NCBI GenBank assembly: GCA_036785375.1
Contig: JAWMAR010000135.1
Coordinates: 2,046,001 to 2,110,000, forward strand
Reading direction: 5' to 3'
Source: Leucoraja ocellata
Taxonomy: Eukaryota
DNA: 64,000 bases
The position numbers were made by a program, and so were the translations under genes. The notes under the pieces were generated by a model that was given only the letters and a program-made list of their open reading frames with translations, was not told the DNA's origin and ran no database searches. Shown here in pieces: positions 1 through 64,000 of the stretch (its first letter is position 1; every line of letters begins with the position of its first letter).

Positions 1-23
1 ATGTTCCATTGTTTCTTTTACAG

Positions 24-275
24 GTCCAAAGCATTAAAGAAAAGAAACCTGGAACTCCTCCTCCCACTGTAACGACCGTGACTCCCAGTCCTCCCACTGT
101 AAACAAAGTTGTTGTCAGCACTCCGGCACCTGTAAACATTCCACGCTTCTACTTCCCTAAGGGACTTCCAAGTGTCAGCAATAACCATGAAGAGACCATT
201 GCCAAGGTTGAAGTTGCCTTTGCTGAGTTTGAGGATGAAAAGGGCGATATTTATGAAATGGGCAAAATCGCAAAG
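24..275 (+). CDS. PPP2R3A: PP2A regulatory subunit B'' alpha (PR130/PR72), internal coding exon 1 of 12 in window (VQSIKEKKPGTPPP...IYEMGKIAK)
   Basis: Polypyrimidine+cag acceptor at 21-23, gtaag donor at 276; 252 nt; NIPRFYFPKGLP and DIYEMGKIAK match vertebrate PPP2R3A; synteny with MSL2/PCCB favours 3A over 3B. Confidence 0.95.
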
Positions 276-804
276 GTAAGGAGTAACAAGCACATTTATT
301 TTGTTATCCGATGTACAGTTTTCCCCCTAGACTATACTGTTATTTGTTTGATTGCTTGACCACTCTTCGTGGGCATTGGTGGGATTTCTACAATGTGAAC
401 ACTGTCACTAACCTCAAAATGGAAATATTCAGGCACTTGGAAGTCAAGAGGCAAACTAGTGCAATTCATGATAATCTGAAATGGATACAGAAAGTTCTGC
501 AAATTCTTAACAAGTAGGCAGTGTCTGTGGAGAATTGTTTCATTAGTTAGTGTTACAGATTGATGAGCAGTTCTGGCTGACCTGCTGGGTCTTTACAGAA
601 TTTTCTGTGCTCGCTTGAGCTAAAATTTCAATTTGTCACCCAGTTGTCAATTTATGAAGTGTTCCTTCACAGGCCATCTGTTTATCTCACCTTCAAATGT
701 ACTTTCACAATCAGGTAGATCAATATATAGCATGCTCTGAGGAAAGATGATGAGATTATAGTGTCCATTGTTCCTTGGATACCCTTATCTCTCTGGCAGA
801 CCCA

Positions 805-1008
805 AATTCATTTCTCCAGTGACTGTGTGGGTTTGCTCCGGGTACTCTGGTTTCCTCCCACTCTCCAAAAACATGCAGGTTTGTAGGTTAATTGGTTTGG
901 GTAAAATAGCCCGAGCGTGTTAGTGTACAGGGCGATCACTGGTCGGCACGGACTGTGGTCGGTTGGCCGAAGGGCCTGTTTCTGCGCTGTATCTCTAAAG
1001 TCTAAATT
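805..1008 (+). mobile_element. 5'-truncated HE1-like V-SINE
   Basis: V-domain GTGGGTTT..TCCGGGT.CTC.GGTTTCCTCCCAC and CR1-type tail GGCCGAAGGGCCTGTTTCTGCGCTGTATCTCTAAA. Confidence 0.8.
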
Positions 1009-1264
1009 AGTCTCAAGGTTGGCATTGCACCATATTTGCACTGTTAGTTATTGACAAAGGAGTATAGTGTTGGTGTTGCACACGCGACTTGTGATTGACA
1101 TGCCCAGTAGTTTAATTCGTTGATCAACCTTGCTGCCTTCATGGACTGAGGTGACACCGAAGGCTGTGCGACGGGTGAAAAAACGAGGCAGCTTCGGGAG
1201 CAGGTGGTGTTCCTGCCGAGTTTCTAAAACCTGATAGACAAATGCTTCAGTCACAAGTTCACAA

Positions 1265-1860
1265 TCTTTTTTGCCATGTCCCGGAAGTGGAAGACATGCC
1301 AAGGGATATTTGAACCTGTAGTTATGGCCATCTTCAAGAATGAAGACAAATTCAAGTGCAACGACTACAGAGGGTCTACTTACTGCCTGCCTGCAATGAA
1401 CATCATCAGAATCTTTCTTGACCCTGTCTACTCTGTGACTGAAGAGCTGCTCCATAAATCGTTCTGTGGATTCCAACCATTTGGAAGCACAATATGTATG
1501 ATCTTCACTGCTTGACAACTCCAAGAGAAATATAGGGAACAGAGTCGCACTGGGCTTTTTTTGTCCTTGCAGAAGCCTTTAAACAATAAAATCCTGGGAG
1601 TGTCCTCCAATTTGCTGCTCACAGGAACTTATCCCAATTGTTTGTCCACTTGAGAATATTGCCAACCATAAACCTAATGACTGGTACCACAACAAACCCA
1701 ATCACCGTGTCAAACATGGGTACAAATATTGATCCAAATTGCTCACCACAAAGCTGCACCACAACTCCTAACATTCCACTGCAGAGGAGCTAATTTAAAG
1801 AATAAATAGGGAACTGTTTAATCTGTGTCACCTCCATAGCAGAACCAAAGTCAGCCTCTT
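1265..1860 (+). mobile_element. Old degenerate RTE-clade LINE reverse transcriptase fragment
   Basis: IFKNEDKFKCNDYRG...CGFQPFGSTICMIFTA*QLQEKYREQ resembles RTE RT (CxNYRG...QCGFR..RSTxDMIF.xRQLQEK.REQ); interrupted by stops. Confidence 0.65.
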
Positions 1861-1889
1861 CATTCATCACTGGGCCACCAAAGCACATG

Positions 1890-2135
1890 AGAGAAGGTGT
1901 AAGAACCACTTCAGTCAGAGGGTGCTGATTGTTGACTTCATTGCCACAGATGGCTGTGGAAGCCAAGTCGTTGGGTATTTTTAAGGCAAGAGATTGACAG
2001 ATACTTAATTGGTGTCATGGGTTATGGGGAGAAAGCAGGAGAATGGGGTTGAGAGGATAGATAGATCAGCCATGATTGAAAGGCGGAGTAGACTTGATGG
2101 TCCGTATGGCCCTCTTCTGCTCCAATGACTCGTGA
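1890..2135 (+). mobile_element. CR1/HER1-like LINE 3' end
   Basis: GGCTGTGGAAGCCAAGTC...GGGTTATGGGGAGAAAGCAGGAGAATGGGGTTGAG...GGCCTCTTCTGCTCC tail. Confidence 0.75.
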
Positions 2136-2544
2136 ACTGCAAAGTCCTTCTGTCAGTCTCTCCCCATTGAACAACACTGATCTCTAACATTGAAAGTCCA
2201 CAATAAGGTGAAGAAACTTGGGTTGCTTGCATGCTTTGGGAACCACCTCTCAACAAAGGCAGACGTTAATAAGGAAAATTACCACTGCCTTCAGGACTGT
2301 CCATTTGAGAAAAAGAGCATTTGGGGGTGAAGACCTTAACTCTGGCTAAAAAAAACTCCTCGTTGTTGGTCAATGATCCCTGCTCTCTACGCTTCTGAGA
2401 CTTAGACTGCCTACATCAGGCCTTGAATCCATGGAGTGATACCACTTCAAATGTTTGAAATCTATTGGTAGGACGTGCGAAACAATGTCGATATCCTCTC
2501 TCATCCCAATCTCTCCAGCATTAATGGTGCTTATTTTCAGGGGT

Positions 2545-2885
2545 GCTTGGAAGGAAATAGGCGCTGTCAGACAGACAGCCTCATAATCACAGCTGCTAGG
2601 GTTCAAGCCTGATTTTCATCGCTATCTGTGGAGATTTATACATTCTCCCTATGACTGTGAGTTTCCTCCTATTTGCCACTTCCCAAAGACATACAAGGTG
2701 CTTGGTTAATTGGCCTTTGTAAATTGACCCTGGTGTGTACGCATGTTATAGAACCTGGAAAGAGCTGATGGAAATGTGGAGAGACTAAAATAGGATTTGT
2801 GTCAGTCAAGTGCTCGGTGGTCCACGTGAACTCGGTAAATGTAAGGGCCTGTTTCCATGTAGTATGACGGTAATATCTCTCTAAT
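2545..2885 (+). mobile_element. Diverged HE1-like V-SINE
   Basis: GGGTTCAAGCC B-box-like motif, degenerate V-domain, GGGCCTGTTTCC tail. Confidence 0.6.
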
Positions 2886-2965
2886 ATCAGCTGAGTCCCA
2901 GCTGTGATATTCTTTATTTCCCCATAGGCCTTTATATAAAGCAAATTATATTTTTGTTTCTCCAG

Positions 2966-3069
2966 GCATGTGGTTGTCCTTTATACTGGAAAGCCCCTTT
3001 GTTCATTTCTGCTGGTGGAGAACGAACAGAATTTGTGTCGGTGCACTCATTCGTAGCCATGTGGAGAAG
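2966..3069 (+). CDS. PPP2R3A: PPP2R3A coding exon (ACGCPLYWKAPLFISAGGERTEFVSVHSFVAMWR)
   Basis: tttctccag acceptor, gtgaat donor; 104 nt; conserved CGCPLYWKAP motif. Confidence 0.95.
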
Positions 3070-3467
3070 GTGAATATTATTTCTGCTCTAAACTTAGTTG
3101 TTGCACTTGTCAGTAGCTGAAATGCACGGATACACAAGCCACACTTCAAATGGAAAATGCCTTTGTATTTACGTGGCACATTTCATGATCTCGCAGAACC
3201 CACAGTGTTTTACGATCAATAAATGCTTAACATGGTTCAACACAGTTAATTTAGAGACTTGGGTCCTGAACTTAAAGAAAAGAGACTTTGAAGGTATGAG
3301 AAGGGAATAGGCTAGGATAGACTGGCAAATTATACTGAAGGGGTTGATGGTGGAGATGCAATGGCGAAGATTTAAAGACCGCATGGATGAACAAGGTTTC
3401 ACACAAGAGATTAGTGTGCAAGATTCGAGCACATAGTATTGGGGGTAGGATATTGACATGGATAGAG

Positions 3468-4971
3468 GGTAGACAAAAGTGCTGGAGAAACTCAGTGGGT
3501 GAGGCAGCATCTATGGAGAGAAGGAATAGGCGACGTTTCAGGTCGAGAACCTTCTTCAGACTGATGCTGGGGGGGGCGGGAAAAAGAAAGGAAGAGGCAG
3601 AGACAGTAGGCTTGTGGGAGAATTGGGAAGGGGTGGGAAAGTTGGAAGAAAGCAAGTACTGCCTGAAATTTGAGAAGTCAATGTTCATACCGTATAAAGC
3701 TAATTATGAGGTGCTGTTCCTCCAATTTGCGCTGGGCCTCACTCTGGCAATGGAGGAGGCCCAGGACAGAATGGGAGGGGGAGTTGAAGTGCTGAGGCAC
3801 CGGGTTGGTTATTGTGAACTGAGCGGAGGTGTTGTGCAAAGCAATTGCCAAGCCTGCGCTTGGTGTCACCGATGTAGAGAAGTTGACACCTGGAACAGCG
3901 GATGCAGTACATAAGGTTGGAGGAGGTGCAGGTGAACCTCTGCCACACCTGGAAAGACTGCTTGGGTCCTTGGATGGAATCGAGGGGGGAGGCAAAGTGA
4001 CATGTGCAGCATTTCCTGTGTTTGGAAGGGGAAAGTACCCGGGGAGTGAGTGGTTTGGCTGGGAAGGGGCGAGTTGACCGGGGCGTTACGGAGGGAACGG
4101 TCTCGGTGGAAAGTAGAAAGGGGAGGAGATGGGAAGATGTGGCCAGTGGTGGGATCCCGTTGATGGCGAAAATGTTGAAGGATTATATGTTGTATGCGAC
4201 AGCTGAGAGGGTGGAAGGTGAGGACAAGGGGGACTCTGTCCTTGTTACGAGTGGGAGGATGGGGAGTGAGAGCGGAGCTGCGGGATATAGAGGAGACCCT
4301 GGTGAGAGCCTCATCTATAATAGAAGAGGGGAACCCCCCCGTTCCCTAAAGAATGAGGACATCTCCGATGCCCTGGTCTGGAACACCTCGCCCTGGGCGC
4401 AGATGCGGCGTGAACGGAGGAATTGGGAGGAGGGGATAGAGTCCTCACAGGAAGCAGGGTGGGAAGAAGTGTAATACAGATAGCCCTAGTAGTCAGTGGG
4501 TTTGTAGTAGATGTCGGTCAGTAGTCTGTTACCTGCAATGGAGATGGTGAGGTCTAGAAACGGTAAGGAGATGTCGGAAAAGGTTCAGGTGAATTTGAGT
4601 GCCGGATGGAAGTTAATGGTGAAATGGATGAAGTCAGTGAGTTCTGCATGGGTGCAGGAGGTAGCACCAATGCAGTCGTCAATGTAGCGGAGATAGAGTT
4701 CGGGGATAGGGCCACAGTGTGCCTCGAACAAGGATTGTTTGACTTAACCTACAAAGAGGCAGGCATAGCTGGGGCCCATGCGCGTGCCCATAGCTACACC
4801 TTGGATTTGGAGGAAATGGGAGGAGTCAAAGGAAAAGTTGTTGATGGTAAGGACCATCTCCGCTGGGCGGAGGAGAGTATCAGTAGACGGGGATTGGTTG
4901 GTTCTGCGGTTGAGAAAAAAACGGAGGGCTTTAAGACCTTCCTGATGGGGGGTGGAGGTGTAGAGTGACTG
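3468..4971 (-). mobile_element. 5'-truncated Penelope-like element (RT + GIY-YIG endonuclease + terminal repeat with hammerhead core)
   Basis: VQSLYTSTPH...QIQGVAMGTRMGPSYACLFVG (PLE RT); NLMYCIRCSRCQLLYIGDTKRRL (GIY-YIG); remnant Cys-rich linker suggests Neptune clade; 13-bp TSD gacatggatagag at 3455-3467 and 4972-4984. Confidence 0.92.
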
Positions 4972-5919
4972 GACATGGATAGAGAACTGGTTGGCAGACA
5001 GGAAGCAAAGAGTAGGAATTAATGGGTCTTTTTCAGAATGGCAGGCAGTGACTAGTGGGGTGCTGCAAGGCTCGGTGCTGAGACCCCAATTATTTACAAT
5101 ATATATTAACGATTTAGACAAGGGAATTAAATGTGACATCTCCAAGTGTGCGGATGAAACAAAGTTGGGTGGCAGTGTGGGCTGCGAGGAGAATGCTATG
5201 AGGCTGCAAGGTGACTTGCATAGGTTGGGTGAGTGGGCATATGCATGGCAGATTCAGTATAAAGTGGATAAATGTGAGGTTATCCACTTTGGTGGCAAGA
5301 ACAGGAAGGCAGATTATTATCTGAATGGTGTCAGATTAGGAAAAGGGGTGCAGTGAGACCTGGGAGTGCTTGTACATCAGTTGCTGAAAGTAAGCATGCA
5401 GGTACAGCAGGCAGTGAAGAAAGCTAATGGCATGTTGGCCTTCATTGCGAGAGGATTTGAGTTTAGAAGCAAGGAGGTTCTACTGCAGTTGTTCAGGGCC
5501 CTGGTGAGACCACACCCTGGAGTATTGTGTGCAATTTTGATCTCCTAATTTGAGGAAAGATATTATTGCTATTGAGGGAGTGCAGTGTAGGTTCACCATG
5601 TTATTTCCCGGGATGGTGGGACTGACATATGATGAAAGAATGGGTTGACTAGGCTTGTATTCACTGGAATTTAGAAGGATGAGAGGACACCTTTTAGAAA
5701 CATATAAAATTCTTAAAGGATTGGACAGGCTAGATGCAGGAAACATGTTCCCGATGTTGGGGAGTCCAGAACCAGGGGTCACAGTTTAAGAATAAGGGGT
5801 AGGCCATTTAGGACTGAGATGAGGATTTTTTTTTTTCACCCAGAGTTGTGAATCTATGGTATTCTCTGCCACAGCAGACAGTGGAGGCCAATTCATTGAA
5901 TGTTTTCACGAGAGACTTA

Positions 5920-6145
5920 TGCCCCTGTCCCACTTAGGAAACCTGAAAGGAAACCTCTGGAGACTTTGTGCCCCACCCAAGGTTTCCGTGCGGTTCCAGG
6001 AGGTTTTTGTCAGCCTCCCTACCTGCTTCCACTACCTGCAACCTCTGGCAACCACCTGCAACCTCCGGGAACCGCACAGAAACCTTGGGTGGGGCACAAA
6101 GTCTCCAGAGGTTTCCGTTCAGGTTTCCTAAGTGGGACAGGGGCA
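5920..6145. mobile_element. MITE, probably PIF/Harbinger-type
   Basis: ~85-bp near-perfect terminal inverted repeats starting tgcccctgtcccacttagg; flanked by TTA/TAA; inserted in CR1. Confidence 0.85.
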
Positions 6146-6184
6146 TAAGATTTGGCTTTTAGGGCTAAAGGAATCAAGGGATTT

Positions 6185-6780
6185 TCCCTTGCCTCTCCAG
6201 TCACTCCTCAACTAAAATGCTCCATCCTAGGTAATATCCTGGCAAATCGTCTCTGCGCCCTCTCCACACTATCAGATCTTTTCTGTAATATGGTGATTAG
6301 AAATTCATGCAGCACCACAGCTGAACTCTGAACAATGTTTTATAAAGTTATAACCTTTCTGCTCTTGTATTCAATGCCATAACTCGTGAAAGCCAGCATC
6401 CTATATGCCTTTTAAACATGTTACTTTTGCTGACACCTTCAATGAACTTGGACTTATACACCTGGGACTTTACCATTTATAGTATATGTCCCAACTTCAT
6501 TCGTACTCCTAAAATACTTCACCTGACCTTTATCAGGATGAAACACTGTCTGCCATTTCACCATTGCATCAGTGTCACCCAGTAGCCTAAGACTAACCTC
6601 CACTATCTCCAACTCCACTATCTTGGCGTCATCTGTGAATTTACTGATCTTGTCAGCTATTCGGGTCATTCATGTATATTACGAACATGATGGTCCCAGC
6701 ATCAACCTGTGGAACACCACTAATCACAGGAATCTAATCACCCTATACCCTCGCCCTCTGTCTCCTTTTGCCAAGTCAGT
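6185..6780 (-). mobile_element. Degenerate CR1 LINE fragment
   Basis: Minus-strand KISKFTDDAKI...KWQTVFHPDKGQVKYF resembles CR1 (FADDTKI...WQMxFNxDKCEVxHF). Confidence 0.7.
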
Positions 6781-7340
6781 TTGGCTCAGAAGATGCAAGG
6801 TTGAGAAGTGGGATAAAGATCATAGCAGTGCATAGTTCATTTTTTCAAGATTTGACTTTAAATTGCAGAATATTTTCCCTGAAAGTCATCAGTGGGGAAG
6901 TTATTTTTACGATAAGCATCATTACGATACACTATTTGATTTTACAAACAAACTTGAATTTACATAACATTATTATTACAGATAGTAGAAATAGTACAGT
7001 GTAAATCACTTGGATGTGACAAAAATGTACAAAGGAAAACGAAGGGATGTCTTCATTAGAACTCCAATTGTCACAACTATGAATTGATGTGATGGAACTA
7101 ATCAATTAGCGCTAGTCCACTGCTCTTTTGTTTTGGTCTACAGATTCTTTGTAGAATACAATAAATTGAAATGGAATGTTTCTTGTTGTTGAGCGATGCA
7201 GCATCAGGACAGAAATATATATATATAATATATTATAATTGAAAATATAGGATTTAGGCAAGGATATTTTGTTCATCATTGCACTTGGAGCAGGATCTTT
7301 ATTATCCTTGAATAATAACTGAAATGGTTGTATCTTTCAG

Positions 7341-7443
7341 AGTACTGCAGAGCTGTCACGATGATGCATCTAAGTTTATCTTTCTTCTTGCTAAGCCAGG
7401 CTGTAACTACCTAGAACAGGAAGACTTCATCCCACTACTACAG
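7341..7443 (+). CDS. PPP2R3A: PPP2R3A coding exon (VLQSCHDDASKFIFLLAKPGCNYLEQEDFIPLLQ)
   Basis: ctttcag acceptor, gtctgc donor; 103 nt; phase matches flanking exons. Confidence 0.95.
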
Positions 7444-9769
7444 GTCTGCACCTTCCATCTTTGGAATATTTAAAATGCAATACTCCATTTCACAAAGTCA
7501 AATCCTTAACTATTTTCTGAGATGGGTGAGCCGTTCCTTTAATTTGGTTTATTGAGTTTAGAAACAAGTACTTGGAATGGCAGCCTGCAGCCTGCAGAGT
7601 AAAACCAGAGTGAAACCACAGATCGGATTGTTAATTATGTGCAGCATGGGTGGAGTGGAAAGTTAGAAATAGTAGGTGTTTAACTTACTATGTTGGAATC
7701 GTTGCCATTCATTCTAGGGAAAGTTTCCTAATATATATACCGTGTAAGTGATATCAAAGGAACTGAGCCACATTAAAACTTAAGCAAGTGTATTTCAATA
7801 TAAACAAATGTAACCTCATCCATTTTAGTCTTAAAGCAACAGTGCAACTTTTTAATATTGAAAAAACAAACTAGTGTGGATATCCAGAGAAACATGGAAA
7901 TTAACTTGTACGAATCTTAGAATCATTATCGAAGACAATTGAAAAAGAACAATCAAACAACCTAACACTGCTAAAGTTTATATTTGGAGAGCCAAAATAC
8001 AAAGGATCATAATTATTGCAAAGTGCTAAGCCACTACGTCAGAAGTATTCTTTTCAGTTCTAGGTACTGTACTTTAGAAATATTTCATTAGTCTAGAAGG
8101 GAGCAAAATTTATTAGAATGCCATGGGTGTTCTTCACAAACAATGGTTGTATTCCCTGAATTTAGAAAATTACTGTGTGTCTGGAGATTACTGGTTGGGA
8201 AAATATAGCATTAATAGATGTAGTTAAAATGTTATAGAGCCAGCCTATCGGGACTGAAGTTAGGAAACACTTCAAAGCTTGGTCGTATTTTGAGACCCTT
8301 TAAATGGTCATTAATGCTAGATCAAATGTCGCTCCTCATCTTACCATTGCTGGATGAGACATTATGAAAGTTATTAAGAGGTTATGAAATTATATCACAG
8401 GTTCAGCCATGGTCTCATTGGATGTTAGAACAAGCTCAAATAAATGAATGCTCAACTACTATCTCCCCAGATTTGTTAGTGATGTGTTAATTATTCAAAT
8501 TCCACATAATGCATTAATTGTGAGTAAATAATTAGTGGATTTGGGCATTCTGAAATAACATCAGTTAACATTGGTAAACTCAGCTAACCGGCATTAATGA
8601 AGAGACAAACCATTCTGATTACGGGTCAATGACTTTCCACTATAAGTAATTCACATTAATACTCATCAATGTTAAACCTTAACATTGTTTTCTGCCTGAC
8701 CTCAGTATCTGGAAACAAATAATACATTAACTGTATCCCAAACATTTAAGTTGTTGGTACTATTGCAGAAAGATCTTCATATGTTATTGTGTTAAGTTTA
8801 TGGAATTATCAAAATTAAAACCTGAAGATACAATGTGGAAACAGGCCCATCACCCCACCTTGCCCACACTGACCAACCTATCCCATCTACACTAGCCCCA
8901 CCTGCGTTTGGCCCATATCCCGCTAAACCTATCCTATCCATGTACCTGTCTAAATGTTTAAATGATCTCATGATAGTTTTCTCTGTTTCGCATGTGAAAC
9001 TGTTTCGGGAAGAGATTCCACAGTATCTGCACTATTTATAGGAGCATTGAAGGGACCATCAAAGACTAGGCTCCATCTGGCTTGCCTTCAGTCTTCTGTT
9101 TGTTGCATGGTACAAAGTAATGATGTTATTGACTATTCATGGTAATCACACCATATCAATTAGTCTACAACATTGAGGAAAACGTCAGTAGTGGAAAATG
9201 TTAGGAATCTTGGGTTCAAATTCTGGGAATCATAGGTCCAAATTCTAATGCTCCAAACTGCTGGATAGACATAATTACTTTAGGGGCAGAGTTTTTTCGT
9301 ATTCTACTTCTGTTATTGTCTGGGGTAATATTTCATAAGAAAGGCACGGAAGTCATTTCTTCTCCTTATCTTCATAGTTTTCAGATCCATTCTGTTTAAC
9401 TTTTTCCTTTATGCAGCTTACAATACAAACTGTTTCTCTGTAAAACTTCTTGGATCATAATCGCCCACATAATTATACATGTATACAAATAAACCGTAGC
9501 TATCAACCAGCGTTGGCAAGTGAGGTTCAGAAAATAACTACTCCCTTCAGGCAGTCATGGTTCTCGGATAGTTGGATGTGGACCAGCCCTGTGAATTAGA
9601 AAACAGACACAACAAAACGCATAAACTTTAACACAGGAGTGAAAGTTCTTTGATGTATCTTTCTGTGTAAAATTAAAAGTTCTCTGCCCCCACACATATT
9701 AAATGCTCAATACAGAACCATAGTTAACCTTGTGACTGCTAACCACAATTGGGGATCTACAGAATACAC

Positions 9770-10430
9770 TTCCAAACTTTGAATAGTAAAACTAATTAGT
9801 TAAACGCAAGGCTGGCAGGATAAGAGAATCTTGGCTGATGAAGGATATTGAGGCTCTGGTCAGGATACAGAAGCTTTATGTCAGATGTAGACGTATATCA
9901 AGTATCAACTGGGATAAAGTGAATCTCTTGAGGAAGAGGGATGTGGGAATACACTTCAGAAGGAAATTAGGAAGGCAAAAAGGGGACATGAGATATCTTG
10001 GCAGATAAGGTAAAGGAGAATTCCAAGAAACTAAGTATGTTAAGGGTAACTAGGGAGTGAATAAACTTCCTTAAGGATCAGTATGGCCATCTATGTGTGG
10101 AACCACAGAAGATGAGCGAGGTCAAATAAATGAATATTTCTCATCAGTATTGATAGTGGAGAAGGTCAGGGAAGGTAGGGGACTCAGAAAAGAGAACAGT
10201 GATGTTCTGAAACATATTAACATTACAAAAGATGGGGTGCTGGCTGTGTGCGAGGGTCATGAAGGTGGGTAAATCCCTGAGGCGTGACCAAGTGCATCCT
10301 TGGACATTATGGGTAGCAGGGGAAGACATTGCAATGGCCTGGCAGAGATTTTTGTATCTTCCTCAGCCTTGAGTGATTAGCTACCAGAAGACAGGAAAAT
10401 GGCTAATGCTTACCTTTGCTTAAGAAGGGT
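9770..10430 (+). mobile_element. Degenerate CR1 LINE ORF2 fragment
   Basis: AAGAAGGAAATTAGGAAGGCAAAAAGGGGACATGAGATATC..TAAGGTAAAGGAGAATTCCAAG-type CR1 sequence with many indels. Confidence 0.65.
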
Positions 10431-12000
10431 TTGAATATGCTGCATGAATGTAGCATGAGATGAATGTCACACAATCACGCAGAACAACATTTTTGATCAA
10501 AAGTACTGGAGTAACTCAGCGGGTCAGGGAGCATCTCTGGGGAATATGAATAAGTGATGCTTCAGTTTGGGACCCTTCTTCAGACAACATCATGTGGAAT
10601 GACTCTCCTAATGTCTCTCCTGGGTTCTACTGCTCCTCCCCTCCAACAGGGAACCTCAGTATTAACATCACTGGGTCCTGCCACCCTTCCTCCTATAAGT
10701 TTTCATGCTGCTCTTAAAATTAGATTTTTATTTCTGAAATTCTCAACACTTGGTTACACAAATAAGAAGGGCTTCTACGCAATATAAAAATGTTGCAAGT
10801 TCTTGGCATCCCTTGGGCTGCCAGAGTATTATCTACTTTCCTAGGAATAATCCCACATTTCCAATCAGGGTCAGTTAATGTCCCAGTTATCACTCACTGG
10901 CTCCAATATTCATTACTGATCTAAGTAGAGGTCATTGTTCATTTGTACAGCAGATGGTGCTATTGTAGGAATCTAGATCTTCACAATGAAACTGTTACAT
11001 GTAAAATTATACCATCTATTGGCACAAATGCAAATTTTAGGCTCTACTATATACTACGGTAATGTCTTTTGAGAGTGGGAGGGTGCAACAAATCTATGGT
11101 TAAGTACAGCTAAGGAATGCACCAACATTTTAATTGTACTTATCCATAAGAAGATTCCACATATTTTTAATTACAGTTATTTTTAATTACAGAAGTTGGA
11201 AATTAGGCTATAATGCGATCATTTTCTGATCCAGTAGGAGAACCACTGGATTGGTAGCTAGAACAGGCTTTTGCACCAAACAACCCTCTTGTTCCTTGAT
11301 GTTTTGGGTGAGGCAAATTACAATAATATTGTGGATAACCAAGAGCATTTCCAATGCCTCTGGGCCATATAATCCATATTGAAGGATGGTGTTAAGAACA
11401 ATTCTTCCTGATAATTTATCGTAACTATATCTAATGGTACCATCACGCATCTCCAGTACCCAAGAAGCATTTGTGAATGAGTTGTGACCCATAATCCAAA
11501 AGAGTCTTAACTTATTTTTCATCACTTTAAAAAAAAAAAATCATGTTGATTTTTTAGTTATGAATCCTATTAAAGCATGCAGCATGTTTAAAGTTTGGCC
11601 CTGTGTTTGTTTCACTGGCTATTTAAATTAAAAACAGCTGCCAGAAGATCCTACAAGTAGCAGCACCCCTCCAAATAAGAGGTAAATGTGTACAAAAATA
11701 TGCCCACTCCCTTTCATACAAAGGAAAGCACAATAATGGGTGATAATTCTGATTTTTTAAAATAGCGCTCATTTTGATAGTTTGCATTTCATATACTGGA
11801 TATTTTGTCCGCTATGTGTAAGTTTTATAGTATTGCGAGGGTGCCATTTGTAGAGCTCGATATTCTCTGTATATTCTTGTTTGTTCTTAATTTATCCAGC
11901 AATAACTGTTTATGTGAATATCACCTCAGTTTGACAGAGATATGACAGAATAGCTTTTAAATTACTGCTGCATTGCATAGAAACCTGGACCAGTACTCCA

Positions 12001-12091
12001 GGTGGAGTCTGAAGAACTGTAACCTCACCTATTCCTTTTTCCAGAGATGCCGCCTGACCCACTGAGTTACTCCAGCGTTTTGTGTCTATCT
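12001..12091 (+). mobile_element. Solo PLE terminal-repeat fragment
   Basis: GTCTGAAGAA...CCAGAGATGCCGCCTGACCCACTGAGTTACTCCAGC; 11-bp TSD ccagtactcca (11990-12000, 12092-12102). Confidence 0.8.
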
Positions 12092-13022
12092 CCAGTACTC
12101 CACAATTTAACCAACTGGAATTTTTCTTTTTAAAGATGCAGTGACCAAAGAAATTACAACCAAATTATTGGGGGGAAAAAACTCATCTGGTTTAGAGATC
12201 CATTCGGGCACAACATTTTGTAGATTGGCCATTCTGTCACCCTAATCTGAATTGACCTGGTCTTGTGAGTCAGGATCGCGATTCCAAAACAAAATCAAGG
12301 TGTGTTAATTCCAAGACCTGAAAATGATTTACCAGGAAGCAGGTTAACAGGGTGAGCTATAAGTACTCTTCCACTCCCACTTTAGTGATATGGAGAGGAG
12401 GCCTGGGCCTAAGCTTCCGCCACCTCCCGCACGTTCCTCCCTTAACTCTGTATTCAGTACCACTTATGTGTAGTCTTAACATATGATTGTCAACCCCTTT
12501 CTAAATGAATTTGTCACTTACCTCACTCCTCATATTATTCAATATGCTAACAGATTTTATTTCTCCACTGTTCCACTGAAAAATGCTATCTGAGCACACA
12601 GGGTTGTGACGTTTGTTGATGCCCAACACAGCCCTCATGTGATGTTGAATCCTGTCAGACATGGGTGGGAAGCAAAGTCTCTGATCGTGTACAGTTACAT
12701 CCATCTGCTACCCATAACCAATCTGGCCGAAATGACACCAGACGCAATGACGTGGCAGATTTTCAATTGCCCTCTGAAATGACCAAGCAAGCCACTTAGT
12801 TCAAGGCCAATCATGGATATCGTCATCACATCCTGCAACAAATATATAATGCCAACCAACCACTTATAATGACAACCACTTTCTTGAACACCTAAAAAGT
12901 TGATACCACTGATAAGTTAAAGCTAATGTTTTACTCATTTATTATTATTTCTCGTATATCTCTCCAATTGGCCCTGATTAAGTTTACAACAGCATTGAAG
13001 AGATCCACGTGTTGAAAATTAG

Positions 13023-13060
13023 TGAGTCTGAAGAAGGGTCCCAACCCGAAACGTTACTTA
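13023..13060 (+). ncRNA. Minimal type I hammerhead ribozyme motif in solo PLE repeat (13021-13120)
   Basis: tgagt-CTGAAGA-A-GGGT(ccca)ACCC-GAAA-C-GTT-actta: stem I tgagt/actta, stem II GGGT/ACCC, intact core. Confidence 0.7.
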
Positions 13061-13234
13061 TCCATGTACTCCAGAGATGTTGCCTGACCTGCTGAGTTAC
13101 TTCAGCATTTTGTGTCTTCCTGCTCCTTATTTATTTTTAAATCGCCTTTCAACTTTAAATGGAGTCGCTATTTCTGAGAGCATTTGTGTCTATCTTTAGA
13201 CATTTGGCATTTTGCAGTGACAGCATCATAATAA

Positions 13235-13325
13235 AGATAGACATAAAATGCTGGAGTAACTCAGCAGGCCATGCAGCATCCCTGGAGAGAAGGAGTCGGT
13301 GACGTTTCGGGTCGAGCCCCTTCCT
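13235..13325 (-). mobile_element. Solo PLE terminal-repeat fragment (hammerhead core degenerate)
   Basis: AGATAGACATAAAATGCTGGAGTAACTCAGCAGG...GACGTTTCGGGTCGAGCCCC. Confidence 0.75.
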
Positions 13326-14842
13326 CATATTAAATATAGCTATAAAAAAAAATTGGCATGCATGTTAGGAAAGCCATTTAATAGCTCTCATCCTAGTACA
13401 CAAATTGATTCAAACTCTCGTGTCTCTGGAGGAACAACATACCGCTGGGACCCAAATTAAATGTAATGTCCAAAATGGTACGTTTACACAGGGGAATCTG
13501 TAGAGATCGCTAGGAGCCAAACGCTAGTGATTATTATGCCAACCACAGCAGGAGTTCATCTGAAATACAAATTAGGCAAAAAAATATGGTAACATTATAG
13601 CCTTCAGCTATAATTGGCTTGTGAGTGATTTGAAGTTATTTCTACAAGATAATTAATGTAATTTAAAATCATCAAAATGACTAGGAAATCTTTTCTTCAA
13701 CTGACAAAATAGTTAACAGTCAACTGTCCTACAGTTGAGCTCGGGTAAGTGCAATCTTGAGTATTTGTGAGACATCATTTGACCTGCAAAGCAAATGAAC
13801 TATGAAGTTACTCCCTGGAGCTTGTTGCAGGAGATATCCCTGTTGGCTCCACACACCGAAGCTGTTCTTCCAGAAAGCTCCCAGTGAAACACCATCAAGA
13901 TTATTTTGTTACAATAATCTTGCAGAGATTGGATTTTTTGATCAAAATGATTTTTAGGCTTCAAAAAGTCCTTTCCTACGACTTTTCATTTTATTAATAA
14001 AAAAGTTGATCGTGAGGAAACGGCATCTGACACAAACACCTGAGTTGAGCCCACACACAAGATTATCAACAAATTAGTATCAAACAGTTTGGAGGAAGAA
14101 AGTAAATGCAAAAAGCTGCCCTTCTAGGACCTGACATCAAACCTGGACCGACAAAACATGAGGCTTTGAAGTGATGCCACCCATGATAAATCCACATGGC
14201 CATCCGAGTTAGGTGCTGGAATATTGCTAGTGATCATGCTTAACTAATGGGTGGTACATGGAGAGTGTAAACCTGAAGAAGGCAGCAGATTAAAAACAAA
14301 CGCATGCACACACACCACTGACAAGATCATAGTCGTGAATAATCTTATCATCGTCATTGTTTACATCCCCCACTGGCCTTCACATGACATCAGTTTAGCA
14401 GTGTTAAATTCAAAATCGAGGCTGAAATCTGAAATAAAAAGTGATAATGCTGGAAATAGTCAGCAAAACAGACAGCAAAAGTGGCGAGCGAGAGAGAAAG
14501 TTAACTATTGAAGTTAGTGAAGGGACCATTCCTGATGGCATCTGAATGAACGCTTACTTATATGAAACATTAATGCTGTCTCTCTCTGCACTGAGTATAT
14601 CCAGTATTTTCTGTTTCTATTTAGTAATTAGCAATCTAGAGACCTGGAGTAAAGTTCCATAGTCATAAGTACAAGTTCTGATCACCCCATTGCAAGAAGG
14701 ATTTGGAGGCTTTGGAAAGGGGGCAGAGGGATTTTACCAGAATGTTGCCTGGATTAGGGAATATTAGCTACAGGGACAGGACGGACAGACTTGGATTGTT
14801 TCATCTGGAGTGCTGGAGGTTGCAGGGAGACCTGATAGAAGT

Positions 14843-15067
14843 NNNNNNNNNNNNNNNNNNNNNNNNNNNNNNNNNNNNNNNNNNNNNNNNNNNNNNNNNN
14901 NNNNNNNNNNNNNNNNNNNNNNNNNNNNNNNNNNNNNNNNNNNNNNNNNNNNNNNNNNNNNNNNNNNNNNNNNNNNNNNNNNNNNNNNNNNNNNNNNNNN
15001 NNNNNNNNNNNNNNNNNNNNNNNNNNNNNNNNNNNNNNNNNNNNNNNNNNNNNNNNNNNNNNNNNNN
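14843..15067. other. Assembly gap (225 N)
   Basis: Run of N. Confidence 1.
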
Positions 15068-15431
15068 AGAAATCTGAACGAAATTGCAGCAGTCAACATA
15101 TAATACAATACAATAAAACAACAATAAACACACATTAACATCCACCACAGTGAGTCCACCCAGCATCTCCTCACTGTGATGGAGGCAAAAGTCTTAGGTC
15201 GCAGTCTCTTCCCTCCTCTTCTCCCTCTGCGCTGGGGTGATGCCCCCCCCCCCCCCCGGGCGATGTTAAGAACAGTCCCGCGGCTCAACACCGCGGCCCG
15301 GGGTGGTTGAAGCTGCCGCCCACCAGTTCTGCAGAAGCAGCTGCTGGCCCGCGGCTGAAACCCGGACTCAGGCCACCGCCGCCAGAACACCGTCCCAGCC
15401 ACCCTCACGTGAGTATTGTGCCGTCTTCAGC

Positions 15432-15537
15432 CTCGGACCGGGCCGCCCCGACATGGGCGTCGCTTCTCCCCCCGGACCGGGCCGCCCCGACTTGGGCGCC
15501 GAACCTCCCCCCGGACCGGGCCGCCCCGACTTGGGCG
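15432..15537. repeat. GC-rich minisatellite, ~39-bp unit x ~2.7 (cggaccgggccgccccgac[a/t]tgggcg...)
   Basis: Three direct copies visible. Confidence 0.85.
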
Positions 15538-15930
15538 ACTTAGAGCAATTATGACGGTCAGATCCTTTTTTCCAGGATGGAAAATTCAAATGTTAGAGGA
15601 CACAGCTTTAAGGTGAGGGGCATCAAAATGTACAGATGTGTGGGGCGACTGTTTTTTACCAAGGGCACTGAGGTACATATGTTAGTGGCTCTTGAGGCTT
15701 TTGGAAAAGCAAATGGATATGGAGGGTTAGTGGCTCTTGAGGCTTTTGGAAAAGCAAATGGATATGGAGGGATGTGCTCAGGTAGATAAGAGATGGTCTT
15801 GGCCTCATGTTTGGCACAGACATTATGGGTTGAAGGGCCTGTGTTTTTGCTGGACTGTTCTATGTTCAAAGTATCAATTCCAGCTGAGGATTTTAAATTC
15901 CATGAGACAATCAGGAATTTGTTTAAAAAT

Positions 15931-16119
15931 GTGTAGGAAGGAACTGCAGATGCTGGTTTAAACTGATGATAGACACAAAAAGCTGGAGTAACTCAGCAGG
16001 ACAGGCAGCATCTCTGGAGAGAATGAATGGTTGACGTTTCTCGAGACGAAACATCACCCATTCCTTCTCTCCAGAGATGCTGCCTGTCCCGCTGAGTTAC
16101 TCCAGTTTTTTGTGTCTAT
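15931..16119. mobile_element. Fold-back (inverted) PLE terminal-repeat element
   Basis: Inverted arms 15969-16040 / 16048-16119; 14-bp TSD atttgtttaaaaat (15917-15930, 16120-16133). Confidence 0.88.
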
Positions 16120-18089
16120 ATTTGTTTAAAAATAACTTGTATTAACAATGTTAAGCATTAAACATGAGATTGCAATAAACACCCGTCTAATTGACTGATG
16201 TCTTTCAGAGAATGATCTCTGGAAATCCGCTGTCCTCAGTTGATTTGGCCTATGCTCAATTCCAGGCCCAGAGCATGCAGTTGTTGAATGCCTCGGAAAT
16301 GGACTAGCAAGCCCATTTGCTATGGACTGATGTCTACTTCTGCTTAGACACTTTCGGGGAATTTGGCATGGGTATTTAGTGCTGTCCTTGCCAGCAATGT
16401 TCTCCTCCCATGAGAGGAATAAAATAATTTTTATAGGGCTTCTTCGATTTATCAGAAATTAGCTTAGGAATTGCAATTAACCTAGAAATTCATTAATTCC
16501 TCGAGCATTTAATGAGATTATGCAAATAATTTAATACCTTGAACACAATTAAATACATACAAACCTATCACCTTTTCCTTGCGAAATTAAATTCTATAAT
16601 TTTGGTTCATAAGAATCTCTTATCATTTGTAAATAAACATACTGTAAATTATTTAAATAGGATTATCCTTGATCAGAATCTCATTCCTAATGTTTCTGCA
16701 ATTACCTTGCATGGTGTTAAGCCTTGCGTTATGTATTGCAAACTGAAGCTGTGCCCCGATAACATCAGCGTTTATAAATGACTATATTTAAAATAATGCA
16801 GCGACTGAGTTAGTCACGAGAATTTGCCCAAGGGAAGTTTGTCCTATTTGTAACTGAAGAACAATGACCAACTTATTTCCAATGGTAAAAAAATACCAGC
16901 ATTATGTAGTCTAAATATTGCAAGCACTAACATTGCATAACCATTGCAAAAGTTTGAAGTGCTGAGCTTGAGATGTAGTGTGGGCATGCTGGTGTCAGCA
17001 TTGAAGAGGCCTGATAGGTAAATGGAGAGAGCCAGTAATCTTTATCTTCCCCAGTTATACTAGCAAAAGAGTCTGGTTATTAATATAACCAAAATTGCTG
17101 TCCGACCAGGTTTTATGTACTGCGCTCAAAACATCTACAAGGAATCTTTATAATACTGGCTGTAGTCTTAAAAGCTTGTGCTGCAGCACCAGAAAGCTAA
17201 TGTACAACGGCCTGTTCGTTAATTGTGCAATAAGAAAGAAATTGCCGTATCATAAACAATACATTGCCAGGCTCATGTGGGTTTACGATGTGGATGAGTT
17301 ACTTCAATTTTCATTAACATCCAAGGCTTCAGCACTACTGAAATGCAATGCCATTTTCTTTATTCCACATGAGAGAACTTTGATGTAGTTCTCTACCTAC
17401 TGACACCAGGCAGGCCAACCAGAAGCCTTGCCTGTGGGAAAACCAATGTCCGATCCATAAACTAATGTTACATTTATAATTGGGTTTGTGAAGACAATAT
17501 TTAAGTTGAAGTCAAGACATTCTGACGATGAGAATGTTGCATTTCAAAGAATTCCAGAGATCACTCAGTCATTGTTGAAGACTGAGATTGATATGTTTTT
17601 GAAAACCAGGGGAATTTAGGAAAATGGGTAAGAATAAAGATACAATCTAATAAGGAAATAGAATGAAATGACATGTTGCCTGCTCCTGTTTCTTACACTT
17701 GCTTGCATTTCGTATGTTCCAGTTTGGCAATAAAACCTCAAAGTCATTTTACTATTTGTAATGAACTTTGCAGAAGTGTAAAGAAACATTGTCACTTTCT
17801 CAGCAAAGGAAATATTATCCTCTTTCACAGCTTGAATGTGAGATTAGCCCTGTTTAAGGTGCTTTTAAGCCTATCCTTTGTTGGGAATGTTCAAGAACTA
17901 CATGTCAGAGCCAACTTAGGTCATTCGGGAATGAAATGAAACTGCATTTTATCACTGAAGGCAATTGAAATCTGGGATTTGCCATGTGGAAATCTGCAGA
18001 TTTGGGAGTAATCAGAACTCTTAAGATTGAGAAAAGTATTTTGTTAGGTGAGATAACCAAGGAAATGAAAAAAAGGCATGTAAAATGAT

Positions 18090-18208
18090 GTGTAGGAAGG
18101 AACTGCAGGTTTAAACCGAAGATAGACACAAAAAGCTGGAGTAACTCAGCGGGTCAGGCAGCATCCTTTTGGAAGGATCCTTTTCTCTAGGGATGCTGCC
18201 TGGCCCTA
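18090..18208. mobile_element. Partial fold-back PLE terminal-repeat element
   Basis: GTGTAGGAAGGAACTGCAG...GGCAGCATCC / GGATGCTGCC; TSD catgtaaaatgat(gt) at 18077 and 18209. Confidence 0.8.
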
Positions 18209-18432
18209 CATGTAAAATGATGTTGAATTGCAGAAGAGCCTGGATATAACCCAATGGCAGAGCGAGCTTGAGGAGCAACGGTCAACAACTATTGCTAATG
18301 CTAATGCCCCTGAGCCATAAAGCCTTGGTACATGGTCTTTATCTACATTATGTATTGACGAGTTGTGTTAATTTTGCCAGGTAGAATGATCCAGATTCAA
18401 AGACTAATTATATTTTTAAATGTCTCCCCCAG

Positions 18433-18507
18433 GATATTGTGGATACTCATCCGGGGCTCACGTTTTTGAAGGATGCACCAGAATTCCATTCACGATACAT
18501 TACCACG
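18433..18507 (+). CDS. PPP2R3A: PPP2R3A coding exon (DIVDTHPGLTFLKDAPEFHSRYITT)
   Basis: ctcccccag acceptor, gtaata donor; 75 nt; conserved B'' motif HPGLxFL..EFHSRYITT. Confidence 0.96.
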
Positions 18508-19817
18508 GTAATATCAGGTTGGAAATGCTGCACTTGCAAATCACGGGTTTCACAATGGGTGTCCCAAAGGAAGTCCCTGAGGAAATTCCTCCGGGAATCT
18601 GAAGTTCCTGGGGGAATGTCGGGGGGGAATCTGGATCCCCAAGGTCACTGGACACCTCACTCTGATGAATGTTTACTGTTTATGATTTTTTTTTAAATTA
18701 CCATCTGTCAAATATCAATAATTTTCTGCAGTGACAACACGTCATCTCCCTCAACTTCTTCATCTCCCTCAACTTTGGCTATTGGACATTGTTCCCAAAG
18801 TGTGTGGTGACATTTGCAAAGGGTTATTCCATACAGAGAGGTTTGAGAACTAATATATTAGAATCTACCTTCTGAAACAATTAGTATTGTGATATTCCTG
18901 CATTCTGAAGTGTCATTATATTGCTGCCACTTCAAAATATCACTGGCAACTGGTGGTCTGGCACCTCCTTTAATCCTGTCAAAATTACGAGAGCGTACTT
19001 GAAATCTTCTCCCCCCCCCACCCCGGAAGTCCCCCTGAAAATGTAGCTAGAGAAAAATGAAAAAAATGAAACCATATAAAGTTTCTCATCTCACCTGTTG
19101 TGCTGCAGATACATTTTATTATTGCCATGACCAAAACAAATTTACCATTGGGAAAGGACCCATTCTGGATATCCCATGATCTGATAATCTCTTCTATTTG
19201 TGGTCTCCATTGTGGTCAAAACCGCTGCTTTATCCACTTCTTCTTCTCCCTCAACTGCTGTGCATGTTTCTCAGCAGCTGGTGTCCAGAAATGAAATCCC
19301 CTTCAGTGATTGGAGAAGGAAAGGATTTTGAGATCCTGGTGTAAGAAAAATAGTCCGGTTTGTGTGATTACCTCACAAAAAAAAAGCAAAGGGTTAACAA
19401 CAGCAGCCACTTCTGTGTGCATGAGTAAGTGCGAAGGATTTCAAAGTCCTCATGTCATGGAAAGAGTGAGTGCTCAAAGGTAACCTCTATCATAGGACTC
19501 TCTATATTAGGTTGGTAGCTTATCATTGGTTTTCTTGATGCGTGAATAATGTTAATCCTTTGGTTTATTAACAAGTCATAGTGAAGTGATTTAAAATAGA
19601 ATGCTAATTTCTCCTTGGCGATTAGACACATTGACTGATCACCAAGGAGATTGAGGTTGGCAAGACCCTACAGTCATTGTTATTGGATGGCTGTCTAAAC
19701 TGCAGCATGGAACTGCTGTCTGTTTGCCCTTCTCTCCTGGGAATCAGCGCAGTTTGATTTCTGCAGGGCTCTACCGCTGAGGGTTATTTATGGTTTGTTT
19801 ATTTTCTTTCACCGTAG

Positions 19818-19904
19818 GTTATACAAAGAATATTCTACACAGTCAACAGATCCTGGTCTGGCAAGATAACACTGACGGAACTGAGGAAGAGCAACTTCCT
19901 GCAA
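19818..19904 (+). CDS. PPP2R3A: PPP2R3A coding exon (VIQRIFYTVNRSWSGKITLTELRKSNFLQ), EF-hand 1 region
   Basis: ttcaccgtag acceptor, gtacgt donor; 87 nt. Confidence 0.96.
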
Positions 19905-20037
19905 GTACGTAAAGGTCCAGATTTTTTACAATTTGTCAGACAGAGCAGTATGTTATCAGCAACACGGCTGAGAACTTAAAATCATAATTAAAAAATGGGC
20001 AAGTCTGCTTATATTGTCACAGCAGTTCTTCCATTTT

Positions 20038-20360
20038 GGGCGGCACATTGGTGCAGCTGTAGAGTTGCTGCCTTAACGCGCTTGCAACGCCAGAGACCCC
20101 GGTTCGATCCCGACTACGGGTGCTCTCTGTCTGGAGTTTGTACGTTCTTCCCATGACTGGGTGGGTTTTCTCCAAGATCTTCAGTTTCCTTCCACACTCA
20201 AAAGACTTACAGGTTTGTAGGTTAATTGGCTTGGTATATATATAAATTGTCCCTAGTGTGTGTAGGATAGTGTTAATGTGCAGGGATCACTGGTCGGCAC
20301 GGACTCGGTGAGCCGACGAGCCTGTTTCCGCGCTGTATCCCTAAAACCTAAAAACTAAAA
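20038..20360 (+). mobile_element. Near full-length tRNA-derived V-SINE (HE1-like)
   Basis: A-box-like TGGTGCAGCTGTAG, B-box GGTTCGATCCC, V-domain, CR1-like tail ending in CTAAAA repeats. Confidence 0.88.
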
Positions 20361-20392
20361 CACTGGATACCTCCAACAAGCTTAGCAAGTTG

Positions 20393-20520
20393 TAGAAACA
20401 CGGAACTGCAGATGCTGGTTCACACAAGAGGATATAATTGCTGGAGCAACTCGACAAATCAGGCAACATCTCTGGGGAACATGGACAAGGGACATTTCTG
20501 GTTAAGGACCCTTCTTCAAA
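20393..20520 (-). mobile_element. Diverged solo PLE terminal repeat
   Basis: GGAACTGCAGATGCTGG...GCTGGAGCAACTC...GACCCTTCTTCA. Confidence 0.7.
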
Positions 20521-21571
20521 CTTAGCACATTGCTTCAATTCACCAAGAAGAGGCCGTTTACCATCTCAGCCGCCCAATTTGAACACTTGCATATCTACCT
20601 TCACAACAAGTGGATAAATAAAGGGAAATATTCAGTACTTCGAATGGTAAACTCATTCAGGAACGTTTTATAGCATATCCAAGTTTGCTTTACTGAGATA
20701 AGTGATTCCTATAGCATATAGGCTGCTATGCACCATGTATCTAACATGTTCCTTTGATCTTTGGCACTCTTCATAAATAGGTAATGAGGATCTTTTTTTT
20801 GTTAATTTGCACAGCTGAAAATGTTATCTGGTATTGTGTTTATTCTAACAGATATCTTTGTTGTCTGTGTGAGAATTGAATTATCATTTGAAGATTTTGA
20901 TGTTAACTAATAACTCAAATTTTATTTGAAAGCATGTTGGCCCAAGTTTTGTAGTTTTCCCTTTGACATATGCCTGCGTTCATTTAGATGTTAAATGATG
21001 TTGTCCCTAAAGTAGTTAGTAATGTGAGCAAAGTGGTAGGGGGAGCTAGACAGGGCAAGTAGGGCCTGGGTGGGCTGAACATCCAGCACTTTCTCACTGT
21101 GAGCGCATGGATTACACCTGGGTACTCTCATTTTCTCCCACATTCCCAAAATGTGCCAGTTGGGTGGGTGAATTGGTCAGTATAAATTACACCGTACACA
21201 TGGGTGGTAGGAGAACAAGGGAGGAGTTGCTGGGCATGTGAGAGAATAGATTACCAACAAATAAGTAATGGCATGGATTGATTGGATTATCATTTGAAGA
21301 GCAGGCTGAATGATCTCCCTGGATCTAGTGGGTTGCATCGTTTTCAATGTTGTATGAAATAAAGGGTAATTGTAATTGGGAATAGCATTTACTTTCTGTA
21401 ATTGGTATCTACATTTTAGGAGCATCAACGTCTCAATTATAAGCGGAGGCTGGCTTATAATCATGTCATTTTTAAAAGCTACAAACCAAAGGAAGAAACG
21501 TTGTCCTGGACCGCATTATAGTTGTGGAGTGATTATCCAGCTAAACCCAACCAGATCTGCCTTGCCATTAA

Positions 21572-21867
21572 CTTACTTACTTACTGTATATTATTGCCTC
21601 CTGGCATGTAGGGCAACAATGGAGGTCCTCCACTCCTGTTGATTCCCTCAGTTGCTGTTTCCGTACATATTTGCTTTCCGAGACAGGATTGTTAGCCCTG
21701 TGCTCAACATCCAACCTGGAGGACCAGTGGATCGCTCTTCGTCTCACCTCTACCCTTCGACCTGTCCAGCATGGGAGACCCTAACAGGAGACGAATCTCC
21801 CGCTGGCATAGCTCTAGGGGTCACTGAGACACACAAGTTCCCCGACCACGACAAGGTTGCAATCCAA
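21572..21867 (-). mobile_element. Short bipartite RTE-derived non-autonomous element (RTE 5' region + 3' tail with (GTAA)n)
   Basis: Minus strand CCTTGTCGTGGTCGGGG...GAGCTATGCC...TAGGGTCTCCCATG...CAGGTC...GGTCCTCCAGGTTGG resembles RTE/Rex3/BovB 5' ends; tail GTAAGTAAGTAAG; TSD ccttgcca[t/c]taa at 21560-21571 and 21868-21879. Confidence 0.75.
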
Positions 21868-22721
21868 CCTTGCCACTAAGGGAGATGATATTTCGTCCAG
21901 TCCTGACCTCTACTCGGAACCACTGCATTATTCCCACCATCACGTTTGCCTGCTCTTACATTTCTCTGGAGCTCTAGTACTTCCTGCCACAGCTGATCCA
22001 TGAAGTAGAGCAGACCCTGAGGTCCTGCCCATAGACTGCCAATAGCCCTTCAACAAGTTGTCTTTTTACGACGGGAGATGCATAAAAAACAGCTCCAAGA
22101 CATATAAAATAATTAAAGATAATTTAAAATGTTGTTAAAAAGATTAAAAATTATAACTGAAAGATGGAGAAAAGGTGAGAGTGTGAAGATGAATTAGAGT
22201 GGGCAACTTCAATTTCAGATCTAATATAAAAAGAGGAAGCTAAAAGTCTGGATTGAGGAAGGGAAACTGGGCAGAAAAATAATTAAGAATGAAAGTGATG
22301 TAAACCTATCAATAAAAAACATTAATCTTAAGAGGAAATGAAGAAAATATCCAAGAATATTTGGCTGCACTTACCTTTACAAAGAAGCTGGATGGTGCCA
22401 TTCACGTGCCGTGCATCTGGCTTCATGGCTCAGCATGTTGGGATTGCACCCCACAGGTGGGCCCAGTGATGAAATGGAAGTCAGGGCATTGAATTCAAGC
22501 TCATCTCTGGCTTCCATGTACAAATGCTCAGGTGTGGACATCAGAGATTACTTGCCTTACAAAGAGCTTCTTGTTGGTGAATCTTTATCAGCAGAAGGTT
22601 GGGGCCTTTGTTACCTTTTCCATGCTTTTACTGATGAAACCCAGAGTGCAATGATGCAAGAGAATCAATTTATTACCACCAATGTTCCTGCTATTTAATA
22701 ACATTTGCCTTTTGCCTTTAG

Positions 22722-22878
22722 ACTCTCGCCCTCCTGGAGGAAGAGGATGACATCAACCAAATTACAGACTACTTCTCTTATGAGCATTTCTATGTTATTT
22801 ACTGTAAATTCTGGGAACTTGACACTGACCATGACCTCTTTGTTGACCAGAAGGACTTGGCCAGACACAATGACCATG
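22722..22878 (+). CDS. PPP2R3A: PPP2R3A coding exon ([52 protein letters not shown])
   Basis: cctttag acceptor, gtaagt donor; 157 nt; hallmark [21 protein letters not shown]. Confidence 0.97.
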
Positions 22879-23039
22879 GTAAGTAATTCTGTAACTGGCA
22901 TAGCAATGCGTCTTAAATGTTATCTAATAATATTTGTGTAACACTGGTTCAAGAAGTGGTGCATTCTCTATTTGATTGCCAATTTTGAAACTCATTTTTT
23001 CTTCTGGATCTGGTGATAATGAGTCTTGCTCAATGAGTT

Positions 23040-23165
23040 TTCTTCTTTCTCTCCCTTTCCCTCTCTCCTCTCCCTCTCTCTTTAGCGTTTTCTCTTTCTT
23101 TTTTTCCCTCTCTCTTTCTGTCTCTCACTTTCTCTCTCCTCTTTCTCTCTCACTCACACACAGAC
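23040..23165. repeat. CT-rich low-complexity tract
   Basis: Degenerate (CT)n followed by (CA)n. Confidence 0.85.
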
Positions 23166-24029
23166 ACTGCAACTGCTCATCAGAACTAGCACAAACAGTT
23201 TGTGTTCGCCTCGTGGGAGTAATCAAAACTTCTTCAATAGCATTTATTATATATTAAGCAGCATATTAGACAGTTATTAGTTGTAACATGTGGGGCTTTT
23301 GCTTTAAGTTTGAGTTACAGAAATAGTTACTCCAATTTTAACCCATGGCATGCTTGAGCCGGAAGAGATCAGCATCAATTTTCTCCTAACTCACTTTTAC
23401 TGAGATGTTATACGTGAAGTGGATTATTTAAGTAGTCCAGGCTTCATACCCGGTCTGTACCTGGTATCAGATCCTTGAACAAATGGGATTGAATGACTAT
23501 CAATTCCTTCTCACCAGAGATGCTGCCTGTCCCGCTGAGTTCCTCCAGCATTTTGTGTCTATCTTTGAATGGATATCCAGCAGGCAGGATGGAGACTAAT
23601 AGCGATTGCAGTCAGGAAAGGGGAATAGGAGGGTGTAGAAGGATGATTGGAATTTACTTTTGAGAGTCAGGGGGAGGGGGAGGGATTTTAAGGTTCATTT
23701 CTGATAACGCAAACTCACAAGGAAACTAAGAGTTGAAATAAGCTGGTCTTTGCAAGCCTAAAACCTTGATTTAGGGTTCCTTCCCTGTGGAGCAGCCTTC
23801 CCTGGCAAGCCCCACCCACATCTGCAATACAATCTTGGGAGAAAGTTGGAACAAAATCAGGATGGTTCGGATCATTGTCTTAGATTCAATTTTTTGAATC
23901 ACACTGTTATTGTTAGTGGTGAAGTTATATTAAGCACGGGTCCCTTGCACGATTAGCATACTTGGTCTGAGTGAAATGGGTTCATGTGCTAAATGGCCTT
24001 TGCTCTGTCTTATTTGTAAGTCTCAGGTA

Positions 24030-24320
24030 ATATCATAGAACACAGAACAGGAACAGCACAGGAACAGGCCCTACAGCCCACAATATCTGCTGAACATGAT
24101 GATAATTCAAACTAATCACTTTTGCCCACATGTGATTTATATTGCTCCATTCTCTGCATATCATTGTGCCCATCTAAAAGCCTCTTCACAGCTTCTATTT
24201 TTCTACCACCACCCCTGACAGTATGTTCCAGCCACCCACCACTCTCTATGTACAACGACTTGCACCTCCTTAAGGCTATGCCCTCCAAGAAAATCTTTGA
24301 CATTTTCACCCTATGATAAA
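24030..24320 (-). mobile_element. CR1-type LINE 3' end fragment
   Basis: ATAGAACACAGAAC..CAGCACAGGAACAGGCCC is the reverse complement of the CR1/HER1 tail. Confidence 0.65.
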
Positions 24321-24462
24321 AAAGTGTATCGTATCTTTGCCCTGTCATGAGAATAGGTGTGTGAAAAGCAAGGCTACAGCTTGTTGCATTGGTAGAAAAC
24401 GTCTTTATGTATTGAGCACCACATTCCAAAATGAGTAAAACAGAATAATAGCGAAGGAATAA

Positions 24463-24698
24463 AGGTCCTGTCCCACTTGGCTTTTTTTTTGGCGACTGCC
24501 GGTGTCATTGACTGATGTATCAGGGTCGCCGAAAGATTTTGAACATTTCAAAATCCAGTGGCGACAAAAAAAATGTTGCGACACTTGAAAAAACACCGCT
24601 CGTTAATACGTCATCACGCTGCGACTTTTTCGGTGACCTGATACGTCAGTCAATGATGCCGGCAGTCACCAAAAAAATCGCCAAGTTGGACAGGTCCT
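24463..24698. mobile_element. MITE, PIF/Harbinger-type
   Basis: ~70-bp imperfect TIRs aggtcctgtcccacttggc.../...gccaagttggacaggtcct; TAA TSD on both sides (24460-24462, 24699-24701). Confidence 0.85.
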
Positions 24699-25949
24699 TA
24701 AGACAACATTTCCTCCACACTCACTTTGAATTGAATTCTCCTACAAGAGAAAAAATTGTCTGATCATTCAACCCCAGTAAATGGCTTTATAGGTGTCAAA
24801 TCAATTGTCCTCTGCCTCCCAAATTTCAATTAATGCAACTGACTGCACATGAATTAGTAGGCAACTGTTCTTGGAAGGCAAAATACAAACACATATCCAA
24901 AATATTTTAATAAAGGAGCATAAAATACATTAAAGACAGAACATAGTGCATGGAAAATGCTAACAGAATAATTTAAGCAAAAATTATTTTTCACTAGTTA
25001 TTCTTTCCCTGTTTTAATGCGTTCTAATTTTAACAAGCAATTTTAACATGGAGAAATCGGTGATAACGACTCTGAATCTCATTGATTTTGACTGCACAGG
25101 ATGCCTCGCATGAATCCTCAAGTTTAATCTTTACGAAGCAGCATCACTGCTGACATTTTGAACTCACTTCATTTTGGCTTTCATCAAAGCTCTCTGCTAA
25201 ATCTCTGAGGAAATACTGCGAGTGCTGGCCTTAATTCTCTTTATATTTCTTCTGCTTTATATGCTATACGGTAAAACCTGATTAGACCTGACAGATTAAA
25301 CGGTGTTTTTCTGTTTTTTTTCCAGAATCCCTGCTGATGGACTGCTCTTGCATAATCATTCTAGCCATTATATTTGACTGAAAGATTCCCAGAAAACAGA
25401 AAACCTTTGTAAATAATAAAAACCTCTTAACCGATCACATATCAGTATCATGGATCAGTTGGGAAAAAATTGCAAGCCATGGCCAATGCTTAAAATGTTT
25501 GCAGAAAGCCTTGGTAGAATGCTTTGATTAAAGTCAAGAAGTGAGTCCAATATGTCAGCCTTAATGCTCTGCTAGAAAGATTAATTGTGAGGATTTATTT
25601 GAGACAGCTCTTGCCGTCAAAATTAATTAGATCCAGTCTTTATCAGTGATTCCTTGATTAAATGCTACTCGTTAAATTTTAAATGCATTAAAACGAGGGA
25701 CAGAGCAGTCACCAGTGTCCTTTTTACTTGCATAAAGACAAGACGTGTAAAAGGAATTCAGGTTGTTTTCTCCTCTAGAGTTCCAGCATTGACCACGACA
25801 GGGTTTCCTGCTTTAACAGCGGCTGTGATGATCAGAAGTTGCTTCAGCAGCAGCTCCCACCTTGTTCAAAGTCTCAATATTAACCCCATTGCTACCTGCA
25901 GCATCATTTTCAACCCAAGAATTATTGCTATTTTTCTTTTTCTCCACAG

Positions 25950-25998
25950 CTATCTCTAATAGAATTATTGAACGAATATTCTCCGGTGCAGTTACAAG
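25950..25998 (+). CDS. PPP2R3A: PPP2R3A coding exon (AISNRIIERIFSGAVTR)
   Basis: tctccacag acceptor, gtgagt donor; 49 nt. Confidence 0.95.
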
Positions 25999-26457
25999 GT
26001 GAGTATAACACCATCATTTTTGCATAATTAATTATATTTTTTTACATTGAGCTAATTCAAAATTGGGGATGTCATTTTGGAATTGCATTGTGTTTTTTGG
26101 GCAGTTGATTGATAAAGATATGTGACTGGAATGGAGGAAGCAGAGAGGGACTCTGATATAGATAGAGTAGATGGTAAGATACTTTGCCTCATGTCAAAGA
26201 CTCAAAGCAATAAGTTTAAGGTGGGAAGTGAGAGTTTAAAGGGGATCAGAGAATTAATATTTGTCTTCCAGAGGTGGATTGCAGGTGAGCTTGTCAATAA
26301 AAGTAGCAATGAGCTTTATCTGCCCTCGGTTATGGGTGTGGGTTGGAGATTTTACTATTTTTTTTAAAGAACATTTTGCATTTGTCTTTTTGAAAAGAGA
26401 TTTAGGAAGATTTCGTTTTGAATTGGTAAATACAACACCTCTGTCTTTGATTTTCAG

Positions 26458-26547
26458 GGGGAACTGTGTGCAGCGGGATGGACGAATGAGCTATGCTGAT
26501 TTTGTATGGTTTCTCCTTTCAGAAGAAGATAAGAAGAATTCCACAAG
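26458..26547 (+). CDS. PPP2R3A: PPP2R3A coding exon (GNCVQRDGRMSYADFVWFLLSEEDKKNST)
   Basis: ttttcag acceptor, gtagtt donor; 90 nt; MSYADFVWFL.SEEDK motif. Confidence 0.95.
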
Positions 26548-26699
26548 GTAGTTTTTATAACAAGGTTGTGAATGAACATTTCCAACTCTTGGTATTTACA
26601 TTTCTGTGTTTATTATTCATTCCTACAATATGGACATTGTCAAGTTCAACATTTATTGCCCATCCTTATTTAACTTTAAGAAGGTGGCAGTGAATAGAC

Positions 26700-27290
26700 C
26701 TGTTTCTGCAGCATCATCTGGAAGAGACATCAAGGCAATTTTGACGAGTTAAAATAGTGGACAAATAGATGCCAGATGCAATATGACGTGGATAAATGAG
26801 AAACAACCCACTTTGGTAAGAAACAGATAGTAAGAGCATTATTTAGATGGTGACAGGTTGGGAAATATTCAGTCAAAGGATGTTTTATACCCCAATTGCT
26901 AAAAATTAAGTTGAAGGCAAAGCAGGCAGATAAAAAGGCAGATGGATGTTGACCCTCATTGCAAAAGATCTTGAGTACAGGAGCAAGAATTTTATATAGG
27001 ACCTTGGTGATGTTTGCAGTATTGTGTATGGTTTTGGTTTCCTTACCTGAGAATGGAAATAATCATAGAGATAGTGTAATGAAGAACTGCCAGGCTGAAT
27101 GGTGGAATGGTTTTACGAGAAGCAGTTGGGTTAACAAGGCCTGGATTCAGAAAAGTTTAGAAGAATGTGAGGCAGTCTCATAGGCATGTGAAAAACATTT
27201 GAAAGGACTGGACAGGCATGGTACTCTGCGGATGTTTTCTTAGCTGGATAGTCTAGAATCTTGGATCATAGTCTTTAGAATATGAGGTAA
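26700..27290 (+). mobile_element. Degenerate CR1 LINE fragment
   Basis: GTGGATAAATGAGAAACAACCCACTTTGGTAAG...GCAGGCAGATAAAAAGGCAGATGGATGTTG homologous to the copy at 5260-5760. Confidence 0.7.
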
Positions 27291-27294
27291 AGAA

Positions 27295-27767
27295 CAGATG
27301 ACCCCTCCGTTACAACAGTTCAGGTAATGGAAATTCACCCTTGTTGAATTCACAAATCACTAATACCAACCACCTGGGATACGGAATATAAATGTGCTCT
27401 TCTGAAACTTCTGGGTGGCACAGTGTACGTTCTCCCTGTGGCTGCGTGGGTTTTCTCCGGGTGCTCCGGTTTCCTCCCACATTCCAAAGACTTAACAGGT
27501 TTGTAAGTTAGTGTGTAGGATGTGTGTAATCCTAGTGTGTAGGATTGTGCTAGTGTAAGGGGTGATCACCTGTCGGCGCAGACCCAGTGGGCCGAAGGGA
27601 CTGTTTCCTTGTTGTATCTCTAGTCTAAAGTAAAAAATAAATACCAATTAATTTTTTTAACTTGTATTTCTTGGCACCTGCACAGATGATGAAGCTTCAT
27701 GTTATGGAAATTTGTGATATGGACTGTTTTCCAGGACCCGCTCATTGTAACATGTTGTGGTTACCTG
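27295..27767. mobile_element. Possible old DNA-transposon remnant (Tigger/pogo-like ends) carrying an internally deleted V-SINE (27412-27632)
   Basis: Imperfect inverted ends cagatgacccctccgttacaa / ttgtaacatgttgtggttacctg; V-domain and SINE tail are clear. Confidence 0.45.
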
Positions 27768-27973
27768 TAGGTAGAACTTTAAACTTTCCCTCCTATCACC
27801 ATAAATCTACGTCCTCTAGTGTGTGACATGTTGATCTTGACGAAAAGACTCCTGTCTATGCCTCTCAGTATTTTATTTCCTTCTCAGGTCATCCCTCAGC
27901 CTCCAATGCTCTAGATAAAACAATCCGAGGAGTAAGGAGTAATAAGTATTAAGTTGTTTTCATTGTCTTTTAG

Positions 27974-28149
27974 CATGGAATACTGGTTTCGGGCCATGGA
28001 CATTGATGGGGACGGGGTGCTGTCCATGTATGAGCTAGAATACTTCTATGAAGAGCAATGTGAACGGATGGAGGGAATGGGCATTGAGCCATTGCCATTC
28101 CATGATCTCCTCTGTCAGATGCTGGATCTTGTGAAGCCAGAATGTGAAG
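27974..28149 (+). CDS. PPP2R3A: PPP2R3A coding exon with EF-hand 2 (SMEYWFRAMDIDGDGVLSMYELEYFYEEQ...KPECE)
   Basis: cttttag acceptor, gtaaat donor; 176 nt; DxDGDGxLSxxE Ca-binding loop. Confidence 0.97.
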
Positions 28150-28249
28150 GTAAATAACTGTACAAATATATCACCCAGATGTTTCTACAATCTTTATCTT
28201 TTAGCATAGAACAACATTATTTTCAGAAAATGAATAATCAAACATTATA

Positions 28250-28651
28250 TTTGTTTAAGAAGGAACTGCAGATACTGGAAAATCGAAGGTTCACAAAAAA
28301 GCTGGAGAAACTCAGCGGGTGCAGCAGCATCTATGGAGCGAAGGAAATAGGCAATGTTTCGGACCAAAACCCTTCTTCAGACTGATGGGGGGTGGGGGTG
28401 GGGGGGCGGGGACAAGAAAGGAAAAAGGAGGAGGAGCCCGAAAGCTGGGGGATGGGAGGAGACAGCAGGAGGGCTGAGGAAGGGGAGGAGACAGCAAGAA
28501 CTAACAAAATTGGGAGAATTCAATGTTCATGCCCCAGGATGCAGACTCCCCAAGCGGAATATGAGGTCCTGTTCCTCCAATTTCCGGTGTTGCTCGCTCT
28601 GGCCATGGAGGAGACCCAGGACAGAGAGGTCGGATACGGAGTGGGAGGTGT
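28250..28651 (-). mobile_element. Truncated PLE 3' end (GIY-YIG C-terminus + terminal repeat)
   Basis: Closely similar to 62119-62510; 16-bp TSD ataatcaaacattata (28234-28249, 28652-28667). Confidence 0.9.
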
Positions 28652-29117
28652 ATAATCAAACATTATAGACTGATTATATACACAATTTCACATCAATGTT
28701 TTTTACTCCCTGGAATGCTGGTTTGGTAAACAGGCAGTATCTAGTGTGAATGTAGCTATGAATTATCATCATTCTCTTATGTATAAAGGGCACCTTGAGC
28801 TTACTTAACAGTGCATTCTTGTATCACATGTATGTCTCTCTAGTTTGTGACACATTGACTTTCATCAGTAGGGGAAATGGAAATTAGACAAAAATAATGA
28901 AGCTATACTAAACATTAAATAATTTGGATTTGAGATATGCAAAAGTGACTAAATAATGTGAATTTTCAGTACGTTATTTTAAGGCAAATTTATCAATAAA
29001 AACTTCTAGGATAGGTTAGAATGTTTTAGTTTTCATACATAAAAGTTTCTTGCTCTATAGAAAGCTATATTACTGTTTCAGGGAATTATTGAAAACCTAC
29101 AGTTTCTGGTATAGCAA

Positions 29118-29240
29118 ATAGAAAGGAACTACAGAGACTGGCTTATACCAAAGATAGACACAAAGTGCTGGAGTAACTCAGAGGATCAGGCTCCAGATGC
29201 TGCCTGACCTGTTGAGTGACTACAGCACTTTATGTCTATC
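29118..29240. mobile_element. Fold-back PLE terminal-repeat element
   Basis: GATAGACACAAAGTGCTGGAGTAACTCA / TGAGTGACTACAGCACTTTATGTCTATC; 12-bp TSD ctggtatagcaa (29106-29117, 29241-29252). Confidence 0.8.
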
Positions 29241-31251
29241 CTGGTATAGCAAGATTGTTTTCAAACCAAAGTTTTAGCAATGTGTTTGTATTGTATTTGG
29301 AGATGGTCTGTGAGCCAGGGTTTGGTGCTGTCTGTTGGAATAATCTACGGGAGACATCGGTGGGTACCTGCTGCAATGCGTCCTGACCACAGTACTGTGT
29401 GGTAATGGCAAGCTCATGATGCCATCACATTACATACCCACATGACTTCCTATCATATTTACGTGCAAACACAGTAAACTATTTTCCCTCTTTGGAAAAG
29501 TGTTTCACATACACAGTGATTATAAGTTGTGTCCATCAACTGGTTTTCTCAGACACTTAAATCTCCTTAACTATGTTTTTATCGCTGGCATTTTTACTTT
29601 TTGTGCCATTGAACATATTACAAATTGATTCATCTCGCTGTTGACATGTGTAAGCTCTTCTGTATGCACTTCTGGAACACATTTGTCATTACATATTTCT
29701 ATGATACGGCATTTTTCTCTTGCAGGAAGTACTTGTTTTATTGGTTTTAATACTTTCCCGGGTTACCGGAATTATTTTTCCATTGTGTTGTTGATTTCAT
29801 TCAAAATGTTGGGTACACTACAGTTTCTCGACTTCCTTCACCATAACAAGTCTATTAGTGGTTTTAACGTTTGTGGCTCATGAAGTGCCCTGCTGGGGTG
29901 CATCCTGTGCGACACAGTGCGTCACAGGATGATATCTGAACACAAAGTTAACTAGACTTAACAATATTGGAAGCCTTGTTCCCTCGATACTTCCAAAGAA
30001 TAGAGACAGTTTTCAGTTACACTGCTAGAAGCTGGATGTTATGAGGGAATTAATGAATGCTTGATATGCTTGTTCCTCATGAAGAATTTGAAACACATGA
30101 GGCAAAATTGACATGACACCAATTCTTCAGGCATACCTTGGGGTTGCAAAGATCGATCTCAGCCTCTTAATTATATGCTCTGCTAGCATACTTGATCCCC
30201 CATGACTAACTTCAATCCATTTGAACACGAAAATTATTGATGCCTTTCTGTCAAAGAATCAATGTGAATTCTATGAATGTGGTTCACTTCTTTATCTGTA
30301 GGATTGGCACTTGTTCTGTACTATTGGGAGACTGTGCATGGTGACATTTATGTGGCATTATCAATATCTGACCCAAATACAAGATTTGGCTACAGCTGTC
30401 ATTTGTACTCCTGCCAGTATGTGCAGTGTGTAATTTATCTAAGATCTCAGATGAATATGTTCCCCTCTTCAGACATCCTCGATCAGTGAATAATTATAAT
30501 CTTCTGTTTTGAAATGGGTGCAGACCTACATTTAATATTGTTGATGGTTTTCCCCTTACATGCTTGTGAAATATATTAATTCAATAGCCTTTATTTTGCT
30601 GTCTGAGCATAATTCCATTTGCTTCTGTTTAAAGTGCATGATGCAAAAGAGAATTCTCCTGGCTTTCAAATTTGATGTGACAACATTCCTGCATGGTTTA
30701 AGTAATCACAGCCTTACACCATCATCCTCTGTATCCTTCCATGAAGCCAATTTTCTATCCAGTTTGGCTAGCTCTCCCTGGATCCCATGTGATATAACTT
30801 TCCAGAGCAGCCTACCAACCTCTTGTGTCAACCACGACTATTGGTCCATATAACAGTTAGCACCTGGTACTTTACTTAAGTATTTCATAAAACCATGTTA
30901 AATGTGAATGGCTGAATTTCCTGCTGTAGTAGATCTATTGCTTTATGAATTGTCATCTGAACATCCAGGTCATTGCTCACACATGCCTTAATATTTTGTT
31001 GTTTCCTCCAATTCTGAAATGAGTATGGATGCAATATGTGTAATTCTTCTCCATTGGGGACACCTTCCATTTGTGCAAGGTTCCTCTCTGTAGCTTTCAA
31101 AAGAGGAAGTTTGTTGACAGCTTTATAGATAGGTAAGGAAAATGCAGCACTTAGATGGAGACATGGCTGCAAGTAATTTGTCAGTGTAAAGATATTTGTA
31201 GTTTTACTAGTGTTTTCCCAGTTTTATCTTCATTCTTCTTCTTCTATCCAG

Positions 31252-31370
31252 GTAAAATAACCATGCGAGATCTAAAGAGGTGCCGAATGGCTCATATCTT
31301 TTATGATACCTGCTTCAACTTGGAAAAGTATCTGGACCACGAGCAGAGAGATCCATTTGCTGTGCAAAAG
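31252..31370 (+). CDS. PPP2R3A: PPP2R3A coding exon (GKITMRDLKRCRMAHIFYDTCFNLEKYLDHEQRDPFAVQK)
   Basis: ctatccag acceptor, gtaact donor; 119 nt. Confidence 0.96.
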
Positions 31371-32654
31371 GTAACTGTATATGGGGCAACCAAGCAGTGT
31401 GAATTGTCCCCAATGAAGCAAAATGCATTTGTTTCAATCTTAAGGCAGGGGATGTGTTTTGAGCAACAGAGCTATATCTGATCTGAACCTATTTACTTCA
31501 TTTGAGAGGATGTGATAATTTCGCATCATGCTGCAAGTGGGTAAGTTTTATAATACAAGAATATTCATAATATGGCTCGGTATGCAATAGAATCCCCTCA
31601 AAACCTACTGGTCATCAGTATCGAGACTCATCTATAAAGAATAATTTCTGACACAAGCAATTTATGCCTCGGAATCATACACTGATCAGTGAACGAGAAA
31701 ATAAGAGAAAACTGAAAGAGTGAGTAGAGAAGTATACTGAGAATATTGGGATTTTAATCACGATTAAGTATAACTACCTTATCATATAGCGTATATTGCA
31801 GAGCCCTAATTGGTTGTTGTACTCTTGGTCCTCCAGTCCAAAAATGCACAAGTAAGAATTTACCTGTAATTTTTAAAAGAAAGTGTCTGCATGAACCATG
31901 CTGGAAACCTGCTTCAACCCCTAGTTGATGCACCTGCAGATACGAATAGCCCACGGCTTGGCGTGGAGAGGTTGCCTGCGAGTGATGGTGTTGGGCAGGC
32001 TGGTTAAGTGGTGCCACTGCTCTGCATTGGGATATGGGCCTTAGAGGTGCACCCTGGTCATTTCAAGTGATCAGATTCCTGGATTCCGCAGCCTTTTTTA
32101 CCACTTGGTGTGGGAATTGATGGAAGCTAGTGCCCTCCCCTCGCTTTGTTTGGCTGCACAGCTCGTCCAAGCCTGGAGATTGCTCCATGATAAAAAGAGC
32201 AATAGTTATAGCTGCCCTTTGACCGTGCGCAACCAAAACAGAGAGGGAGGCAACAATGTCTATCAATCTATGAGCCTTCATAGGCACTCTATAGGCTATG
32301 CAATCTAGCTCAAAGTGAGATACCAGGGAACTTGTAATATACTCTCTGTTTATACAGTTCTGATTTTGTTCTTCTAAAAAATGTTCTGCAATTTGGATAA
32401 CTGTAATATTGTCTATGGGGTTATCAACACTTGACAGCAATGTATAAGAGAGAGCCTTATTAAAGGCATCAATCTCAGCTTTAATATTGTAGACTATTAC
32501 TTTGCCTTGAGCAATAGCAGCAAGTAGGCATGCCTTTTGTTGATATTGATCATAGAGGGGAAAAAAATGGAATAATGTCTATTCAATTTATATTATAGCC
32601 CAGTATAAAGTTTTACCCTTGAGTACCTAGTGTATATTATATATATAATATATA

Positions 32655-32897
32655 CTGTCTGTGCTGTCTGTACAGAGTTTGTACCTTCTCTCCGCAGGTG
32701 GGTTTTCTCCGGGTAGTTCAATTTCCTCCCACACTCCAGACGTACAGATTTGTAGGTTAATTGACCAGTAAAAATTGTAAATTGTCCCTATTGTGTTGCA
32801 GGATAATGCTACTGTACGAGGATCGCTGGTCGGCACGGACCCGGTGGGCCAAAGGGCCCGCTTCCACGCTGTATCTCTAAGCTAAACTAAAACGAAA
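32655..32897 (+). mobile_element. 5'-truncated HE1-like V-SINE
   Basis: V-domain plus GGGCCAAAGGGCC...GCTGTATCTCTAAGCTAAACTAAAA tail. Confidence 0.8.
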
Positions 32898-33072
32898 CCA
32901 TTAGCTTCCTGATTAAATTATGCATAGTCTTTTTTGTCAAACTGAATGTTTCCAAAATAAGATTGATTGAACTTTAAAGCATAATTAATTGTTCTTATGT
33001 TCTTATACATTAAAATAATTGCAGCATTAATCCCCTGGGTGGTCATTGACGATTGTATTTTGTTTCTTTCAG

Positions 33073-33179
33073 GATGTCGACAGTGATGGTCCAGAACCTT
33101 CCGACTGGGATAAATACGCAGCTGAAGAATATGAAATTTTAGTTGCTGAGGAATCGGCCAATGAACAGTTACAGGAAGG
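33073..33179 (+). CDS. PPP2R3A: PPP2R3A penultimate coding exon (DVDSDGPEPSDWDKYAAEEYEILVAEESANEQLQEG)
   Basis: ctttcag acceptor, gtagga donor; 107 nt; SDWxxxAAEEYxxLVAEE motif. Confidence 0.95.
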
Positions 33180-33208
33180 GTAGGAGTCTTCAAATAATAT
33201 TTAGCAAT

Positions 33209-33300
33209 CTGAAGAAGGGTCTTGACCCGAAACGTCGCCTATTTCCTTCGCTCCATAGATGCTGCCTCACCCGCTGAGTTTCTCCAGCATTTTTGTCTCC
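33209..33300 (+). mobile_element. Solo PLE terminal repeat with intact hammerhead core
   Basis: CTGAAGA-A-GGGT(cttg)ACCC-GAAA-C-GTC at 33209-33236; ~21-bp degenerate TSD cttcaaataat... Confidence 0.8.
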
Positions 33301-33548
33301 CTTCAAATAATGTTAATCAATTTTTCAATGCGTCACAGCAGAGCAGAGAAAATCTTCTTAATTGTTTCCTTATGAATCTTAGGTTGCTTTTCTTGATTGC
33401 AAGGAATAAATGCAAAACACTTTCTGGTAACCTTTTTAAAATTCATTTTACAATGTTTTAACAATAAGGTTAGCAGCTTAAAATGGATGGAATCAAAATG
33501 TGATCAGCATGGATCAAAACTTGATGCATTAGTAAAGAACTATCTTAC

Positions 33549-33728
33549 GTGTAGGACGAAACTGCGGATGCTGGTTTAAACTGAAGATGGACACAAAAAG
33601 CTGCAGTAGCTCAGCAGGTCAGGCAGCATCTCTGGAGAAAAGGAATAGGTCCTTTGGCAGAATCTCTGGAGAAAAGGAATAGGTCCAGAAGGGTCTCAAC
33701 ACGAAAAGTCACCTATTCCTTTACTCCA
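33549..33728. mobile_element. Rearranged PLE terminal-repeat element (internal duplication + inversion)
   Basis: ATCTCTGGAGAAAAGGAATAGGTCC duplicated, then inverted GAAGGGTCTCAACACGAAAAGTCACCTATTCC. Confidence 0.75.
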
Positions 33729-33966
33729 ACTTATGTCTGGTGAAATAATCCTTCGCTGAAAAGAGCAGGTTAAAATAGTTGAGGAAATTAACTCCCCCTC
33801 ATCCTTGCTATCACTCTGTGGTTGTAATTGTAAGTGCCTAACCACAAGTTTCCGCCAGTTGGCAGCTCGGATTAGAAATCGGTTATTATCTACTTTTACA
33901 ACCATAGTACACAAAAACGTATCCTGTGGTTGCATTATCGTACAATCATTTGTTTTTTCCCCACAG

Positions 33967-34063
33967 CTCATTTGAAGAAGACTATGAATCAGATGAACTA
34001 TCCACTGCCCCAGAACTCAACAGCAAGATAGACAAGCTTGTCATTTCCGACCTGCCAACATAA
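33967..34063 (+). CDS. PPP2R3A: PPP2R3A last coding exon (SFEEDYESDELSTAPELNSKIDKLVISDLPT*)
   Basis: ttttttccccacag acceptor; in phase with previous exon; TAA at 34061-34063. Confidence 0.9.
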
Positions 34064-36494
34064 ATGTAAAGCTAGCTCAGCTGCTGGACAGTCAGGGTGA
34101 CCAGTGCACATTAACCTTGAAGACTGACTGCCACCCAGTCAGGTGTGTCGTGTAAAGAAATTGTTAATACTTTTTTTGTCGGCTTTTTTGTTGAAGAGAA
34201 TATGCTAGATTTTATATCAGAACGAAGTACATGCTTACTGTGTGCAATGGACTTTATTCAAAATTTTAAAATATTGTCTGTTTGTGCAATATGTCTTAAA
34301 ATGCAGTGTTATGTTTGTGGATTTTTATTAGCTGCCATTGCTGCGTTTGACGCCGTTTAGTTTTGCTTGTTCTTTCCATTTTTTCACCCTCTTGTTCACC
34401 TTTCCGGGTTGACTTCTTTGCAGTGCAAACCACCCTTTAATCTGTGCCTTACTTATCAAGGCTTCATAAAGTTCCTTTCTTCCTATTAGCAGTCTCAAGC
34501 ACTGATTTTGTTTTGCTCTCATTGTCAATTGACAGCAATAGCCGAATAGGCTGATTATCTGCACAAGTCAGAAACACCACTGCAAACCTGCCTTTATATA
34601 ACGTTTCAATTGTAGAAAAACATCCCAGGTACTTTCACTGTATGAATGTCGGATGAAATGCACAGTATTACCCACAAAATCAAACCAGCCAGAGATATAA
34701 GAAAACTGATTAAAGGAAACTCCCTGCTTTCCAATTTCCTTGCATGCATTGTATTAGCAAGTTTATCGGAGCCTCTATAAATTGGAAATCGGCTTTCATG
34801 AAAAGGCCATACAGTCACAACCACCAGCACACAGCAACTATAAGGCTTTCAGTCAGTTCTGCTCACGTTTTTTAAGTGATAATTTGAGCCTAAATCTTGG
34901 GCTCTTGTTCTGACTTCCATCTAACATCCATCTGCTTTTTTGGAATCTACAATTTTGTGCTCAATTCATGCTAATGCAATGGTCCAGTAATTCATTCAAT
35001 AGGCAATTGATGTAGTTTTGAATGTGGATTAAACATTCAATGTCCAAGTAGTCCCTTTCTTCCAACCACATAACAGCTCAAGGCCAAACACAAAACTTCA
35101 TGCTGAGGGTGCAAATTGCAGGATAAATTTACAAGTACTTTATATAAGCAACCAACCTCAAATTTCAGTGAACACTGTCAAAAAATTGATCGCAAAGTAA
35201 TTGTTTGAAATTCTACCCCAATGAAAATAGGATAGTAAATTTCAGTCCTACAGAAGTCAAAATCTCAAAAGAATTGTGGCCACAACAAGTAGAAATTTAA
35301 TTTAGGACCCATATGAAAACAACATGGTACTTTCTATTTCTGAATATTAATAGAAGAATTGTAAAGAAAGCAGATTCTGTGTTCCTAATAAGAAACTGTT
35401 AACACAGTGAAGAGTCTGTAAATTGAATCAAGTTATGTAACTACTACAAAATATATAATGCAGAAGCATTTACTTTGTCATTCAATGTAATTTACTTTTA
35501 TTTTGATTTTGTTTTGATATTGTAAACTAAAGCTGCTTTGCAGCCTTAGTTAGAAATGTTGCATAATGTCGAGTCAATTTTACCAGTATGATTATTTTTC
35601 CCCCACGCTTTCCATTGGCCCAATACCAAGCTGTCTGATTTTGCAATTTTAATGTACTCCAGTTGCCTCTGTTGTGGAGGTTAGTTTATTTCAAAAGTGA
35701 ACACAATTCAATTGCCATTTCAAAATTTCTTGACTCTGCACAGTGGAGGTCAAACTTTATTTGTAGCCCATGATTTCCTCCAGCATGGGCCAACTACTTG
35801 TTTCAATAAATTACAAAGAAGGAACTTGACATCGCAGTGTTCAATAGAGAAAAATATTTTGCAAAAAGAACAGGAGACGATGGAAATATCTAGAACATAA
35901 TACAACGTTATGGAGAGAGACACAAGAGTTAAGAGTTCCAGGTTGATGATATTTTGGTTTTCATGAAAGGCAGTCTGTTCATTTCTTCACATGCTGCCTG
36001 ACGTGTTCAGTATTTACAGCCTTTTATGTTTTATTTCAGATATCCTGCAACTGCAGGACTTTGTTCTCTGTTTTTGAAATGGTATTTTAACAGTATGGAG
36101 GGAAGCATATAAAAAGGCAATTTAAAAATATTAGACAAATAGTTTCAGCAAAACTAGAAAGCCTGTTAAAACGAGTGATTTTTTATCTAATATCTTTTGT
36201 GTACACACACCTTGTTCTCTGCAACATCCTACAGCCCTTATTTTGCATGCAATATTTCTGGGTTGCTTTGCCTGGCTTTTGATATTGTCAATAAAAGGAG
36301 AACTGAAAATGCAGTGGGTAAATGGCAGGTCCGTAAAAATCTGTAAAAAGAAAAAGTTGAATACTTTTGATAGATTTCAGCTATTGTTTATAATTTTATT
36401 TTAAACATCAAGTTGTGCAGCAGTTTACCTGCCATTCAACCATGCATGTCCCAACTGTGATTGAACCAACCTTTTTTTCTTTCTGAACAATTGT

Positions 36495-36675
36495 TGAGCA
36501 GGTTTGCCTTACAGCATTAGTTTGATCCTGAATGCGGGTGCTGTCTGTATGGGGTTTTTACGTTCTCTCTGCGACCTCAAAACGTAGAACTAGTGTACGA
36601 GTGAATATTGGTCAGCGATGACTCGGTGGGCCAAAGAGCCTGTTTCCATGCCGTAGCTCTAAACTAAAGCAAACA
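36495..36675 (+). mobile_element. Internally deleted V-SINE
   Basis: GTTTGATCCTG B-box-like motif, start of V-domain, GACTCGGTGGGCCAAAGAGCCTGTTTCC tail. Confidence 0.65.
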
Positions 36676-39600
36676 AAGATGACTATATTTACAATTTATA
36701 GATGCAGCTTTCCCATAACATCACGAGCAATGAGCCACACATGGATTTTATAAATGGTAACAAATCTGCAAGCTAGATACCACGGATGAGGATTCACTAC
36801 CAAGACCTATTTATTACTCATCCCTAATTAAGCTCAAATTGACCTGCAGTTGTTTTCAATGGGTTTAGACTCGGATAGATGGTAGACACTTGATGAAATA
36901 ACATTAGTGCATCAGAGGGTGTTTTACAACAACCACATTGTTTAATGGTCTCATTAATGTTAATATTTTAATTCCAGATTTATTGAAATTGTGAGGTGCC
37001 AGGCAGAGTTTTGAATTCAAGATTCCAGGTCAATGATATAGGCCTTTGGAGAACAATTCAGTAATTTAATCATTTTACCATCATGCCCTCTAAATTACTA
37101 ACCTTTTTTGTTTAAAAAGCTCCCTCATTATTACATGAGTAAACTCCAAAAATTGATGTATTGAATATGGTGATTAATGTGGTATAATGTAACAGTAGGT
37201 AAAACAACATTTTAAAAATTAGTAACAAAACAACGCACTTCCTCTTTCATCAAAAAGCACTGTTATTGAAAATCACTTTTTTCCTCTCTCCACCTGAAGT
37301 TTTAGAACCGCATCAGTATCTCAAAGGAAATCGAGTGATATTTACTCCATACTTTGTTCTGCTTGGCCTGTTAGTAGACTCAACATCAGTGCAACTACAT
37401 GATGCTAACGTTAATTACCTATGTATTTTTCCATAGTGATGTTATGTGAAGTATATAACAGTTGTGGAGAAAAGCATACATCATGCACTAAAACTTATTC
37501 TCAGATGGGAGCTTTCAAGTTGGGTCATTTATTTGTGTTGCCTATACACATTGCATAAGCAGAGCATTCTGTAATTGAGAAAGGCATTTTATGAAAGGGT
37601 CTGGCATGCGTCTCTTGTAGGTCCCTTTTGGATAAAGAGTAGGCTATGTTTGCTGCGTCTGCTATATATATATTATGTAGAACAGTGTTGAAGCAGTTGT
37701 AATATCTGAAGCCAACTGGCAAGCAGATTATGATGGAATTCCTAACAGGCCATTATTGCAGGTATTCAACCCATTGAAAGTTCATTGGGAAATTACCAAG
37801 GCAAGCTCACAGCATCTGCCAGGTTAAGTTTTAACCTAGGATGCAGGAAAAAGGTGGTTACCTAAGAATTAAATGTAAATGTTTATCCAGTACACACAGA
37901 AAGTATTTAAGAAACATAGTTAATTATTGATTTGGCAGATTGGTTCTATTGGAAGAAACAGAGAAGCATATAATCCTTTTGGTATTCATGGTGTCAAATT
38001 ATTAGCAAGGGATCAAAATTAATTGGGAAGTAGAATATTAACACTGATAATACAAGTAGATGACAAAACATTATTACAAAATTTGGGGAATTGTTTGTAT
38101 TTATTAACTCACAATATTTCCATGATATGATTTCCATATTGAGCATTATTTGACTGAGGTTACACATTCAATTTTAGTCAAATATCACAAATGTTCCAGT
38201 AATATTTCAATTCCACATTTCAGTAAGGTATATTTCAAATGATTTTACTGTGTATATATCTACACATTGGATGTTTTAAAGTCAAAAATGTCTGTTAGAA
38301 AAATCCATTTGCACATTTAGAAAAAGATATATCCAGGTAAGAAATCTTTAATTATCTAATTTGCCGAGCAAATTCCCAATCAAGCAAATTTAGCCCAATA
38401 AGTCAGTGCAAAAAAAACAGGTGCCAAGAACTGGAGATGTTTTCTATCTTACTATGGAAAGTGTGCAATCAATGGGTTTCACTTTCTGGATTTGATAACA
38501 TTTGGTGGCACCTCATGACATAATTGCTTGTGTAGCGATTATGGCATATTTTGGATGCTTCCTTTGGAGATTAATTAGGAGAGGTAAACATAACAGATTT
38601 TATATGCTCAGTGGTAAGACTGATAGTCACTTTATTTTTGCATGCTCTTTGTTACTCCAGATTTTATTACCAACGTTCAACATATGGATAAAAATATCCG
38701 AGAGCAAACTTTTATAATTTTCTCACAGATGTAGCATAAAATGTGTACATTGTACTAAAAATTCAACATTTGATGTGTATTCCAGAATTGTATTTGGAGG
38801 TGCCAAAAGGTGTAAGAATTTGACTTCCTCGTCCTGGATTAATTGTTTAGAATACTGTGCACCAAAATGTAATGCTGGAGAGAGAATTACTTCATTTCCT
38901 CTAACTGATCATTTTAACAAATAGACAGGTTATTGCTTTAACTAAATCAAATAGCAGGGAATTCAGACAACAGCATTAATACTAGATACTTCAGGTGATG
39001 TTTTTATTTTTATCTAAATAATTATGAATTCATGGGAGTTACAACGCTATAGTAATTTGATAAAAGAATGATGATGAATAGAAGCACCCAAAGTAATGCT
39101 TTGTACATTGTCCAAATCACAAAATGTGACCTGCTTTAAAATAAATGTAGGGGTTCTGTATCTTTTGCAATAGTGTAAACATTATAGATTTTTTTATTTG
39201 TTAAATAATCAATTTTGAACAGGAGCAGGTGACAATAGAGAAGCCAGTAACCATTCCATGACATAGATAAGATTGTAGATTCGAACAATGGCATTTATAA
39301 CAGCAGGTTTATTGAGGAGGAGAATGGAACTCAAAGTGATGGAATAAAAAACTCAGAAATATCAACAGGTGGTATGAAGTTAAATTATTTTAGTTAAATT
39401 GGGAAGTTTCCAATGGGTTAGTAAATACAGCACAAAGTCTAAATGAAATGGCAATACTGGTCGTAATAGTGTGAAATGAATGCATTTCCAATTAACGGTT
39501 GGTGCTGAAGGCACATTGTTAGGATGTCAGAAACAACCACGGTGTACTTGGACATAGAGTAAAACATTCTCTAGTGCAGAGGGGTCTTATTCAGGATCCC

Positions 39601-41599
39601 AAAACTCAGTTTATAAAAATGATTAATATTATATTGTCAACCTAATTTATATATGTGACATGAACACAAAATGATTGCTGTGATACTCCATTTGCTTGGT
39701 TTTATCAAGTCAAACTACCTTGGTAAAGAAATAATACTTTCTCCATGTGCTGCTGGTAAAATCTTAAGCGATTTACAATTTTGCTAACGTTAAATCGCTT
39801 CTCGCAGGGAATCGATTACTCACCATAATTTCATTGCCTTTCATGACAATAAGAATTCTTTGATATTTTATTTGCTTTAAGTTTTCAAAAATCCTCAGGA
39901 CGAGAATGATAGATGCCTGAAGTTGTAAAATAAGATGAATTACTGGACATGAGGAATGATTTGTTTTATTTTATGTAGACTATGGAAACAATTATTTGAA
40001 CCTCTTGTCTGAAATGTGAATGTCAGATTAGTCCTAATAGGGTGCCATTTTGATTCACCTTTTCTGCCAGTGCCACCAATTTAAAGACTTGTCTGTTTGA
40101 TATGTCTTGCAAGCAGTGAAAACCTAAAAAATTACAAGATCATGCACTTGTTAAATGATCAGAAAATAATATGTTAATCGTTTTCTTAAATTTTCATCAG
40201 TGGTTGAAAGGCAGATCACAGATGGGATGTGCTGATGTGTTTCTATGATTTAATATAAAGAAAATAAGATGTTTTGTGCACTCAAAATTAACAAAATTGA
40301 ATTTTGCTTTTTTTTAAAATTCTCAGCTATCAGCCTATGCAAATAAGACCACAGACATACATACATATTGAGCATACTGTGTGCCAATTGGCCTAATAGT
40401 CTGTTTGTAGATTGTGTTTGGTTCAAGATCCTGAATGGGATTGGTTATAGCATAAACATCAACACAATTAAACAAGTATTTTATTTCTGATATATCATGT
40501 GTCCTTTACAAAAATGGTTTCTTCTGAATCCTTACCCTCTGAAATCTGCATCACTGTGATGTGTTTGTTTTGAAACCTTTGCTCTGGGCATTGTGTTAAA
40601 CCTCCGATGTTTGCAAGAGCCAGAAGCAGCAATTGTGGTATTTGGCCAGTAAAGCTAAAGGTGAATAACAAAGGAAGGTTTATGTTCCTTTTGAGTACCA
40701 ACCATGTAGAACTTTGACATGGCATTCTTTGAATTGTGGCGTGGATTATAATTCAGAAATCAGTTACATCTTGAAGTTTTGATTATATGATCACAGTTAG
40801 TGCCATGGGGTTGTTCGGAGTAGCTAGAATAAGACTGCATGCTTGAAATTGTTAATTTGTCACATGTTTTTTGTGGGGGCTTATGAACATTCTCAGAAAT
40901 GTTGGTTAGAACTGCAGACAATTTAAACTTAGTTCCATAGGCTTCATTCTTTTATCAGACCACAACCAGGATGCTCAAATCATATGGGACTTTTACTTAG
41001 AGGAAAGCTACATAGCAAATACGAGAATCATCATAATTCATAATATTTTAAGATAAAGCATTTTCACCCATTTTCCAGACAACCCTTGGTTCTACAATGG
41101 TCCCACTAATTTATACCAGACCAGACTAAATCTCAATTGTAACATTCAATGCCACACTTACAATGGAAGTCTATTTCTGAAGAAAGCAGTACAGATATCA
41201 GACAAAGAAAATTAGTCAACATGGTGGGTTCACAGGTCCTTGGACGTATGTCGGCCATTTCTACCCTTCCAACACATTGCATCATCTGAGCAATGGTGAA
41301 AACTAATTTGAACACTTACATTTGTTCTTCCTGTTTGTGAAGCTTGATATAATGTACCAACACAGTACATTTCTGCAACTGCCATTTACTTTTTTTGTTA
41401 ACATTTTGTTTTGAATATGTGCCTTATTTATAGCCTTTACTGTTCTAGACAATTAATGTACACACGTGTAGAATTTCATTATCACTGTAAGTAATGTAAT
41501 ATAAAAAAAACTCACTACAAAATGTGTGAAATTTGTTTGTTCATTCAGTGTGGTTTGCAAATATAGAAACCTCAGCATTAGATTCTTTGTAAATTCATA

Positions 41600-41731
41600 N
41601 NNNNNNNNNNNNNNNNNNNNNNNNNNNNNNNNNNNNNNNNNNNNNNNNNNNNNNNNNNNNNNNNNNNNNNNNNNNNNNNNNNNNNNNNNNNNNNNNNNNN
41701 NNNNNNNNNNNNNNNNNNNNNNNNNNNNNNN
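41600..41731. other. Assembly gap (132 N)
   Basis: Run of N. Confidence 1.
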
Positions 41732-42559
41732 AGTTTGTGATTGAAATAAAAATTCAATTATTCTTGATGAACGACAGATTTATACATTAAACATGAGAAG
41801 CTCCAGCATCTTCATGCAATACTTTCCAATGTTATTATTTATAGCAGTAGAGTCTTTGTTTTGTTTAAATGGTTGAAACATGTGTATTATTCAGATGCAA
41901 CACAATCTGTACAAAATGACTGATTTGATGAAAAGTTGCCATTTCTTTTTCACAATAATTCTTGCTCTATGCAAACTCAATGGCGCCATCTCTGAAAATG
42001 TGAGCTAATGTAAAACAACTCAAACAGTACAACTTTTTCAAAAAAGTTGTAACTGTTAATGGTTTAAAAACTATGGAAATGATTCAAAATAAAAGCTGTG
42101 TTATGCTTTTTGGTTGCTGAAAATGGTGTGAAATATTGCTGGTTGCTTGTGCTAGCATGGCTTTACAGTGCAGACTTTTTTGAGATTTTGAAATTAAATA
42201 AAGAATTTTAAAGAGGTTACGAGTTTCTCATTGAATTGAATGCATTTTTCCCCCCAAATTTTCCAGTTTAATCACACAAGTATTTGCATTCAGCTGTAGA
42301 TAAAGTCAATCTTACCATCAAACCAGAAGACTGTAGATAGCAATTAGGACAGAACAGTATCCCCCCCTCTTCTCAGCTGAAGCACTGTGGCATTTCAAGC
42401 ATATCCGCAGGGCCTGTTTTCTCTCAGTATCTATAAATATAGCACAATAGGTTTACAATTGCAAATGTAAGACAAAGTTCAAGATTAATTAATGCAATTT
42501 CTGGCAAAGTTAACAAGACAAGGATCAGATTCAAACTTGTTTACCAAATGTGTCAAAGA

Positions 42560-43010
42560 GAAAGTGTTAAGAGGTATACTACAAACATTTTCGCAAGGCA
42601 ATCAGGCAAAGTCAGCATGATTTTGTGAAAGGGAAATATTTGCTGACCAATTCCAATCTTTTGCATTATGTTGTGGAAAAACGGCCGAGTGGACATACCA
42701 AGATTGCCTGAAGGTATTTGACAAGATGCCACATCATATGTTGTTATGGAAAATAAAAGCTCACGATGTTAGAGATAACATTGGCATAGATAGAAGAATG
42801 GCTACTTTATAGGAAAGATTAGGCATAAGCAGATCTTGTCTGGTTGGCACCAGATTTAATTAAGAATCTCTCTTTATCCAGGGAAAGTTTAGCTTGAGTA
42901 AATGGGAATGCAGAGCAAAGCTGATGTTACAATCAGATGGGACATGATCTTAAATGGCAGCACAACAAGTTTAAGGAATCAAGTGGCAGACTCGGATTCT
43001 TGATTTATAT
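42560..43010 (+). mobile_element. Degenerate CR1 fragment
   Basis: AGTCAGCATGATTTTGTGAAAGGGAAA...AAGGTATTTGACAAGATGCCACAT (SQHGFVKG...KAFDKVPH-like). Confidence 0.65.
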
Positions 43011-43034
43011 TAAACCAGTGTTAGAGTTTCATTT

Positions 43035-43305
43035 GTAGACAAAAGTGCTGGAGAAACTCAGCGGGTGTAGCAGCATCTATGGAGCGAAGGAAATAGGCAA
43101 CGTTTCGGGCCGAAACCCTTCAGACTGACATAGGGTGGGGGAGGCAGGGCACAGAGGGGGGAGCAGTCAGTGAGGAGGTTGTAAAACTCTTCGGAGGGAG
43201 GAGGAGAACTTCTTCAAAGTATGCATACCTTGAGGAGATTTCGCAGTGGAGTAGACAAAGTGTTTAAGAGGGAACTGCAGATGCTGGAAAATCGAAGGTA
43301 GACAA
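43035..43305 (-). mobile_element. Circularly permuted ORF-less PLE-derived element
   Basis: Starts and ends with gtagacaa; terminal-repeat halves in swapped order; 12-bp TSD agagtttcattt (43023-43034, 43306-43317). Confidence 0.82.
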
Positions 43306-44229
43306 AGAGTTTCATTTATTCTCTTAAATAAACTTTATGAAATATTTTACTATAGATGTAAAATATTCTGCTCATGCACACTGAAGATTTAAATCATAAA
43401 TAGTAAACATGAAATTCACTGCCATGTATAGTAGGCAATATATTGAAATATCTAAAATGCACATTAGAAATGACAATCATTAAACAGAAATCATACTCCA
43501 CATGCAGTATTTTCTTGTAATTATTATACGCACCAGACCAAATCTCCCACCTTTGCCTAAGTTGCCATCAATCTTCTTATTGTGTGGCTCAAGGTCCAAT
43601 CATGGCATTCCCTCAACTTTATTGTTAACATTTAAACAAGTAATTCTAGAAAGAGTACTTCCAGAAACGTAATATCATTGGCAAGTCACAACTGCAAGCC
43701 AATTGCAACAGATTTTAGATCACTTTCCGAGGATAACCATACAGGTTTCCAGATGTTGTGGGAAATGACATCCAAGTCAAACAAAGATTTTCAATTGCCA
43801 GGAATGTCTTTAAATAACTTGGTCAACAGAATATAAAATTCTAATGATTCACCCAAATTGTTCTCAAGGTGCATTTCATGATCCAGAGATTCTTGCTGAA
43901 ACACTTCCTCACCCATTCTCCTCACGTCAGGTTCCAAGGAGAAAAACGTCAGTTTCCCTGGTTTCAACATAATTAAACCTCACTTTCCTGCTACTATTCT
44001 AGTTTTCTCTTCATTATGTGTGCATTAACAACCTTCCAAAGTGTGTGGCTCACAGCTTAACATAATAAACAAGCTAGTCTAAATAATGGGTTATATTATC
44101 TTAACATCACTGCACTGTTTATAAAACCATGAGTCATATGTTTCAATTCATATTTATAATTTCTGCATTATTCAAAATGCAAATGTTGTGAATTGTTAGT
44201 TTGCATACATATCAAATCTTTGTTTATAT

Positions 44230-44316
44230 TTAGATATAATAGATTATATTAGAATATTAGAATAGAATATAAAAGAATATAATTAGAATAGAATATTAGA
44301 ATATTAGCATATTAGA
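44230..44316. repeat. (TATTAGAA)n-like simple repeat
   Basis: Degenerate tandem attagaat units. Confidence 0.75.
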
Positions 44317-44320
44317 AACC

Positions 44321-44420
44321 CGTCTGAAGAAGGGTTTCGGCCCGAAACGTTGCCTATTTCCTTCGCTCCATAGATGCTGCTGCACCCGCTGAGTTTCTCC
44401 AGCTTTTTTGTGTAACCTTT
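44321..44420 (+). mobile_element. Solo PLE terminal repeat with intact hammerhead core
   Basis: CTGAAGA-A-GGGT(ttcg)GCCC-GAAA-C-GTT at 44324-44351. Confidence 0.82.
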
Positions 44421-45939
44421 GTTTATATTTGTCCACTTTAGTTTTTTGAAAAACACAAAATGGAAGGTTTACAATCCTGTTTAAAACTAACATTTTGCGT
44501 CAGAGATTTTACATAGTAAAATGCCATATAAACGTCAAAAAGCTACCAGCTTTACTATTTTATATTTAGTTGCAATATAGTTCTGATTCAATTGTTTTAT
44601 CTCCTAGACCTAGACCATTGTTGGTAATGGACATTATCCCAATGGCAGACAAATTCCAATGGCTTTGCTTAAGAATCCAAGGAACAGAGTCTACCATTCA
44701 TATGATGCTTGTACCCTTGTATTGATGCGAAACAGAAATCATTGAAAATACTCTGTATGCCAGATATTGTCTGGAAAGGGGGAAATCGTTTGGCTCGATG
44801 AAAGGTCAATAAATAGTGTCCTAATGCTTTGTTCTATTTTTCAGACTTATGCATGTCCAATACTGTTTCCTTTTTGTCATAACATACACATTACTGGAAA
44901 TGATGGGGGTTGGGGGGGGGGGGAGAAGATATAATAAGGCACAAAATTGGAATAATTTACAATATTTGGTAAAAAGTTGCGTTGCATTGTGTTCCACTTT
45001 TTCCAAATGTAGAAATCAAGAAGATCTGAACCTCTCCACTCAGGAGATATCCTGGGAGGTGAAGCAGGCTCTAAGTAATAGTATGTTCCAAGGTTCTGGA
45101 ATTTCCTTTATAAGCAGTTTCCTTTATAAAATAGAATGATTAAAATAAATTCTGAACTGTCCAGGCCATCGCAGTTAATTATATTTAACAATCTTAACAA
45201 TTACCTTTTGAAGTCTGGAATAATTTATAGTGTTATCGAAAGTACGAATTCATTAAATGTAGGACTTTAAAATTCAACTTAAAGCAATAGTATACCGCAG
45301 TTTAAAAAAACCCCAACTTACAATGGGTAAAGTTGCATCTGACAATGTATATTAGGCTTACAATAGTCCAGAACAATAGCAAAGTCCTGTAATGAATTGG
45401 CATATGGTACGCTTTTACCAATTATAACGTTTTGTAAATAAAGCACGTTTGAAGATGGAGGAGGCAAAATTGTTCAAGTGGAAACAAGTAGGTAAAATGC
45501 AGATAATGTGAACAGGTAGACACAGCTCCCCACAAGCTGGGGAAAGTGACATTGTAGGATTCTGTCCTATTCTTTACCCATTCCTTCTATCCTAAATTGC
45601 AATAATCCTATAAAGGCATAGTGTTTGTAGACCTCAGCCTACAAATAATGGACCCTGCACCCTCTCCTTACCATTCAACACTTCATACCCACTTAAGGCA
45701 TGACTCCAGTACGAAAAGACGACCATTTCCCAACCGAACTAACACTTCACACCCACTCACAGCCTGACCTCAGTCTGCAAAGACTGGGCCCTTCTACACC
45801 CACCCACCCCCCTCCAATCACCACTTCACACCCAATCACCCACACCCACAGTGCTGCACAACATCTCTTATCCAATATCAACAATAAAAATAGAGGTGGT
45901 GGAGAGGCTTTTCACAAGATAAAAAAGCCAGAAATCTCC

Positions 45940-47430
45940 AGCACCTGACAATGTTTCTCCCTCTATCTTTAAGCTCTGCGCCAAACAGCTGGCACCGGTC
46001 TATACAGACATTTTCAACCAGTCCCTGCAAACATGTACTGTCCCTGCCTGCTTCAAAGTCTCCACTATTGTCCCTGTACCCAAAAAGGCAAGGTTTACTT
46101 GTCTTAATGACTACAGGCTGTCACGCTGACCTCTGTAGTCATGAAGACACTCGAAAGGCTTGTGCTGGTCAAGCTGAAAAATATCACAATTCCCCTGCTG
46201 GAACCTATGCAGTTTGCATATTGGCCAATAGATGTGTGCATGATGCAGTCAACCTGGTCCTGCACTTCATCCTACAGCACCCTAGACCGCCAGGGGACCT
46301 ATGCGAGGATCCTGTTTGTTGATTTTAACTCTGCATTCAACACCATTGTGTCAGAGCTACTACACTCCAAACTTTCCGAGTTTACTGTGCCTGAACCCCT
46401 CTGTCGGTGATCACAAGCTTCCTGACAGACAGGAAGCAGTATGTGAGGCTGGGAAAGCACATCTCGGACCCGCAAACACTCAGCATAGAAGCATACTCTC
46501 TCCTCTCCACTACTCGACTGCACCTCCAGAGACACCTCTGTCAAGCTTCTCAAGTTTGTGGACGACACAACCCTGATTGATCCGATCCAGGATGGGGAGG
46601 AATCTGCCTACAGACAGGAAGTGTCACAGCTGGCGTCCTAGTGCCATCACAACAACCTGGAGCTCAATGCTTTTAACACAGTGGAATTGATTGTAGACTT
46701 TAGGAGAGCTCCCCCTCTCCTCATCCCACTCACCATCAGCAATACCAGTCACATCTGTGCAGTATTTTAAGTTCCTGGGAACCATCATCTCCAAGGACCT
46801 TAAGTGGGGGGCTACCATCGACTGGGGAGCTACCATCAAAAAGGCACAACAGAGGATATACTTCCTACAGCAGCTGAGGAAGCACAATCTGCCACAGGCA
46901 ATGATGGTCCAATTCTACACAGCCATCGTAGGGTCTGTTCTCACCTTCTCCATCATGGTCTGGTTTGGCTCAGCCACCAAGCACGACACCTGGAGGCTGC
47001 AGCGAATCGTCCGATCATCAGAGAAGGTTATAGGCTGCAACCTTCCCCCCATTGATGAACTGTTCACTGCAAGGGCCAGGAAGCGAGCGGGCATGATTAT
47101 CTCTGACCCCTCTCACCCTGGCCACAAACTCTTTGAATCACTTCCCTCTGGAAGGCGACTCTGGCTGTGGCAGCTTTGACAATCCGGACATAAAAAGTTT
47201 TTATCCACGAGTAGTTGCTCTACTCAACAGCCAAAATTCTGCAGCCATCCTTTGATCTGGTATTTAGTTGGTTCACATGCTTGAACAATGGTGTTTTCTC
47301 ATTAATGTTTTATTATTATTAATGTTTACTGAGTTATTCGTAACTGTCACTGTGTGTCATGTTGGTACTTGTGAGCAGAGCACCAAGGCAAATTCCTTGT
47401 ATGTGAATACTTGGCCAATAAACTTACTTA
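45940..47430 (+). mobile_element. 5'-truncated Rex1/Babar-type non-LTR retrotransposon (RT, frameshifted)
   Basis: QLAPVYTDIFNQSLQ...VPACFKVSTIVPVPKK..LNDYR; MKTLERLVL; YARILFVDFNSAFNTIV; FKFLGTIISKDLKW...KKAQQRIYFLQQLRK; tail AATAAACTTACTTA. Confidence 0.85.
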
Positions 47431-48399
47431 TGGTTTTGCTGTGAGCTGAATGCAGTTTACCTGCTTTAAAATCAAATCCTTTAATGGATTCCGAGCTCAC
47501 AATGTATCGGTAACCTTTCAAAATACCACAGAAAATTCAACTTACTTGGCTATGTTAAAATAGTTGAGTATTGTCCTGAACTTCAAGGTAATTGTTTTGG
47601 ATCTACCCACTCAATTAATTTAACAGATATCTCAACCTTGACATTTCATTTTGGTTGGGGGAGTGGGAAGGTGTTGGGAGCTCATTCTACCAAATGAGTA
47701 AAGTTTAGGGACTTCAAGTTCTTCTGAACAAAAAGGACTATAAAACCTAGTGCACACACAAGGCACTTAAGCTGAGAGAGTAGTTGGAAAGACAGAACTA
47801 ACCATTTCTCTCCTCAGAAACAGAAGAATGAAAAGTATTCCTATCATTCAATAACACACCTTCCAGAAATAAGGAAAGACTACACTCATTAGAATCAACA
47901 ACAATGCCTGATATGGTCACAGTGCATCTTGGGTAAAATATTGTATTCCAGGAGTTAACAATGAAGAGTAAAGGCATAAGTTCAACACGCTGGTAATCAC
48001 AAAAAGCTACGGGAGCCTATTGGAAACAGCAAGGTTCCGAAGCAGTATTCTTGAAATTTAAAAAACCTGGTACGCAGATGGAAGATAAAACAGTTAATCC
48101 ACTCTCCCAATGCCTTGATGCAGCAGCCTATCGATCCAGAGTGCCCTTGTACGCATCTTGAATTGGGCCTTACTCTCGAGATCACAAAAATATTGTTGCG
48201 AGGATCTATTTAATTTGACATCACAAGCCAAATGAATGGATGTAACTGCAATGAATAAAATATCCTCAAATAAATATTTAAATTGATACTAATCCTACCT
48301 TTAACAAATGCTGAGCACATCTTGATGGCGTTATTCCTGGTGTTCATAATTTTAAGAAACATTTCTGAATGCTAAGTGATAATCCATTAAAAAATAATT

Positions 48400-50793
48400 A
48401 AAAAAATAAAAAATAAAAATTTGGTTCTGCTTTACTAGTTCTTCATCAAAATAAATGTTTCCCACCAATCCAAAACACAATATGTTCATAGCATACATAC
48501 CCTTGTCAAAAATCATGAAAAACTATGCTGAGCAGGTATACTAATAAGACAAGTATTTTGCATCTTTATGCCAATACAGTCAATATTGCACCTGAATATA
48601 GCTAAACCAGAGTAGTATAAAACTAATGCATTTATTCATTACTTTCTCATACATGTTCCGAAAAACGGCATGAATATACCAGCATTTAGAAAAAAAATTA
48701 AGGATGTTTTCTCTAGGTTCCTCAATGGAATCTGGACCAACTTTTACCACGGGTAACAGGAAAACAACAGTGTTAATACAGCTTCACAGCTTTGCAAAAA
48801 TGTCATGAAATGGTTCCACGGACTTCTTGTGGCTACATACCAGTATCTGTTTTAAATGCTTGAACAGCAAGCGTAAAGTTCATGCGAGAGTTAGGATCAA
48901 CCACCTACTCAATTAATGGATTTTTTTGGTCAGCATACAGAAATCACAATACACAAATACAAAAACATAGCTTTGCTATGACATTAATTTACCACGGATG
49001 TAAAAAAAATTAAAATGTAGGTGCCTTAGGTGCCAAAAAAGACAAGAAAACTGAAGAAGCATTTTCCACCATTTACTCTCATTATCAAAAATAGTTTCAA
49101 TTCTTCTTGCAAAACAAAAAAAGAAAAAAACAACAAAAAAAATACAGACTGGACACAAACATCACATTATTCCTATGGCTTCAAAACGCTACTTGACCAC
49201 ATTCACAGGAAATGACACCAGCTACACTATAAAAACAAAAAGGTGCCATCCGATCTCTTTCTGCATGTGAAAAATTTCCTGCACATTTACACTATGTGAA
49301 TAACCATTGTTGTGCATGCTATGTGCCAAACCAAAAGTGAGGCTGAGGAGTAATTTCATATACATTACAATGGTGGACAGTGGTACAAGCAGTTCAGCCA
49401 CATTGACAGAAGTAATGGGATTATGAGATATTATTAATGACAGAATATTGGGATTTGCTTTCAATGCAAGGGACACGAGAGGGAGAGGAGCACATGCACT
49501 AGTCCCCATTGTTGAACTGCCTTAGTGAAAGTTATTGTACTTATTCATTCCAACTTTATGTGATATTGGTCAAATTGCACATAAAGACACAAGGGCCAAT
49601 TGTTTTGTTACTCAACTGTATTTATACCAATGTAAAACCTGAATTTGCCAATGTGGCTAAAATGTATTATTGTTCATTTTAGTTAGACATGCTGACAATT
49701 AACTACCACCTGCAGTACTATCTGGCACTAGAAGGTAAATGCAGGACGATACAGTAAGTGCTATGCTACCCAATGGCAGATAACAAGTAATGCAGAGGCA
49801 CTGCTGTAATATGCACGTTTGGGTTCAATGTTAATTCATCACCACTTTGCTTCCTGTATCATCAAAAGGAGACAGTGGCGAGTTGTAGCACAAATCCAGC
49901 ACAGTATCAAATTATTGTACATCCCCAAGTTTGTAAAAGATCAAGCCCCTCAGATACGTTAGAGAAACACCTGCATAAACACTTGTGCACAACTTAACTG
50001 ACTCAATAACCTTCATCTGTACACACTTTTGTTAACATGGCTCCGACACTGTCTCCAATTGTAGGCATCTAAGTGCATGTGCAGAGTGTGGTGGGGTCTT
50101 CCAGCAACCACCATTCATGACAAAATTACACATTGAGCACCACATGGTTCTAATAAAACGGCAAGCAACCCTGAGGGAAGAAAATATATACCATGTGCGC
50201 CTAAAATATCATCCTCATTTCTACTTGAAACTAACTACACAGGTGTTATGGGAGTGTTTTGCTTTGTGCAACTGATTCATGCTAATGCAGACACTAGAAA
50301 ATAATGAGGCATTTTGTTTTAAATATATTCTTGGGTCATCTAATGACATTACCAAAATAAAACAAAACCAATGTTTTTTTTGATTTAGAGAACACAAAAA
50401 TAATCTGCATATAAAAAGTGACATTATATTCTACATGTTTTTTTTTAAACTGTTCGTACTGTAGTTCACCATTCTTTTTTAAATTACACCTTAACCTTCT
50501 GCGATTATGCACAATGCATAAGCAGCAACAATGAGGTCAAATTTCTCTTGCCAAAGATCATTCAGTATAAACCACTTGCAAAAGTTCATAATTACATCTT
50601 ATTCAAATTAACATATTCCTCTCCTCTGGAGTCAAACCTGATGATTTACATTTACTTCAAGTGATCTATACCCAAAGCACTACGGCAAGTTCAACTAAGT
50701 TTTTTTCCCCCAAATATAGAACTATAGCTGCCTTAAAGTTGTAGTCATCCCATTAACAGGGACATGCCTAAGGTCCACCAGATCGATTCCAAT
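48400..50793 (-). other. MSL2: Putative MSL2 3' UTR
   Basis: ~2.3 kb without recognisable repeats after the stop; minus-strand AATAAA at 48636-48631; U-rich tracts; exact end uncertain. Confidence 0.55.
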
Positions 50794-52424
50794 CTAACAG
50801 TCATATCTATAGTCAATAGTTTCATCCAAGTTTTTGTCGTCATGTGGACTGGCAGCTAGGAAAGTAGGTATTGGCGACCCAGTTGTCACATTGATGACAC
50901 TTGCGCTCGTGCTTGCATTCCGCACCGCATTGCTGATACTGGTTAGACTGATGCCCACTGTAAGCCTGGTCTGCTCCAAGGCCTTCTCTGGCACGGCAAA
51001 AGCCTCCAACTTTTTCTCACCATTGGCCATGTACGAGTTCTGGCATCCACGACAAATGCAGTCCAAACAGGCCTTGCGATTTGAATAACAAGGGCAACGT
51101 TGCCCACGACAAGTAAGAACACTTGGGTTTTGTGTTGCACGTCCACACTTGCACCCCTTCTTCTCTGGGGGTTTTTTGTATGCTATTTTTGATGGGCTAC
51201 CAGGCATTATAGTACTGCTATGAACCTTCTCCTTGGTTTTAGATTTGGTTGTTCCCTGCTTTACTTTTGAGTGCGATTTCTTTGCTCCATGTTCTGCGTG
51301 CTTTTTAACATTTTTACTGGTCGCAAGCAAAGGTTTGCCCACTTTTAGTGTGCCCCCGTTTGGCACAGTGACGACAGTTTCTGTGGACAACTTAGTCTCG
51401 CGTTTGGCAGGAACAGGAGCAGCAGCCCCTAACGGTGGGCCATGTATAATTCTGGAAATAGGTAGGGGCTGAATCTTTTCACTGTCGCTCTCCGATCGAG
51501 ATCGCTTCCGATTCATCCGTACTATTTTGGGTGTTGCTGCTACACAGGGAATACCATGAGGGGGTGCGTTGCTAGAAACAAAAATACTGTTTATAGAAGG
51601 CAAGGAGATAGGTTTGGCATCTAAGAGAGGTCCATTGGGTGTAATTGCCTCAGAAATCGGTTGTGAATAATTGCTACAGGCATCTAGATCATTTGAAACT
51701 GTTTCTAGGTCTTGATATACATGTCCACCAGTAAGTAACAAAGAGCCATTAGGCTTTATGTCTTCACCATAACTGCAAATGTCAACACCCACTACATCAA
51801 CATTACTACAAGAAACTACTTCGCTGACTGCCTGCAAACTGTCAGAAATGTCCCTACTTTTGAAGTCCTCTGCCATGCAGGATGTATTGAGCCTTTCTGA
51901 ATTTTCAGAAGAAAAAATATTTACAGTAAATTCGCCTACAGAAAGTCCGTTGCAACCAGGCAACCCATTGAAACTAGAGCAGGTTAATTCAGTATTACTT
52001 GAAACTTGCTCACAGTCTTGAATATTTTCAATGATTTGTGGTGTAGCCGCCATTTCCAGGTCACTGGTGCATTCCGAGGTCGACGGGGTCGGTGAATTTG
52101 ATAAATTTAAAGCACTTGCCGAAGCAGCAGCCCCTTGTCTCTCTTCATCCAATAAGAGCCCCTCTTGCAGCAGGTTTAAAATGTCAGGCGCGCCATCCAT
52201 TACTGTAGTGAGGTGCTGTGAAATTGGGGATTCAGCTACATATTCACATAGTTTTTTGTAGCAACGCACCAGTATGTTCAGCTGTATATTTTCCTCAAAC
52301 TGTTCATAATCTTTGCACCAACTACAGGAGGGCTTCATCATCATCTTTTTGCCTTTACACAGTTTGCAGACGTAATGCTGGCAAGTGGAGTTTGTAGGTG
52401 CAATTGGATCTTTCAGTAGGTTTC
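50794..52424 (-). CDS. MSL2: MSL2 (male-specific lethal 2 homolog, E3 ubiquitin ligase) coding exon 2: RING C-terminal half, linker, CXC DNA-binding domain
   Basis: Acceptor ttttacag| (AG at 52426-52425); GNLLKDPIAPTNSTCQHYVCKLCKGKKMMMKPSCSWC and KKGCKCGRATQNPSVLTCRGQRCPCYSNRKACLDCICRGCQN; TAG at 50796-50794. Confidence 0.98.
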
Positions 52425-53044
52425 CTGTAAAAGAAAACATTATTATTATTGTGCAAAGTAGTTGATAAAAGTTAGAAAAATTGTTTCCCATCTATTTTCT
52501 GGAAAATCCTTTCAATTTTACTTTAATAAATTACTGATCTAGGAATTCTTTGAGAAGTAATGTACTTCTACGTCATTAAAAATATATTAGTTCCAATATA
52601 GGAAAAGGAGAAAAAAAAAATTAGGATCCAATTACTTCATGTTCATTTCCAAATTAGGGACAAGTGTAAATAAAAATCACACAAATTCAATGACCATAGT
52701 CTATTATTTGTTAGTAAGTAATATGTGGCATTGGTAGAACAGACTAGAGAATATGTTACCCATGTCAGTAGTTTTTGTAATAAAATTCAGTAGATGTCTT
52801 AAATGTGATTTTGCAGCTACAATTATATTGTAAAATGGGATTCCTCCATAACAGGCTGTCAAGCCTTCACAAAGCTTGCCCTATCCAACAACATGCTCAT
52901 TAATATTTCAGTCATATTTCATCCATGATTATGAATTGAGATCTATTATAGTTTGAGATATCACAAACAAGTCATTTTGTACCTGAAATGCTTACACTTC
53001 CACTAGTCTTTGGTGTATAAAGCATTTTACGGCAAATAAAAGAG

Positions 53045-53158
53045 CTACAACCTGAAGTGTTGCCTGCACATTCCCTCCCCAAATGCTACCTGACCCACTG
53101 AGTAGCTCCAGCGCTTTGTGTTTTGCTCAACCTTCCATCATCTGCAGTTTGTGTCTCC
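53045..53158 (+). mobile_element. Old solo PLE terminal repeat
   Basis: ATGCTACCTGACCCACTGAGTAGCTCCAGCGCTTTGTG...CATCTGCAGTT. Confidence 0.65.
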
Positions 53159-54046
53159 ATGTTAACATTTCTTTGTTCACAGTAAAATTATGATCTTGTA
53201 TATTTGAAAAGATATTCCCCAACCACTTCAGTGAAATGAAATGGTAGGTTTGCACTGCAGTATGAGCTTTGTTAATGCACTCACCTTGTGCTGCTGCATA
53301 CTTTTGTGTATATGGCCAGAATAGATGGCAAGGCCACCCCACAAAGTGAACTGCTTTGTGAGTGACAACTAGGCCACAGGCAGTGGAACCCAAGACTATG
53401 TCTAGATTATCCCAATAACCTTTGGTCACCACAAGCTATTAGAAAGTCTTCTTGCTTTTCCCAGAAGTGATCTATATAGAATTCAAATATAAGTTCAACT
53501 AGGAACACAAAGTTAAAAAAAAAAATGTAGACCAGTCACCCTATTCAAATGAATAAGGGTATACTAGATACACCAAGTGCGGCTGGCATGTCGCTTTGGG
53601 GCCTAATACCAAAGGTAACCGGCCCCATGCTCAGCGGGTTATAGGACTCTGCTTGATGAAAAAGTCAGATAGATGCCTTTGACCTCCAGCATATTCTGTA
53701 CACAAGTACTGGCATCTGGAATGAAGCTCTTATTGGATCTTTATTGAGTTACCAGCATGAGCATGATCTGGACCGTTTGATTTCTTTATATATCCTAAAA
53801 AAAACACCAGTGCTTAAAAGGAGATACAAATTTGTTGTTTAGTACTGTGTCTATCATTGCTATTTTCAAAATGGTCAGGACTGCTCTAAATCGTTCACAC
53901 CTCAACATTGCAAAGAACTTGCACAAATTTGAGGTGCAACATAAATACACGGTGACTGCAGCATTACAATAGAATACACATATCAGATTTGAAACAAAAA
54001 TCTTCAAAATGCAATGTTTCTTGAGGGACAGAAATTAACAGACCAT

Positions 54047-54420
54047 GGGATTTTTGTGTGGCAACATCTACATCTATGTTGTGTGGCAACATAGATGAAG
54101 GACCTGGGGATCAGCGGACAAGTCTTACGCCAGGCCATCAAAGAAACATCACGGGTGGCAGAGCGCAGTAGCCAGTGGCTCTGGCTGAAGAGGAAAGACC
54201 CCATTTGGTCTCCCAAACAACCGACTAGACAGATGCAGAGGGGTGGTGGTTCTGGGACACCAGAATGCACCGCTGAGCCTACTGGAGAGGTCGTGGGTTC
54301 AATCAGCGAAACGTCGATGAAAGTAGGTGCCCACTTGATAACCCCAATGACGTGTCTGCCTAGCCTTTCTCAACATCGGAGTAGCATAGGTGAGTGCAGA
54401 AGGCTCCCATCACCATCGGG
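54047..54420 (+). mobile_element. 3' end of an R2-group HERO-like non-LTR retrotransposon (ORF C-terminus + 3' UTR)
   Basis: GF..VATST / KDLGISGQVLRQAIKETSRVAERSSQWLWLKRKDPIWSPK resembles, from recall, the C-terminus downstream of the REL endonuclease of HERO elements. Confidence 0.65.
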
Positions 54421-57400
54421 AGTAATTTGATATTTGGCACTTTGGACTTTTAACATCTTGTCCTGTATTTGTAAACATATCAGTCGCTTGAGTAAACTCA
54501 CTCGAGATTCATTAATCACTGCGTGGTCATAGTACAAGTAAAAAAGTTATCCTTATAATTTAAAAAGAAATTTGGAAGCTGACAAACTGAAACTAATGTA
54601 ACAAATTCTTGTGGCTGGACATAACAGATTAAAAATGAAGAAATTTACAAATGTATTTCTTGTTAAAAATAACAGAACCGTTTGTCATTTGTCTTCTGAA
54701 ATGAATGCGTTTCATTTACATAAATGTCATATTTTCAACCGATGAAAAGCTACGACATAGATGGTATATTTTAAACAGGAAACAGACTTACAACAGTAAC
54801 ATTTTGCACTGCAGTAGTCTTCTAGGGAAGCCTAAAGAGTAGGACAAGTGTTTGTAAACAAATCATTATATGTAACCTATTTTCTTATATATAAAAACCC
54901 ACATACACTAATTTTTTAACCCAACATCACTAACCTCTCAACAATGAGCACCTTCTGAAACCTGGTATACCTCGCTCCATCAGTATAAACCCCATACAAA
55001 AGCAAGTTAAACATGCGCAAAAAAGTCAAAAACTTAACTTGCTCACAACTGAAGATATTCCACTACTGCACTGTGCAAATGCAACCATTGAGTTTCCTCT
55101 CTCTCTCCACTTTTATGAATTATTACTTTAGAGAGCTTTTGATGTCATCCGTTACAATACTGTGGATGTACCGCTCTTATATCAAGTGTATATTTTCCAA
55201 TCTATGGCAAAGAAGCTTATGGGCACCTGTAAAATGTGATCATTACGGGGAACAGCCTGTAAATATTTGCTGGTATTAGAATTAAAAGGCTTGATTATAC
55301 ATTTGATGCTCTGCTCATGAAATTACATCAAGTGCATTAAGGTTTGTTGATTAGTTGTAAACAAAATCTTCAAATGGTATGAAGACCTCAATATAAACTC
55401 ATTTATTTACATGACATTAAATCTATCTACAAAACTCAAATTAAAGTGAACACAAAACTCATTGGGCAAATCAGAAAGATTTGTCAAAGGAGACTATTTG
55501 GCTCTTTATCTCTTTGAAAGATCTATCCAATTGGAATACTAAAAAATGTAATAAACTTGTTTCTTTAAAAAAAAATACATAGCCACAGAATGTAAAGCTG
55601 GATACATGTTCCCTTTTTCCATTTCAGATTTAGTCTAATTGCATACACATTTTTCAGATTATCCTTGCTTCTTTTCCCTAATGCATACTAAATGACCTGA
55701 CTGTTGGCACTCTGCCCAGAGCTCGACACCCAAACAATGAAGCAGACGCACAAACCATAATCAGGCACCAACCAACTAGCCATCATTTACAAAGCAGCTT
55801 ATCCAACATGAGTAAAGGTGGGAATGCTCCCCTAGGTTTATAAAAAAGGGATAGTCCCAAACACAAGTTTATACTTCCTTACCTTAAAAAAGGTACTGCA
55901 TCACAGAGATGTTTATTAACCCAATTTAATACTAAAGAAAAACTAAAGTTTCCCCCCAAAATGAACCACCACGTTTAGCTATGAAGGATAAATCACATTG
56001 GTCTTCTTCCCTTTAGGATACAATCAGCTCATCTCATCCCTCAAATCACAAGTGTGGTTTAGTTCTCCGAGTTCAACGTTGTCTCTTTCCTCGACCTATA
56101 TTGAGCGGCACAGTCATCCTTGCATGCTACCTCATCAAATATCTCATAAATGGGAAAGCCATTCTCCTGCTCCTGTACATTTAAAGTGATGACAAATCCC
56201 GCCAAACTAACTTTAGCTGTCACAAAGTTGGACAGGGGCTTGAAACATTCACAACCTATATGAAACCCACCAAAAATTGATGCTGCTACAAAACCAGCAA
56301 ATTATGGTGAAAAATTGCAATGTATGAAATGTTATATCAGTTACAAACCCTGTGATCAGAGGTAAGGCCAAGTATCTCAATGGATATGCAAGTTCCAGGC
56401 TGGATTCCTGGACATTTATCAATGCTAACTGTAACAATATTACAATAATACTTATTCTCCAAAGACTGGAGTGACATGCCTTCTTTCCAAAGCTAGATAA
56501 ACAATTGAAATACTTGGAAGTATTAATCATAAATGAATACAAATGTTTGTGAAAAGCATTTCAATTTTTTAAGTACACTGCAAATATTCCAGAGAAATGA
56601 CTTAAAATCTTACATACGGAATAGTCTAAACATCTGACCTTAAACAGTATTAAAATATGACTAAATCTTTATCTTTAACTATCAGAGCCATAATACAGGA
56701 CCATCTAAGCAAAAACAATTCAAAACAGCCATAGCTATAAGGCTACCGTTAATACACCAATGATTGCAGCTTATCAATCTGTTCAAAAAAGTATCTAACA
56801 TTCCATACAATGTCGTTCAGGTGCAGTTAATATCTCTTCGGACATATTAAAAGTTTAAAAATCTGAAGTGAACGGTGACCGAAAGTAATTGGAATCGAGT
56901 TGCTCACTGGCTGAACATGCTTCGTTTCCAGGCCGACGCTTCTAAAGAAGCACGTGTGTGTGTGTTTACTTTTGGGCAGAATACGCCAGCGACCGGGTGT
57001 GGTGGTCACCTAATGCGAAAATGCAACTTTCAGCGAACAAGCTCAGGAAACGATAACAAATGCAGTCAATTACGATTATCATTTTATACTGGAACCTGAT
57101 TATGAAGTGCTTCCTCTCACCAACGCAATATGCTGGGATTTTAAACTATCTATATGCAACAATAGTTGGTCAATACAAAAGAGGGAAATTATCTTACTAT
57201 ATTATGTTCATCGCGTTCAGATTTGCTCAATAAATGTAGCTCCACGTTTTAAAAAGCTGAATTGAATGAATTGCAAAGAGACAATAATACACGGCGATGA
57301 AACCACTACTCTCCCCAAACACGTGGTGACTTTTGTTTTCAAACCAGAATGGCAGGGTACAAGCCTACAACCTGATTTCTCGAGATCCCAAATTACATTT

Positions 57401-58360
57401 AATAAAATGGGCGTTCGGTGACAAAAGGACATTCGAATGATGTTATATTTGTGCTTACATGCTTGTAGGAAAATTACACATTTTGATCGATACTATAAAA
57501 AGGACAGACCAGTCGTAGTAATAAATCAGTACCGTCGTTATTTCAGCCGTACTGAAGCTTTCTCATTTAAAAAAACTATTTAATATGGGCAAACTATGGG
57601 TGAAAAACTCCCAACTTTGACACGATATGCCTTTGCTGGGAATTGAGAAAACACATTGCATAATCGGACAATTAATAAATACAACTCACTTGTCGTTTTA
57701 TCAGATCACTGTTGTAAAGTATCAGACCAATGCTGTAATGACCAAAAACAAAATCGCTCAAACAGGACACTTTCATAGAGATAAAAACACATGGTTGGTG
57801 TACCAGTGCAGGCCTCTGTAGCACTGTAAGTTAAATTCTCCCTACCTCGAGAAGGAAAAAACATGTTTACCCCAAACATCAACAGCCACTCTGCTCTAAC
57901 TGTTGCTCTTTAAGATTTCTCAGTCACGTTTACACAAAAAAAGCATGCTGAGTGGAGCTTTTCTCCCATAATACAGCAAACGGTGGCTGCACTGTAAAGG
58001 CAATATATGAGTACGAACGTTGAGGGGGAGGTGGAAACAACGCCACTTGCACTCGACCAAAGTCAAAACAAACACACGCACACATTTACTACTGAACTTG
58101 CACCATCTGCATCGCCAAGATATTAAATAATTGAATTCTGCTGTAGTTAGTGGCAAACAGTGCAGGCATCTGGTGCAATGCACAACCCCTTCCTTGTAGA
58201 GTTCAATAGAGATAGGAGGGGAAATAACAGAGAAAGCACAATGTTCGGAATAGAATTGTACTGATCTGTCTTCACCTCTCTGTTCCTTCAGCGAGAAATA
58301 AAAAGGCCCTTTCCGTTGCGATTTTTTTGCCTATATTTTTTTGCATCGTTGAGCACTCAC

Positions 58361-58502
58361 CGCAGACACAGCAGGAAAGGGACTGGCGCAGGTAAGGCAG
58401 CAGTTTGTAAAGCTCGGGAAACGAGCCGGGATCCTGCGGCTCGCACTGCATGATGTAGCGGCATGTCGAAACGTACAGGCTGGTGGCGTTCACCGGATTC
58501 AT
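58361..58502 (-). CDS. MSL2: MSL2 coding exon 1 (MNPVNATSLYVSTCRYIMQCEPQDPGSFPELYKLLPYLRQSLSCCVCG)
   Basis: gccgccATG Kozak context; 142 nt; gtgagt donor at 58360; joins exon 2 in frame to give 590 aa. Confidence 0.97.
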
Positions 58503-60130
58503 GGCGGCGTCCGAGCAGCGGCCGGGGAGGCCGCTGCGTTGTTGTTGTTGCTGCTGCCGCCGCCTCCGCCGCCGAGCGCCTTTCCGATCGCTTTTACTCC
58601 GATGCCCGGTTACCGCGGCGTCGCCAATGTCCATTTATAACAGAGCTGGGTGTCAGCGGACGATGCCGCTGCCGCGACCTGGTCTCCGGCGGCTCGGCTC
58701 CTCTCCCAGAGCCATCACTACACGGCGGCCGCGGCGGCTGTGGTTGTGAGTTGGAGCCGACTAGCCGCGAACGGCGCCTCCATCCGAGCCGCTCCGTCCC
58801 TCTGGCGATCCGCTGGGCTCGAGCCTCCGGCGCCCGCCTCTCGCCATTCGCGAGGACTCGCCTCCCGCTCGGCCCCCGGTCTCTCTCTCGCCCCCTCCTC
58901 CTCCGAGCGGCGGTGGCGGCCGCTGCCTTCTCTATCCGCGGGAGGGAAAGGATGGGGAGAAGGAAGGAGAGGGAGGGAGGGAGAGAGAAGAGGAGGGGGA
59001 GGGGGGGGTGGGGGAAGGAAGGAAGGAACGAGCGTGCGAACCGAAGGAAAGCTCAGTCCCTCGCAACCCGCCCCGACATGGCCACCATTACCCTCACCCC
59101 GCGGCGGCTCTCCTGCCTTCCTTCCCACCGCGGACTGCCCGCTGACGGTTACAGCCCGCCCCCTGTTTAAACGCTGCCCGGGTTCGGAGGAGGAGCGCGA
59201 GGGGCGACCAGATTTTTGTTTCAAATGGTGGAAACGTTCGGTTTTAAAAAGAGAGGAAAAAAAAACGGAAAGAGCTCGAACGCCGGTCACGTGACTGGAA
59301 GAAAAAAGAAGGTAACGAAGCGCCTTTCCCAATGCCTGATCCGTTTCATCCTTGCGAAAAAAAACACACGTTGATTTTCCCCCGCCCCCCATGACATTAA
59401 TATCCTTTCTTTTTATGAAGACGCATGCAAAATAAATATCATCGATTGAAGTTTTTTTTATTTGCCAACTTTGGCCCTCGTGAAACCCTTGATTTGAAAG
59501 CATTTCTCCTTGTCTGCGTTCGCATTGCTTTTTGCGTGGTGCGTGTCTGAGCAGACGGGCGGGTGACTTCCTTTTTATAGGGGGGGTTGGGTGGCTGCGC
59601 ACCGTCCTTTAGCCAATGACAATAGCGTCGGTGGAGGTCCTTCGTGAACGGGGCTGGGGCTCCCCGCGGGTTCTGCTGGGATTTGTAGTTCTTCACTCGC
59701 CCCATCATGGCGGACGACATCATCGTGCCTGTTTACTTCGAACTACAACTCCCAGCAGTCACACCGCATTCATTTTAGCCGTTTCCATCAAAGATCCTGG
59801 TTTCCATTGCGTCTGCTCGATCCGCCAACCATGTCGACGTGATCGAACCCACCCCCTCCTACATGATTGGTCGAAAGCTGCGCCGGCGTAGCATTTCCCG
59901 AAGCCGATTGGTTACTCCGGCCGTCGATCATCCAGGGTGGACCGCGGGCTGAGCAGCCTGGTTCGCGCAAAGCTCGATCATTATTCGGGATCATGGCGGC
60001 TGGACTGTCAGTGTTGTGTTGTTCCCGCTCGCTCACCCGTGTGCTGCGGGTGAGCAAATACACGTCTCTTTCTGCGACCGTTAGAGTTGCCAAGGAGCCG
60101 AAGCAATGGTACTCAGTCGGCAACTTGACC
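58400..60130. promoter_or_regulatory. CpG island / bidirectional promoter of MSL2 and PCCB
   Basis: High GC and CpG content; GTCACGTGAC at 59286-59295; GC boxes ~59380 and ~59557; CCAAT/ATTGG ~59613, ~59866, ~59906; SBS motifs at 59673-59689 (-) and 59742-59758 (+); YY1-like ATCATGGCGG at 59704. Confidence 0.85.
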
Positions 60131-60211
60131 GTGCAGGAGAGAATCGAGAGGAAGTCTCAAAGGGCGATGCTAGGAGGAGGTCAACACAGGATAGATGCCC
60201 AACACAAGAGG
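59993..60211 (+). CDS. PCCB: Propionyl-CoA carboxylase beta subunit, coding exon 1 (mitochondrial transit peptide ... VQERIERKSQRAMLGGGQHRIDAQHKR)
   Basis: atcATGg start; Arg/Ser-rich presequence; LGGGQxRIDAQHKR matches the end of PCCB exon 1; gtatgt donor at 60212; conserved synteny. Confidence 0.95.
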
Positions 60212-60519
60212 GTATGTTTGAGACATCGTCTGTATTTACAAAACGCCTTTACGGCAACTCTGGCATATGTTTAATTATTACCTTCCTTTTCTAAACGTTC
60301 TGTTTATTTTCGATATGTCCTTGGTCTAGTAGGTACCCCTTCGGTAGGTACCCCTTCTGGTGCCAGACTGGGAGGCATTCATTGATGACATTTGTCACTT
60401 ATGTTATCAGTGTCATTTGCTGGGTAGTGCGACGATCGCTTACATTTTCCTGGGGTGATATTTGGTGGTGCTGCTTAAAGGCATCTTTGTAACAATTATG
60501 TGAGACTTCCAAATAACAA

Positions 60520-60675
60520 AAATAACGCCAGAAATAGTCAGCAAGTCAGGCAGCATCTGTGGAGCACGAAAATATAACGTTTGATGACCGTGACTCCACC
60601 CGAAACGTCACCTACCCTTGTTCTCCGGTGGATGCCGCCTGACCTGCTGAGTTATTCCAGCACTTTGTGTCCTTG
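60520..60675. mobile_element. Fold-back PLE terminal-repeat element
   Basis: TCAGCAAGTCAGGCAGCATC ... CCCGAAACGTCACC ... GATGCCGCCTGACCTGCTGA. Confidence 0.7.
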
Positions 60676-61199
60676 TACGCTTCCTGCCGATCAACCTTCA
60701 TCGGAATTTTGCAACTTCACTTTTAAACACATAATTTAATTTCTCAGCACGTTAATGATGAACACATAATGGTGTATTGCCAGATTTTATTAACGTTCCT
60801 GTGTTTATTCTCATTAGTGTTAAAATATATCTTGAATTTGCGAATTTCGTCAACATTGGGTCATTAGGCGATCGTTACATATTCATTGGAGACTGACAAT
60901 TTATTGGAGACTCATTTTATGTATAAGATCTACATGTTTTAAAAAGTGTAAAACATTGTTTCTTAAGGACGGGCATGAAACCGATGATAACGCGAATGAG
61001 TTCAAATTTCCAGATGGTATTTACAAGGCTCCGGTGTAAAAATAGCATTTTTCTTAGTATTATGCCAGATAACTGGTTTTAGATACTATTTTTTTTGATG
61101 GATGTTTAATGGCCAGTTGTTTGAGGGAAAAAAAAACAAATAACTATTGAGTCTTAACTAGTGAAAAGTAAATGTCAACGTATATGCCTCACTGGAGAA

Positions 61200-61292
61200 A
61201 TGAAGGGTTTCGGCCCGAAACGTCGCCTATTTTCTTCGCTCCATAGATGCTGCTGCACCCGCTGAGTTTATCCAGCAATTTTGTGTACCTTA
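61200..61292 (+). mobile_element. Solo PLE terminal repeat (5' part of hammerhead core lost)
   Basis: GAAGGGTTTCGGCCCGAAACGTCGCCTATT...CACCCGCTGAGTTTATCCAGC. Confidence 0.8.
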
Positions 61293-62118
61293 GCATTTAC
61301 TCATCTTTTTTTCATTATTTTGTGATGTAAAAAACTGATGGGTAATAACTAGAAGTGCACACATTTGTTACCATGCTGTAGAGGAATTTGCTCTTTTTAA
61401 AAAATTATTTTCTCAGTTCTGGATTTCTGTCGGTAACATTATTAGGACAATGGTGAACCCATTCGTAATTTTCAGAATGCTCCCTCCCTACTCTGAAGAT
61501 GGATACTGACCTGAAATGTCGTCCGTCTACTCCCTCCACAGATGTTGTTTGACCTATTGAAATCCGCCAGCACCTTGTTTTTTCCACATGATTCCAGTTC
61601 TGCAGTCTCTCCTGTCATATTCATGAGCTATCACCCATCTTATCATAAATTCAGAAAAACTATGTTCTGGTATCAACAATTTGTATGTCTGAGATAAAGT
61701 AGGTATTAACATTACCGCAATCATTAAATAGAAACAAAATATAGCTCCTTGCTTCCATTGTTTCCATAGCATGGTCTCTAATTCAACACCTGGTTTATTT
61801 TTTGAAATACTGTTTCCTTTAGATTGTTTCTGCAACGGGGAAACATCTACTAATGCTAGAAATCCTCAAATAAAAGCAGAAAACTCTGGAAGTGCTCGGC
61901 ACCTTATGTGAAGAGTGGAACAGTTGATGTTCCAGGTTGCTGACCTTTCGTCTAAAGGTCAGATGTGCTTCTAAAAGGCTATGGATTTGAAACATCAACT
62001 CTTTTACACTCATAACAGATGAGTACTTCCTGCTTTTTATCATTTAAATTGCTTGCTTTGGTTTTGTCAAAATGAATTAGCTTCCTTTTTATTATTGGCT
62101 GCAAATCAATTTTAATGT

Positions 62119-63200
62119 GTTTAAGAAGGAACTGCAGATGCTGGAGAATCGAAGGTACACAAAAAAGCTGGAGAAACTCAGCGGGTGCAGCAGCATCTAT
62201 GGAGCGAAGGAAATAGGCAACGTTTCGGGCCGAAACCCTTCTTCAGACTGATCGGGGGCGGGGGTGGGCGGGGACAAGAAAGGAAAAAGGAGGAGGAGCC
62301 CGAAGGCTGGGGGATGGGAGGAGACAGCAGGGGGACTGAGGAAGGGGAGGAGACAGCAAGGGCTAACAAAATTGGGAGAATTCGATGTTCATGCCCCCAG
62401 GATGCAGACTCCCCAAACGGAATATGAGGTGCTGTTCCTCCAATTTCCGGTGCTGCTCGCTGTGGCCATGGAGGAGACCCAGGACAGAGAGGTCGGAGAC
62501 GGAGTGGGAGGGGGAGTTGAAGTGCTGAGCCACCGGGAGGTCAGCTTGGTTATTGCGAACCGAGCGGAGGTGTTCAGCGAAACGATCGCCCAACCTCCGC
62601 TTGGTCTCACCGATATAGATCTGCTGACATCTAGAGCAGCGGACGCAATAGATGAGGTTGGAAGAGATGCAGGTAAACCTCTGTCGCACCTGGAACGATT
62701 GCTTGGGTCCTTGAACGGAGTCGAGGGGGGAGGTAAAGGGAGGGGGTGGTACGAGAGGGAAGGGAAGAATTGACAAGGGAGTTATGGAGGGAGCGGTCTT
62801 TGCGGAAGGCAGATATGGGGGGAGATAGGAAGATGTGGCGAGTGGTGGGGTCACGTTGGAGGTGGCGAAACTGACGGAGGATTACTTTTTGTATGTGACG
62901 GCTGGTGGGGTGAAAGGTGAGGACTAGGGGGACTCGGCCCTTGTTGCGAGTGGGGGGATGGGGAGAGAGAGCAGTGTTGCGGGGTATGGAAGAGACCCTG
63001 GTGCGAGCCTCATTTATGGTGGAGGAGGGGAACCCCCGTTCCCTGAATAATGAGGACATTTCAGATGTCCTGGTGTGGAACGCCTCATCCGTGGAGCAGA
63101 TGCGGCGTAGACTGAGGAATTGGGAGTAGGGGATGGAGTCCTTACAGGAAGCAGGGTGGGAAGAAGTGTAGTCCAGATAGCCATGGGAGTCAGTGGGTAT
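62119..63200 (-). mobile_element. 5'-truncated Penelope-like element (RT thumb + GIY-YIG + terminal repeat with intact hammerhead core 62219-62246)
   Basis: PTDSHGYLDYTSSHPASCKDSIPYSQFLSLRRICS; CISSNLIYCVRCSRCQQIYIGETKRRLGDRFAEH...RKLEEQHLIFRLGSLHPGGMN; TSD aattttaatgtgt (62108-62120, 63201-63213). Confidence 0.93.
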
Positions 63201-63489
63201 AATTTTAATGTGTAATGTAATAACCATTGGCCTAAAAGAATCAATAAAGCAAAAACATGTTAAGTTCACTCATTTATGATTGGGCAAGTAAACTTTTGAT
63301 GCAAATGCAATAATTCAAGGGTTAATTAGTTCACCTTGTGCATATCCTTGTGGCTCAAAGTTCTTTAGCTGTGAACCAGTCACAACTAACAGAAGGATTA
63401 AAAAATTCACAATTTCAGGACTTGACATCTTACAAATGAGATTTTTTTTTTAAATTGCATTTTTTTTAAAAAAGCTGACAGCTTTTTCT

Positions 63490-63588
63490 AAAGATGGACA
63501 CAAAATGCTGGAGTAACTCAGCGGGACAGGCAGCATCTCTGGAGGGAAGGAATAGGTGATGTTTCAGGTCGAAACCCTTACTCAGACT
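63490..63588 (-). mobile_element. Solo PLE terminal repeat (hammerhead core degenerate)
   Basis: GGACACAAAATGCTGGAGTAACTCAGCGGGACAGGCAGCATCTCTGGAG...GTTTCAGGTCGAAACCCTTACTCAGAC. Confidence 0.78.
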
Positions 63589-63869
63589 GCTATTTATTGA
63601 CTATAGCTCCATGTTCAACACCGTAATCCCATAATCTTCAAACTCCAGGACCTAGAACTCATCACTCCCTCTGCTTTAGGGGGATTTATTTATTATTTTC
63701 TTGGTTCTTGATTGCTGTATCAATGTATTCCTCTTGCAATTATCTGACAATTTCTTATTTCCTCTCTGGGTTTGTAATGCATTCAAAAGTCTGTACTCTT
63801 CAGAAATTTGGATGATAAATTAATTTATTAATGTCCTGTTGGCGGGCTTGATGGTGCCCAACCCAGGCA

Positions 63870-63986
63870 ACTTTGTGAATGGCTTGATTGTAACCATGTA
63901 TTAACTTTCCACTGACTGGTTAGCACACAACAAAAGCTTTTCACTGTAGATTGGTACACGTGACAATAAACTAAACTGAACTGAAC
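63870..63986 (+). mobile_element. 3' tail of a non-LTR element/SINE
   Basis: CAAAAGCTTTTCACTGT...GTACACGTGACAATAAACTAAACTGAACTGAA tandem tail. Confidence 0.5.
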
Positions 63987-64000
63987 ATGCTGGTAGCATA

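Follow-up and report, generated by a model that had tools for sequence, protein, structure and literature searches.

The 64-kb window, by which we mean the whole stretch of DNA analyzed, carries 23 loci (29 arms) of one short repeat, grouped from profile matches and together making up 8.4% of its length (Table 1). The dense repeat described in an earlier note on this DNA is thus real. The profile was built on 14 window copies and returned 34 matches, 29 of them at E<0.01; the E-values of the seed copies are inflated because the seeds were taken from the window itself, and a reversed-window control gave a single match (E 3.5). Each short copy corresponds to the pLTR, the terminal repeat of a Penelope element (PLE) of Neptune type. 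An ORF is absent from 20 of the 23 loci, the main product being a bare pLTR or a pLTR pair, and five loci have an inverted arrangement. The typical copy is ~95 nt long; joined to the known PLE tail of ~36 nt, which we judged by eye to be present in about 10 of the 23 loci, it gives a 131-nt form. The ~130-nt unit proposed earlier therefore describes the tailed copies but not most of the family. Flanking TSDs of 11-16 bp, also claimed earlier, were found at 11 of the 23 loci, and none of 1000 random position pairs scored equally well. The A+T content of these 11 TSDs is 74%.

Table 1. Copies of the repeat in the window, with the parts of the most informative copy.
Feature	Position	Strand	Remarks
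Neptune-type PLE, 5'-truncated	62118..63200	-	RT thumb, GIY-YIG endonuclease, C-rich 3' UTR, pLTR and tail; 13-bp TSD (62108-62120, 63201-63213)
Minimal type I hammerhead at start of 62k pLTR	62219..62248	-	2-bp stem I, CUGAAGA, extra A, stem II GGGU-uucg-GCCC, GAA, ACGU; predicted cleavage after 62219
Optional tail of 62k PLE, 35-36 nt	62118..62153	-	predicted to pair back on AGAUGCUG stretch
1.5-kb 5'-truncated PLE, frameshifted	3466..4971	-	RT core to pLTR, short end; 13-bp TSD; inside older LINE; hammerhead at 3532-3559
400-bp PLE end	28250..28651	-	end of endonuclease, UTR, pLTR, tail; 16-bp TSD; ACGU palindrome mutated
Solo pLTR, starts at G	44322..44416	+	93/93 bases same as 62k PLE end; 14-bp TSD; ~90 bp AT-rich filler ahead of start
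Solo pLTR, full hammerhead	33202..33300	+	14-bp TSD, 1 mismatch
Solo pLTR, type A	61200..61291	+	begins 4-7 nt into unit; TSD not found
Solo pLTR, type B	13022..13118	+	full hammerhead, 6-bp stem I
Solo pLTR, type B	13234..13330	-	separate insertion facing 13022..13118 copy; weak 10-bp TSD
Solo pLTR, type B, starts at G	10498..10586	-	no clear TSD
Solo pLTR, type B, stem II deleted	12001..12091	+	11-bp TSD
Solo pLTR and tail	20388..20522	-	11-bp TSD, 1 mismatch
Solo pLTR, type B, G8 mutated	63491..63589	-	TSD not found
Decayed solo pLTR and tail	61491..61615	+	may reach ~12 nt into C-rich UTR
pLTR truncated below hammerhead	23503..23565	+	~13-bp TSD, 2 mismatches
Head-to-head inverted pLTR pair	15931..16119	.	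tail on one arm only; 14-bp TSD; 5' half of hammerhead missing
Head-to-head inverted pair	29118..29240	.	tail on one arm only, without hammerhead; 12-bp TSD
Tailed pLTR 3' half	18092..18208	-	short inverted piece on 5' side; 15-bp TSD
Inverted pair	33549..33730	.	internal 34-bp duplication; tail on reverse arm
Older inverted pair	60534..60673	.	
Decayed copy and tail	53040..53160	+	
Heavily decayed copy	35964..36050	+	
Heavily decayed copy	61871..61952	-	E 0.0067
ORF-less mini-element	43035..43305	-	271-nt insertion, one circularly permuted turn; 12-bp TSD

By tblastn, a region from the RT core through the endonuclease could be placed on the copies at 3.5k and 62k. Of 269 candidate homologs, 160 reached E<=1e-10, with the best matches (62-69%) being chondrichthyan, and the GIY-YIG domain was matched at E 0.0008, under the Pfam cut-off. 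The order, a PLE-type RT followed by a C-terminal GIY-YIG domain, is that of EN+ PLEs, as is the anatomy (30-40 bp optional tail, inverted truncated partner, TSD). The CX2-5CxxC linker between RT and EN, common to Neptune and Nematis, is deleted in the 62k copy; its CxxC half is found in the 3.5k copy, its first half in loose ends of the family at 62738, and the whole motif in homologs P0001-P0003. Among vertebrate PLEs, Li et al. (2026, 10.64898/2026.07.22.740005) found only Neptune and Poseidon. The PLE origin that had been proposed is supported, as is a linker of Neptune type. Neptune PLEs (PMC8557442; Arkhipova, 2013, PMC3846280) likewise have an RT, the CX2-5CxxC linker and then a GIY-YIG domain with CCHH, as well as a hammerhead in the pLTR and a 30-40 bp optional tail at one end, and canonical PLE insertions described there share the inverted 5'-truncated partner and the long TSDs. 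In contrast to canonical PLEs, the skate family is dominated by the bare pLTR or pair and has a sharp 5' boundary.

The copy alignment contains at least 3-4 sequence variants, instead of the two subfamilies first suggested. Identity to the PLE terminus, asserted earlier for the repeat as a whole, holds for subfamily A, in which the 44k and 62k copies agree, but not for subfamily B, which matches the A ends at ~70-87%. All ORF-bearing loci in the window belong to A (3 of 7, against 0 of 16 for B; p 0.02). Between the 3.5k and 62k copies, identity is 74% in the ORF and 83% in the pLTR, and because ORFs diverge faster than pLTRs, the excess of pLTRs is 5-8-fold at most. The very high copy number claimed for the family is supported. 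At 0.36 loci per kb, its density in the window is far above that of the ~4,000 motifs reported for coelacanth and ~9,000 for Xenopus by Cervera and de la Pena (2014, PMC4209133). Pattern scans of metagenome contigs and viral contigs gave no match to the family.

A minimal type I hammerhead core (CUGANGA / GAAA / UH) with stem II and a palindromic stem III is present, and all five motifs quoted in the earlier note were recovered at the same positions and with the same letters. Core, stem II and ACGU are complete in only 5 of the 29 arms, and several inverted copies have no hammerhead at all, so that "hammerhead-bearing" fits those five arms while most are incomplete. The complete arms and the conservation of the core support the class assignment. 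With copy boundaries set by eye, mismatches at the 11 invariant hammerhead letters number 6/165, compared to 229/1391 in the rest of the unit (column-permutation p 0.0007); the core is thus better kept than the remainder, whereas the earlier note had named the lack of such a difference as refuting its reading. Its statement that stem II varies but stays paired is correct as to pairing (82% of cells), but in a small sample of 19 aligned arms none of 22 tested pairs in the hammerhead stems showed a two-sided compensatory change. Stem II variation consists of wobble pairs and CpG decay; at 3.5k, the AGGU/ACCU stem results from reading a mutated copy in a shifted register.

The core shares several features with the motifs of Cervera and de la Pena (2014, PMC4209133): a minimal type I core with an extra base after A9, stem II opened by a G-C pair, a palindrome at positions 15-16, a predominance of single motifs, which were put down to truncated PLEs, and some close opposite-strand pairs. 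In the skate copies, stem II is 4 bp and most have a stem I of just 2 bp, and no fixed 5' end is described in the accessible part of that paper. The suggested check against the Rfam hammerhead model came out negative, with no hammerhead family among 16 matches to the window at E<=10. A hammerhead motif without stem III may lie outside the Rfam models. MIR530 and the other Rfam matches all fall under their gathering scores, and the top ones sit on inverted pLTR pairs. In predicted folds of A copies, G8/A9 are buried in an alternative helix, and unconstrained cofolds of these copies give non-hammerhead duplexes; fold z-scores are unremarkable (-0.7 to 0.6). Among the copies tested, stems I and II are predicted to form unaided in the 13k copy only. 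In one fragmented poly(A) run, a library that says little about self-cleavage, RNA ends did not pile up and cleavage ends were not seen.

The 5' ends of the copies are discrete. After exclusion of nine loci (five inverted, three decayed, and the 43k element), 10 of the 14 direct copies with a readable 5' end begin within an interval from -2 to +7 relative to the first G of the hammerhead; for this interval, which was chosen after the fact, smooth truncation models give a binomial p <= 4e-10. The random breakpoints that the earlier note had named as a sign of simple truncation are therefore not what is seen. The clustered ends sit on an initiator-like TCAGTC, and in long copies the sequence of this site, ATCAGTCT, agrees with the initiator consensus. 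The A at -1 is kept in 6 of 8 solos (in one case inside the TSD) and the C at -2 in only two; the solos are without the TC of the site. Ribozyme cleavage can be rejected as the source of these ends because they lie in a cluster 30 nt above the site of cleavage; the duplicated pieces at 33.6k are the only ones to begin at that site.

Reads and contigs of related species, not demonstrably the window's own, show the same boundaries. The commonest 5' breakpoint with unrelated flanks (agreement 0.33) is the G at 62248, with 463 reads in run X22, 382 in X8 and 343 in X2, and it is among the six loose ends listed in three of four runs. Depth in X22 drops from 5185 at 62211 to 289 at 62256. Loose ends at 62252, also among the six listed per run (560 reads in X22, 409 in X8), run into C-rich UTRs of other subfamilies, and many copies extend upstream there. 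The 3' ends lie at 62118 (693 reads) and at 62153/62154 (444 and 435), and these two family ends are the borders of the tail.

With moderate confidence, we favor a run-off reading: cDNA synthesis by the PLE reverse transcriptase would be primed within the repeat, close to the 5' end of the element's own RNA, and would continue to the end of the template, the transcription start. The pLTR would carry an internal promoter, with RNA starting at the A or G just ahead of the hammerhead. Judging from PAc in vitro, the PLE protein would nick AT-rich DNA on both strands and begin cDNA on either side of the tail hairpin arm, at +95 or +131. A start in the 5' pLTR would leave a copy of 95 or 131 nt, a start in the 3' pLTR would leave ORF-bearing copies that are randomly truncated, and priming on both strands would leave head-to-head pairs with the tail on one arm; the resulting insertions have TSDs of 11-16 bp. 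Run-off is supported because 5' ends cluster and 62248 recurs across runs, because the 44k solo is the same as the ORF-bearing 62k end, because the 3' ends match a 30-40 bp tail that has been tied to two internal RT start sites (Frangieh, 2024, PMC11167929), and because the TSDs are AT-rich. It is also supported because core letters are conserved across variants even though A folds bury G8/A9: the hammerhead may be maintained by selection in active parents and lie idle in nearly all genomic stubs. Hammerhead motif counts in fish genomes would then reflect mostly idle PLE stubs and not working ribozymes. Counting against this reading, no position in the poly(A) run is shared by many molecules as a start or an end. 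The copies that extend upstream at 62252 also weigh against it.

Known PLEs offer parallels. Transcription of D. virilis Penelope and Chlamys-3 starts in the pLTR from an internal promoter. For PAc, the Poseidon of Anolis, the 5' end of the RNA determines product length in vitro and extension occurs on both strands, and the skate family resembles it in the two internal RT start sites defining the tail, the AT-rich targets, the use of both strands, and the absence of RNA-seq reads at the cleavage site (Frangieh, 2024, PMC11167929). PAc differs in belonging to another clade and in being known biochemically, the skate element being known from sequence alone. In vitro work covers only one PLE protein; for the question of how pseudo-LTRs, tails and inverted ends arise, three base-precise boundaries at very high copy number are a natural readout of enzyme start and stop sites, and the run-off reading predicts the transcription start site. 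The surprise is moderate because hammerheads in the pLTR, tails, inversions and pLTR-derived non-autonomous elements have already been published.

A possible, if doubtful, alternative is that tailed solos form a self-propagating SINE-like family with its own internal promoter, copied in trans by the PLE protein. It is most plausible for subfamily B, which it fits equally well because no ORF-bearing copy of B is found in the window, and it can coexist with run-off. The discrete ends agree with it, as does the tailed solo, which contains the predicted RT-start hairpin; in Adineta, pLTR sequences are enough for mobilization in trans, and Chlamydomonas has non-autonomous PLEs. The Chlamys elements, such as MRC1, similarly lack ORFs and share ends with autonomous families, but belong to a clade without a canonical hammerhead and are often multicopy head-to-tail (Craig, 2021, PMC8557442). 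Against it, the bases of one A solo are the same as those of an ORF-bearing end, the initiator-like TC is missing from the solos, and the lack of ORFs in B may only reflect greater age, with divergence hiding them in this window. The pLTR is not enriched in poly(A) RNA (from the same study as X8) either: in one species its ratio to the endonuclease is 8.0 there, about that of DNA-like contigs (6.8), a weak test because short non-polyadenylated RNA is lost from the library; RNA reads are about equal on both strands, and 87% continue into unrelated sequence. The earlier idea of a separate non-autonomous RNA system is thus not shown, since the A solo equals the ORF-bearing end and the inverted pairs, tail and TSDs are standard PLE anatomy, but it survives for B and for the mini-element at 43k.

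This ORF-less element, with its own TSD, consists of the last 8 nt of the pLTR, the tail, a ~87-nt 5' extension (43260-43174), the C-rich UTR and the pLTR, whose core carries a 3-nt deletion; the unit is 263 nt. A second reading frame of its body matched no homolog, and P0122 is an unrelated WD40-like match. The one-turn permuted insertion hints at a circular RNA template and is relevant to a model from 2014 that invokes circular RNA. Non-LTR retrozymes (PMC7229834; Li et al., 2026, 10.64898/2026.07.22.740005) are also ORF-less, pLTR-derived and equipped with a type I hammerhead; dispersed monomers occur, one chondrichthyan is among the reported hosts, and the 43k unit is within their size range. 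They differ by definition: their units stand in tandem, with two or more complete hammerheads, and they have circular RNA where this was tested, whereas the 43k core is broken and none of 17 TRF rows for the window is a tandem of the repeat unit. The "retrozyme" label is not supported, as no copy in the window is tandem and most arms lack a complete ribozyme. More speculatively, and in our view rather unlikely, skates may harbor a ribozyme-headed SINE-like system, derived from the Penelope terminal repeat, of 95/131-nt internal-promoter units and ~263-nt ORF-less mini-elements, the latter copied exactly one turn around circular RNA, with several hundred thousand copies in all. If so, the genome would preserve, as fixed ends and one-turn copies, a trace of a strong-stop and circular-template step in Penelope retrotransposition.

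It is improbable that 3' pLTR priming always occurs and that the RT stalls, or joins the target, where the hammerhead meets the C-rich UTR. A stall site remains a candidate because the 5' cluster coincides with the border of the C-rich tract, which lies directly above +1 in the 43k element and in each of the three ORF-bearing copies; heavy 5' truncation is a known trait of PLE insertions, and Cervera (2014) took single hammerheads for truncated PLEs. However, a stall should smear into the tract or hit the near side of the structure, and the observed break is at the far edge, at nearly one base; the retention of A at -1 but rarely of C at -2 is also against it. An origin by recombination, as for solo LTRs, with the two direct pLTRs of a full-length insertion as partners, is very unlikely: it too would fix the 5' end, allow both kinds of 3' end and keep the TSD, and has been proposed for some rotifer solo pLTRs, but the homology is only 95 bp, full-length copies look rare because depth drops ~2.5-4-fold from endonuclease to thumb, inverted pairs are unexplained, and the 44k copy is still undiverged.

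Two further features of the boundaries were noted. A pyrimidine tract and CAG precede the hammerhead, and a donor-like site follows the 43k tail; a splice acceptor seems unlikely, as no solo has exon-like upstream sequence. Tiny inverted arms occur just above solo starts, a weak signal (score 37 vs 30 expected, p 0.02).

A dense family of sequences from the terminus of a Penelope-like element (PLE) is real in the window, and its borders are sharper than simple truncation predicts. With a search profile built from 14 window copies of the PLE terminal repeat (pLTR), we obtained 34 matches, 29 of them arms (single pLTR copies) at E<0.01; the reversed window, used as a control, gave one weak match. 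An earlier note's count of about 25 copies in 64 kb, right in scale, becomes 29 arms in 23 loci. Three loci are ORF-bearing PLE ends (0.4, 1.1 and 1.5 kb), 11 are direct solo copies (ORF-less lone pLTRs) with readable ends, five are head-to-head inverted insertions, three are decayed and one is a permuted mini-element. The five hammerhead motifs quoted earlier are all present, letter for letter, and insertions do carry their own target-site duplications (TSDs), of 11-16 bp at 11 of the 23 loci; 0/1000 random position pairs scored as well, and the targets at these 11 loci are 74% A+T.

To locate the borders, we mapped four public runs on 62060-63260, around the ORF-bearing PLE at 62118-63200 (-) ("62k"), at 80% likeness. 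The runs, one of raw poly(A) RNA (X22, of which about 6% was read) and the contig sets X2, X8 and X14, come from relatives that may not be L. ocellata. Among the loose ends listed, the commonest lay at 62118 and 62153/62154 (3' side) and at 62248 and 62252 (5' side). At 62248 the flanks do not resemble one another (agreement 0.33) and therefore mark true insertion borders; those at 62252 are C-rich UTRs of other subfamilies. Starts cluster likewise in the window, where 10 of 14 readable direct copies begin between -2 and +7, counted from the first G of the hammerhead, and these boundaries support discrete 5' ends as opposed to random truncation. Depth over the pLTR exceeded that over the endonuclease region 8.0-fold in X22, 6.8-fold in X8, 5.2-fold in X2 and 17-fold in X14, ratios that are upper bounds because ORFs diverge faster. 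Summed contig depth is 5-9 x 10^5 times the flank, which is not a copy number; the locus density in the window, 0.36 per kb, suggests copies of similar order. High-depth contig joints in X2 and X8 connect 62236-62240 with 62206-62209, 30-32 bases apart; they may reflect fold-back junctions, a tandem duplication or an assembly effect of 31-mers.

Rays, sharks and skates provide the closest named homologs of the window PLE protein, and the ORF pieces map to chondrichthyan and invertebrate PLE proteins over their RT core, thumb and GIY-YIG regions. A CX2-5CxxC linker, a mark of Neptune and Nematis (Craig 2021, PMC8557442), is complete in the homologs, partly kept in the PLE at 3466-4971 (-) ("3.5k") and also found in family loose ends at 62738 in the mapping on 62k. 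This linker, which Nematis shares, is consistent with the suggested Neptune-type parent. Translated PLE terminal sequence also occurs in P0121, a predicted Leucoraja TRIM-like protein (residues ~276-373), where it is probably a gene-model artefact; P0057, an Amblyraja kinase isoform, likewise contains PLE RT sequence.

All 11 hammerhead core letters are kept in 7 of 19 aligned arms. Four of the seven have a 4-bp stem II and the ACGU palindrome in a common register; the 3.5k arm has both only in a shifted register. Core nucleotides are kept better than the rest (6/165 versus 229/1391 cells off majority, p 0.0007), which points to selection on the core in parent PLEs. Two-sided change, which would back a stem II that varies with pairing kept, occurs in 0 of 22 pairs among aligned window arms. 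Most copies have a stem I of 2 bp. In subfamily A copies the predicted fold places G8 and A9 inside a different helix; among the copies folded, only the solo at 13022-13118 (+) is predicted to form both stem I (probability 0.71) and stem II (0.97). A tandem-repeat scan found no tandem pLTR copies in the window, and head-to-head pairs are unable to form a sense-sense dimer. Taken together, these features make ribozyme activity improbable in nearly all genomic stubs.

For one PLE protein, Frangieh 2024 (PMC11167929) showed nicking and extension of both strands at AT-rich sites; reverse transcription began at two internal positions close to the ORF start that bound the tail, and the product became shorter when the RNA 5' end was trimmed. 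The transcription start has been placed in the pLTR (Schostak 2008; Craig 2021, PMC8557442). In the skate family, pairing between tail and pLTR is predicted to form a closed hairpin, with 93.6% of cells paired. The 5' end cluster is positioned on ATCAGTCT, an initiator-like site. In the simplest joint reading of these observations, cDNA primed in the 5' pLTR would run off early and insert as a solo, whereas inverted pairs with one tail would arise where both strands are primed; the family would then work like ordinary PLE retrotransposition. The solo at 44322-44416 (+) fits such an origin in being identical to the ORF-bearing 62k end at 93/93 bases. Between its left TSD and its start lies a ~90 bp AT-rich short-period repeat (44232-44321), whose last 7 bases are complementary to stem II; this filler may reflect reiterative synthesis during insertion.

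Evidence on a separate non-autonomous, SINE-like system is divided. ORF-bearing loci make up 0/16 of subfamily B versus 3/7 of subfamily A in the window (p 0.02), and the permuted mini-element at 43035-43305 (-), with a 12-bp TSD, is ORF-less; against this, the 44322 solo matches an ORF-bearing end, and the family is at most a candidate SINE. The retrozyme label fails in the window: retrozymes are defined by tandem repeats and circular RNA (Cervera 2020, PMC7229834), whereas the window copies are not tandem. Tandem retrozymes derived from pLTRs, one chondrichthyan included, are described in Li 2026 (10.64898/2026.07.22.740005).

The mini-element has the same 8 bases at both ends, at the short RT start site, and therefore represents a 263-nt unit copied through one complete, permuted turn; its hammerhead core has a 3-nt deletion. 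One turn, seen here in a single example, would be expected if the template were circular or if synthesis jumped from one terminal repeat to the other, along the lines proposed in Cervera and de la Pena 2014 (PMC4209133). The extension after the mini-element's tail aligns with part of a predicted Leucoraja erinacea protein at 35/41 residues; in that protein the match runs from pLTR through tail and extension directly into a stretch resembling translated PLE 3' UTR (10/11 residues). This suggests that the protein, a gene model and not DNA, represents a second such deletion derivative, its left breakpoint being about the same. An ATG 35 nt past the tail opens a short frame, 43226-43174 (-), that may be the true PLE ORF start; its bases also resemble a splice donor.

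In X22, 11,882 of 7.3 million records map to 62060-63260. Reads over the pLTR come about equally from both strands, 87% of mapped reads continue into unrelated sequence, and the poly(A) reads show no pile-up of starts or ends over this interval. The pattern fits passive transcription within host RNAs, though poly(A) data could miss circular RNA or a short RNA lacking a poly(A) tail. Across the UTR and ORF of the PLE (62265-63207), one first-mate strand predominates among the X22 reads, about 1.3- to 4.4-fold depending on the bin; in a library of the common stranded kind, this strand would be antisense to the element.

Lone minimal hammerheads across fish genomes and close opposite-strand pairs have been known since 2014 (Cervera and de la Pena, PMC4209133), and tails, inversions and TSDs are standard PLE features (Craig 2021, PMC8557442; Arkhipova 2013, PMC3846280; Goubert 2022). 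Our search, with most subscription journals, Repbase and Dfam outside its coverage, found no published account of the skate family or of a fixed solo-pLTR 5' end.

Neighbouring features in the window
Feature	Position	Strand	Remarks
MSL2 RING + CXC domains	50794-52491	-	Pfam; main exon
Other non-LTR retrotransposon fragments	4964-5480, 46697-47179, 32063-32578, 1048-1578		First two: RVT_1 + ALKBH8_N matches (Pfam); first interrupted by the 3.5k PLE
Second dispersed repeat	812-1009, 20120-20361, 27424-27641, 32661-32893		200-240 bp, 4 copies, 70-76% identity
Two assembly gaps	14843-15067, 41600-41731		First followed by GC-rich tandem repeats of 39 bp and 45 bp

The window covers intronic and intergenic sequence surrounding the MSL2 gene, whose probable first exon lies in a GC-rich island (~58520-58640, -). 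A frame at 31155-31481 (+), which had no match in Pfam, resembles a PP2A B'' subunit exon and is a putative one; another at 59867-60274 (+) may likewise open a gene for a mitochondrial enzyme.
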